A DNA stretch of 37,783 nt from a virus (Duplodnaviria; Caudoviricetes). This document shows, in pieces, positions 1 through 37,783 of the stretch. The stretch is from IMG/VR virus record IMGVR_UViG_3300048851_000198, positions 1 to 37,783 of that record. The stretch is one strand, 5' to 3'. Made by a program: the position numbers and the translations under genes. The notes beneath the pieces were generated by a model. The model searched no databases and had not been told where the DNA came from. It was given only the letters and a program-made list of their open reading frames with translations. The stretch's first letter is position 1; every line of letters begins with the position of its first letter.

Positions 1-270
1 ATGGAAATTATCGCTTTCGAGGAAGAAGCCTTTTACAAAATGATTGCGGCAGTTGTTGCGCGAATCAAGGCGGAGCATGGCGTCAAGGAGGACAAATGGA
101 TTAGCGGTGCCGAGGCTATGCAGAAACTCCGCATTACCAGTCCTACGACCTTGCAGAAGCTTCGAGACACTGGAGCGATCCGTTTTAGCCAGCCTGAAAA
201 GAAGATGATCCTGTATGATTCCGACAGCATAAACGCATACCTGGAGAAACACGCTAAAAACCCTTTCTGA
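1..270 (+). CDS. Helix-turn-helix excisionase-like protein (HTH_17 type) of Bacteroidota integrative elements
   Basis: KWISGAEAMQKLRITSPTTLQKLRDTGAIRFSQPEKKMILYD matches the recognisable Bacteroidota Xis-like HTH pattern. Confidence 0.85.
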   Translation: MEIIAFEEEAFYKMIAAVVARIKAEHGVKEDKWISGAEAMQKLRITSPTTLQKLRDTGAIRFSQPEKKMILYDSDSINAYLEKHAKNPF

Positions 271-920
271 TGGGCGACGATGAGTATAAGGGCGAAGATG
301 AGCGGATCGAGGCCGCCATGCACCAGCAGGAGTTAGATCGGCGCGGCCCTATGACTGAATCCGAATACAAACTTTACTACGAGAAGATGGCAATAGATGA
401 AATGAATGATCGTCACGGAAAGGAATTGCGTGAGTTCTACGAAAGGAAAGCCGAAGAAAAGGCCCGATTACAGAAGGAGAATGCCAATGAAGAACAGCTT
501 TCCAAGCATGAGGAAGATTGGTCAAAGCAATATTCAGAGCTTGTTAACAATACTTACAACGAAGAAAAAGCAAGAACTGACGCCGAAGCACAGGAAAGAT
601 CGCAGCGGAAGGCCGTTGAAGATGTTATTCGGGAAGGTAAGGAAAATTCGGACTGGGTTGAAAACGGCGCTGATGAAAATGACCTTGAGACACAGCAAAT
701 GTCAGAGGATGACAGGCTTTATAAACAGGGCGTAGAGCATGGGTACTGGATATTCAAAGAGTCCCCTGGCACTTTTCAGGAATACCGCAAAGACCTGAAC
801 GAAAAAGCCGCCCCTATGTCTTACAGGGATGGGATGGACGAAGGCAGTAAACAGGCCACAAAAGAGAAATTTATTGAAAAATGGAAAAGCCCTGGAAAAG
901 ACAAAGATCACGAGCGATGA
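270..920 (+). CDS. Acidic hypothetical protein resembling Bacteroidota mobile-element proteins found downstream of the Xis-like gene
   Basis: TGATG coupling to the HTH gene; C-terminal YKQGVEHGY...YRDGMDEG...KDKDHER pattern. Confidence 0.6.
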   Translation: MGDDEYKGEDERIEAAMHQQELDRRGPMTESEYKLYYEKMAIDEMNDRHGKELREFYERKAEEKARLQKENANEEQLSKHEEDWSKQYSELVNNTYNEEKARTDAEAQERSQRKAVEDVIREGKENSDWVENGADENDLETQQMSEDDRLYKQGVEHGYWIFKESPGTFQEYRKDLNEKAAPMSYRDGMDEGSKQATKEKFIEKWKSPGKDKDHER

Positions 921-1267
921 AGGCCCATAATAATCCTGTGGCCCTCGTAATCGTCCCCTGATACGGCATAAAGCTTTTCCGCTAACTCCACAGCATCAAA
1001 TATACCTTTGCTTGCCAGATAGACCGTTTCGCCGCTTCTGGACGTATGCAATTCGCTGTGGTGGACGTGACAAAGTGGAATTGCGTTTTTGTCGTCAGCT
1101 TTCATGCCCATGCCTCGGACCACGTTTCTCATAAGGTGGTGAGCTATGATCGTCTCATCTTCTATACAGCAACAGGCGCACGGCAATGTTGCGAGCCAGC
1201 GCAGGTGAGGCTTATCGGTCATGCGGTTGCTGGACTTTTTACGCGGTCCTTGCTTCGGAAACATCAT
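908..1267 (-). CDS. DUF968/HNH-like Zn-binding phage nuclease
   Basis: HLRWLATLPCACC...AHH...GMGMKADD..AIPLCHVHHSELH. Confidence 0.85.
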   Translation of the reverse strand: MMFPKQGPRKKSSNRMTDKPHLRWLATLPCACCCIEDETIIAHHLMRNVVRGMGMKADDKNAIPLCHVHHSELHTSRSGETVYLASKGIFDAVELAEKLYAVSGDDYEGHRIIMGLHRS

Positions 1268-1647
1268 CTCTCAAACCCATACAGTTCAGGCAATGGTAGC
1301 TTAATCCCTGCCATTCCCGCAAGCACATGAGTATGGTCGATCAGCTTCCCGTAGTCCTTTATGCTCAATTCCTCCGACGAAATATCACGCTCGTAAACGA
1401 TCCCTTTTCTATCGGTGAAGCTCTTAGTCCCGAATACCTGACGCTTGATAATCGTTTTCAGTTCTATCAAGCTGTAACCAGTACCCTCGCAAAGCACACT
1501 GATGCATTTATGCCAGTATCGTCTCTGCGGAGGGGTCTTAGTCTTTGGCTTTATAACAACTTCCCATTTGTCCAGTTCAAGGCCAGCAACCGCAACAAGG
1601 CAATTAGCCTTTACCTGATCTGAAATGATTAGGAAGGTATGGTCCAT
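1264..1647 (-). CDS. NinB/YbcN-like recombination protein
   Basis: VVIKPKTKTPPQRRYWH...SSEELSIKDYGKLID pattern; lies in the recombination operon. Confidence 0.65.
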   Translation of the reverse strand: MDHTFLIISDQVKANCLVAVAGLELDKWEVVIKPKTKTPPQRRYWHKCISVLCEGTGYSLIELKTIIKRQVFGTKSFTDRKGIVYERDISSEELSIKDYGKLIDHTHVLAGMAGIKLPLPELYGFER

Positions 1648-2135
1648 TATCGAATTACAAGAAAGCTATCGCCACGCTTGAAGGACGCATAATTTAATTC
1701 TTTGCCAGCTTCAAGGTCTTTCTTAAGCGCGGCAGTGTCGGCGGCATATTCTACCTTCCTGTATTGTTCAGGCAATTCCTCCGCAGAGCAGTTCAGCTTT
1801 ACGCTTAAGCGCCCTTGCTGGATGCTGGCGTTACCTGCTACCGTCTTAATGGGTTTTCCCGCCATTTGAACAAGCGTGTAAATACCAGCTTTATAATATT
1901 CTTCCTGCTTATCGAACGCCCTTGCCCGTTCCGTATAAATTCTGGCAAGCGATGTCACGGCTTCGGCATTGGCTTTGTTTTCACGGGATTTACGAATGAA
2001 GTAATCGGCCCAATCTTCAAGAGACCTATCAATTGCGGTAAAGGCTTCCTCATCGTCCTCAAATATCTCCCCAAACTGATCCCCAATTTTATCGTGCCGA
2101 TTACGGATTGCGTCAAGTAATTCTTGGTATCTCAT
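1647..2135 (-). CDS. Siphovirus Gp157 family protein
   Basis: Coiled-coil N-terminus; C-terminal ELPEQY..ADTAALKKDLEAG..ASF...LVIR. Confidence 0.8.
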   Translation of the reverse strand: MRYQELLDAIRNRHDKIGDQFGEIFEDDEEAFTAIDRSLEDWADYFIRKSRENKANAEAVTSLARIYTERARAFDKQEEYYKAGIYTLVQMAGKPIKTVAGNASIQQGRLSVKLNCSAEELPEQYRKVEYAADTAALKKDLEAGKELNYASFKRGDSFLVIR

Positions 2136-2144
2136 AACGTTCCC

Positions 2145-3074
2145 CTAAAACATTCTGTCTATGATTTCGACCAGATAGGCTGTATTTACCTTTTCAGGGT
2201 CTTTGTCTTTGAGTTTGGCGACCACTTCAACAAAATAAGCGACATCCACTCCAGTCAACTGATCTTCTAAAACCTTATGATCTGTTAAGTCCAGTTCAGA
2301 TATTTGCATCACCATTTTAAGAATTTGTCCGGCATTGATCTGCCAGCCCCGTCTAATAAACTTGCGCATACGAAAAACAGAACACAAAGGATATTTGCTT
2401 CCGACATAGCGTAGCTCTTTAGCGAGGATAGCTTCTAGGGCTTCCTGATGAAGCGTTACCTTGTTCTCCCAAGAAGTCCAGTAATTCGTGCAATGCACAT
2501 AATCATAGTTCTTGTGAATTTCCTCCGCATCACCATAAAAGCGCAAAATAATTTGAACCTGATGGGAAAGGGTAATTGCATTAGTGGACATGAAAACAGG
2601 ACGGTATTTTTCGCCATCGTCAATCTTCAAAGCGTCCAATTCGGTTTGCTGATAGGCATCCTCTATAGCACCTGGATCTTGCATTACTTCGCTTACATAG
2701 CCAGACGCATCACCGCCACCTTCAACGTATTCATAGTCTTTGTTAGTGCCTTCCTCGCTTGCGATACCTGCACTTTTGATTACGACTTTAATGCGCTCGC
2801 CCTCTTCTTGCACAGTAATGCCGCACTCGATACCCTTTTTGTTTTTTGGCTTAAAACGCTCCACATAATACTTGGCAACTGCTGAAGTAGTTTCTCGGTT
2901 TCGGAAATAAAGATCATAGTCGTTTACATCTTCATTCAAAAGCATAGAGACAATTGAACCGCCAGTAATAATAGTGTTCTTTTCTACCAACTGTCTGACG
3001 TTTTCATCTTCAATGGAACTTACAAAGTCATTAAACTTTTTAGACATAATAGCATTGATTGTTTTACGTTTCAT
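2145..3074 (-). CDS. Phage nucleotidyltransferase (Pol-beta superfamily)
   Basis: ITGGSIVSMLLNEDVNDYDLYF (hG[GS]..DxD), YDYVHC, RMRKFIRRGW. Confidence 0.8.
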   Translation of the reverse strand: MKRKTINAIMSKKFNDFVSSIEDENVRQLVEKNTIITGGSIVSMLLNEDVNDYDLYFRNRETTSAVAKYYVERFKPKNKKGIECGITVQEEGERIKVVIKSAGIASEEGTNKDYEYVEGGGDASGYVSEVMQDPGAIEDAYQQTELDALKIDDGEKYRPVFMSTNAITLSHQVQIILRFYGDAEEIHKNYDYVHCTNYWTSWENKVTLHQEALEAILAKELRYVGSKYPLCSVFRMRKFIRRGWQINAGQILKMVMQISELDLTDHKVLEDQLTGVDVAYFVEVVAKLKDKDPEKVNTAYLVEIIDRMF

Positions 3075-3406
3075 TATGCCACCCCGATAACTGATAACAG
3101 CGGAACAAGCAGAGCAATTACCCAGCTAAACGGGATTTTATCATCCAAATCTTCTGCAAAGCTCGTGGCACCACTAGGCGCTTGTGCATCGCGGCGGCGT
3201 CCTTCGGCATTGCTTACAGGCTTTGCATTCTTCGGCTTCACCGATCCGCGAAACGCTGGGCCATTGCCATCGTTAGCCCACATGTTGATCCAGTATTCCT
3301 TACCGTCAACGTTAAGCGTACCGTTAAAGTCGGCGTGAGTTTGCTCTGTCTTGCGGTCATTAGTGAATACGGCGAATTTGTTGGTGTTGTCGTATGTTTT
3401 GGTCAT
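3074..3406 (-). CDS. Single-stranded DNA-binding protein-like, with hydrophobic C-terminal extension
   Basis: FTNDRK...ADFNGTLNVDGKEYWINMW core; acidic DDKIPF motif; near the annealing protein gene. Confidence 0.7.
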   Translation of the reverse strand: MTKTYDNTNKFAVFTNDRKTEQTHADFNGTLNVDGKEYWINMWANDGNGPAFRGSVKPKNAKPVSNAEGRRRDAQAPSGATSFAEDLDDKIPFSWVIALLVPLLSVIGVA

Positions 3407-3409
3407 GGA

Positions 3410-3526
3410 TTATCCCACACTTTCTTGCGCTAGGTTCAAATGAGCCTCAATGAAGCCGATAGATTGCTCCAGGGTGTAATGTCCATCCCGAAAAGCAGTT
3501 AGAATTGTCTCAATAGACGGTATCAT
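3410..3526 (-). CDS. Small hypothetical protein (38 aa, MIPSIETILTAFRDG...), not in the ORF track
   Basis: TAATG coupling with the upstream gene, SD AGGAG, fills the operon gap. Confidence 0.55.
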   Translation of the reverse strand: MIPSIETILTAFRDGHYTLEQSIGFIEAHLNLAQESVG

Positions 3527-4209
3527 TATTTATTCTCCTGTTGTGTTAATTGTGCTTTACGTTCGTTATATGCCTTAGTCAAACCCACTCTTGCAGGCTC
3601 GTCACCTTTAGCAAGCGTCCATGCGGCGGCAAACAGGTCTTGCAGTTCTTTTAAGTCCTTGGCGGCAGGAATGGCTAGGCGGTAGAAGTTATATTCTTCG
3701 TTATTCACAAGATCGACTTTCTCTGGCTTGGGTTGAGCGGGAACAGGCGCGGTGTATTTATCACCATCAAATTGACCCATATGCACGTCAGCAGACATAC
3801 CGATATGTTTCATGGCATTCATAAGAGCGTCCGTAAACGCCTTCTTAAAGGCTTCATCGTCAGAGCGCAGGCCAGCAGATTGCTTTACGATAACGAAGTC
3901 GCCGCCAACTCCATAAACAAGTTCAGAGCGTGGCTCATCCAAAATACTATCAGAAGGTACGCCCGTCGCATGCCACAAGCCCACTGTGCAATAAACTAAC
4001 AACTGGCCCTCAGTACCGCTAACAGTTTGGTATTCTGGCTTGGTATATCCCCAGCCGATACCACAAGGCCCGAAAAGTTCAGTCATTTTTTGGATAGCAT
4101 ACATCGGTTTAATCGCATCGCCCGAAAACCCGCCAGCCCGTTTAAACTTCTTTGTGTGCTTTGGATCAGTAACGCCAAGCACCTTCCATACTTTCATGTT
4201 ATCGGTCAT
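3526..4209 (-). CDS. Rad52/Sak-like single-strand annealing protein
   Basis: TDPKHTK...MTELFGPCGIGWG...DDEAFKKAFTDAL...IGMSADVHMG. Confidence 0.8.
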   Translation of the reverse strand: MTDNMKVWKVLGVTDPKHTKKFKRAGGFSGDAIKPMYAIQKMTELFGPCGIGWGYTKPEYQTVSGTEGQLLVYCTVGLWHATGVPSDSILDEPRSELVYGVGGDFVIVKQSAGLRSDDEAFKKAFTDALMNAMKHIGMSADVHMGQFDGDKYTAPVPAQPKPEKVDLVNNEEYNFYRLAIPAAKDLKELQDLFAAAWTLAKGDEPARVGLTKAYNERKAQLTQQENK

Positions 4210-4403
4210 TGCGCCCTCCGCGCTGGTCTGTAAGAGTTGTTTTCGAGTACGATAGCACCCTCAGCAAGCAGTAATTCAACTGCATCAGGTACGAGTTCCG
4301 GCAAGCCAGACTTTGCGATCATTTGTTCCATCGTAAGTGTTGGGTAATGCAACACAAGGCGGTCTACTATACCGTTAGCGCAAGCCTGTAGGGGAGTGGT
4401 CAT
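4206..4403 (-). CDS. Small hypothetical protein, possibly winged-helix
   Basis: ATGA overlaps on both sides within the operon. Confidence 0.6.
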   Translation of the reverse strand: MTTPLQACANGIVDRLVLHYPTLTMEQMIAKSGLPELVPDAVELLLAEGAIVLENNSYRPARRAQ

Positions 4404-4717
4404 TTGCCACCTGCCTTTTCAAGAGCGTCGACGATTATTTTAGAGATACCCCAAAAATCAGAAGCTATTCGCGTGTCGCCATCTTCTAATACTTCCTTTG
4501 CTTTCTCCAACGCAGCAACAAGATCATCATGGCTATTACAGGCTCGAATAATAAACTTTGCATCTTCTTCACGCTCAATGCCTGGAGTAGAGTAATAATT
4601 AGTTGAGCAGATACATGTATCACCGGAATAAATAACCCAATCCTCATTCTCATAGTCATTCATATGCTCAGAATATTCGGTGCGCCAAGGCGTAGGTGTG
4701 TGTTTCGTATCGGTCAT
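4400..4717 (-). CDS. Phage hypothetical protein (HTPxPW...A..I..A.N..D.L family); start reassigned to 4717
   Basis: MTDTKHTPTPW...DAKFIIRACNSHDDLVAALE motif; TAATG coupling. Confidence 0.75.
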   Translation of the reverse strand: MTDTKHTPTPWRTEYSEHMNDYENEDWVIYSGDTCICSTNYYSTPGIEREEDAKFIIRACNSHDDLVAALEKAKEVLEDGDTRIASDFWGISKIIVDALEKAGGK

Positions 4718-4848
4718 TATTGCACCCCGAAAGCAGCGCCAGCCATAGGAATAAGCCAGCATACACCATAAGCCATGATAAGCAGCCATACGGCCATGGC
4801 AAAGCATTCCAGGAATGATTCTTCGGTATCAGATTGATTATTACGCAT
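4717..4848 (-). CDS. Small membrane protein (43 aa), first gene of the leftward operon
   Basis: SD GGAGG (4856-4860) upstream of ATG 4848; hydrophobic segment. Confidence 0.6.
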   Translation of the reverse strand: MRNNQSDTEESFLECFAMAVWLLIMAYGVCWLIPMAGAAFGVQ

Positions 4849-4883
4849 AGGAAATCCTCCGTTATGTGTGTTTGACAAGTACC

Positions 4884-4953
4884 ACCATAGCGACTGTATC
4901 AGGCAAGTCAAGAAAAATATTCATTGACTTTGAAAATAATTCATGCGAATAGT
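4884..4953. promoter_or_regulatory. Back-to-back divergent sigma70-type early promoters
   Basis: Minus strand: TTGACT(4911-4906)-N16-TATGGT. Plus strand: TTGACT(4924-4929)-N18-AATAGT. Confidence 0.7.
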
Positions 4954-4957
4954 TAAG

Positions 4958-5049
4958 CAGAGGTGAAAACCTTCGATGACGTTTCCCTCCCTTTCCGTCA
5001 TCAGGGGCGGTTGAGCGTGTGTTTGACGACTATGCTCCCGCCCTTTTTT
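4958..5049 (+). ncRNA. Putative three-hairpin sRNA/leader with a CCCUCCC loop, ending in an intrinsic terminator
   Basis: AGGT-GAAA-ACCT; GATGACG-(TTTCCCTCCCTTTC)-CGTCATC; GGGCGG..GAGC/GCTC.CCGCCC followed by T6. Confidence 0.6.
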
Positions 5050-5050
5050 C

Positions 5051-5377
5051 ATGAGGTTTCCAGTGCGATTAAAGGCCCGTATAGACGCGAATCAGCCAGC
5101 CGTAGTTAAGGCTTTCCGTGATCTTGGATACATAGTGGCTCACACACATCAATTAGGATCAGGCTTTCCAGATATAGTGATAAGCAAATTACTGCCAAGC
5201 AAACATCGTTTCACTGCCTGCATTGAAATCAAAGACGGACGCAAGCCTAAGAGCAGCCAAAAGCTTACTCCCGATGAGCAGGAATGGCACAAAGCCTGGC
5301 AAGGGGAATTAGCGATTATCACGAGCATAGACGATGTGCTAGTTTTTCACGATTACGTTATGAGGGAGTTCGGATGA
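5051..5377 (+). CDS. PD-(D/E)XK nuclease, VRR-NUC/Holliday-junction-resolvase-like (start may be GTG 5063)
   Basis: RIDANQ...GSGFPDIV...IEIKDG...KLTPDEQEWH. Confidence 0.85.
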   Translation: MRFPVRLKARIDANQPAVVKAFRDLGYIVAHTHQLGSGFPDIVISKLLPSKHRFTACIEIKDGRKPKSSQKLTPDEQEWHKAWQGELAIITSIDDVLVFHDYVMREFG

Positions 5378-5553
5378 AACAAATACTATACGGCAAGCTA
5401 TCAGCGCAGAACAACCGCAAGACTAGGCACCAGTGGGCAAAGCGTGACAACGCACCGCGAATCACCATGGAAACAGAGGACGACTGCGACCAGATCAACG
5501 CCTTATTGGTAGACCGTGGCTTTGATGATGTAAGGGATTTACAGGATAGGTGA
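5374..5553 (+). CDS. Small hypothetical protein (start 5374)
   Basis: ATGA overlap with the nuclease gene; SD GGGAG. Confidence 0.55.
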   Translation: MKQILYGKLSAQNNRKTRHQWAKRDNAPRITMETEDDCDQINALLVDRGFDDVRDLQDR

Positions 5554-5563
5554 AGTGCAGGCG

Positions 5564-6706
5564 TTATTCATTGACTTGCTCAACGGATATAAGAACATAT
5601 TTTGTTTTAGGAGTTTCTGAAACCTTCATCTCCTCAATGATTTCAGTGCAAACCAAACGATATGTAATGTTCTGAACGGTGATCCCTTCTAGGCTAACAT
5701 TTGGCCCACTTGTTCCGCTGTATTCTTTTTTATCCTCTGTATTATATATGCGCCAAGTTCCATGATTTGTATCGACCTGCTCAAAATAGCCTAAAAACTC
5801 CCTGACTTCCTCAGCTAATTCTTCTGCTGAGGCAAGAATACTGTTAATACGCTGCGCTTTGCTTTTATCAATATATGTGACATGAACTTCACGCTGATTC
5901 GGCGCATACCATTTGTGCTTGACCGTAACGTTAAGCGCAATTATTTTCAAAAGCAGATTCTTTAAACTGCTTATCGTGTGACCTTTCACTGATCTAAGGA
6001 CTTCGAGTATCTCTTGATCGTTTAGGTCATTACTTAACAATTCATCGAATTTCTTAAGCGCAATTTCGATTATTGAGCTTCCGTAAATGTCTACCTCGGC
6101 AGTTGAAAACAGGTGTATATTAAACGAGCCTTTGGAAGAAGCAAATGCCCGAAGCTTATAGTTGCTTGGATCGGAATAAGCAACCTTTTTAGGACTTTTT
6201 GATTGTGCTAACTTTTTCTTATAGCTGTTCTCAAGGGTCATCTGATAATATTTCAGAATGTCACCTAAATTTTCAGCAAACACACTATTGCTATCGTCTT
6301 CTTCTGAAACGGCGATGTGAACAATAGCATTATTCCTTTCTATTGATTCCTGAATAATTTGTTTATCGTCCGACTTTTTTGAAAGGAAGAACCCAGCATC
6401 AGGTAAATAGTCGAGTGGCAGTTCATTCTCTGTCAATAGTGTTGCTAAAACATCGTCTCCCGTATAGTCGAAGGTATAATAGTCCTTTATTTCTGGCTCG
6501 GAAAATATTCCCCTAAGGTCAACCCGTCCATTTATAAATCCGGCTAGTCGCTTGATGGATATTGGAGTAGATAGATAAATTGTTTCGGTCTCGTTAGCTT
6601 CAACCAGCAATGAAATGAATTTTGAACCTACCGCATTGTCGCACACCATGATCTGGGGAAGATCATAATAGAGCAAAATTTGCGATATGGTTAAGTACTG
6701 TTTCAT
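5564..6706 (-). CDS. DUF6575-like protein, second gene of an antisense two-gene cassette
   Basis: N-terminal LLYYDLPQI...RLAGFINGRVDLRGIF...YLPDAGFFL pattern; AT-rich; directly abuts the upstream gene. Confidence 0.65.
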   Translation of the reverse strand: MKQYLTISQILLYYDLPQIMVCDNAVGSKFISLLVEANETETIYLSTPISIKRLAGFINGRVDLRGIFSEPEIKDYYTFDYTGDDVLATLLTENELPLDYLPDAGFFLSKKSDDKQIIQESIERNNAIVHIAVSEEDDSNSVFAENLGDILKYYQMTLENSYKKKLAQSKSPKKVAYSDPSNYKLRAFASSKGSFNIHLFSTAEVDIYGSSIIEIALKKFDELLSNDLNDQEILEVLRSVKGHTISSLKNLLLKIIALNVTVKHKWYAPNQREVHVTYIDKSKAQRINSILASAEELAEEVREFLGYFEQVDTNHGTWRIYNTEDKKEYSGTSGPNVSLEGITVQNITYRLVCTEIIEEMKVSETPKTKYVLISVEQVNE

Positions 6707-7063
6707 TTATACGGTTATCATAAACTCAGCGCTTCTCCACCAGGAGTAATGGTTCGGTCCTGATGTTTTCTGGATTAAACCATCACCACTTTTCAAGTTG
6801 AGTTGCAAGATGAAATTTGTCTTTTTCTTGAAAGCGGGTAGCTTTGTTACATTCAATGTCGCTTCGTAATCATCATAAACGGACAAAGAACATGCTCGAC
6901 ACTCATCAACAGGATAGATTTTATCGGGATTTATCTTGCGGTGAGAATGTAGATCAGAGTCAGTTGCCGGATCAGATGCAGCTATTCTAAATACTGTATA
7001 GCCGTCAGTATCCACAGCTTCCTTTGGAGGACATTGATCTGGAAGCGGCTCGAACCAATTCAT
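6707..7063 (-). CDS. Small protein with possible ADP-ribosyltransferase/RES-like fold
   Basis: LPDQCPP...VFR...CSLSVY...HYSWW spacing resembles the ART R / S-x-S core. Confidence 0.5.
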   Translation of the reverse strand: MNWFEPLPDQCPPKEAVDTDGYTVFRIAASDPATDSDLHSHRKINPDKIYPVDECRACSLSVYDDYEATLNVTKLPAFKKKTNFILQLNLKSGDGLIQKTSGPNHYSWWRSAEFMITV

Positions 7064-7145
7064 TTAGTTATAATTCTCGTTTAAGGTTAATAAGGTCGCA
7101 ATAATAATCATTTAATACGATCAATTTCTCACCGCAAAAAGAATG

Positions 7146-7173
7146 TTGACATGCCATATCTGTCGTGCATAAT
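7146..7173 (+). promoter_or_regulatory. Sigma70-type promoter for the replication operon
   Basis: TTGACA-N16-CATAAT. Confidence 0.7.
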
Positions 7174-7180
7174 ACAATCA

Positions 7181-7240
7181 CGTAGGGCTTAGTTCGGAGT
7201 TGCTCCCGAATGACAGCCCCCTTGACCGGGTTGCCCTACG
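7181..7240 (+). ncRNA. C4-like cloverleaf antisense RNA, copy 1
   Basis: P1 CGTAGGGC/GCCCTACG; P2 TTCGG..CCGAA; P3 loop CCTTGACC complementary to GGTCAAG at 7261 and 7272. Confidence 0.75.
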
Positions 7241-7284
7241 TTCTCATTATGAGTTTAATCGGTCAAGAGTTGGTCAAGGTAAAA

Positions 7285-8109
7285 ATGGATTGGTTCCCGT
7301 GGTATCCCGAGCGGTACAAGAATAAGACGCTTCACCTTACGGCAGAACAGGATGGCATATATCGCCGCCTGATAGATCATTACATGGAAACGCGACTACC
7401 GCTTCCTGACAATGACTTTGCCCTTGCACGTATAGCGGGTGTGGATAATGCCTGCTTCAAGCAAGCTTCAAGCATCCTTAGAGCATTTTTCAAGCAGTCT
7501 GAAACTGGGATTTTGAACCATATTACCTGCGATGAGCTACTGGACGAGCAGGACCAGCTTGCCAAGTTCAGGACAGAACGCGCTCGCAAAGGCGCTGAGG
7601 CTAGGCACAAAAAGACTAATGAAATCAATAAAAACTCTGCTTCGAGCAAACAAGAAGCATTGCTTAAACCTGCTACAATAACAGTTAACAATAACAATAA
7701 CAAAATATCTAAAGATATAGATGCGCCTTTGGGCATAGCCGAAAACGTTTGGCAGGATTTTATTATCCACCGAAAAGCAAAAAAGGCCCCCCTTACGAAA
7801 ACAGTGGTCGATATCCTTTTACGGGAAGCGGCTAAGGCATCCATTACGCCAGCGGAAGCATTAGAATATACACTGATGCGCGGCTGGCAAAACTTTAACG
7901 CAACTTGGTTTGCAGAAGGAAAAAGAAATGTTAACAACAACGACCAATCAAAACTTACAGGACACGCAGCTTTGGGGGAAATCAACCGAAGAGCACTTGA
8001 ACGCGTTGAGCAAGATAGATTATCGGGGAAAGCTGCCCGCACTGCCCTCGACGATTACGACTTTGGAGAAACAGTGCCTCAAATATCTGGGGACGACCCT
8101 TTCCGCTAA
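7285..8109 (+). CDS. DUF1376/YdaU-family replication initiator (start reassigned to 7285)
   Basis: MDWFPWYPERY...TLHLTAEQDGIYRRLIDHY; C-terminal WQDFIIHRKAKKAPLT...RGWQNF. Confidence 0.85.
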   Translation: MDWFPWYPERYKNKTLHLTAEQDGIYRRLIDHYMETRLPLPDNDFALARIAGVDNACFKQASSILRAFFKQSETGILNHITCDELLDEQDQLAKFRTERARKGAEARHKKTNEINKNSASSKQEALLKPATITVNNNNNKISKDIDAPLGIAENVWQDFIIHRKAKKAPLTKTVVDILLREAAKASITPAEALEYTLMRGWQNFNATWFAEGKRNVNNNDQSKLTGHAALGEINRRALERVEQDRLSGKAARTALDDYDFGETVPQISGDDPFR

Positions 8110-8674
8110 TCACGTAAAAATAACGTTTCCTGAATGCGCTGCATTAGTTTCAAGACTTTTGGCCCACTTTTGGGAAAGCAAAATGGACGGCCAGATGATA
8201 GCCAACATTCAGGGGGACTGGTACAGGGTTTTACAGGATCATTCATTGAAAACAATTGATGCCGTGGTTTTAGAATGGCTTTCCATTGGTAAACGTAAGC
8301 CCACGCCAGCGGATATTTTGGAACTGTGCAACGAAACAGACAGTACGCCAAGCCAGCTTAATAGGTTCCGTAAAATGTATGACCTGCCTGTTAAAGAGCC
8401 GGTACAGGTTAGCCCCGAAGAAAAAGAACCACCTATGCTGGGCTGTCCTATTCGATTGGCAACCTTGATGAGGCAAGCTGAAAAGTACGGACAATCGTTT
8501 GGCGAAGGTTATCAGACCAAGTATTTAAGGGATGGCATCGAGCCACGATGGGCCACGGTTGACCAAGCTAAAATAAGGACTGATATGCCCAGTAGAGAAG
8601 AATTACTGGCCCACATGCCGCCTGAGGCGCGTGTTGCCGCTATAAAGCATGAGAGCGATTGGAAAAGAGATTAA
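7928..8674 (+). CDS. Putative helicase loader/inhibitor-like replication protein (start uncertain)
   Basis: Follows the initiator; DW..VLQD...WL....RKPTPADI motif. Confidence 0.55.
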   Translation: MLTTTTNQNLQDTQLWGKSTEEHLNALSKIDYRGKLPALPSTITTLEKQCLKYLGTTLSANHVKITFPECAALVSRLLAHFWESKMDGQMIANIQGDWYRVLQDHSLKTIDAVVLEWLSIGKRKPTPADILELCNETDSTPSQLNRFRKMYDLPVKEPVQVSPEEKEPPMLGCPIRLATLMRQAEKYGQSFGEGYQTKYLRDGIEPRWATVDQAKIRTDMPSREELLAHMPPEARVAAIKHESDWKRD

Positions 8675-8736
8675 AGCCAAGGAATACGAATACATCGACA
8701 CTTACGAAAACCAACAGATTAACCGAGGAGAGTAAA

Positions 8737-8931
8737 ATGACAAATAATGCCAGATCAAAGATTATCGCACAGGGCATAGAGAACTTGAGGCAGTATGGGT
8801 ATCATCACGTTGACGAGCAGAACATTTTAACGGACGAAATCTACAGTAAGTTCTTTAAGTCCATGCTGGAAAGCAATCTCGGCCGAGGCCATGACGAGCT
8901 TATCAATTCGATAATTACGGATATTAAGTAA
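8737..8931 (+). CDS. Phage hypothetical protein
   Basis: SD GAGGAG before ATG 8737. Confidence 0.65.
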   Translation: MTNNARSKIIAQGIENLRQYGYHHVDEQNILTDEIYSKFFKSMLESNLGRGHDELINSIITDIK

Positions 8932-8960
8932 TTGATTTATTAACACTAGGGAGATATAAG

Positions 8961-9302
8961 ATGACTGACCAAGAAAAGATGCTAATGCTTGATTTACTGC
9001 TGCGTGATATGCGTGGTGCATTTCCTTGCCACGGTGACAAACGGCTTAAGGCCGCAATGTCTTTAGCGGTTGATTTAGGATTAGAGAAACATCAGGATAG
9101 CATAAGTGAATTAGAAACCTATGATTACATGGACGGCAGACATTTCAGAACCTCTGTTGAATATGGTGGATATGAAGGGCTTGAAGATATGCACCGCCTG
9201 AAAGCTACATATTTTGATAAATCCGAAGAATTTAAAGATATGGCTGTAGAGAACATGACCTACCCTGAATATAGGTTTGATGACTGGGAGATAACCCCAT
9301 GA
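8961..9302 (+). CDS. Phage hypothetical protein
   Basis: SD GGGAG; ATGA overlap downstream. Confidence 0.7.
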   Translation: MTDQEKMLMLDLLLRDMRGAFPCHGDKRLKAAMSLAVDLGLEKHQDSISELETYDYMDGRHFRTSVEYGGYEGLEDMHRLKATYFDKSEEFKDMAVENMTYPEYRFDDWEITP

Positions 9303-9508
9303 CCATAAACGATATAGAGTACGCAAAGAACGCCAGCACGGCCCGTGCGGAATTGCTAGATAAATTGAAACTCGCGGAGGATGCTTTGAGGTTTTATGCT
9401 AATGTGAGTGATTATAAGTCACCATTTACTGGAGGGCTTGGTAAACTCTATTATGACTGCGGTACAACCGCCCGAGAAGCGTTGGAAGCCATACAGGTGA
9501 CGAAATGA
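9299..9508 (+). CDS. Phage hypothetical protein (ALRFYA...AREAL type)
   Basis: ATGA overlaps; common small phage motif. Confidence 0.65.
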   Translation: MTINDIEYAKNASTARAELLDKLKLAEDALRFYANVSDYKSPFTGGLGKLYYDCGTTAREALEAIQVTK

Positions 9509-9666
9509 ACAAGATGCAGATAACGCTTTACGATAACGCTGGTAACATCGTTTCCTATGATGAAGTCGAAGCACAAACCGCTACTAAGGAGGAAATTGAT
9601 GCCATGGTTGCATTGATTGATGGTGGTATGAGGGCTTGTGACGCAGCCGCTTTAGTAAAAGGATAA
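9505..9666 (+). CDS. Small hypothetical protein (53 aa), not in the ORF track
   Basis: ATGA overlap; SD AGGTG; fills the operon gap. Confidence 0.55.
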   Translation: MNKMQITLYDNAGNIVSYDEVEAQTATKEEIDAMVALIDGGMRACDAAALVKG

Positions 9667-9672
9667 CACCCA

Positions 9673-9867
9673 ATGACCGAGGAAGAACTACTCACCCAAC
9701 TCCGCATGTCAGGTAAAAGCCCATTCCAGGCATATAAGGAGGCGCTGGGTAAGCTGGAGGTGGCTAAGACGTGTCTTGAATGGTACGCACATCCTGATAC
9801 GTTTAAGTCCACTGAATACGCACAGAAAACAGTCGAAGCAATTAACAACACTGGAGAACAAAAATGA
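9673..9867 (+). CDS. Phage hypothetical protein
   Basis: SD AAGGA; operon context. Confidence 0.6.
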   Translation: MTEEELLTQLRMSGKSPFQAYKEALGKLEVAKTCLEWYAHPDTFKSTEYAQKTVEAINNTGEQK

Positions 9868-10241
9868 CATTCGCTAAAATCACACAATGGGGGCAAGACC
9901 GCAACCTTATCGCTGGAGCTACCCGCCATGCTCAAATGGTAAAGCTAATGGAGGAAGTAGGGGAGCTTGCATCCGGCATAGCAAAGGGTAACGAGGCGCT
10001 TGTCAAGGACAGTATCGGTGACTGTGCCGTGGTGCTGACTATTCTGGCAGCTCAGAGCGGCCTAACAATGCAGGAGTGCATAGACGGGGCATACGAGGAG
10101 ATCAAGGATCGTAAGGGGGTAATGAGGGATGGCGTATTTATCAAGGAAACTAACGAATACACTATGACCACATCAGAACCCTTCCACCCGCAAACAGACG
10201 CAGAAAAAGCAGCATTAAGCCAGAGCGAGGCGCAGGAATGA
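9864..10241 (+). CDS. MazG-like nucleotide pyrophosphohydrolase
   Basis: WGQDRNL...KLMEEVGELA...DSIGD...AYEEIKDRKG..DGVFIKE. Confidence 0.9.
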   Translation: MTFAKITQWGQDRNLIAGATRHAQMVKLMEEVGELASGIAKGNEALVKDSIGDCAVVLTILAAQSGLTMQECIDGAYEEIKDRKGVMRDGVFIKETNEYTMTTSEPFHPQTDAEKAALSQSEAQE

Positions 10242-10447
10242 TGTACCTTACGACAATAGAGGCGGCATTTGCTTATTATACCGAGTGCAATCTGGCCACG
10301 TTAAGCGGGCTTTTGGGTAAAAAGTCATCTGGTAGGCTCGAAAAGGAACGCCAGCAAAGCATCTGTGACGGCATGGTTTATCATTGCAAAGCACACGGAA
10401 TTGATCCGAAAGGTATGCCGCGCCTTATGGGGTTAATGCAAAAATAG
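10238..10447 (+). CDS. Phage hypothetical protein
   Basis: ATGA overlap; SD AGGA. Confidence 0.65.
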   Translation: MMYLTTIEAAFAYYTECNLATLSGLLGKKSSGRLEKERQQSICDGMVYHCKAHGIDPKGMPRLMGLMQK

Positions 10448-10449
10448 TG

Positions 10450-10780
10450 TTGCAATATCATGGGAATGTGGTAGTGTTTATATTCCAGTACGGAGGGTAG
10501 CCCGTCTAATTCTTCGAATAATAGAGCGGGTCGAGCTTACAAAGTTTGACCTGCTTTTATCTAAGTTTTATCCCTGTTAATCAGGTATAAGACACCCTTT
10601 CTTCTCTACGGCATGCCAAGTTGCAGCGGTCGCGACAATGTGGCTTGGAACAACATGCCGTACAGTGGACAGGGCGCGTGGTGGTATCTGGGTCGAAATA
10701 ACCCTGCCTTCAGCCTGAAGCGAAGACGTTCGCCAAATCGAAGTAATACGCTGCCGAGAAGTCTATCGGCCCCTGTCCAA
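10450..10780 (+). ncRNA. Promoter followed by a highly structured non-coding region (putative ncRNA)
   Basis: TTGCAA-N16-TAGTGT; stems TACGGCATG/CATGCCGTA and TGGACAGGG/CCCTGTCCA, the latter enclosing four hairpins. Confidence 0.55.
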
Positions 10781-10781
10781 C

Positions 10782-11258
10782 CTATTTCATACTAAATATC
10801 TTATCAGCCCTGCCTATAAACTCTTTTTCCAGTGTTTTACGTTGTGGAATGTCTTTAGTCGTAACCACTCCGGCGTAGATAATATCCGTATCAAGATCAA
10901 ACTCGACCTCATCCAACTGATAACCCGCTACTGTAAACCATTTCCTGAACAGCGCCTGTCTAGATTTGCCGCGTTTATCCTGTGAATCGCACACATAAAG
11001 CATCACCCTGGAATTGTCCTGAAAGAACTCCTCGGCAATAGTTCCGATAGTAGGAGCCACACGCGGATCAGGTTTACTATCACCTGTACGGCTGAATCCG
11101 AAATAATGGAATGTCATACCGGAAAGCTTTGGAGAGACGTTCTGGACGATAGTTGAAGTAACATCATCGAAGCCATAGGTATAGATCACCCCATGGTCAG
11201 TCTCGAAGAAACTTTGATTATTGAGGGACTTTAACGGATACGGGTTTTGCATTAGCAA
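10782..11258 (-). CDS. DUF6169-like protein (Bacteroidota-type)
   Basis: DPRVAPTI..I.EEFF...VMLYVCDSQDKRGKSRQALFRKWF. Confidence 0.7.
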   Translation of the reverse strand: MLMQNPYPLKSLNNQSFFETDHGVIYTYGFDDVTSTIVQNVSPKLSGMTFHYFGFSRTGDSKPDPRVAPTIGTIAEEFFQDNSRVMLYVCDSQDKRGKSRQALFRKWFTVAGYQLDEVEFDLDTDIIYAGVVTTKDIPQRKTLEKEFIGRADKIFSMK

Positions 11259-11370
11259 TCGCCTTTCCCGATTCCTTCAAGGATTTGGTAAACCGCTCAC
11301 GCTCTTTCAGGAACTGATCGAACACGGGCCGCGCCTCTTTTTTAATTGGTATGATCTTGACTTCGTTCAT
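11218..11370 (-). CDS. Small protein (50 aa) upstream of the DUF6169-like gene
   Basis: ATG 11370 lies 5 nt after a perfect TATATTTG box. Confidence 0.6.
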   Translation of the reverse strand: MNEVKIIPIKKEARPVFDQFLKERERFTKSLKESGKAIANAKPVSVKVPQ

Positions 11371-11375
11371 AATAT

Positions 11376-11406
11376 CAAATATAACTGTTATCAGGACAAA
11401 ATACAA
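11376..11406 (-). promoter_or_regulatory. Bacteroidota-type primary-sigma promoter
   Basis: TTG(11406-11404)-N20-TATATTTG(11383-11376). Confidence 0.75.
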
Positions 11407-11433
11407 GAACGATGCCAGTTTAAAGAAATGATA

Positions 11434-11646
11434 ATGAGCAATGTTGTGCAGTTTAATGGTATGACTACAAAGGCCCTTGAGCCAGATGTTATCATGGACG
11501 ACCTCAAGGGAACGCTAACCAGCCTGTTGTGGATTGGCCGAGACAAAGATGGTCAAGTGTCAGCAGGTTGCAGTGAAGGTGATGCTGGTGAGGCGCTTGT
11601 CCTACTCGAATTGGGGAAACGAATAATTATGGATTGCATAGAATGA
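11434..11646 (+). CDS. Phage hypothetical protein (start reassigned to 11434 or 11428)
   Basis: MSNVVQFNG.T...EPD..M...LLWIG.DKDG is a common small proteobacterial phage protein pattern. Confidence 0.65.
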   Translation: MSNVVQFNGMTTKALEPDVIMDDLKGTLTSLLWIGRDKDGQVSAGCSEGDAGEALVLLELGKRIIMDCIE

Positions 11647-11882
11647 TGGACGAAGCATTGCAGACCTTTAAGATGCACTTTCCCGACTGGTGGTTTACCG
11701 TTGGAACCTGTAAGCTAAGCCGTCATGCAAGCTGTGGCCCAGACATTAGCGGAGCAGATGCGCACCTTTTGGAGGATAAGAGATTTCAAGAGGGCTTTCA
11801 CTGTGACCACGATGGAACTATGGCCGAAGCACTTTTAGACGTTATGAACCAAGGATTGAAGGCAAAATATGACAGACATTAA
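11643..11882 (+). CDS. Phage hypothetical protein
   Basis: ATGA overlap; PDWWFTVGTCKLSRHASCGPD. Confidence 0.65.
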   Translation: MMDEALQTFKMHFPDWWFTVGTCKLSRHASCGPDISGADAHLLEDKRFQEGFHCDHDGTMAEALLDVMNQGLKAKYDRH

Positions 11883-12111
11883 GAACACAGACGCACGACT
11901 AATCCAGTATATCGAGCGTATTGAGCGGCTTCGTGAGGAGCGCAAAGGGATTTCATCTGATATTAATGACGTGTATCAGGAAGTTAAATCCGCTGGTTAC
12001 GAGCCATCAATCGTAAAAGACCTCATCCGTGTACGGGCAATGGACGCAGAGAAGCGCACCGCCCAGCTAGAATTGTTTGACACATACCTCGTCGCTGTAG
12101 GTATGGCATAG
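11869..12111 (+). CDS. gapR: GapR (DUF2312/UPF0335) nucleoid-associated protein
   Basis: RLIQYIERIERLREERKGISSDINDVYQEVKSAGYE..IVKDLIRVR.MD...E.FDTY..AVGM. Confidence 0.93.
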   Translation: MTDIKNTDARLIQYIERIERLREERKGISSDINDVYQEVKSAGYEPSIVKDLIRVRAMDAEKRTAQLELFDTYLVAVGMA

Positions 12112-12117
12112 AATAAA

Positions 12118-12151
12118 AACTCCCTTACATGTGCCGGACACGAAGGGAGTT
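12118..12151. terminator. Hairpin between convergent genes, probable terminator
   Basis: AACTCCCTT...AAGGGAGTT inverted repeat. Confidence 0.5.
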
Positions 12152-12183
12152 AAGGAAGCGAGTGTGTCATAAGGGATTAAACC

Positions 12184-12327
12184 TTATTTCTTCTTGTTTG
12201 GCGCTTGCGAAAGCACCGATCCGGCTAACTTCTTAGAAGTGGTGGAAGAACGACCATCTCTAAGCACTTTTGACGCGAGGGTTGCAATCTTATTGCTACT
12301 CTGCCCGCTATTACTTGATTTTTTCAT
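12184..12327 (-). CDS. 47-aa basic protein MKKSSNSGQSSNKIATLASKVLRDGRSSTTSKKLAGSVLSQAPNKKK, not in the ORF track
   Basis: Hand-translated open frame; ASKVLRDGR.S...K..AGS.LSQ is a recurrent small-protein motif; TAAATTTA box 4 nt before ATG. Confidence 0.75.
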   Translation of the reverse strand: MKKSSNSGQSSNKIATLASKVLRDGRSSTTSKKLAGSVLSQAPNKKK

Positions 12328-12532
12328 ATGTTAAATTTACTAAAGATATTAGACACTTTATTGGGGCTGTTGAAAAGTAAAGGTCAATGTTGACAATTCG
12401 TGGTGAATATGTTGATTTTGAGCGTATTGTCTGGTAAATGTTAATGTATGTGCTACTAAAAAAGGTAGTAAAGAGGTATGATACGTGCTTATCCAGCTTT
12501 ATGCATAATAATCTATTTTAGAATGGCGATTA

Positions 12533-12817
12533 ATGGCTAAAGGCAAGAAAACAGGAGGAAGACAGAAGGGGTCGAAGAACTTTGTTAACGTTGATGTTCG
12601 ATACCTTGCCCAGACGTATGCTGAAAAGGCTCTACAAACCTTGTACGATCTTATGACCTCATCGAAGCAGGACGTTGTAAGAAAAGCCGCCGCTACCGAA
12701 ATACTAGACAGAGCGTATGGGAAACCATCACCCATGGAAGCGCCCAAAGATACGGAAGCAGCAACACCTGTAAACGTCACTGTTGAAGTCGTGGACGCTC
12801 GGAAGCCAGATGCCTAA
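12533..12817 (+). CDS. Probable terminase small subunit
   Basis: KGKKTGGRQKGSKN...AATEILDRAYGKP; overlaps the terL start. Confidence 0.7.
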   Translation: MAKGKKTGGRQKGSKNFVNVDVRYLAQTYAEKALQTLYDLMTSSKQDVVRKAAATEILDRAYGKPSPMEAPKDTEAATPVNVTVEVVDARKPDA

Positions 12818-14081
12818 GCTTAATGTTCCCCAGGCAAGGTTTTTAGAATTACCGCATAAGTTTAAAGCTTTTGTCGCGGGCTTCGGATCGGGCAAAACCT
12901 GGGTTGGATGTGCTGGATTATGCCGCCATTCATGGGAGTTTCCCTATATCAATGCCGGATACTTTGCACCGACCTATGGACAGATACGGGATATTTTTTA
13001 TCCGACCATTGATGAAGTGGCTTCGGATTGGGGGCTTACGACAAAGATACACCTGAGCAATAAAGAGGTTGATCTTTACTGCAACGGCCTATACCGGACG
13101 ACAATCCTGTGTCGATCCATGGAAAAGCCCAGTGATATCGTGGGTTTTAAAATCGGTAAGGGGCTGATCGACGAGCTTGACGTGATGAAAACGGACAAGG
13201 CTGAAATCGCATGGCGGAAGATCATTGCCCGTATGCGCTACAACGAGCCAGGTCTTGTAAATGGGATTGATGTCACAACCACTCCAGAGGGTTTCAAATT
13301 CGTTTATCTGACATTCGTAAAGAACTTACGGGATAACCCCGAATTGCAGGCGATGTATGGAATGGTACAGGCCAGCACATACGATAACGAGATCAATCTA
13401 CCCGAAAGCTATATCCCATCGCTCTTAGCGTCTTACCCGCCTCAGCTTATCGACGCATATTTAAGAGGGCAGTTTGTCAACCTTGCCAGCGGCAGCGTGT
13501 ATCCAAATTTTGATAGGCGCCTTAACCATACAAATGAACGCCTGATTAATCGTGAGCCATTGCACATTGGAATGGACTTTAACGTTATGAACATGACAGC
13601 GATACTGAATGTAATCAGGGATGGATTTCCATTAGTGGTTGGGGAATTAACAGGGGTCAGAGATACACCCACCATGACAAGAATGCTCACTGAACGATAC
13701 GGCCAGCATTCCGTTACGATCTACCCAGATGCCAGTGGTCAGGCTCATAAGTCGGTAAACGCCAGTGAAAGCGATCTTTCAATCCTTCGTCAGAACAAGT
13801 TCAGCGTTCGGGTTGATAAAACCAATCCAGCCGTGAAAGACCGTGTGAACTCCATGAATGCCATGATCCTGAATGCGAATGGAGAAAGACGCCTCAAGAT
13901 TAATACTGATGCCTGCCCGAAGATGACCGAGGCGCTTGAACAGCAGGCCTATGACAAGAATGGTGAGCCGGATAAACTGAACGGTTTGGACCATTGCAAT
14001 GATGCTGAAGGTTATTTCATATCCCAACGCTACCCAATCCGAAGCCGTGGCGTTCAGAAATTCCAGTTACAAGGCGTTTAA
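12810..14081 (+). CDS. terL: Terminase large subunit (start 12810)
   Basis: Walker A AGFGSGKT, Walker B LIDELD, TTTPEG, nuclease GMDFN..YPDASG..DH..DA. Confidence 0.95.
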   Translation: MPKLNVPQARFLELPHKFKAFVAGFGSGKTWVGCAGLCRHSWEFPYINAGYFAPTYGQIRDIFYPTIDEVASDWGLTTKIHLSNKEVDLYCNGLYRTTILCRSMEKPSDIVGFKIGKGLIDELDVMKTDKAEIAWRKIIARMRYNEPGLVNGIDVTTTPEGFKFVYLTFVKNLRDNPELQAMYGMVQASTYDNEINLPESYIPSLLASYPPQLIDAYLRGQFVNLASGSVYPNFDRRLNHTNERLINREPLHIGMDFNVMNMTAILNVIRDGFPLVVGELTGVRDTPTMTRMLTERYGQHSVTIYPDASGQAHKSVNASESDLSILRQNKFSVRVDKTNPAVKDRVNSMNAMILNANGERRLKINTDACPKMTEALEQQAYDKNGEPDKLNGLDHCNDAEGYFISQRYPIRSRGVQKFQLQGV

Positions 14082-14113
14082 ACTTGTGCTACACTACCCA
14101 AAAGAGGTAATAC

Positions 14114-15499
14114 ATGGCCGATCCTGATAGCCTACACGAGCAGTATGTTGAGTTCCTTCCCGTATGGCAGAAGTGCCGTGATGCTCGTGAAGGGCAGAGA
14201 GCTATCCGTAAAGGCGGGGTCAAATACCTTCCATCCCTAATTGGGCAGGAAACCGCCGAATACAACAAATATCGGGACCGCGCAAACTTCTTTAATGCTA
14301 CTGGAAGGACCGTTGAGGCCATGTCCGGTCTGGTATTCCGTAAGCCGATGACGTGGGAGGTTCCAGCCGCAGTCGAGCCGTGGCTTGAAGATATTACACT
14401 GTCTGGTGAAACCCTCACTGACTTTGCCGAGACATGTGTAGTAGAAACAATCACCGTTGCCCGTGACGCCATCCTGGTTGATATGCCCAGAGTAGCTAAT
14501 GATTTAACAAGGGCACAGGCAGAAGCACAACAGATCAGACCCTATCTATCGCTCTATAAGACGGAGAGCATCCTTAACTGGGAGATGGGGCGCGTTAATA
14601 ATGTTTACCAGTATGTCAATGTATGGCTGGCCGAGACATATAAAAACCAAAAGGGAGAGATTGCCGAGCAGATCAGGCAGCTTCGCCTTGATGGGATATA
14701 TTTTCAGGATATTTGGCAGAAAGCCGATAACGGGGAATGGTTCGTATCGGAAACTATCGTCCCTGTAAAGAACGGCGCTAACATCACGGAAATACCATTT
14801 TACCCCATCTCACCACGCAAGACAACGCTTGAGGTTACGGCACCACCTATTGAATCGCTGGCAGACGTAAACATTGCTCATTACCAGAATAGCGCAGACC
14901 TTGAGAACGGCGCTCATATCGCTGGGCAGCCAACTCCTTACGCCACAGGTTTGCAGGACGACGAATCAGGCCCGATATATATAGGCAGTTCGACATTCCT
15001 AACGTTCTCCAATGAGAATACCAAAGTCGGCTTCCTGCAATGCGGATCAGAGGGTTTTGCCACGCTCGAAAAGCTGATGGACCGCAAGGAACAGCAAATG
15101 GCCGCGCTTGGTGCCAGAATGCTTGCACCTGAGAAGAAAGACGCCGAAGCAGCCCAGACACATGAGATTAAACGCGGTGGTGAAAGCAGCATCCTGTCAT
15201 CGACCTGTGGAGTGATTGAGCGTCAGATTGAAAAGGCATTACGTTTTGCAGCAGAGTGGCAGGGCATCACAGGTGAAATATCCGTGGAGCTTAACCGTGA
15301 TTTCTTCCCGCCGAGCTTCACAGGGTCAGACCTTACCGCATGGGTAGCAGCACGTCAGGCAGGAGAGATTTCCAAAGAAACGCTGTTCAATGTTCTTAAG
15401 TACAGCGAATGGCTACCGGATGAACGGACGTTCGAGGAAGAACAGGACGCTATCGCAGCAGATGGGCCAACTTTAGGCGAACTGACAGACAAACCTTAG
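14114..15499 (+). CDS. Portal protein (DUF4055 type)
   Basis: Follows terL; KYLP...Y..Y..RA.F.N.TGRT; PP...LA..NIAHYQNSAD; SD GAGG. Confidence 0.9.
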   Translation: MADPDSLHEQYVEFLPVWQKCRDAREGQRAIRKGGVKYLPSLIGQETAEYNKYRDRANFFNATGRTVEAMSGLVFRKPMTWEVPAAVEPWLEDITLSGETLTDFAETCVVETITVARDAILVDMPRVANDLTRAQAEAQQIRPYLSLYKTESILNWEMGRVNNVYQYVNVWLAETYKNQKGEIAEQIRQLRLDGIYFQDIWQKADNGEWFVSETIVPVKNGANITEIPFYPISPRKTTLEVTAPPIESLADVNIAHYQNSADLENGAHIAGQPTPYATGLQDDESGPIYIGSSTFLTFSNENTKVGFLQCGSEGFATLEKLMDRKEQQMAALGARMLAPEKKDAEAAQTHEIKRGGESSILSSTCGVIERQIEKALRFAAEWQGITGEISVELNRDFFPPSFTGSDLTAWVAARQAGEISKETLFNVLKYSEWLPDERTFEEEQDAIAADGPTLGELTDKP

Positions 15500-15507
15500 C
15501 CATTGAC

Positions 15508-16401
15508 TCAGCTTAGGTTCTTCAATCGTTCTTTGATGAATCGTCTGATTAATCCTTTATATTCTTCCCAATCTATTCCAGCTTCTAGGTCTTGGGTGTA
15601 ATCCGCGAATGTCTCCTGGTTGTCTTTTGTCAGTTCTCTGAAAGTAACAACAAGCTTTTGATCTATAACATCAGGATTAATGACAATTTTGACTATAAGA
15701 CCGGGATCAACCTTATTTTCAACTCCAGCAATAATGCCATATTTGGTGTCATTAGCGGCTTTAAAAAGATGCATCGGGGCATATGGACGCCAGTCGCCTC
15801 CCATAGACGCAGCAATAGAATTAGCGACATCACGGGTTTGATCCGTTAATAAACCGACTATCCCAGTTACCATTTTCTCTGTTTGATATTCCACTCGTTG
15901 TTCTATTCCTTTTCTAATTTCTTCTAGTTCCTCATCACCGGTATCCATCATATTTGTTTTTAAAATGAAGTTTTGAAGCTCGTTTATATTTACAACACTC
16001 AAATCGATTGCCGCCTGAACCCTGGCTAGAACTTCTGCTTTTTTTGGCTCTTTATTTAGCATCATTTCTGTACGTTGCTCCAGTTCCTTTCTATCTTGGC
16101 AACTATCTAGGAGGGTCTTTATGATCGGCACTCCCTCATAAACTTTTGCGCTTTTTCTCAGATTGCATTGAGGGTGCAACACGGTCCAATTCTCATAATC
16201 GTTTATATTGAATTCAGCCGGAAGACCATAGGTTTTAAAGATGTGATCTCGCTCTTCGGGTCTATTTAAAAGTTCTTCGGGCAAAACATGGTCAACGTGA
16301 AAACTGCTGACATCAACCCGCTCTTTGCACCATTGGCAAATTCCGTCAAAAGCTTTGTAAACTGCATATCGCTGATTGTTTTTGAAAGGATATTTAGACA
16401 T
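15508..16401 (-). CDS. HNH endonuclease with long C-terminal region (antisense cargo)
   Basis: CQWC...HVDHVLP...ENWTVLHPQCNLRKS; TATTTTTG box (16413-16406) 4 nt before ATG. Confidence 0.85.
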   Translation of the reverse strand: MSKYPFKNNQRYAVYKAFDGICQWCKERVDVSSFHVDHVLPEELLNRPEERDHIFKTYGLPAEFNINDYENWTVLHPQCNLRKSAKVYEGVPIIKTLLDSCQDRKELEQRTEMMLNKEPKKAEVLARVQAAIDLSVVNINELQNFILKTNMMDTGDEELEEIRKGIEQRVEYQTEKMVTGIVGLLTDQTRDVANSIAASMGGDWRPYAPMHLFKAANDTKYGIIAGVENKVDPGLIVKIVINPDVIDQKLVVTFRELTKDNQETFADYTQDLEAGIDWEEYKGLIRRFIKERLKNLS

Positions 16402-16421
16402 ACTTCAAAAATACATTTTTC

Positions 16422-16449
16422 TTGACTAAAAATTTCGAGGGTTCATACT
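16422..16449 (+). promoter_or_regulatory. Sigma70-type promoter
   Basis: TTGACT-N16-CATACT. Confidence 0.6.
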
Positions 16450-16500
16450 GGTCTTGTCCCGTAGACCTATGGCTAAGCTAATAAGGGAAAGGGGTACGTA

Positions 16501-16686
16501 GTGTGGGAATGTTATAAAATACCATTCGAGAACAGCGCACTAGCGGCCAGAGCCGCTGCAAATATGCGCCGCCCAAAGAGCAAGAAGCTTAAATTACGTG
16601 CTTATAGATGTCCGATGTGTGGCAAGTTTCATATCACGTCACAGGAGCAGGACCCGAAACGGGCGAAGAAGCTAAAGCAGAAATAG
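16501..16686 (+). CDS. Small Zn-finger phage protein
   Basis: C.K..F...A....RAYRCPMCGKFHITS; SD AGGGG. Confidence 0.7.
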   Translation: MWECYKIPFENSALAARAAANMRRPKSKKLKLRAYRCPMCGKFHITSQEQDPKRAKKLKQK

Positions 16687-17280
16687 TTATTTCTTGTCTG
16701 GGTTTACTTTAGGAGGGGTTGCGGGTTGGGTTGCTGCAGGTTGTGGACGTGGTCTTACTAATCTGTCAGATGTAAGGCCTTTTTCTATCCATTCCTTGCC
16801 TGATCCGCCTTTTTTGTGACCGTCTTTATCTTCGTATTGCTTGCTCATCTGAAATGCGTTTATAGAGCAATATACGACTAATGCAGCAATTCCCAAAATC
16901 ATGGAATTGACAGTCCTGTCGTTTATCTTATCCATTTTTACATTGTCTGCATCTATATGGGCCTGTATTATCTTTTCATCAACTTCATCGTCTAGCTCCC
17001 TTGTTCTATTTCTTGAGTTCCTGGCTGCGGTCCTGTGAGAAAGAAGATTGATCATTAAGCTAATGGTCAGGAATACCCATCCAATGATTAAGGCCGGAAT
17101 GCCCATAGCGTTTTTCAAGGGCGCGATCTTCTCTATAAAGGTCATTGACAGGACCAAAGTACCAGACGTGATATAAACTAGATTCTTCTCAAAGTGTTGC
17201 TCACTGGCATCTTTTATTTTCGTTAGTAACTCCCTGTTCTTGAGGTACAAATCATAGTCCTCCTGTTCTTTTTCTGTCAT
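16687..17280 (-). CDS. Three-TM membrane protein with Pro-rich tail (antisense cargo; start reassigned to 17280)
   Basis: FEKNLVYITSGTLVLSMTFI, LIIGWVFLTISLMINLLS and a third hydrophobic segment; TATATTTA box 3 nt before ATG. Confidence 0.75.
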   Translation of the reverse strand: MTEKEQEDYDLYLKNRELLTKIKDASEQHFEKNLVYITSGTLVLSMTFIEKIAPLKNAMGIPALIIGWVFLTISLMINLLSHRTAARNSRNRTRELDDEVDEKIIQAHIDADNVKMDKINDRTVNSMILGIAALVVYCSINAFQMSKQYEDKDGHKKGGSGKEWIEKGLTSDRLVRPRPQPAATQPATPPKVNPDKK

Positions 17281-17302
17281 GCATAAATATAGCAAGTTTC
17301 AC

Positions 17303-17330
17303 TTGACTTGTGAGAGCAGATGTTGATACT
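17303..17330 (+). promoter_or_regulatory. Sigma70-type promoter
   Basis: TTGACT-N16-GATACT. Confidence 0.6.
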
Positions 17331-17336
17331 AGTCAT

Positions 17337-17386
17337 GTGGCGGCAGGATTGATCCCCTCTCGTCCGACCTACAGCGGAGCCGTCAT
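17337..17386 (+). ncRNA. C4-like cloverleaf antisense RNA, copy 2
   Basis: P1 GTGGCGGC/GCCGTCAT; P2 AGG-ATTGATCC-CCT; P3 TCCG-ACCTACAG-CGGA with loop complementary to CTGTAGG at 17395 and 17407. Confidence 0.75.
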
Positions 17387-17419
17387 TCCAGTATCTGTAG
17401 GAGAAACTGTAGGAATAAA

Positions 17420-17626
17420 ATGCCAGACATAACGTGTCCACATTGCAAACAAGTCCAGATGGATAACCACAATGGCGGTGATCCAGGGGAATGGTGGAAT
17501 GACGAATATATTCCAGATGGTGATTGCGAACATGATTGCGATAGTTGCGGCAAGGAATTTATTGTCCGTGTTAGCTGGTCACCTTCCTTTGAAGGTATAA
17601 CAACCGAAGAGGCGATGGATGACTAA
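17420..17626 (+). CDS. Zn-ribbon small protein
   Basis: CPHC...CDSC. Confidence 0.75.
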   Translation: MPDITCPHCKQVQMDNHNGGDPGEWWNDEYIPDGDCEHDCDSCGKEFIVRVSWSPSFEGITTEEAMDD

Positions 17627-17846
17627 ATACTGCCCCAACTGCGGCCATGTCGGCAAGGCGACTTACAACGGATCACTTCTTATAACGCTGATCCTGCTGT
17701 GCTTCTATATCCTGCCTGGACTGGTTTACGAGATATGGCGCTGTAGTAAAGGGCGGGTAAAGTGTCCGTCATGCGGCCAGTCTGCTATGATTCCTGCTGA
17801 TAGTCCTATGGCGAAGTTGCATATAAAAGCGAGCAATGGAGACTAG
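17619..17846 (+). CDS. Zn-ribbon membrane protein (LITAF-like layout)
   Basis: CPNC-hydrophobic segment-CPSC. Confidence 0.75.
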   Translation: MTKYCPNCGHVGKATYNGSLLITLILLCFYILPGLVYEIWRCSKGRVKCPSCGQSAMIPADSPMAKLHIKASNGD

Positions 17847-17847
17847 A

Positions 17848-18003
17848 ATGACGGAACCAAGTCAAGACTGGATTGATGACTGCAACAAATATTGGGGTAA
17901 GGTTTTAACTGGAAGTAAAGCCCATTGGTGTTATGATTGGGACGAACTCCCCATTGATGATACCTGTTTTGAAATGCAATTTTGCAGTTGCGAGTTTAAC
18001 TAA
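17848..18003 (+). CDS. Small Cys/Trp-rich protein (51 aa), not in the ORF track
   Basis: SD GGAG; MTEPSQDWIDDC...HWCYDWDELPIDDTC..CSC; abuts the next gene. Confidence 0.65.
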   Translation: MTEPSQDWIDDCNKYWGKVLTGSKAHWCYDWDELPIDDTCFEMQFCSCEFN

Positions 18004-19026
18004 TTGACCGTAAACGAACGCATCCTTGAAGCCCAAATCAAGCACTCCATTTTCCTTGAGAGATACAAGGGCGGGGTGCTTAAGAAGATCATCGGGCTTT
18101 TAAACGAAACGGAAGCTGACCTGATCGAGCTTATAGCTGCACGACTGGCAACAATTGAGGGCCGTGGGTTCGATCTATCGGCCGCGGAGACAAAGCGTTT
18201 GAACAATTTGTTATCTGACATTGTAGCTAAGCGGGATGAAATCTATTCCACACTGGAGACGCGCCTATCCGATGAGATGAATGATTTCAGCGAGTATGAA
18301 GCTGATTTTCAGATTAAGCTTGCAAATAACGCAGGCGTACAGGCTTCATTCGCCATGCCGAGCAATGCCCAGCTTAAGGCGATTGTGACCAGCCAGCCAT
18401 TCAGGGGGCGATTACTCAAGGACTGGGCAAAGGGCATAGGGCAGGAAGAAGTAAAGCGGGTACAGGACGCAATCCGTATCGGTATGGCCGAGAACCAGAC
18501 GACCGACCAGATCATCCGGCGCATACGGGGATCGAAGAAGAACCGATACCAGGATGGTATTCTTGAAATAACCCGCAGGGATGCTGAGGCGGTAACACGC
18601 ACAGCCATAAGTCATGTTGCTAATCGGGCAAGGGCAGAGGTGTATAACGCAAATGCTGGTATCGTCCATAAGGTTCAGTATGTCGCAACCCTCGACAGCC
18701 GGACCACGCTTATATGCGCCAGCCGTGATGGAAAGGTTTACGATCTGGGCAAAGAGCCAAATCTGCCAGCACATTTCCGTTGCCGTTCCGTTATCGTTGC
18801 GTACTTTGAAGGTGACGAGCGAGGCAATAGAGCCAGCGTAAACGGCTCAGTACCCGCAAGTACCTCATTCAGTGATTTCCTGAAAAAGCAGGGCAATGAA
18901 TTTCAGGAGGACGTGTTAGGTGTCGAACGTGCAAAGCTGTTCCGCTCCGGCACGCCACTTGAGAAGTTCGTTGACAAATCCGGCAGAACCTATACGCTTA
19001 AAGAGCTGAAACAACGCGAAACCTAA
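18004..19026 (+). CDS. Minor head/head morphogenesis protein (Mu gpF/SPP1 gp7 family)
   Basis: RTAISH...YVATLDSRTTLICASRDG...PAHFRCRS. Confidence 0.92.
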   Translation: MTVNERILEAQIKHSIFLERYKGGVLKKIIGLLNETEADLIELIAARLATIEGRGFDLSAAETKRLNNLLSDIVAKRDEIYSTLETRLSDEMNDFSEYEADFQIKLANNAGVQASFAMPSNAQLKAIVTSQPFRGRLLKDWAKGIGQEEVKRVQDAIRIGMAENQTTDQIIRRIRGSKKNRYQDGILEITRRDAEAVTRTAISHVANRARAEVYNANAGIVHKVQYVATLDSRTTLICASRDGKVYDLGKEPNLPAHFRCRSVIVAYFEGDERGNRASVNGSVPASTSFSDFLKKQGNEFQEDVLGVERAKLFRSGTPLEKFVDKSGRTYTLKELKQRET

Positions 19027-19041
19027 CCCGAAGGAAACCTA

Positions 19042-19785
19042 ATGAAACTCAAATCAGTCCTCGAAAACCTTGACGGTATCGAAGAATCCCTGAAAGCCGC
19101 CTACACTGAAAAAGAGGGCAAATTCTATCTGAACGTCGAAGGGTATAATCCAAAAGAGGTTGAGACCTTACGCACAACCATCGCTCGTGTTAAGGACGAG
19201 AAGAAAGAAGCCCTGGCCCGTATTGCCGAACTGGAAGACAAGTTTGGCTCCCTGCCGGACGACTTCGATATTGACCAGTACATTGCCGGTAAGGACGTGA
19301 ACGGTGACGTTGAGAAGAAGCTCAAAGACCAGAAAGACCGTTTGGAAGCAGTACACCAGAAAGCAATGGATAAAGTTACCGGTGAGCGTGACGTACTAAA
19401 GGGACGACTGGACAAGGTTGTTGTTGATAACGCCCTGAATGCTGCAATTGCAGAGGCGGGAGTAGCCGCCCCTTTTGCCCCAGCAGTTCGCGCTATGTTC
19501 AAAGACAAGGTAAAGGTTGAATACGAGGGTGAGGAAGTTATTGCTACTCTGGACAATATGCCTGTCATTGAGCAGCTAAAGACATGGGCAGGTACAGACC
19601 AGGGCAAGCACTACATTGCAGCCCCTGCCAATGGCGGTGGCGGTTCTGGTGGCAATGGCGGAGGCGGCGGAAATACCGTTGACAATCCTTTTGCTGAAAA
19701 GACGTGGAACTTGACCAAACAGCTTCAGCTACAAAAAGACGACCCAGCCAAATACGAAACCTTGAAAAAGGCAGCAGGAAAATAG
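19042..19785 (+). CDS. Capsid scaffolding protein
   Basis: Coiled coil, Gly-rich linker, NPF...WNLTKQ..L...DP C-terminus; precedes the capsid gene. Confidence 0.85.
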   Translation: MKLKSVLENLDGIEESLKAAYTEKEGKFYLNVEGYNPKEVETLRTTIARVKDEKKEALARIAELEDKFGSLPDDFDIDQYIAGKDVNGDVEKKLKDQKDRLEAVHQKAMDKVTGERDVLKGRLDKVVVDNALNAAIAEAGVAAPFAPAVRAMFKDKVKVEYEGEEVIATLDNMPVIEQLKTWAGTDQGKHYIAAPANGGGGSGGNGGGGGNTVDNPFAEKTWNLTKQLQLQKDDPAKYETLKKAAGK

Positions 19786-19789
19786 TTAA

Positions 19790-19815
19790 GAAGCCTCTGA
19801 AATGGGGCTTTTTTT
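19790..19815 (+). terminator. Intrinsic terminator after the scaffold gene
   Basis: AAGCCTC-TGAAAT-GGGGCTT followed by a T run. Confidence 0.75.
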
Positions 19816-19828
19816 ATGACCGAAGTTC

Positions 19829-19906
19829 TGTTATACTTCACTTATCCTTCGAGGCTGTGCCTTGATAAGCTTGAGACTGTGTCTCGCCTCGGAAGGCTGT
19901 GCCTTC
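19829..19906 (+). promoter_or_regulatory. Extended -10 promoter and three UGU-loop hairpins in the capsid leader
   Basis: TGtTATACT at 19829-19837; GAGGC-TGT-GCCTT, GAGAC-TGT-GTCTC, GAAGGC-TGT-GCCTTC. Confidence 0.6.
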
Positions 19907-19939
19907 AAAAAACCCCTCATTACATTTTTTGGAGTCACT

Positions 19940-20932
19940 ATGACCATTCTTAAACTTGCCGATATGCTTATTCCTGGCAGTTCTGGTGCGCGTGAAGTTG
20001 CTGGCATGATCCAACGCCGCACGTTGCAGAAGTCTGCCCTTTTCCGTAGCGGTATCATTGCCAGAGCAAACGATGCTGCCGTTGCTTCAACCCTTGCCCT
20101 TGAAAAAGGCGGATATTTCACAAGCGTTGACTTCCGCAATCCCCTGTCTGGCGCTGAACAGATTATGAACGATACCAAAGACTTGGTTATCAATAAAATC
20201 TCGTATGGTCGCCAGTTCGCTGCTGTATATGAACGCGCCAACTCATGGGGTGTTACTGATCTCGGCGTTGACCTTTCTGGTGATGATCCAATGGCTGACA
20301 TTGTTGACCAGCTTTCGGATTATTGGGCCGAGCGTTATCAGATTCAGCTTATTAATATTCTAAATGGTGCAATGCCAGCCGTTGAGGCAAACCTCACCGA
20401 TATTTCGGAAGAAGTTGGGGAAGCTGGCATTATCAGTGCCAATAACTTCATTACCGCATCTCGTAAACTGGGCGACCGCTCCGGTAAGCTAACAGCGGTT
20501 TCCATGCACAGTGCCGTTATGACCCTTCTGATCCAGCAAAACCTTATCATTTATCTTCCAGCAGCCGATCAGGGCGACCCAATCCCGACCTATCAGGGTA
20601 AAACCGTTATTGAAGACGATGGTATGCCATTTGACCCAGTAACAGGTATTGCGACTATGTATCTGTATGGCCGTGGCGCTATCTCTTTCCAAGAAGGTAC
20701 CCCAAAGACACCGCTGGAGACAGACCGCGCTTCCCTTACAAATGGCGGTCAGGAGTGGATCGTCAACCGGAAGAAGTACATCATGCACCCTAACGGCATT
20801 AGCTGGAATATTGATGCTGATCTGGTTGATCCAACGCCAAACAACGCCGAACTGGCTGATCCTGATAACTGGGAAATGGTTTACGATCCTAAAGAAATCG
20901 GTATCGCTCAATTCACTTTCCGAGTTGAATAA
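19940..20932 (+). CDS. Major capsid protein (start reassigned to 19940)
   Basis: KSALFRSGI...SGDDPM..I..Q...YW...MHSAV...G..VI.DDGMP...ETDR...HPNGISW; SD GGAG. Confidence 0.92.
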   Translation: MTILKLADMLIPGSSGAREVAGMIQRRTLQKSALFRSGIIARANDAAVASTLALEKGGYFTSVDFRNPLSGAEQIMNDTKDLVINKISYGRQFAAVYERANSWGVTDLGVDLSGDDPMADIVDQLSDYWAERYQIQLINILNGAMPAVEANLTDISEEVGEAGIISANNFITASRKLGDRSGKLTAVSMHSAVMTLLIQQNLIIYLPAADQGDPIPTYQGKTVIEDDGMPFDPVTGIATMYLYGRGAISFQEGTPKTPLETDRASLTNGGQEWIVNRKKYIMHPNGISWNIDADLVDPTPNNAELADPDNWEMVYDPKEIGIAQFTFRVE

Positions 20933-20985
20933 TTAACCTAGGGGGCTGGGAAACTGGTCTTCTTTCCCTTTAAGGAGAATTAACG

Positions 20986-21234
20986 ATGACTGCCAAACCA
21001 AAAGCCAAAAAAGCTACCGCACCAAAAGCAAATCAGAAAGAGAAACAGGTTAAGGTCTATGAGCCACACGCTGGCTTCAATGATGATCCTGCCGACTCTC
21101 AAGCTGATATGGACCCCAGCCAGAAGGAAGCCGCAACCCTTGCTGACGGCAAGAAACAAACCCATGCAAACGTCCGTAAAACAGCTACTCGTGCTGATGG
21201 TCCTGATACCACTGGTGTCAAGGTAGCCGACTAA
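20986..21234 (+). CDS. Small virion-associated hypothetical protein
   Basis: SD AAGGAG; directly after the capsid gene. Confidence 0.65.
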   Translation: MTAKPKAKKATAPKANQKEKQVKVYEPHAGFNDDPADSQADMDPSQKEAATLADGKKQTHANVRKTATRADGPDTTGVKVAD

Positions 21235-21235
21235 C

Positions 21236-21718
21236 ATGTTTATTGCCTCGGATGGTGTGAATTACGAGATAGCAAATTCCTACGTCGATCTGGAATATGC
21301 TGATGCGTACCATGCTGTCCGAGGCAATTCTTTATGGACCGGAACAGACGAGCAGAAACAGGCGGCTTTAATAAAGGCCACAGATTATATCGAACAGGTT
21401 TACGGGCAGCGTTTTATAGCTTTCGGATATTCCGATAGCTTGCTTGCGTGGCCTCGATACGACCTAATGACCTACGAGAACCTAGGTATCCCTGAAAACC
21501 TGAAAAAAGCCGTAAGTGAATTAGCCCTTGAGGCATTAAGCAACGACCTTAACCCAGTGATTAATCCTGTAGCCGCGGTAAAACGCGAGAAGGTCGATGT
21601 TTTAGAAACGGAATACTTTGAAGCGAAAGCTGACAAGCCGCTAAGGCCTGCCGTTATCGGTTACCTTCTGCCATTACTGAGCGGAACATCATTTAACCGT
21701 AAAGTGGTGCGGGTATGA
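21236..21718 (+). CDS. Head-tail adaptor (DnaT-like annotated family)
   Basis: ANSYV....ADAYH..RG...W....KQAALIKATDYI...LAWPR...IP..LK.A..ELA. Confidence 0.85.
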   Translation: MFIASDGVNYEIANSYVDLEYADAYHAVRGNSLWTGTDEQKQAALIKATDYIEQVYGQRFIAFGYSDSLLAWPRYDLMTYENLGIPENLKKAVSELALEALSNDLNPVINPVAAVKREKVDVLETEYFEAKADKPLRPAVIGYLLPLLSGTSFNRKVVRV

Positions 21719-22062
21719 CGACATACGGGAATTTCATCATTCTTGCCGAGCGCCTGATCCGTGAAAAGGGTCGCGACATTACATTGATTAACCGCCAGAT
21801 AGGCGGGTACGATCCGATTACAAACACGATTAACGATGGGTTCGATACGACCAGAACCGTGAAGGCCGTATTCACGGAATACAGTGCAAAAGAGATCGAC
21901 GGCCAGATTATCCAACGCGGCGACAAGCGTTGCCTTATTGCAGGGGAAGTATCTGCTTCTGAAATAGTTCAGGACGGTGATAGCCAATATACCATTGTAA
22001 ACATCGAGCAGGTGATGCCTGGGGAGGAATTGATTTTAAGCAAGGTTCAGGTGAGACGATGA
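21715..22062 (+). CDS. Head closure protein
   Basis: Position; YDP.T...IDG..IQ.GDK; ends in QVRR. Confidence 0.75.
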   Translation: MTTYGNFIILAERLIREKGRDITLINRQIGGYDPITNTINDGFDTTRTVKAVFTEYSAKEIDGQIIQRGDKRCLIAGEVSASEIVQDGDSQYTIVNIEQVMPGEELILSKVQVRR

Positions 22063-22415
22063 GTACCGAAACCGACATTGCAAAAGTCATGAATATGCTT
22101 GAAAAGGTTCAGGCTGATCGTGTGCGCTCGACTGCAATAAAGTTTATGGGTCATGTCACAAAGGAAACCCCTGTTGATACAGGCCGTGCCCGTGCAAACT
22201 GGAATATGTCGGCTGATGCGCCGGACTTCACAACTACAGAAAACACGGCCATACCTGATGTGACTACCGCTCCAGAAGGTAAAGCCTTATATGTCACCAA
22301 TGGCCTTCCGTACATCGTAAAACTTAATGAAGGCTCCAGCCAGCAATCGCCAGCCGGATTCGTTGAAAGATCAATTAAGCTTGCCGTGAACAACGCAAAG
22401 CGCGGTGGCAAATGA
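22059..22415 (+). CDS. Neck/tail completion protein (HK97 gp10-like)
   Basis: TPVDTGRARANW...NGLPY...LNEGSSQQSPAGFV. Confidence 0.85.
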   Translation: MSTETDIAKVMNMLEKVQADRVRSTAIKFMGHVTKETPVDTGRARANWNMSADAPDFTTTENTAIPDVTTAPEGKALYVTNGLPYIVKLNEGSSQQSPAGFVERSIKLAVNNAKRGGK

Positions 22416-22819
22416 ATTACCATGACGCTGTAGCCGAGATTAAGAAATACTTCGCAGAGCAATGGGATAACCTGACGGGCGTTGCCTATGATGATTTTCC
22501 ATTTACCACACCCGACAACACGCCTTGGGTGCGCCTGAATATCCGACATGAAGATGGTTATCAGGCTTCGGTAGGATCGCCACAATCGAATAAGTTTCGC
22601 CGTGATGGACTGGTCACTGTTCAGATATTCACGCCGAAAGGGCAGGCACAGATTACGGCGTTACAAACAGCCGATGCCGTGGTAAATATATTTGAGGCAA
22701 AGCCGCGAATATCTGGTATCATGTTTAACAATGTGCGGGTCAATGAAATCGGTGACGATGGCTTTGGCTGGTATCAGATAAATGTTAAAGCAGATTTTAG
22801 TTACGACACCATCGCATAA
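22412..22819 (+). CDS. Tail terminator protein
   Basis: PWVRL...G...R..G.V.VQIFTP.G.....AD...WYQINV. Confidence 0.8.
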   Translation: MNYHDAVAEIKKYFAEQWDNLTGVAYDDFPFTTPDNTPWVRLNIRHEDGYQASVGSPQSNKFRRDGLVTVQIFTPKGQAQITALQTADAVVNIFEAKPRISGIMFNNVRVNEIGDDGFGWYQINVKADFSYDTIA

Positions 22820-22830
22820 GGAGTTAAACG

Positions 22831-23772
22831 ATGACCGACAGTTCCCAAACGCAGATCGCTTACGTCAAAGAAACGACTTATGGCGTAACACCAACAGCCC
22901 CAGCTTTCAAGAAATTCCGCACCACGGCCATTCCAAGCCTTACGCCGCAAAACGCTTTTATCAGTAGCGATGAAATCCGTTCGGATCGCAACATTCCTTC
23001 TGTAGTTGCTTCGGGTCAGTCAGCTTCTTTTGAATTGCCAATCGAGTTTTCCTATGGCTCATTCGATGACATGCTACAGGCTTTCATGTGCAGCACATGG
23101 TCCAGTGACGTGCTTAAGAACGGGACAGCTTTAACGTCCTTTACCTTTGAAAACAAATTCGTCACCAATTCTGGTTTACGATATCAGCGTATCCTTGGCG
23201 CAGTTGTAAATACCTTCAGCTTGAGCGCTTCTGCAAACGGTAAAGCGGAAGGCAGCTTTGGATTGATGGGTAGACAAGGCACGGCGGCAAATGCTGCAAT
23301 CGCCAGTTCCACTTATGCTGAGGCGGAAACAACCGACTTCTTTCGCGCAACAGATGATCTTACAATCACCCTTGGTGGTGGCATTGGTTCCGTTCCTGTA
23401 ATGAGCATTTCCCTTACAGGAACGAATAACAACCGTATGCGGAACGTTGTTGGTTCCAAATACACTGACGGTATCGGCTTGGGGCAATTCGTCATGAGCG
23501 GTTCAATCTCGACATACTTCAATGACAGCGCCCTGTATGATGCTTATTTGGACGGAGTAGAGAACGGCACATATTACGAGCTTACAGTGCTGTTTGATGA
23601 TGGTGCTGCCGGTCAGTACGAAATCTATTTACCTCGTGTGAAGCTGTCCAACGGCTCAGTACCAGGCGGTGGGAATAATGCTGATGTAATGGCAAACTTC
23701 GACTTTACAGCCGTATTCGATCCTGATACTGGCTGTGCGATGCAAATTACGAGAACCCCAGTAACCCCTTAA
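22831..23772 (+). CDS. Major tail tube protein
   Basis: AYVKETTYGVTP...SDEIRSDR...EFSYGSFD...SFTFE; SD AAGGAG. Confidence 0.9.
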   Translation: MTDSSQTQIAYVKETTYGVTPTAPAFKKFRTTAIPSLTPQNAFISSDEIRSDRNIPSVVASGQSASFELPIEFSYGSFDDMLQAFMCSTWSSDVLKNGTALTSFTFENKFVTNSGLRYQRILGAVVNTFSLSASANGKAEGSFGLMGRQGTAANAAIASSTYAEAETTDFFRATDDLTITLGGGIGSVPVMSISLTGTNNNRMRNVVGSKYTDGIGLGQFVMSGSISTYFNDSALYDAYLDGVENGTYYELTVLFDDGAAGQYEIYLPRVKLSNGSVPGGGNNADVMANFDFTAVFDPDTGCAMQITRTPVTP

Positions 23773-23851
23773 CCGAATGGCTACCCGATAGCCTCTTATG
23801 GCGTCCACGGATCGGGTCTGTGGATGCCACCCTTAACCCGAAAGGTAATAC

Positions 23852-24331
23852 ATGACACGAAGAACAATCCCATCCAGCCAAAAGGCCGCACAGGATTTAC
23901 TCGGCCAGTTTGTAAAAGGACTGCGTGATAAGTTCGAGACAGATACAGAACTTGAAACCAGCAAAGGCGTTGCTGTTGAGATTGACGGGATTGGCACATT
24001 CACAATTCTACGCGCTCATGCCCGTAACCAGAAATTTATTAAAGCATATCGTGATAAGGTATCTCCATATCTTGAAAGTTCGGAAGCAAAGAACAAGAAA
24101 GAGGACGAAGCCGATAAAAAGCTGGAAGAACTTAACCGTGAAATCTTTGTCGAAACAGTCATTATTGGTTTGAAGAATGTTGATGGGCAGGTTATCCCTT
24201 ATGACGATGATGCTAAATCTGCGGTTAAAGAACTGCTTGCCGTTACGCCTGACCTTTACACGCTATTGCAGAACGAAGCCATGACAGCTTCCAACTTCCG
24301 CAAACGCTATGAGGCAGAGGAAAAAAACTAG
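23852..24331 (+). CDS. Tail assembly chaperone (gpG-like)
   Basis: Between tube and tape-measure genes; ends at slippery A AAA AAC TAG. Confidence 0.85.
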   Translation: MTRRTIPSSQKAAQDLLGQFVKGLRDKFETDTELETSKGVAVEIDGIGTFTILRAHARNQKFIKAYRDKVSPYLESSEAKNKKEDEADKKLEELNREIFVETVIIGLKNVDGQVIPYDDDAKSAVKELLAVTPDLYTLLQNEAMTASNFRKRYEAEEKN

Positions 24332-24651
24332 CCAGCGTCCTTGAGTGGAATATAAAATGGGGCGACAAAATAGAGTTTTTTGAGGGTCTAAGACGAAAAG
24401 GACAGAAAGTCCCCGCTCTCGAAAACCGCCCTGTTCTTATGGCGCACTTGGGCTTTTATATGGACGCTTTCAATTCGTTACGGTATGATAGGCAAATAGG
24501 AATGGCGGCAGGCCCGATACCGTGGTCATCCCTAGACAGATATGCACAGCGTTATGACGTTGGTGACTTCGATGTTTTTGAAAGTCACATACGAGCGTTG
24601 GAAACTGTGCTTATAAAACACGAAGAAAAGCGGGCGAGCCAAAATGGTTGA
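24328..24651 (+). CDS. gpT-like -1 frameshift extension of the tail chaperone
   Basis: The -1 frame is open from 24322 (KKLASVLEWNIKWG...ENRPVLMAHLGF...) and in frame with ORF 24439-24651. Confidence 0.85.
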   Translation, partial: LASVLEWNIKWGDKIEFFEGLRRKGQKVPALENRPVLMAHLGFYMDAFNSLRYDRQIGMAAGPIPWSSLDRYAQRYDVGDFDVFESHIRALETVLIKHEEKRASQNG

Positions 24652-27600
24652 TTTAGGTATTAGCGTTGGTTTTATACCAGATGATAGCGGTGCCAGAGTA
24701 ATCAAGCGCTCCCTTGATGATATGAACTCGGCAGGCAGAAACGCCTCTAATGAAAACAAACGCCTCGAACAACAGATAAGATCAACTACAAACGCTGCTC
24801 ATAGCTTGGGTAATGCGTTTAAGACGATGTTCGCCGCTTATGGTGTTAGAGAAATTATAAACATGGCTGATCAATATACGGTCATGGAATCCCGTATCCG
24901 TAGCATTGTCAAAACAACGCAGGAAACCACACGCGTTACGGCTGAATTGCGCAAAATATCTGCCGCAACAGGCAGCGAGATGGAAACCAGTCTTTCCATT
25001 ATGCAACGGCTGTCTTTTGTGCGCGAAGAGATTAAGGCTACAAATAATGATATGCTGGCGTTTACCGAGACCGTCACTAAATTGGGCGTAACCTCTGGTG
25101 CCTTGCCAGAAGCAATGAAAGCGGGTCTTACCCAGTTAGGACAGGCGCTATCCAGCCAGTACACACGAGCCGAAGAATTTAACTCCATTATGGAGAACAT
25201 TCCAGCCGTAGGTAAGGCGATTGCCGATGAGTTGAATGTTACCACAGGACAAATGCGCCTGCTTGTTGTAGAGGGAAAGCTTCTTTCAAGTGACGTGTTC
25301 GCTGCTATTTTAAACCAGACCGAAAAGGTGCGCCTTGAATTTGAGGAATTTCCTAAAACGGCTTCACAGGGTGCGAAACAGTTAGCCAACAGTTTCCAGC
25401 TTATTATTGCCCAGGCAAATGCGGCCACAGGTGCGACTAACGGAATAGGCATGGCCCTGCGTGGAGTGGGTGAGGGAGCAAAAGCTATTTATGACGGCCT
25501 GGGAACCGTGTTTGATTTCCTTGTAGCGGGAATTCAGGAAGGCGTAAACCTGATTTCCAAAGCTATAAACAAACTTATTGAGGGAATTAATCTCGCAAAG
25601 CAGATCGTACCTTTTGCAGATAAAACGCCGATTGGCTTGATTAATACCGTAGACGCCGGAAGTATTTTATTAGCCGCAAATGCAGGTAGAAAAGAGCGTG
25701 AGAAAGCGTTGTTCGGTGACGACTTCGCCTCGGCAATTACGCCTGATCAAAGGAAAATATCTCAGGACTACGCGAAGATTGCAGCCGGACTAAATGTGGA
25801 CAAAGAAGCTAAGAAAGCCGCCGATAAAGCAGCGCGTGAAGCACTACAGGAACAAAAGCGCCTTGAGAATGAACTGGAAAGTGCCATAAATGGATCACGA
25901 ACGGCACAGGAAAAGCTTAACGATGAGATTAAACATCTTGAGAGCTTAAAGGGCGTTGCCAAAACTGACGAACAGGTTGAATTGCTTAATCGCGGTATTC
26001 GTAACACGCAGGCAGAGATCGACAAGCTTGCCTTGAAAGCCGAACTGGATAGCCCACTTGCGAAAGGATTTGCTGCGATTGCTGATGAAGTGCAGGACGG
26101 CTTCAAGGATGCTTTCAAAGGTGCGTTCGATGGTGGAGGAAGCCTGTTCAAGAAGTTTGCAGACGGTATCAAGGCGACGTTCAAAAGCCTGTTACTTGAC
26201 CTTGCATATCAGGCGGCGGTAAGGCCGATTGTCGTGTCAGTATTAGGTGGGATCGGTGGTGCGGCTGGTATTTCCTCTAGTGCATTAGCCAGCGTTCTTG
26301 GCACTACAGGGTCGGGAACATCAGGCGGAGGTATCGGTTCATTATTTAGCACGGGATCAAGTTTGCTTTCTGCCGGTAAAGCTTTTTTATCGGGTGGCAG
26401 TATTACGAATGGCCTAGCTGGACTAGGTGTCAAAGCAAGTAATTTCCTTGGCGGTAGTTTCGGAACAAGCACTAATGTCGGAAACTTTATTTCCAATGCG
26501 GGAACGTTCGGAAATATCGCGGGCGGCTTTGCTGGGGGACTAGGGGCTAATCTTTTAGGCCTTGGCAATAAGAACGGGTATGTTAATGCCGCCACAGGAA
26601 CAATAGGTGGATTAATAGGCTCCATCGGTGGCCCTTTAGGTTCGGCTGCGGGATCGTTTATCGGTACAGCACTCGGTGGTTTATTCGGAGGCAAAGCGCC
26701 ATCAAACAAAGAACAGGCTGGTGTAATCAATCTTGCAAATATGGGTCGAGTAATAGGCGGTCAGACTGGTAAGAAATATTCAGCTGAAAACGCGAATTAC
26801 GTTGACGCTATCCTTGACAACATTCAAACGGTTTTAAAGGCCGTACAAGGCGCGGGCGGTAAAGCGAAGGGTTCCATTGAAGTCGCTGTCGGGAACCGAG
26901 ATGGACTTAAATTCAACGGAAAAAACTACGGGTATAATCAGTCGGCTTTCAACGAAGCTATCCTGAAAACACTCACCAAAAGTATTAGCGGCCTGGATAG
27001 CACCTTTACCACAATATTGAAAAAGGTTGGCGTGGCTAACGGGGGCAATCTTGCTTCCGCCTTTGAGTTCGGTCAGCAGTATAATGACACGTTAAATCCA
27101 ATGACCCCCGCTAAGATGTTAGCAGATTCGATTAAATTACTAGACGACAACATGTCGAACCTTGTTAAGACCGCCACAGCATTGGGTCTTCCAACAGAAG
27201 AATACACTAAAGCCCTGCAAAAACAAAGGGACGTAGCGGTTGGCGCGATGAAAGCGCAGACAGCCGGATTTGCCTCACTTGAGGAAATGACGAGAACATT
27301 CGACAGCTTCTTTAACAGTCAGGCGCTAGGTGAAAACTCGAGCCTTAACCCTACTGAAAAGCTCGGCGTTGCACAAAACAGCTTTGGCGATCTCCTAAAA
27401 AAGGCGCAGGGCGGTGATTTAACGGTAACGCAGGATCTTCTTTCTTCTGCAAACACGCTTTTAGGTGTAGGGCGTGATGTATATGCGTCAGGGGCCAACT
27501 TCTCTGGTCTGGAGAGCTTTGTTAAATCGTCTGTATCAGGCGTGGCAAATCAGGCTGGATACACAGGTCAGAACGTGTCCTATAGCATCGTCAGTACAAA

Positions 27601-27697
27601 CCAGATCGTTTCCAATAACATCGTTGAGATGAATGCAAAGATCACGGCCTTAACAGCGGAAATATTCCGTTTATCTAACAAGCTGGCGGCAGCATGA
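24644..27697 (+). CDS. Tape measure protein
   Basis: 1017 aa; tape_meas domain (QLGQAL....AEEFNSIMEN.P); Gly/Ala-rich middle. Confidence 0.95.
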   Translation: MVDLGISVGFIPDDSGARVIKRSLDDMNSAGRNASNENKRLEQQIRSTTNAAHSLGNAFKTMFAAYGVREIINMADQYTVMESRIRSIVKTTQETTRVTAELRKISAATGSEMETSLSIMQRLSFVREEIKATNNDMLAFTETVTKLGVTSGALPEAMKAGLTQLGQALSSQYTRAEEFNSIMENIPAVGKAIADELNVTTGQMRLLVVEGKLLSSDVFAAILNQTEKVRLEFEEFPKTASQGAKQLANSFQLIIAQANAATGATNGIGMALRGVGEGAKAIYDGLGTVFDFLVAGIQEGVNLISKAINKLIEGINLAKQIVPFADKTPIGLINTVDAGSILLAANAGRKEREKALFGDDFASAITPDQRKISQDYAKIAAGLNVDKEAKKAADKAAREALQEQKRLENELESAINGSRTAQEKLNDEIKHLESLKGVAKTDEQVELLNRGIRNTQAEIDKLALKAELDSPLAKGFAAIADEVQDGFKDAFKGAFDGGGSLFKKFADGIKATFKSLLLDLAYQAAVRPIVVSVLGGIGGAAGISSSALASVLGTTGSGTSGGGIGSLFSTGSSLLSAGKAFLSGGSITNGLAGLGVKASNFLGGSFGTSTNVGNFISNAGTFGNIAGGFAGGLGANLLGLGNKNGYVNAATGTIGGLIGSIGGPLGSAAGSFIGTALGGLFGGKAPSNKEQAGVINLANMGRVIGGQTGKKYSAENANYVDAILDNIQTVLKAVQGAGGKAKGSIEVAVGNRDGLKFNGKNYGYNQSAFNEAILKTLTKSISGLDSTFTTILKKVGVANGGNLASAFEFGQQYNDTLNPMTPAKMLADSIKLLDDNMSNLVKTATALGLPTEEYTKALQKQRDVAVGAMKAQTAGFASLEEMTRTFDSFFNSQALGENSSLNPTEKLGVAQNSFGDLLKKAQGGDLTVTQDLLSSANTLLGVGRDVYASGANFSGLESFVKSSVSGVANQAGYTGQNVSYSIVSTNQIVSNNIVEMNAKITALTAEIFRLSNKLAAA

Positions 27698-29352
27698 CCT
27701 TTGCAGTTGGATTTTACGCGCTAGGAGACTTTGATACCCGCATTTACGTTGGTACGCATGATCCGTTTGCAGCCCTCGCAAATACGCCTGATATCCAGTT
27801 GCAGTATCTTGTAGAGCTTTATCCATTCAGTGAGACACGCACAGGGAAACTTGTTACCGCGGCTATCTTTCCAGGCGTTTTGGCGTTGGGGGATTATGTT
27901 CTGCCTTATTCTGGCGGTGAAGTGAAGGAGCGGCTTTCAGATAAAGGCTTTATCTCCAAACCAACCGATAGCGATCCAAACCGTATCTTCCTTGGACGCG
28001 TAAATAACCCCTTGCAGTTTGACAGCAACATCCTTTCGGGTGACGGTTTTAGCGGCGGAAGCCAGTCTTTCGGTGGCATTGAGATTGTAAATGCCGATGG
28101 CGAATTTGACAGGTTTTATGATTATCACTGGTCAGGTCGCAGGGTAGTAGTGAAAGCGGGATCAGATGACTTTGAATATGACGACTTTGCAGCAATTCTT
28201 GACGGGTCTATTGATAACATTGAGGGCGATGACGCAAGGCTTGTTCTTACGATAAGAGACAATCGGTCAAAGGTTGAAAAGCCGATCCGATCTGGTGTTT
28301 ACGGCGGGTCAGGTCTCAAGGATGGTATGATCGAGATTAAAGGACAGCAAAAGCCGCTATGTTTTGGGGTGGTCAGAAACGCGCCTCCAGTGCTTATTGA
28401 TTATGCTACACAGCTTTACCAGATACATGACGGTGCTATAGCTTCAGTTGAAAACGTTTATGATCGTGGGATCACGCTTGACTACGCAGGAGATGTCGCA
28501 GACATTACAACGGCAACCCCTGGAGCCAGCCAGTACGCTACGCAATTATCAGGCGGATATATAAAGCTTGGCTCAACTCCAGCAGGGCAGGTGACGTGTG
28601 ATTTACACGGTGAAGGTTCGAGTTCCAGCGCCGATCTCGCCTTACGCATCCTGAAAACCAAAATGGGGGTTTATTCGCTTTCGTCCAGTGACATAGACGA
28701 AGGATCATTTGCCCGTCTTACACTTATTTTGACTGGCGATGCAGGGATTTTCATTGATGCTGAAATGACTGGCGCAGATGTTCTTGACCTTCTGTTCAAT
28801 AACTCGGCGGCTTACTGGAGCTTTACCCGTCAAGGCATGTTATTCGCTGGGGCAGTTTTATCACCTGGAGGCGCAACAGCCGATGTTCAGAACATTGACA
28901 TTGCAGGGCTGAAAGCACAGCAGACAATTACCCCGACATGGCGCATCAAAGTCGGATATTCCCCTTCCACAGCTGTTCAGAGTGTTGACGATCTGGCAGG
29001 CGGCGCAACAGCCGATGTTCAGAACTTCGTGACAGAAGAATACCGTTACCTGACCTATGAAAACGAAACGGTAAGGTTAAAAAACAACGTAGCGTCCGAG
29101 AGGGTCTTTAATACAAATCTCGCAGATGAAGCGGATGCACAGGTTTTACTTGACCGTCTGGCGGCAATCTACAGCGTCAAAAGGATGGTGTTTCAGGTAA
29201 CGGTTTATAAAACCCTCTATCGCTATTTTATCGGGGATATGGTACGGTTAAAATATGATCGGTATGGACTGGAAAACGGCAGGAACTTTATGATTGTCGG
29301 TGTGTCCGATAACGCCGCTACGGGTCAAACCGTCTTTAGTTTGTGGGGATAA
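27694..29352 (+). CDS. Tail tip/baseplate hub protein
   Basis: After the tape measure; KPLCFG.VRN.PPVLID...YQ.HDG...VYDRG; ends in LWG. Confidence 0.75.
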   Translation: MTFAVGFYALGDFDTRIYVGTHDPFAALANTPDIQLQYLVELYPFSETRTGKLVTAAIFPGVLALGDYVLPYSGGEVKERLSDKGFISKPTDSDPNRIFLGRVNNPLQFDSNILSGDGFSGGSQSFGGIEIVNADGEFDRFYDYHWSGRRVVVKAGSDDFEYDDFAAILDGSIDNIEGDDARLVLTIRDNRSKVEKPIRSGVYGGSGLKDGMIEIKGQQKPLCFGVVRNAPPVLIDYATQLYQIHDGAIASVENVYDRGITLDYAGDVADITTATPGASQYATQLSGGYIKLGSTPAGQVTCDLHGEGSSSSADLALRILKTKMGVYSLSSSDIDEGSFARLTLILTGDAGIFIDAEMTGADVLDLLFNNSAAYWSFTRQGMLFAGAVLSPGGATADVQNIDIAGLKAQQTITPTWRIKVGYSPSTAVQSVDDLAGGATADVQNFVTEEYRYLTYENETVRLKNNVASERVFNTNLADEADAQVLLDRLAAIYSVKRMVFQVTVYKTLYRYFIGDMVRLKYDRYGLENGRNFMIVGVSDNAATGQTVFSLWG

Positions 29353-29353
29353 A

Positions 29354-30118
29354 ATGGAACGCATGCTATTAGCCACAGGCACCCTATCGGACGCAGCAAT
29401 CATCACTGGCCCCACAGGCGCGGGTGATCTCACAATTGATAATCTAAAAAGACAATCCTTGCAGGAACCGTATAGAATAATCGGTAATTCCGCTGTTATT
29501 GACATTGATCTATTAAACGCAGTACCTGTAAACGTAATTGCCTTAATAGGTCATAACGGATCGGCGGGCGGAACGGTTCAAGTAACGGCCTCAAACACAT
29601 TCGGAGGTTACGCTTATAATAGCGGTGTTCTGCCGTTTGTAACGGGGCCGAAGCAGTTTGATAAAAGTTTGTTTTTCTTGTTTACAGACCAGACATTCCG
29701 ATACTGGCGTATTACAATCACAGACAATCAGGATTATATCGAAATCGGTCGCCTTTACATCTCAAATGCTTTCCAGCCCTCATATAACATGATTTGGGGA
29801 TTTCAGCAGGGCTTTACCGATGCTTCGCAGGAATATGAGACAATAAGCGGTGATAGCATTTCGCTAAAACGTAAGAAAAAGCGGTTCGCTGAATTATCAT
29901 TGGAAGATTTAAGCGAGGATGAGGTCTTTGCGGAATTATATCCGTTAGACAAAATGATCGGCACAAGTGGAGACGTATTATTCATTCCAAAACCAGATGA
30001 AATTACACACTTACAATTCAATGCAATTTATGGCAAAATAGAAGCATTGCAGCCGAATGCGTTGACGGCTTACAACAGATTTAGCCGACAGTTCCGAATT
30101 AAGGAGTTACTGCCATGA
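29354..30118 (+). CDS. Tail protein (distal/galactose-binding-like; start 29354)
   Basis: ALIGHN...RYWRITI.D...YIEIGRL....FQP.YN. Confidence 0.7.
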   Translation: MERMLLATGTLSDAAIITGPTGAGDLTIDNLKRQSLQEPYRIIGNSAVIDIDLLNAVPVNVIALIGHNGSAGGTVQVTASNTFGGYAYNSGVLPFVTGPKQFDKSLFFLFTDQTFRYWRITITDNQDYIEIGRLYISNAFQPSYNMIWGFQQGFTDASQEYETISGDSISLKRKKKRFAELSLEDLSEDEVFAELYPLDKMIGTSGDVLFIPKPDEITHLQFNAIYGKIEALQPNALTAYNRFSRQFRIKELLP

Positions 30119-31242
30119 CGATTAAAGTATTAGACAGGGCTTTCGAGACAACTACAACTACCGGAACGGGAGTAATCACGCTTGCGGGTGCGCAACAGGG
30201 TTTTGTATCTTTTGCCACGGCTGGTAACGGCGCAAAAGTGCTTTATCAGATTAATGATGGTGATACCACGGGGCTTGTTCAAAACTGGGAAATCGGTATA
30301 GGAACGGTAACAACAGGCACACCAAATACCCTTACGCGTTCAACCGTTTTAAAATCAAGCAATAATAACTCACCTGTAAACTTTGGTTCAGGTGTCAAAA
30401 ATATCATTGGTTCTATAGCTGGACTAACCTTAGCTACACGCGATGAAAACCTGAATTTTGTTGAGGGATTTGGAATTGGGGGTGGTACGGCAAATGCTCA
30501 CACTGTTACCGTGCCAGTTACGCCATTGGGTTATTCCGACGGGATGGAGATTAATTATTTCGCAACAGTAGCTAATACTGGAGCAATGACCATAAACGTG
30601 AATGGCCTGGGCGTTAAATCGGCGAAGCTAAGCGGTGCAGACGTTCCCGCTGGATATATCGGTGTTGGGTCACTTGTTTCTGGACGGTATCGCACGTCCT
30701 CAGGCTTTATCGAGTTAAGCGGTGGAGCTACCATTGGTCAGGGCGCAAAGGCAGATAGTGCAATACAACCAGCGACGGGCCAGATACTGCGACGGGTAGT
30801 GATAGAGGATGCAACGGTTGCTGGCGCTGGAACGGCTATGGCAATTAGCTCCGCCCCCTCAAATACCGCTGGAGATTTACTTATTACATTGAACGTTCCT
30901 GCTAGAACACGGGCTGGTAGCAAAATGTATCTAGAGATGTCCATGTTTTGTGGCAATGCCGTCACAGGTGCGGCAGGTGTTGGGGCGGTAGTCGCGTTTT
31001 TTTTAAACTCGACAGCAACGGCTTTTGCCATGGCAGTAGAGTATAACAGCTTCACCAACGGATCAGGGTCAGTTTATCTGATTAAAAAAATGGAAGTTCC
31101 AATTGTGAGTGATACCGGAAACACCGTTCCTGTAAGGGTTGGCAGAAATGGCGGTGCATCATGGTATATAAATCGGACATTTTCTGATGCGGTTATCTTT
31201 GGTGCCAAAACAGTATTCACATTTACGGAGGTGGCGGCATGA
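30115..31242 (+). CDS. Tail fibre/receptor-binding protein
   Basis: DRAFETTTTTGTG.ITL.GA..GF..F...WEIGIGT N-terminus; GGTANA...NTGA.TINVNGLG module; beta-rich C-terminus. Confidence 0.75.
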   Translation: MTIKVLDRAFETTTTTGTGVITLAGAQQGFVSFATAGNGAKVLYQINDGDTTGLVQNWEIGIGTVTTGTPNTLTRSTVLKSSNNNSPVNFGSGVKNIIGSIAGLTLATRDENLNFVEGFGIGGGTANAHTVTVPVTPLGYSDGMEINYFATVANTGAMTINVNGLGVKSAKLSGADVPAGYIGVGSLVSGRYRTSSGFIELSGGATIGQGAKADSAIQPATGQILRRVVIEDATVAGAGTAMAISSAPSNTAGDLLITLNVPARTRAGSKMYLEMSMFCGNAVTGAAGVGAVVAFFLNSTATAFAMAVEYNSFTNGSGSVYLIKKMEVPIVSDTGNTVPVRVGRNGGASWYINRTFSDAVIFGAKTVFTFTEVAA

Positions 31243-31517
31243 GGTGGTTTGCTGACATGACGGGTCAATTCATTCTTGGCTCGGAAGATAATATGCCAGA
31301 AGGTGACGAAGGTATTGACTGGCAGGAGACAACGGTTCCGCTTGGTGGTGATGTTTTGTGGGATGGCATCCAGTGGGTCGAATTACCCCAACAGGAAACA
31401 CCAGAACCGACGCCTATTAACGTAATCCCCTATATCGGCACCAACACGACCATGAAGAAAAAGAAATGGGAAATCGTGATGACCGATAATGGCGTGGGAT
31501 TCAGGGAGAAGCCATGA
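31239..31517 (+). CDS. Small tail-associated protein (fibre chaperone-like)
   Basis: ATGA overlaps; WDG.QW motif. Confidence 0.55.
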   Translation: MRWFADMTGQFILGSEDNMPEGDEGIDWQETTVPLGGDVLWDGIQWVELPQQETPEPTPINVIPYIGTNTTMKKKKWEIVMTDNGVGFREKP

Positions 31518-32062
31518 CAGCTAAACTAGAGGCCACAACGGAAAAGAACACAAACGACATCCAGGCGCTTGCCTTACAGGTAACCCGTGTCGTAACTATT
31601 GTTGAGAACTCAGAAAAGCGCCACGAAGGTGACGTAAATATGTGGCGTGAGGCCATAGCGGGAATAAGCAAACTAAATGAGAGTGTATCGAAAACGCTCT
31701 TACTGGAGAAAGACGTTGCAGCAGCAAAAGAGACGATGGCAGAATTAAAAAGCGACATTCGGGTGGTACGTCATGATGTAGGCAACCTTCAAAATGCACA
31801 GAATGCAATCCCCATACATCAGGCGGCAATTGCGAAACTTGAGGCAAAGATAATTGCTCTGGAAGTCATACGGGATAAGATTTCAGGCGGTGCTATGGCC
31901 CTTGGATTTGGGAGTAAGGTTCTCTGGACTGTGTTTGGTGGTGCCATCATTGCTTTAGGCGGCTACCTGATTGATACCTATATGGACCGAAACGTTACGA
32001 CTATATCCGCACCTTCACAAATTGAGATAACTGCTCCGGTGGAAAATGACAACCCGCAATAG
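31514..32062 (+). CDS. Coiled-coil membrane protein, holin/antiholin candidate
   Basis: One C-proximal TM segment; directly upstream of the endolysin. Confidence 0.5.
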   Translation: MTAKLEATTEKNTNDIQALALQVTRVVTIVENSEKRHEGDVNMWREAIAGISKLNESVSKTLLLEKDVAAAKETMAELKSDIRVVRHDVGNLQNAQNAIPIHQAAIAKLEAKIIALEVIRDKISGGAMALGFGSKVLWTVFGGAIIALGGYLIDTYMDRNVTTISAPSQIEITAPVENDNPQ

Positions 32063-32567
32063 CTTTTCGACTACTAGCAAGGTCGCTGGAGGATTAATCG
32101 GCGCGGCAATGCTTATAGCCGTTCCCTTCATTGTGGAGAAAGAGGGCGAGAGCCTTAAGGCTTATCGTGATGTGGCTGGCGTATGGACTATATGCCATGG
32201 CGAAACGCTTGGCGTGAAAAAGGGTGACGTAAAGACCAAAGAAGCCTGCCGACAAATGACCCAGACGAGAACGGGACAGTTTATGGCTAACGTTGCAAAG
32301 GAAATCAAAGTGACCGTATCACCGGAAACCCTCGCGGCGCATACAAGCTTTGCGTATAATATCGGGGTAAACGGCTATCGCACATCACAGGCGCTTAAGC
32401 TCACAAATCAGAATAAAGTACGGTCCGGTTGCGCTGCAATGATGAACTGGTATACCGCGGGCGGAAAAGACTGTCGCGTTAAAGCAAATAATTGCTATGG
32501 TCTGATCACGCGCCGTATGTCAGAGCGTGATCTGTGTTTGAAAGGCTTGTCAAATGGGGGCTTATAA
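32046..32567 (+). CDS. GH24 lysozyme, SAR endolysin
   Basis: N-terminal Gly/Ala-rich SAR segment; E-x8-D-x5-T triad EGESLKAYRDVAGVWT; SFAYNIG; GLITRR..E. Confidence 0.93.
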   Translation: MTTRNSFSTTSKVAGGLIGAAMLIAVPFIVEKEGESLKAYRDVAGVWTICHGETLGVKKGDVKTKEACRQMTQTRTGQFMANVAKEIKVTVSPETLAAHTSFAYNIGVNGYRTSQALKLTNQNKVRSGCAAMMNWYTAGGKDCRVKANNCYGLITRRMSERDLCLKGLSNGGL

Positions 32568-32784
32568 ATGGGATGCAATATTTATTGGTGTTGTCGTAGC
32601 CGTGCTGGGCGCGTTTGGGTTCGGGTATGGCTGGGCTAATAAAAGCTGTGAGATCGAGAAGAAGGATGATAAGATCAAGGTAATTGAAAAGGTCATAACC
32701 ATTAGGGAAAAGCAGAATGAGATACGCAATAATCGTCCTAATGCCTCTGGTGTTGCTAAACGCTTGCGCGCGGGAACGTTTTGA
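32554..32784 (+). CDS. i-spanin (Rz-like)
   Basis: N-terminal TM plus short periplasmic helix after the endolysin. Confidence 0.65.
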   Translation: MGAYKWDAIFIGVVVAVLGAFGFGYGWANKSCEIEKKDDKIKVIEKVITIREKQNEIRNNRPNASGVAKRLRAGTF

Positions 32785-32932
32785 TTACCTGACGGTGGAC
32801 GTTGTTAATTACGACCAAAAGACTATGGACAAAGCGGCCACTGAAATTGAAGGTGGGTCATGCCCTGTCCTAAGTGACGTTTTTATGCCTGACTACAGCG
32901 TTATGCGAGACCAGGCCAGAGCCGCGAAGTGA
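32717..32932 (+). CDS. o-spanin lipoprotein (Rz1-like)
   Basis: Signal peptide with lipobox LNAC; overlaps the i-spanin in another frame. Confidence 0.7.
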   Translation: MRYAIIVLMPLVLLNACARERFDYLTVDVVNYDQKTMDKAATEIEGGSCPVLSDVFMPDYSVMRDQARAAK

Positions 32933-33213
32933 AATACATACCCAGTAAGATATTCTTTGCCGAGCCGCGCTGGAAAGCCTTGCGACAACGTGCGCTGCAA
33001 TACTGGGGCAGAAAGTGCATGAAGGGCGGTAACTGTGCCGGACCTATTCAGGTGGACCATGTTTTGAGCCGTAGTACCCGTCCAGATTTGCAGTGGTCGT
33101 TTAATAATCTCCAGCCGCTATGCTACCGACATAATCATGAAAAGGGACGCAAGGGCAAGCGGGATTACAGGCCGTTACTTAAACGCTGGAAATTCCGATT
33201 GCTTGGATATTAG
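32929..33213 (+). CDS. HNH endonuclease
   Basis: W..LR......C...IQVDHV...P.L....NNLQPLC..HN..KG. Confidence 0.88.
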   Translation: MKYIPSKIFFAEPRWKALRQRALQYWGRKCMKGGNCAGPIQVDHVLSRSTRPDLQWSFNNLQPLCYRHNHEKGRKGKRDYRPLLKRWKFRLLGY

Positions 33214-33269
33214 TTTTTAGTTTGAATCCTAGAAATCAATTACTTAACTTTAATGTAATCATAAAGGCC

Positions 33270-33668
33270 ATGAGTTATAACAGTAATTTCGAAAGAGGAA
33301 AAGACGGTCGGTCTAAAGTTCGTAATGTAAATGATGGAGTTGGAGGGCTTACATCGGACCTTGGTTATATAGCTGGACAGCAAGCTCGGGAGAGGGAACA
33401 ACGGCAAAGACAACAGGAAAGTGATACCAGACGGGACTGGGAAGAAACAGCCTTCCGTAGCAACCTTGAACATGAAAGATATATGGCGGGAGCTGGATAT
33501 ATCAAGAAGTGGGGTAAATGGTATGATCCGGTAACTGGTGAGCTAGTCTTTAAAAAGCCAGTAGTTGCACCACTTCCGGAACCCCTTAATACTATTATAA
33601 ATATCTTTTTAGGTATCCTGCTTATAGGTATTTTAATTGCCTTAGGCTTATTCATAGCTGCGAATTAG
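33270..33668 (+). CDS. Membrane-anchored cargo protein (start reassigned to 33270)
   Basis: C-terminal TM; TTTG(33221)-N20-TAACTTTA(33245) upstream. Confidence 0.65.
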   Translation: MSYNSNFERGKDGRSKVRNVNDGVGGLTSDLGYIAGQQAREREQRQRQQESDTRRDWEETAFRSNLEHERYMAGAGYIKKWGKWYDPVTGELVFKKPVVAPLPEPLNTIINIFLGILLIGILIALGLFIAAN

Positions 33669-33682
33669 GTTTCTACATGTCC

Positions 33683-34180
33683 TTACTTAGGCGGTGGAAG
33701 CTTGGCCTTTAGCTGCTGTTGTAATTTATTTATAGTTGCCTGGTGTTCTTTTACCTGCTGCTTAAGCTCGATGTTTTGAAGGTCCGAACTGTATTTTCCC
33801 CATGCAAAACAAATCGGGCCTATAATAGCAAGAACGCCAAGAAGTAGCGTGACTAATGAACTATTGTCAAGACGCATGAGAAAGTTTGTTTTGGGTTCTT
33901 TGTAAAGAGGCCTGGTCTTTAGCAGTTCAATGCAACCATCAAGAAACTGGGACACCTCAATAGTGTTCTTCTTAATTTGATTTTCTTCATCCCACTTATC
34001 TGCAAAAAGCAAGTCACTAAAGTCAAATCCCCTTATATATTTAAACTGTTCCGACTCGGCTCCAAAATAGTCCTTGATAAGGCTTTTGGTTATTGAAATC
34101 CAAGCATCATTGCGATTATTTTTGTTTGCGAGTTTATCTTTTTGTTCTATTAGTGAGGCGATCGCGCGTTTAGAAGTCAT
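33683..34180 (-). CDS. Membrane/coiled-coil cargo protein (start reassigned to 34180)
   Basis: Helical N-domain, TM LVTLLLGVLAIIGPICFAWG, coiled-coil tail; TTG-N20-TATCTTTA-ggc-ATG. Confidence 0.7.
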   Translation of the reverse strand: MTSKRAIASLIEQKDKLANKNNRNDAWISITKSLIKDYFGAESEQFKYIRGFDFSDLLFADKWDEENQIKKNTIEVSQFLDGCIELLKTRPLYKEPKTNFLMRLDNSSLVTLLLGVLAIIGPICFAWGKYSSDLQNIELKQQVKEHQATINKLQQQLKAKLPPPK

Positions 34181-34323
34181 GCCTAAAGATAAGGATTTTG
34201 CTCTGCGCCGCCAAGGCGACAAAGGGGGTTTTCGGTGGAGTGCGGTTGCGGGTCTGTCTGTCACAACAGGATATTTGAACATATATTTTTTAGTTGGGTA
34301 GGCCTAATCTATATTTGGGTATC

Positions 34324-34413
34324 ATGATTTCAATGCAGACGATTGTAGACGTGTCAACGATAGTTGGAGCGCTTGCAGGTTTGCTTTCTCTTTATCAGAA
34401 CAGGAGAAAGTAG
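34324..34413 (+). CDS. 29-aa hydrophobic peptide MISMQTIVDVSTIVGALAGLLSLYQNRRK, not in the ORF track
   Basis: Perfect TATATTTG at 34310-34317, 6 nt before ATG; terminator downstream. Confidence 0.55.
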   Translation: MISMQTIVDVSTIVGALAGLLSLYQNRRK

Positions 34414-34465
34414 TGGCCACAAAATCACGAATCGTAAATGAAAACTGTAAAATGAAATCGTAACA

Positions 34466-34486
34466 GAGGGGGCTTCGGCCCCTTTT
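34466..34486 (+). terminator. Intrinsic terminator
   Basis: GGGGC-TTCG-GCCCC-TTTT. Confidence 0.85.
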
Positions 34487-34535
34487 GCTTTTTGCGCCGC
34501 ACCATAAATAATATAGGTTTTCTTGAATTATATGC

Positions 34536-34564
34536 TTGACGTTTGGTAATGCTTCCGATATAGT
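34536..34564 (+). promoter_or_regulatory. Strong sigma70-type early promoter, copy 1
   Basis: TTGACG-N17-TATAGT with AT-rich upstream sequence. Confidence 0.8.
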
Positions 34565-34590
34565 AACTATATCAACAAGGGAGATACCAA

Positions 34591-34815
34591 ATGGCTAAAT
34601 TAACTTACTGGATTGCAAAGCGCACAAACGATAGCAACTGTTATTCATTGCGCGCAAAGACTAAAAAAGAATGTCAAGAACAAATAGATAAAGCAATCGC
34701 CGACGGACTGGACAAAGACGACTTCGACGCTCCAAAAAAAGTGTCCATAGAATACCGCGATGCGTTTGATTTGATGCTGGAGTGTTCAACCGAAGGCAGA
34801 GGGTGGTGGGAATGA
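34591..34815 (+). CDS. Phage early hypothetical protein
   Basis: SD GGGAG; LTYW.A....S.CYS.RAKT.KE...Y.DAFDL. Confidence 0.75.
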   Translation: MAKLTYWIAKRTNDSNCYSLRAKTKKECQEQIDKAIADGLDKDDFDAPKKVSIEYRDAFDLMLECSTEGRGWWE

Positions 34816-35042
34816 CCGACCTGAAAACAATCCGCGCTGATCTAGGCGTATCACATAAGGACATTGGAGACGGTACTGGCGTAAAGAAGCAGTATGTCTA
34901 TGAGTTGGAAATCAGGGACAAGCCTTTGCCGCCGAAGTTTAAGGGCAATCTATTAGCCTGGCTGAAACTGGAACTTGCAGGGCTTAAAGAAAAGCGAAAA
35001 ATAATCAATAAAATAATTAGAAAACTTGAAGATAATGCTTGA
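34812..35042 (+). CDS. XRE/Cro-like HTH protein (start 34812)
   Basis: LKTIRADLGVSHKDIGDGTGVKKQYVYELE. Confidence 0.75.
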   Translation: MTDLKTIRADLGVSHKDIGDGTGVKKQYVYELEIRDKPLPPKFKGNLLAWLKLELAGLKEKRKIINKIIRKLEDNA

Positions 35043-35067
35043 CTGTTGGTAATGCTTATGGCATAGT
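35039..35067 (+). promoter_or_regulatory. Sigma70-type early promoter, copy 2
   Basis: TTGACT-N17-CATAGT; spacer shares TTGGTAATGCTT with copy 1. Confidence 0.75.
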
Positions 35068-35095
35068 AATGAAGTCAAACACAGAGGAGATACCA

Positions 35096-35230
35096 ATGTT
35101 CACCAAAGCAGAATTTAAAGAAGTATACGCCGACTTCCAAACTAAAGAGGGCCGCGATGAAGCAATTCAGTGGTTTCTATTTCACTGGGAACACGTTGGT
35201 GACGCCCTTCGCATAGCAGCGGAGGAATAA
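35096..35230 (+). CDS. Small early protein (start 35096)
   Basis: SD GAGGAG. Confidence 0.65.
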   Translation: MFTKAEFKEVYADFQTKEGRDEAIQWFLFHWEHVGDALRIAAEE

Positions 35231-35232
35231 CC

Positions 35233-35439
35233 ATGTATCATTTTAACAGACTGTCCCTAATGGCAATGCAAGCGAAAACCGCATATAACCGAGGCGAAGT
35301 AGGCAAAGCCAAGGCATTATTGACGGAGATTGAACAGCTTGCGGCCCATGGCTGGAACGAGATTACAGACGAGCAAGATCGTGTTATTGACATGGAAGAT
35401 ATACTGCGAACCCCTGCAAACCAGAACCCGAAAGGATAA
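35233..35439 (+). CDS. Small early protein
   Basis: SD GGAGG. Confidence 0.65.
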   Translation: MYHFNRLSLMAMQAKTAYNRGEVGKAKALLTEIEQLAAHGWNEITDEQDRVIDMEDILRTPANQNPKG

Positions 35440-35691
35440 GTGATGACCGAAAACGAATGGCAACCAATTGAAACAGCCCCATTTGGCGAAGTATTAGAAG
35501 TTAAGAACGATCAGATGGACGAGCCGTGTCTAGCAAGTAGAGGTTATGTAAGCAGAGGAATGGTTAATCCTAATTTTGATTTATTCACATCTATTTACAC
35601 GCCTGACCCATTTTTTCCTACTCCAGCAGGCCGACTTGTTTGCCCGAAGGTTTGGCGAAAAGCACCGGAAAGCGAAAGCCATGACCTGTAA
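35440..35691 (+). CDS. Phage protein with WQPIETAP motif (DUF551-like)
   Basis: EWQPIETAP...P..WR. Confidence 0.75.
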   Translation: MMTENEWQPIETAPFGEVLEVKNDQMDEPCLASRGYVSRGMVNPNFDLFTSIYTPDPFFPTPAGRLVCPKVWRKAPESESHDL

Positions 35692-35735
35692 CTGCGGAGA
35701 ACACTGGACACACTTATGCGAATGCGAGGATTACG

Positions 35736-35960
35736 ATGACTAATATTGAGGTTTCAGAACTAGAAGTGAGGTTTGGTATACTATATCCCTCTTTAGAGAT
35801 TCAACTAAAGGGATATGGCTTGGATAAAGCGTTTACAATAAAATGTGAGTCTCAACGAAAAGCGATAAACTTACTTGTGTTCGGTGGTCTGATAAGCTCA
35901 TCTCAGGCTGATAAATGTTTTTCTAGGCTGTTTAAAAATATCATGAAAGCGATAAAATGA
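35736..35960 (+). CDS. Small early protein
   Basis: SD GAGGA. Confidence 0.65.
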   Translation: MTNIEVSELEVRFGILYPSLEIQLKGYGLDKAFTIKCESQRKAINLLVFGGLISSSQADKCFSRLFKNIMKAIK

Positions 35961-36265
35961 CATTGGAAATTAAAGCTGGCGTTGCTTATAGAACGCGTGG
36001 TGGTGATAGGGTTGTGTTAAGAAAGATTAGGAATGAAGCTTATTTGGAAAGCGATAAATGGGATTATGGGCAAGATGGAAAGGTTTTCGGTAATGATGCT
36101 CATCGTGATGACATCGTTGCCCTATGGGACGAACCCAAAGAACCTAAACCGCTTCCCACCATATACGACTGCATAGCATTACTTGAACACGAGAAAGACT
36201 GCTTGACCGCGCTAGCAAAGCTAAGAACGCTGGCACTACAACACGAAAGAGGAATACATGACTAA
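35957..36265 (+). CDS. Phage hypothetical protein
   Basis: G..YRTRGG...DIVALW motif; ATGA overlap. Confidence 0.7.
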   Translation: MTLEIKAGVAYRTRGGDRVVLRKIRNEAYLESDKWDYGQDGKVFGNDAHRDDIVALWDEPKEPKPLPTIYDCIALLEHEKDCLTALAKLRTLALQHERGIHD

Positions 36266-36407
36266 GAGAATATCTATGAATGACCGCAGACGTAAAGCGG
36301 TTTGCGCGGCAATTGATTTCATTACCACGACCTTGGAATCAGCGACGGAGGAAAGCCAAAACCCCTACTTTGAAACCATAGACGTTTTGGAGGGAATGTT
36401 GAAATGA
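36258..36407 (+). CDS. Small hypothetical protein (49 aa), not in the ORF track
   Basis: SD GAGGA; open frame filling the gap. Confidence 0.5.
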   Translation: MTKRISMNDRRRKAVCAAIDFITTTLESATEESQNPYFETIDVLEGMLK

Positions 36408-36449
36408 AAAAGCTGGACGCTGTTAAATTACCTGTAGTAGGAGGGATCA

Positions 36450-37058
36450 ATGACTGAATTACCTGACGTTATTTATGCTGGCATATACCATGACGATGTA
36501 CCGCTAAAAGAATGGCGTGAAACAAAAATGACAGGTTCGACCAAATACATCCGTGCTGACGCAATCCCTCACGTTTCGATAGACATAGACGCTATTCATG
36601 CGAAACCGAAGGATGGGGAAGCGTGTCTTGATTGCGGTAGTGAAATGAGGCTGGTTTGTTCTGGTCTGGAAAAGATGGTTAAAAAGGAAGATGCTGGAAA
36701 ATGTGTTGTCGGAACAAAGTATGAGCCTCGGGGCCGTGCATTATCCCAGCCATTGCCATCGCCTGACCCTGTAAAGCAACTACTGCGCGAGGCTTTGGCC
36801 GAGCTGGTAGAATTACAGTCTTCTGCCCTAGCCGTTAAGATGCGCTCCGAATGTATCACAGACACATGGTGCGATGCCGACGTAAAAATCTTGTACGAAC
36901 GTGTCGGATATGGGGCGGTGATGGATAGCGCAGCCCGTCAGTGGTTTATCAAAGACGGCAAAGGCGGATCACACACTACCTATCATTGTTATTCCGTTGT
37001 GAAACAGGTCACTGAACGGGCACAAGAAGCACTAGCAGCATCGGAGGTCCAACCGTGA
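36450..37058 (+). CDS. Mosaic phage hypothetical protein
   Basis: SD AGGAGG; P..IY...YIRAD motif. Confidence 0.7.
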   Translation: MTELPDVIYAGIYHDDVPLKEWRETKMTGSTKYIRADAIPHVSIDIDAIHAKPKDGEACLDCGSEMRLVCSGLEKMVKKEDAGKCVVGTKYEPRGRALSQPLPSPDPVKQLLREALAELVELQSSALAVKMRSECITDTWCDADVKILYERVGYGAVMDSAARQWFIKDGKGGSHTTYHCYSVVKQVTERAQEALAASEVQP

Positions 37059-37339
37059 CACAATTAGAAAACACCGAACTGTTACCTGTAAAACTCGTAA
37101 ATCATGATGGTATAGGCTTATATATTCACGGCATCATGCCTGACGGTTCAGAAAACATGGTTATGGATTGCCGCATCGAATTGCGCGTCCGTGGCTGGGG
37201 TGGCTTAACAGGCAAGGGCGGTGGTCGTGGCCTAGACGATAACACCGCAATGGATATTCAAAAGATGTGGGCCGATGAAATTTGCAAACGGTATAATTCA
37301 TACGCCGCATCGGCCAAGGGTGACAAGTGCATAAAATAA
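37055..37339 (+). CDS. Phage hypothetical protein
   Basis: SD GGAGG; RVRGWG.LTG.GG..LD...A..IQ motif. Confidence 0.7.
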   Translation: MTQLENTELLPVKLVNHDGIGLYIHGIMPDGSENMVMDCRIELRVRGWGGLTGKGGGRGLDDNTAMDIQKMWADEICKRYNSYAASAKGDKCIK

Positions 37340-37548
37340 TCCTCGCCATATCGCTAACATCGTTCGTCTGGTTCTTCGCTGGCTATGCGTATCTGTATGG
37401 GTTTGTGCGTTCTGTTGATGCTGGCATAGAGCGGGATTATATTTCTATCAAGGCTGCGCGACTTGTGCTGGCTGATTACTACCTGTTACCGAAAAAGACC
37501 ACGGATTGCACTATGCTAGTGTGTTACCGCAACAAGGGGGATGAATGA
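37327..37548 (+). CDS. Small membrane protein
   Basis: N-terminal hydrophobic segment; operon context. Confidence 0.55.
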   Translation: MHKIILAISLTSFVWFFAGYAYLYGFVRSVDAGIERDYISIKAARLVLADYYLLPKKTTDCTMLVCYRNKGDE

Positions 37549-37783
37549 TGAATATAAATTATGTTTTGGGCTGGGTTTTATGGCTGTGTTTTCTTGGGGC
37601 GGCTGAAATAAAGCTTATGTGGAGCTTTGATAAGAAGCCGTTTCACAAAAAGGGGTGGTTATGATGAAAGAAGGTACGGGATCGGTTATTTATAGCGCAA
37701 CTTCGCCTTATGATGTTAGAGCAAGGAATTGTTGGGATGCTATGCGTGATGCTTTGCTAAAAGAAGTAAACGAGACGAAATAA

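What the first reader, a model, noticed from the sequence alone, without database searches (positions are those of the whole stretch)
1..37783. Two-phylum phage: alphaproteobacterial-type lytic core with a Bacteroidota-type integration module and cargo
Seen: the core genes use TTGAC-N16/18-nATAnT-like promoters (4906, 4924, 7146, 16422, 17303, 34536, 35039) and SD sites, and include gapR. The left end and eight scattered cassettes use a different signal set, TAnnTTT(G/A) boxes without SD, and include Bacteroidota-type proteins (Xis-like HTH, DUF6169-like). Established: GapR is essentially alphaproteobacterial. The Bacteroidota primary sigma reads TTTG/-33 and TAnnTTTG/-7 rather than E. coli-type promoters, and Bacteroidota translation largely ignores SD. 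Inference: one genome is written for two transcription systems. It could sit silently in a Bacteroidota chromosome expressing only cargo and replicate lytically in a proteobacterium. A more speculative version is that prey carry a Trojan-horse phage of a predatory or epibiotic alphaproteobacterium. Eight dispersed cassettes with tidy junctions are hard to explain by one misassembly.
Basis: partly seen in the sequence, partly recalled or inferred. Interest (0 to 1): 0.95.

Follow-up and report, generated by a model that had tools for sequence, protein, structure and literature searches.

The report
Phage written for two bacterial phyla
This provirus belongs to a family found in Bacteroidota genomes whose virus-building genes carry alphaproteobacterial expression signals while their integration, DNA-transfer and cargo genes carry Bacteroidota ones, so it likely lies dormant in one phylum and makes virus particles in another, a life cycle I could not find described.

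Summary
Observation confirmed and extended. The window is a provirus cut from a 998-kb contig; one contig spans it unbroken (possibly the source). Its relatives sit in named Dyadobacter genomes among Bacteroidota housekeeping genes, between 43-46 bp tRNA-Met repeats. They add a Bacteroidota-type integrase, relaxase, coupling protein and an oriT-like block, all outside this window. Virion genes are SD-led (104 of 143, against 24 of 124 in native Dyadobacter prophages), have sigma70-type promoters (44 of 135 intergenic TTGAC, against 5 of 86), avoid the CcrM site GANTC (0.13-0.35 of expected, against 0.70-0.97), carry GapR, show dN/dS 0.03-0.08, and no CI-type repressor was found. Integrase, Xis and coupling protein lack SD; ArdC has it (8 of 8). 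The same scaffold carries four different head-tail modules, and some copies have plasmid genes instead of an integrase. Likely mechanism: silent carriage in Cytophagales, conjugative delivery into an alphaproteobacterium, lytic growth there. Not shown: the alphaproteobacterial host, any virion, the return route, the predator idea, this window's own flanks. Ten paper searches and four look-ups in the scan's notes found no description.

The parts
1..270 (+). Xis-like HTH_17 protein of the Bacteroidota integration module
   Evidence: PF12728; 55-66% identical to genes next to or paired with a Bacteroidota-type tyrosine integrase in relatives; all 6 IMG/VR relatives found are such elements
270..920 (+). 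SD-less ORF coupled to Xis, ends in KDKDHER like module genes of relatives
   Evidence: weak homolog at the same place in G002
908..4807 (-). Leftward early operon: HNH/DUF968, NinB-like, Gp157, SSB, recombination genes; SD-led
4870..4960 (.). Back-to-back sigma70-type promoters (TTGAC at 4911 minus, 4924 plus) with no repressor gene between the divergent early operons
   Evidence: no Peptidase_S24 in the window or 4 relatives
5564..7063 (-). Antisense SD-less cargo pair, weakly like PD-T4-10 A and B anti-phage proteins; DUF6575
   Evidence: E about 3e-6 each; no TAnnTTTR box found upstream
7146..10447 (+). Sigma70-type promoter, DUF1376 replication initiator (start at 7285), small early genes, MazG-like
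10782..11383 (-). Antisense cargo: 50-aa ORF and DUF6169 protein, TATATTTG box 13 nt before the ATG
   Evidence: DUF6169 relatives in 14 of 62 Dyadobacter genomes and in plasmids only of Spirosoma and Runella
11869..12111 (+). GapR nucleoid-associated protein
   Evidence: PF10073 E 5e-22; among 14 control genomes only Caulobacter has it
12184..12339 (-). 47-aa antisense ORF with TAAATTTA box 12 nt before the ATG
   Evidence: not otherwise tested
12533..15499 (+). Terminase small and large subunits, portal
15508..16413 (-). Antisense HNH cargo, TATTTTTG box 12 nt before the ATG; sigma70-type restart promoter at 16422 points back into the core
16687..17291 (-). Antisense membrane-protein cargo, TATATTTA box 11 nt before the ATG; restart promoter at 17303
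   Evidence: homolog is antisense cargo at another site in G001
18004..31517 (+). Siphovirus head, connector and tail genes, intact, SD-led, GANTC-poor
31514..33213 (+). Lysis region (phage lysozyme, two spanin-like ORFs) and HNH
   Evidence: spanin-like is my reading of the sequence, no call
33245..33668 (+). SD-less cargo ORF, TAACTTTA box 25 nt before the ATG at 33270
33683..34413 (.). Antisense cargo 33683-34282 (weak PDC-S35 match) and a divergent 29-aa ORF at 34324 with a TATATTTG box 14 nt upstream
34536..37783 (+). Sigma70-type promoters (34536, 35039) and small SD-led genes; in relatives such genes are followed by primase-like, coupling protein, MobC-like, relaxase and the tRNA-Met att site
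   Evidence: the window's own continuation (10.5 kb on the X1 contig) could not be read

Best explanation
This is a phage genome with two sets of expression signals that likely alternates between two phyla: it would stay silent in a Cytophagales bacterium and make virions only after entering an alphaproteobacterium. Shown in relatives: a Bacteroidota-type integrase and Xis, 43-46 bp tRNA-Met repeats, a relaxase, coupling protein and conserved oriT-like block, all SD-less except partly the relaxase, fused to SD-led, sigma70-driven, GANTC-poor phage genes. Inferred steps: (1) in the Bacteroidota cell the primary sigma factor does not read TTGAC promoters, so the core needs no repressor, while the module and the cargo (some of it defence-like) are expressed; (2) Xis and integrase excise the element and the relaxase and coupling protein hand it to a resident Bacteroidota conjugation pore; (3) in an alphaproteobacterial recipient the SD-led ArdC protects the incoming strand and the unrepressed core fires at once, as in zygotic induction; (4) virions, or a second conjugation step, return the DNA to a Cytophagales cell, where the integrase is read again. 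Step 4 is the weakest.
For: Host: 3 of 3 genome-collection loci are Dyadobacter, flanked by rpsO, pnp, rpoD, holA-like genes; named GapR hits add two Hymenobacter; a Spirosoma plasmid record holds part of the family. Module Pfam; att repeats; oriT-like block; TraM in 5 of 5 host genomes. SD: 104 of 143 structural genes against 24 of 124 in ten native Dyadobacter prophages, Fisher p 1e-18; 92 of 118 against 8 of 42 host genes. Promoters: 44 of 135 against 5 of 86; a restart promoter diverges from 14 of 36 cassette heads, 1 of 36 on the other strand. GANTC is the most depleted of 256 gapped tetramers, 0.32; integrase-Xis (0.41) and mobilisation modules (0.35) are depleted too, window cargo less so (0.78). 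dN/dS 0.03-0.08 in most top pairs (0.016-0.14 overall) with dS above 1. No CI peptidase, sigma factor or bS21 found. ArdC SD-led in 8 of 8, integrase 0 of 4, Xis 0 of 4, coupling protein 0 of 7; ArdC is needed in recipients, not donors (PMC7213743, abstract start).
Against: No copy was found in an alphaproteobacterial genome, and no virion, circular record, spacer or transcript was seen. The window's own integrase, mobilisation genes and host flanks were not read. Low dN/dS between lineages can predate capture. Three Dyadobacter genomes hold decayed copies, so some are dead ends. GANTC avoidance can reflect restriction: GGNCC (0.46) and CCNGG (0.58) are also low. The strict Bacteroidota box precedes only 8 of 36 cassette heads and 3 of 25 module genes. 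Relaxase and coupling protein match proteobacterial plasmids best in PLSDB (29-39%), which leaves the direction of transfer open. The closest named tail tube (71%) is labelled Janthinobacterium lividum MAG. No CtrA boxes. ArdC was not found in the window.
Confidence: 0.62

Rival explanations
1. Repeated dead-end capture: Bacteroidota mobilisable elements have picked up alphaproteobacterial phage genomes several times and carry them as silent passengers until they decay.
For: Decayed copies in G013, G023, G060; four different head-tail modules; phage-free elements with related relaxase and coupling protein exist in Dyadobacter.
Against: Same gene order and same tRNA-Met site in lineages whose synonymous sites are saturated; integrase and mobilisation DNA are themselves GANTC-poor; cargo sits inside the core with restart promoters; core genes intact in 8 of 8 elements tested.
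Confidence: 0.14
2. Single Bacteroidota host: the phage jumped from Alphaproteobacteria long ago and now completes its cycle in Cytophagales, reading its old signals through an alternative sigma factor or simply without using them.
For: Every located copy with a named host but one is in Bacteroidota. SD is not required for translation, and bS21-depleted ribosomes are proposed to read SD (PMC7797042, passages).
Against: Native prophages of the same genus lack SD, TTGAC promoters and GANTC avoidance; unused signals should not survive dS above 1; no phage sigma factor or bS21 found; GapR is kept at dN/dS 0.02-0.04.
Confidence: 0.12
3. Two hosts, but with the directions reversed or split otherwise: the lytic alphaproteobacterial host, perhaps a predator or epibiont in contact with Cytophagales cells, exchanges the DNA through its own secretion system, and the relaxase module serves spread among Bacteroidota.
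For: Relaxase and coupling protein resemble proteobacterial ones; a Micavibrio-labelled MAG has a related tail tube (39%); core GC is 45-49%, low for the well-known soil alphaproteobacteria (recalled).
Against: Coupling protein and primase-like genes lack SD and ArdC has it, which fits Bacteroidota donor and SD-reading recipient; similar modules occur phage-free in Dyadobacter; the host lineage search was inconclusive.
Confidence: 0.1
4. Assembly chimera.
For: The window comes from a metagenome, and the only run that spans it may be its source.
Against: Same architecture in several isolate genomes with att repeats at both ends on one contig (G008, G032).
Confidence: 0.02

Closest known systems
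Bacteroidota integrative mobilisable elements (NBU1, NBU2, Tn4555; PMC5704250, passages)
   Same: Tyrosine integrase at a tRNA 3' end, MobA/VirD2-type relaxase, dependence on a helper conjugation pore.
   Different: Here the element also has its own coupling protein and a whole phage genome with another phylum's signals; in the passages read, prophages occur beside IMEs only as tandem neighbours.
Phage-plasmids (P1, N15; PMC7969092 and PMC12282955, passages)
   Same: One replicon with phage and plasmid genes; G046 and G042 carry ParA and RepA_C next to phage genes.
   Different: Known phage-plasmids are lysogenic and lytic in the same host; this window's lineage integrates, carries a relaxase, and its two halves use different expression systems.
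Temperate siphoviruses of Alphaproteobacteria carrying GapR
   Same: Early operon layout, GapR, SD and sigma70 signals, GANTC avoidance; nearest cultured relatives of the distal tail protein include Azospirillum phage Cd and Caulobacter phage Sansa, of the tail tube Xanthomonas and Pseudomonas phages.
   Different: No CI-type repressor or proteobacterial integrase found; resides in Cytophagales; five other GapR phages tested had no coupling protein.
Zygotic induction of lambda (recalled, no call)
   Same: A prophage entering a new cell by conjugation fires because nothing represses it.
   Different: Here silence in the donor would come from sigma-factor incompatibility, the element brings its own relaxase, and donor and recipient would be of different phyla.

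Membership tests
Bacteroidota IME (NBU-like) | Tyrosine integrase and Xis | tested here: met
   Met in relatives; the window shows Xis only
Bacteroidota IME (NBU-like) | Direct repeats at a tRNA 3' end | tested here: met
   45, 46 and 43 bp at tRNA-Met in G008, G032, G006; window flanks not readable
Bacteroidota IME (NBU-like) | Relaxase and oriT | tested here: met
   PF03432; conserved block with CATCTTG in 4 of 6 (likeness to a nick site is recalled)
Bacteroidota IME (NBU-like) | Mobilised in trans by a conjugative element | not testable with these tools
   TraM present in 5 of 5 host genomes; transfer needs a mating
Classical temperate phage (lambda-like) | Intact packaging, head, tail and lysis genes | tested here: met
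Classical temperate phage (lambda-like) | CI-type repressor between divergent early promoters | tested here: not met
   No Peptidase_S24 in 5 of 5 records; only short Cro-like HTH genes; a repressor of another family is not excluded
Classical temperate phage (lambda-like) | Lysogenic and lytic genes written for the same host | tested here: not met
Phage of Alphaproteobacteria | GapR, SD, sigma70 promoters, GANTC avoidance | tested here: met
Phage of Alphaproteobacteria | Infection of, or residence in, an alphaproteobacterium | tested here: inconclusive
   No alphaproteobacterial genome among the 3 loci; host-lineage search unresolved
Phage-plasmid | Plasmid replication and partition genes | tested here: not met
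   None among 69 window ORFs; met in relatives G046 and G042
Gene transfer agent | Host-kept, vertically inherited, no integrase or replication genes | tested here: not met
   Patchy (6 intact-looking of 62 Dyadobacter genomes), att-bounded, has a replication initiator

The most novel reading that the evidence does not exclude
An obligate two-phylum life cycle used as a weapon: Cytophagales carry a repressor-free phage that they cannot express, inject it by conjugation into an alphaproteobacterial competitor, predator or epibiont, which lyses and releases virions that re-arm Cytophagales cells; several unrelated head-tail types have adopted the strategy.
Probability: 0.4. Interest if true: 0.97.

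Novelty: categorically new. Interest (0 to 1): 0.9.

Why it matters
Cross-phylum phage hosts are mostly argued from indirect links. Here a family of elements in cultured, named strains (for example Dyadobacter jiangsuensis DSM 29057) splits its genome between two incompatible expression systems and carries its own conjugative relaxase, so the question becomes testable with a mating. If right, it is lysogeny without a repressor, a route for DNA between Bacteroidota and Alphaproteobacteria in soil, and a case where 'provirus in genome X' misassigns the lytic host.

Tried and rejected
No RNA holder listed. Run X2 covers only scattered 150-340 bp pieces: no evidence on junctions. The window's right end was not found in the metagenome collection, so its flanks stay unread. 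Wider Bacteroidota samples: apart from the centre genome, 0 of 400 Cytophagales genomes and 1 weak, distant hit in 400 phylum genomes with the tail alignment, 3 of 301 family genomes with GapR: the family is rare, not shown absent. The tail-alignment and TerL searches miss members with other head-tail types (G032, G046 were found through the relaxase and GapR). Raw sigma70 counts over whole loci were weak (p 0.04) until limited to intergenic DNA. Two start coordinates were wrong and were corrected without changing the tallies. Stops listed for one tail gene and one ArdC lie at alignment edges. CtrA boxes: none. G046 contig shows no terminal overlap and G1093 no terminal repeat, so no circle is shown; in G1093 element genes continue upstream of the integrase, which would fit an unintegrated form. 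GapR neighbours did not name the alphaproteobacterial host. Cargo 33683-34282 had no plasmid match and 16687-17280 only unnamed ones. Two Atlas requests did not complete. The 'native' and 'host' control loci are 11-20 kb stretches that may mix prophage and host DNA. PMC7162821 and the bioRxiv consortium paper (passages) were not relevant. Supplements of all papers were not seen.
Full report
What the window is. It is a provirus record. Eight of ten proteins looked up lie on a single 998,542-bp contig. One 48,489-bp contig of soil run X1 covers the window with no differences or joints and runs 164 bp past the left end and about 10.5 kb past the right; X1 may be the source, so this is not independent. 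The 69 ORFs scanned give a complete siphovirus packaging, head, tail and lysis set, a DUF1376 replication initiator, GapR, an Xis-like HTH_17 at position 1 and no integrase.

The seven TTGAC promoters are there and are significant among intergenic TTGAC (6 of 15, 1.2 expected), though not by raw count. SD-like pairing of -3.5 kcal or better precedes 46 of 53 core genes and 1 of 9 cargo or left-end genes (starts hand-picked). Six of eight cassettes have a TAnnTTT(G/A) box 11-25 nt before the ATG. As the Bacteroidota box begins 12 nt before the transcription start (PMC6847099, passages), boxes at -11 to -14 would give nearly leaderless mRNAs (inference). The pair at 5564-7063 weakly resembles PD-T4-10 A and B.

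The family and its hosts. TerL found proviruses G001-G003 with the same layout and different antisense cargo. A tail-protein alignment found three loci in the genome collection, all Dyadobacter: D. bucti QTA69, D. jiangsuensis DSM 29057, Dyadobacter sp. CY356. In the last, on a 1.29-Mb contig, a 45-bp repeat of the tRNA-Met 3' end bounds about 44 kb: integrase (Arm-DNA-bind_5, Phage_int_SAM_5), Xis (64% to the window's), ArdC, RadC, phage genes, then primase-like, coupling protein (PF02534), MobC-like and relaxase (PF03432), with rpsO, pnp, rpoD and holA-like genes outside (flank names read from the sequences). The same repeat bounds G032 (46 bp) and G006 (43 bp, two contigs). A non-coding block before MobC is conserved, with CATCTTG in 4 of 6, like a MOBP nick site (recalled). 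All 5 host genomes tested have TraM. Among 62 Dyadobacter genomes six hold intact-looking elements (G006, G007, G008, G032, G042, G046) and three hold remnants with broken core genes (G013, G023, G060). Named protein hits add Hymenobacter and a Spirosoma plasmid record holds a partial copy. The scaffold carries four head-tail types: this siphovirus, a myovirus (G032), a P22-like podovirus (G046) and another unrelated set (G1093, read from ORFs only). G046 and G042 have ParA and RepA_C, and no integrase was seen on those contigs.

Where the core is read. Three tests use same-genus controls. SD, automatic gene caller: 104 of 143 structural genes in nine siphovirus-type elements, 24 of 124 in ten HK97-type Dyadobacter prophages, 3 of 42 in Flavobacterium phage 11b. 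Intergenic TTGAC followed by a -10 hexamer: 44 of 135 against 5 of 86. GANTC: 0.13-0.35 of expected against 0.70-0.97 in native prophages and 0.82-0.90 in host flanks; it is the most depleted of 256 gapped tetramers. Published background: Bacteroidota sigma reads TTTG/TANNTTTG and not TTGACA/TATAAT (PMC6847099, passages); their ribosomes fail to recognise SD, and 0.7% of Cytophagia genes have a strong one (PMC7797042, passages); CcrM and at least two-fold GANTC depletion mark most Alphaproteobacteria (PMC3973325, passages). Structural genes are intact in eight elements with dN/dS mostly 0.03-0.08 at dS above 1, so these signals have outlived synonymous saturation. No CI peptidase was found in five records including the window, and no sigma factor or bS21 over cut-off in five relatives.

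Co-adaptation of the halves. Integrase-Xis and mobilisation DNA are also GANTC-poor (0.41, 0.35), as expected if they too pass through the second host; the window's cargo is not (0.78). Fourteen of 36 hand-listed antisense cassette heads have a sigma70-type site pointing back into the core, 1 of 36 on the other strand. The strict Bacteroidota box precedes 8 of 36 cassette heads and 4 of 180 core-strand genes. Within the transfer genes the split is directional: integrase 0 of 4, Xis 0 of 4, coupling protein 0 of 7, primase-like 1 of 7 and ParA/RepA 0 of 4 have SD, relaxase 3 of 7, ArdC 8 of 8. ArdC of R388 is needed in recipients, not donors (PMC7213743, start of abstract in the listing).

Mechanism. 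Shown: the anatomy, the Bacteroidota residence of relatives, the partitioned signals, purifying selection. Inferred: silence by sigma incompatibility; conjugative delivery through a resident Tra pore; immediate lytic growth in an alphaproteobacterial recipient; return by virion or conjugation. I put this at 0.62, repeated dead-end capture at 0.14, a single Bacteroidota host at 0.12, a reversed or predator-mediated route at 0.10 and misassembly at 0.02.

Against, and open. No alphaproteobacterial copy, virion, circle or transcript was seen. The window's integrase, mobilisation genes and host are inferred from relatives. Relaxase and coupling protein match proteobacterial plasmids best in a collection poor in Bacteroidota plasmids. 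The closest named tail tube is labelled Janthinobacterium lividum MAG, which I could not check. GGNCC and CCNGG are also avoided, so restriction may contribute. DUF6575 is cross-phylum. The predator idea rests on one 39% hit.

Novelty. Ten paper searches and four look-ups in the scan's own notes gave no description of such elements. I read passages, not whole texts, and no supplements; the library lacks most subscription papers. The parts are each known (IME, phage-plasmid, zygotic induction); their combination across two phyla is not, as far as these searches reach.

Noticed in passing
G046:C17 (L156, L142, L143): 41-kb contig with a P22-like podovirus module, GapR, ArdC, ParA, RepA_C, relaxase and coupling protein, and almost no GANTC (0.05-0.08 of expected): a plasmid-type member of the family.
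   Followed up: partly
G032:C12 840789-889930 (L336, L151, L152): Same integrase, early genes and mobilisation end, but a contractile-tail (myovirus) module.
   Followed up: partly
G1093 (L251-L253): Linear 41-kb record with a fourth head type; element genes continue upstream of the integrase, which would fit an excised or virion form.
   Followed up: partly
NZ_CP056033.1 (L150): The 17-kb Spirosoma 'plasmid' holds terminase, GapR, ArdC and ParB and begins inside a portal homolog; it may be a partial assembly of a larger element.
   Followed up: partly
G013:C6, G023:C27, G060:C1 (L145-L147, L126-L127): Remnants with frameshifted portal, TerL or GapR while antisense cargo homologs remain recognisable.
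   Followed up: partly
window 10447-10782 and 12111-12533: Two gaps of 335 and 422 nt with hairpin-like runs and only short ORFs; the first was not checked for an RNA gene.
   Followed up: no
L086:3048 and other ArdC genes: ArdC and GapR in the family mostly start with TTG behind a strong SD.
   Followed up: no
protein P0012: A tail tube 71% identical to the window's is labelled Janthinobacterium lividum MAG on a 227-kb contig: mis-binned or a real proteobacterial copy.
   Followed up: no

Follow-up and report, generated by a model that had tools for sequence, protein, structure and literature searches.

Two gene sets with differing expression signals share one unit of 39-48 kb in a group of phage-bearing elements to which the window, i.e. 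the whole 37,783-nt stretch of DNA analysed here, belongs. The alphaproteobacterial set comprises the replication, virion and lysis genes, DUF2958 and most ArdC copies, with SD, sigma70 sites, GapR and GANTC depletion. The Bacteroidota set comprises the integrase, excisionase, coupling protein, primase and cargo, has no SD and carries -7 boxes on many cargo genes. Leaderless promoters of Bacteroidota are already known and the motif by itself is modest; the larger finding is the element, rather than the motif. What the original prediction overlooked, and what makes the motif meaningful, is that the core carries signals for the machinery of a different phylum. Our analysis leans towards a two-host element that would stay silent in Bacteroidota, apart from its boxed cargo, and enter the lytic cycle once transferred to an alphaproteobacterium.

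Boxes before the start codons of the cargo genes

The window has TAnnTTT[G/A] 3-6 nt 5' of the ATG at six cargo starts, namely 11370, 12327, 16401, 17280 and 34180 on the minus strand and 34324 on the plus strand, with sorted gaps of 3, 3, 4, 4, 5 and 6 nt. Three of these boxes (11370, 16401 and 34324) match TAHHTTTG in full and the other three end in A. On the minus strand, the cassette at 10782..11383 has the box TATATTTG (11383-11376) 5 nt before a 50-aa partner (11370-11218) of a DUF6169 protein, and that at 12184..12339 has TAAATTTA (12339-12332) 4 nt before a 47-aa basic protein (phrog_5079). The cassette at 15508..16413 (-) has TATTTTTG (16413-16406) 4 nt before a 297-aa HNH protein and lies in the post-portal slot, where G008 encodes an unrelated ORF preceded by TAAATTTG-4nt-ATG. 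A 197-aa membrane protein at 16687..17291 (-) follows TATATTTA (17291-17284) by 3 nt. The same gap separates a 165-aa PDC-S35-like protein at 33683..34191 (-) from TATCTTTA (34191-34184), a box occupying the position of the DUF2958 SD in the relatives. At 34310..34413 (+), TATATTTG stands 6 nt before only a 29-aa hydrophobic ORF; the equivalent place in G010 and G410 reads GATATTTG-GGT-ATG before a longer gene.

The original prediction quoted eight sequences, all of which are present where it placed them, as one box shared by eight cassettes. Besides the six near-start sites, the box TAACTTTA of the cassette at 33245..33668 (+) is 17 nt upstream of the ATG (33270) of a 132-aa ORF, i.e. an ordinary leader, and the 7063 start has no box since TATTATTG breaks the near-invariant T-8. 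Of the eight sites, only five or six are hence best read as near-leaderless units of promoter plus ORF, of Bacteroidota type.

The boxes were found at 5 of the 7 cargo unit heads, and no core start out of 62 had one within 18 nt (Fisher P=2e-6), five of these core starts being mis-set, off any start codon; the original prediction had likewise not noticed the motif at core starts. When each of the eight upstream 40-mers was shuffled, 0.09 boxes were expected at gap 3-6, and none of 20,000 rounds gave more than 2. Measured against shuffled sequence and core starts, the six near-start boxes are not due to chance. A whole-window Markov null, which is blind to ORFs and weak, gave a mean of 3.4 boxes for the 7 seen (P=0.04). 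The three sites with TTG 20 nt upstream, among seven boxes, are real; they do not discriminate because TTG plus 20 nt plus TA is exactly the sigma70 geometry (hexamer, 17 bp, hexamer).

The start codons beside the boxes are backed as true starts of genes without SD: 15 homologs share the aligned start of 17280, the HMM matches of the 34180 and 16401 products begin at residue 1-2, and SD scores are weak at all six boxed starts. In the passages on Bacteroidota sigma-A (sigma-ABfr) in PMC6847099, PMC9723704 and PMC7366714, the -7 promoter is TAHHTTTG and gives leaderless mRNAs; the boxes here are similar in sequence and in the 4-5 nt spacing that would set the start at or beside the AUG, and there too the -33 element is often absent. 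They differ in that half of the window's boxes end in A, that in two of them the gap is only 3 nt, below the 4-5 nt described in PMC6847099, and that short leaders occur there in only 3.7-13% of transcripts vs 5 of 7 cargo heads here. The box-4nt-ATG arrangement is an ordinary Bacteroidota leaderless signature. Judged from these signals, the boxes are probably Bacteroidota promoters, likely of the housekeeping (-7) type and giving leaderless cargo transcripts.

Short leaders are found in 5 of the 6 boxed cargo genes of the window vs 16 of 123 Bacteroidota loci (P=4e-4). Outside the window, a strict box 3-7 nt before the ATG of real cargo occurs once in G008 and once, doubtfully, in G010, and on no cargo of G006, G007, G009, G410 or G928; G891 has one at gap 8. 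Eight of 15 other DUF6169 loci have the box, at 11-27 nt, and none is near-leaderless (16 loci were fetched and L374, with stops, was dropped; five further loci were left out of the upstream count). These counts speak against near-leaderless cassettes as a trait of the whole family, since its members outside the window mostly use normal leaders. In Bacteroidota generally a minority of genes have a short leader, and in the relatives such leaders are rare.

An alternative hypothesis is that the boxes are sigma70 -10 hexamers (TAnnnT) or dual-sigma promoters; the leaderless cargo would then need no SD for its translation in the alphaproteobacterium, or in both hosts. TAnnnT does lie 5-8 nt 5' of the ATG in all six, TTGnnn-17-TAnnnT occurs at three boxes, the relatives have a sigma70 promoter in the region homologous to that of 34180, and leaderless mRNAs are numerous in Alphaproteobacteria (PMC7566282); the excess of short leaders in the window agrees with it too. 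However, TT[G/A] beyond TAnnnT is retained in 6 of 6 boxes, four of the six have no -35 whatever, and T-7 is not conserved in alphaproteobacterial promoters. In the relatives this box serves cargo whose leaders are 18-44 nt long and lack an SD; translation from such leaders would be poor in a sigma70/SD host, and the strong GANTC depletion is missing from the cargo. We consider this alternative unlikely.

Two sets of signals in one element

The window begins with an HTH_17 excisionase-like gene of Bacteroidota integrative elements (1..270, +, PF12728), whose best 80 genome matches are nearly all labelled Bacteroidota (61-72%). It is followed by an SD-less chassis gene ending in KDKDHER (270..920, +), and a gene of the same kind follows the excisionase in the relatives. 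The SD-bearing phage early operon (908..4807, -; PHROGs) encodes a DUF968 HNH protein, NinB, a Gam-like protein, a nucleotidyltransferase, an SSB and a recombinase, and matches Hymenobacter prophage genes at 57-85%. A two-gene cargo at 5564..7063 (-), SD-less and with no -7 box, is a predicted anti-phage pair resembling PD-T4-10 A and B (7063 and 6706), in the right order with weak PADLOC matches (E 2.5e-6 each); the B-like gene matches PDC-M63B as well, and the pair occupies the same slot in G010.

Sigma70-type promoters on the plus strand are found 5' of the replication genes (TTGACA-16-CATAAT, 7146..7173), by sequence inspection in head-to-head overlap with the 11370 box (TTGACT-17-TATAAC, 11357..11385), back-to-back with the 16401 box (TTGACT-16-CATACT, 16422..16449), and at 17303..17422, where TTGACT-16-GATACT and its leader are conserved in G009 and G410. 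Two more (34536 and 35039) accompany SD-bearing small phage genes at 34536..37783 (+). An alphaproteobacterial GapR-like nucleoid protein (11869..12111, +; PF10073, E 5e-22) has matches confined to Caulobacter among 14 controls. The siphovirus packaging, head, tail and lysis genes at 12533..32932 (+) are intact and have SD, with antisense cargo inserted among them. NCBIfam gave no matches for 16 proteins, and scans of viral, metagenome and genome collections with single cargo or capsid proteins were without matches. Integron-like or att-based capture of the cassettes is unsupported, as their flanks have no repeat in common.

An SD was found at 47 of the 62 core starts in the window vs 1 of 11 cargo or chassis starts. 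Core SD medians are -5.5 to -6.1 kcal/mol in seven chassis elements vs about 0 in Hymenobacter flank genes, of which 2 of 23 have an SD; 3 of 5 element copies of ArdC have one at the scripted start. The window has five strict sigma70 sites (null mean 1.33, max 3 of 30), and nine elements have 34 vs ~11 expected, compared with 21 vs 22 in Bacteroidota loci; a loose scan gave no excess, the strict pattern alone separating the elements from the null. The observed/expected ratio of GANTC, whose depletion is an alphaproteobacterial trait (PMC3973325), is 0.23 in the window core, 0.77 in its cargo and 0.11-0.49 in the relatives, with flanks at 0.87-1.02 in Hymenobacteraceae and 0.52 in Micavibrio. 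The cargo is Bacteroidota-like (DUF6169). The GC content of the element follows the carrier, 53-60% in Hymenobacteraceae copies and 45-47% in others, which would fit long residence in Bacteroidota.

Relatives and the intact phage

Eight relatives (G006, G007, G008, G009, G010, G410, G891 and G928) have intact phage genes joined to a Bacteroidota integrase or excisionase, and four of them lie in Hymenobacteraceae genomes. A relaxase and a coupling protein without mating-pair genes are encoded in G006, G007, G009, G010, G891 and G928; the records of the window, G008 and G410 are cut and these genes are absent from them. Both proteins have their best plasmid matches in Alphaproteobacteria. Repeats of 48 bp at tRNA-Met bound 46.2 kb in G006 and 47.6 kb in G891, indicating site-specific integration in Hymenobacteraceae; G007 and G928 show no clear att repeat. 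The integrase and att repeats are thus seen in these two relatives and not in the window, and we infer the window's Bacteroidota host from its relatives because its own flanks, integrase and mobilisation genes would lie outside the stretch read. G007 has the same chassis with a P22-like virion set. G411 is a chassis-free ordinary prophage surrounded by Micavibrio genes; this link is distant, with 37-51% on virion proteins and tree support of 0.7-0.8, and Rhizobiales prophages are as close (37-41%). G005 falls in one class with Bacteroidota genomes despite its label.

The virion genes of the chassis elements have no internal stops, and dS is mostly >1 with dN well below it, i.e. purifying selection. 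At the level of genes this would be a functional tailed phage with virion, packaging and lysis intact. It differs from a conventional lambdoid prophage: no CI-type repressor was found at early divergent promoters, and in the Hymenobacteraceae copies the core promoters and ribosome sites mismatch the lysogen. Scans of 76 ORFs of G006 and G007 and of 70 ORFs of the window turned up neither a CI repressor nor a sigma factor, and no CI-sized HTH_3 or Sigma70_r2 was detected in G008, G009, G010 and G410 (G891 and G928 were outside the scan). The HTH proteins found are all <90 aa, and the control G411 has a 228-aa CI. We found no description of such an element in the literature, mostly main texts of open-access papers.

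A probable two-host cycle and the alternatives

That the element uses two hosts is, from its genes and signals, probable. In the carrier the core would be silent if the Bacteroidota sigma factor fails to read its promoters, and a CI repressor would then be unnecessary; according to a passage of PMC6847099, Bacteroidetes do not express E. coli genes. The boxed cargo, partly defence-like, would be active during carriage. Delivery by conjugation is somewhat favoured by the gene content, the relaxase and coupling protein presumably borrowing a conjugation channel. Lytic growth without repression would follow in the recipient, and the whole element would be packaged and returned to Bacteroidota. 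A Micavibrio-like predator as the target is doubtful. Still more tentatively, we speculate that a phage without a repressor, whose lytic hosts are epibiotic predators resembling Micavibrio, is carried by Bacteroidota with no danger of lysis; it might be conjugated into the attached predator and lyse it, freeing whole-element particles, with leaderless cassettes trimmed for the carrier and some for both phyla.

If the reading holds, a viral life cycle would be split over two phyla and silenced by promoter incompatibility rather than by a repressor, which would give a new route of inter-phylum gene flow, possibly a new defence of prey against predatory bacteria, and a class of viruses that host-prediction tools misassign. 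Hymenobacter fodinae 92R-1 and H. telluris BT186 are named isolates in which the reading is directly testable.

Alphaproteobacterial phages could instead have been captured repeatedly by a Bacteroidota mobilisable island as silent dead ends, the selection on virion genes being older than the capture. Phage-free chassis are indeed common among excisionase loci, and the phage-bearing form is rare, with 3 of 274 Hymenobacteraceae and 0 of 400 and 0 of 401 in wider Bacteroidota samples. But the virion genes lack stops in all chassis elements, phage genes alternate with chassis genes in an order common to the elements, cargo being set neatly behind phage promoters, no scanned element has kept a phage integrase or CI, and the unit has the size of a packageable genome. 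This makes dead ends quite unlikely.

Similarly improbable is a lineage that jumped from Alphaproteobacteria to Bacteroidota and completes its full cycle there, with SD, sigma70 sites and GANTC depletion as relics and the cassettes as host-derived morons. All chassis copies of known host are in Bacteroidota, the genome samples searched being Bacteroidota; GC tracking and Bacteroidota ribosomes that need no SD would suit such a jump as well. However, SD, sigma70 sites and GANTC depletion are kept in every member measured though synonymous sites are near saturation, the core operons have no -7 boxes, no sigma factor or repressor was found, and three tail lineages plus a podovirus module imply ongoing exchange with alphaproteobacterial phages.

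An assembly chimera of proteobacterial phage and Bacteroidota DNA, which the metagenomic origin and mixed signals might suggest, can practically be dismissed: one 48,489-bp contig of run X1 (possibly the source sample) contains the window without a difference, pieces matching both core and cargo bins at 99%+ occur in run X2, from a separate study, and isolate genomes with the same architecture contradict it.

Comparison with known systems

NBU-like integrative mobilisable elements occur in Bacteroidota, and the element resembles them in its tyrosine integrase, excisionase, tRNA att site, relaxase, coupling protein and primase, and in that no mating-pair genes were found in it; it differs in holding a complete phage written for another phylum. 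With alphaproteobacterial temperate siphophages (Azospirillum phage Cd and G411) it shares the tail module, GapR, SSB, SD, sigma70 sites and GANTC depletion, whereas no CI or phage-type integrase was found in it and it lies in Bacteroidota chromosomes. The conjugative prophages of streptococci and clostridia also have phage DNA moved by conjugation, as proposed here, but within one phylum. The mavirus virophage in Cafeteria is likewise an integrated virus acting only on the arrival of an enemy or partner, as the element might, but its target is a giant virus, not a bacterium. Phage morons, e.g. in HK97 and HK022, lie between phage operons, often in antisense, and are defence-like genes of lower GC with promoters of their own; the cargo here shares these features, but its promoters come from another phylum than those of the core.

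Probable promoter boxes at the cargo starts

The Bacteroidota-type -7 element TAnnTTT[G/A] lies directly before most of the cargo genes named in the original prediction. All eight sequences quoted there are present, and the box precedes the ATG by 3-6 nt at six starts (11370, 12327, 16401, 17280, 34180 and 34324); at 33270 the leader has an ordinary size of 17 nt, and 7063 has no true box. Three of the six boxes end in A instead of G and two have a gap of 3 nt. Homologs back the starts at 17280, 34180 and 16401, while the ORF at 34324 has only 29 codons. We found the near-start box at five of seven cargo unit heads versus none of 62 core starts (P=2e-6), with cargo defined by orientation, lack of an SD and protein family, and with five of the 62 core starts mis-set. 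Shuffled versions of the eight upstream 40-mers never had more than two boxes.

In Flavobacterium johnsoniae the -7 box TAHHTTTG is followed by the start site 4-5 nt on, so a 4-nt gap would put transcription start on the AUG; leaders longer than 10 nt make up 87% in that species (PMC6847099). Leaderless or very short-leader transcripts are reported at 5.5% in F. psychrophilum (PMC9723704) and 3.7% in B. thetaiotaomicron (PMC7366714). Across 78 Bacteroidota mobile loci, 4 nt is the peak gap among 123 box-bearing ORFs, 16 of which have gaps of 3-6 nt, and in 36 genomes the gap-4 pattern has 2606 matches versus 1327 for gap 10. The box-4nt-ATG layout is general across the phylum, and the motif probably represents an established type of promoter, in an arrangement already described for a minority of transcripts. 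Short gaps are nevertheless enriched in the window (5/6 versus 16/123, P=4e-4). The relatives' cargo is not rich in them, its box lying mostly 18-44 nt upstream, and among 15 other cassettes of the Bacteroidota family DUF6169 the box lies 11-27 nt upstream in eight and at 3-6 nt in none.

The main rival is that the motif serves sigma70, or both sigma factors, since leaderless mRNAs are also common in alphaproteobacteria (PMC7566282). A TTG placed 20 nt before the box has the spacing of a sigma70 promoter and proves nothing about the sigma type.

Two sets of expression signals

On the Bacteroidota reading, the motif matters as the mark of a hybrid element that combines the expression codes of two phyla. 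The first gene of the window, a siphovirus provirus, is a Bacteroidota excisionase, and the provirus core encodes GapR and has SD sites at 47 of 62 starts; five strict sigma70 promoters are present in the window. GANTC, whose depletion is described as an alphaproteobacterial trait (PMC3973325), occurs at 0.23 of expectation in the core and 0.77 in the cargo. Sigma70 promoters at 16422, 17303 and 7146 each adjoin a cassette back-to-back, and a further one, at 11357, is overlapped by a cassette. The 34180 box occupies the position of the DUF2958 SD in relatives, and in the provirus G008 the slot after the portal is taken by an unrelated ORF, which has a box-4nt-ATG of its own. Cargo proteins have weak, defence-like matches.

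The same division is seen in the relatives. In the seven chassis elements for which it was measured, the core SD median lies between -5.5 and -6.1 kcal/mol, versus about 0 in host flanks, and GANTC observed/expected is 0.11-0.49 in the elements versus 0.87-1.02 in Hymenobacteraceae flanks. In the elements, no SD precedes the genes for integrase, excisionase, coupling protein or primase, but DUF2958 (4/4) and ArdC (3/5, scripted start) have one. The virion genes have no stops, and their dN is well below a dS mostly above 1, so the SD and GANTC traits have been kept despite heavy sequence turnover. Scans of the window and of G006, G007, G008, G009, G010 and G410 found neither a repressor of CI size nor a sigma factor.

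DUF2958 with an SD is also present in Bacteroidota islands that lack phage genes within 6 kb (L100:6807, L119:10375), hinting that the chassis itself visits SD-using hosts. A leader of about 90 nt behind a sigma70 promoter (17336-17422), possibly a structured RNA, is 73-74% conserved in G009 and G410 before different genes. Two related 54-nt sigma70 promoter regions (34522-34575 and 35025-35078), 503 nt apart, may serve as paired operators for a small HTH protein encoded at 34812.

Relatives of the element

The window's proteins were found on a 998,542-bp contig. A 48,489-bp contig of run X1, possibly the window's source, spans it with zero differences and extends about 10.5 kb beyond its right end; a second study holds scattered pieces at 99%+ identity.

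Whole-region retrieval gave eight relatives, namely G006, G007, G891 and G928 in Hymenobacteraceae and the proviruses G008, G009, G010 and G410; L389 is a probable ninth. Two of the best 80 excisionase loci (Hymenobacter fodinae, H. telluris) continue into the same phage early genes. The tail tube of G010 has the same sequence as one named for Dyadobacter jiangsuensis. The chassis comprises a Bacteroidota tyrosine integrase, excisionase, VirD4-type coupling protein, MobA/VirD2 relaxase, primase and ArdC, with DUF2958 in four relatives. Not every record shows the full set: those of G008 and G410 do not include the mobilisation end, that of G009 has no integrase, and that of G010 has neither integrase nor excisionase. 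Copies of a tRNA-Met repeat of 48 bp enclose a unit of 46.2 kb in G006 and one of 47.6 kb in G891; no clear bounding repeat was found in G007 or G928. The family's siphovirus tails form three lineages, and in G007 the shared chassis bears a podovirus module of P22-like type. The chassis also occurs without phage; the phage-bearing form is rare (3/274 Hymenobacteraceae for the siphovirus type; 0/400 and 0/401 in wider samples).

Relatives without the chassis are ordinary prophages; one of them, G411, lies among genes named Micavibrio sp. and encodes both an integrase and a CI. Outside Bacteroidota, the tail tube has named homologs in Micavibrio aeruginosavorus (39%) and Rhizobiales (37-41%). 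A distal tail protein homolog (P0045, 43%) is encoded on a contig labelled Methylobacterium oryzae whose length, 46,960 bp, is close to that of a whole element.

Proposed life cycle

Our best explanation, to which we give slightly better than even chances as a whole, is a two-host element. It most likely sits in a Bacteroidota chromosome, where chassis and cargo alone would be read, and the boxed genes would be carrier-side accessory genes inserted moron-style behind phage promoters. The core would stay off without any repressor because it requires sigma70 and SD. Relaxase and coupling protein would shift the element through borrowed conjugation, and the core would fire immediately in an alphaproteobacterial recipient. 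ArdC, whose role is countering restriction, would do so there. The unit size suggests packaging of the whole element.

An epibiotic predator would be an attractive recipient, with a distant link to Micavibrio. PMC3189940 considered transfer from prey to Micavibrio and found nothing to support it, and an unrelated Micavibrionaceae phage is described in PMC9296519. In the literature searched, which covers few subscription papers, we found no such element described and nothing to match a phage/mobilisable-island hybrid with two phylum-specific expression codes.

Some minor observations are as follows. Within the G007 element (L168-L170) lie a gene for an MT-A70 methyltransferase and a predicted tRNA-Trp. 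In G006, the H. fodinae element, a type I-like methylase/specificity pair (L164:2486-5690) takes the place of the replication gene region. Genomes labelled Bosea and Janthinobacterium (L089, L155) cluster with Bacteroidota in genome searches. An SD-bearing coupling-protein gene lies beside DNA polymerase-like genes on a podovirus-like contig (L390:9902-11305). In almost all cases, DUF6169 (window 10782-11370; L161-L163, L368-L380) follows and overlaps a partner ORF of 48-86 aa, an arrangement resembling a toxin-antitoxin layout across Bacteroidota.
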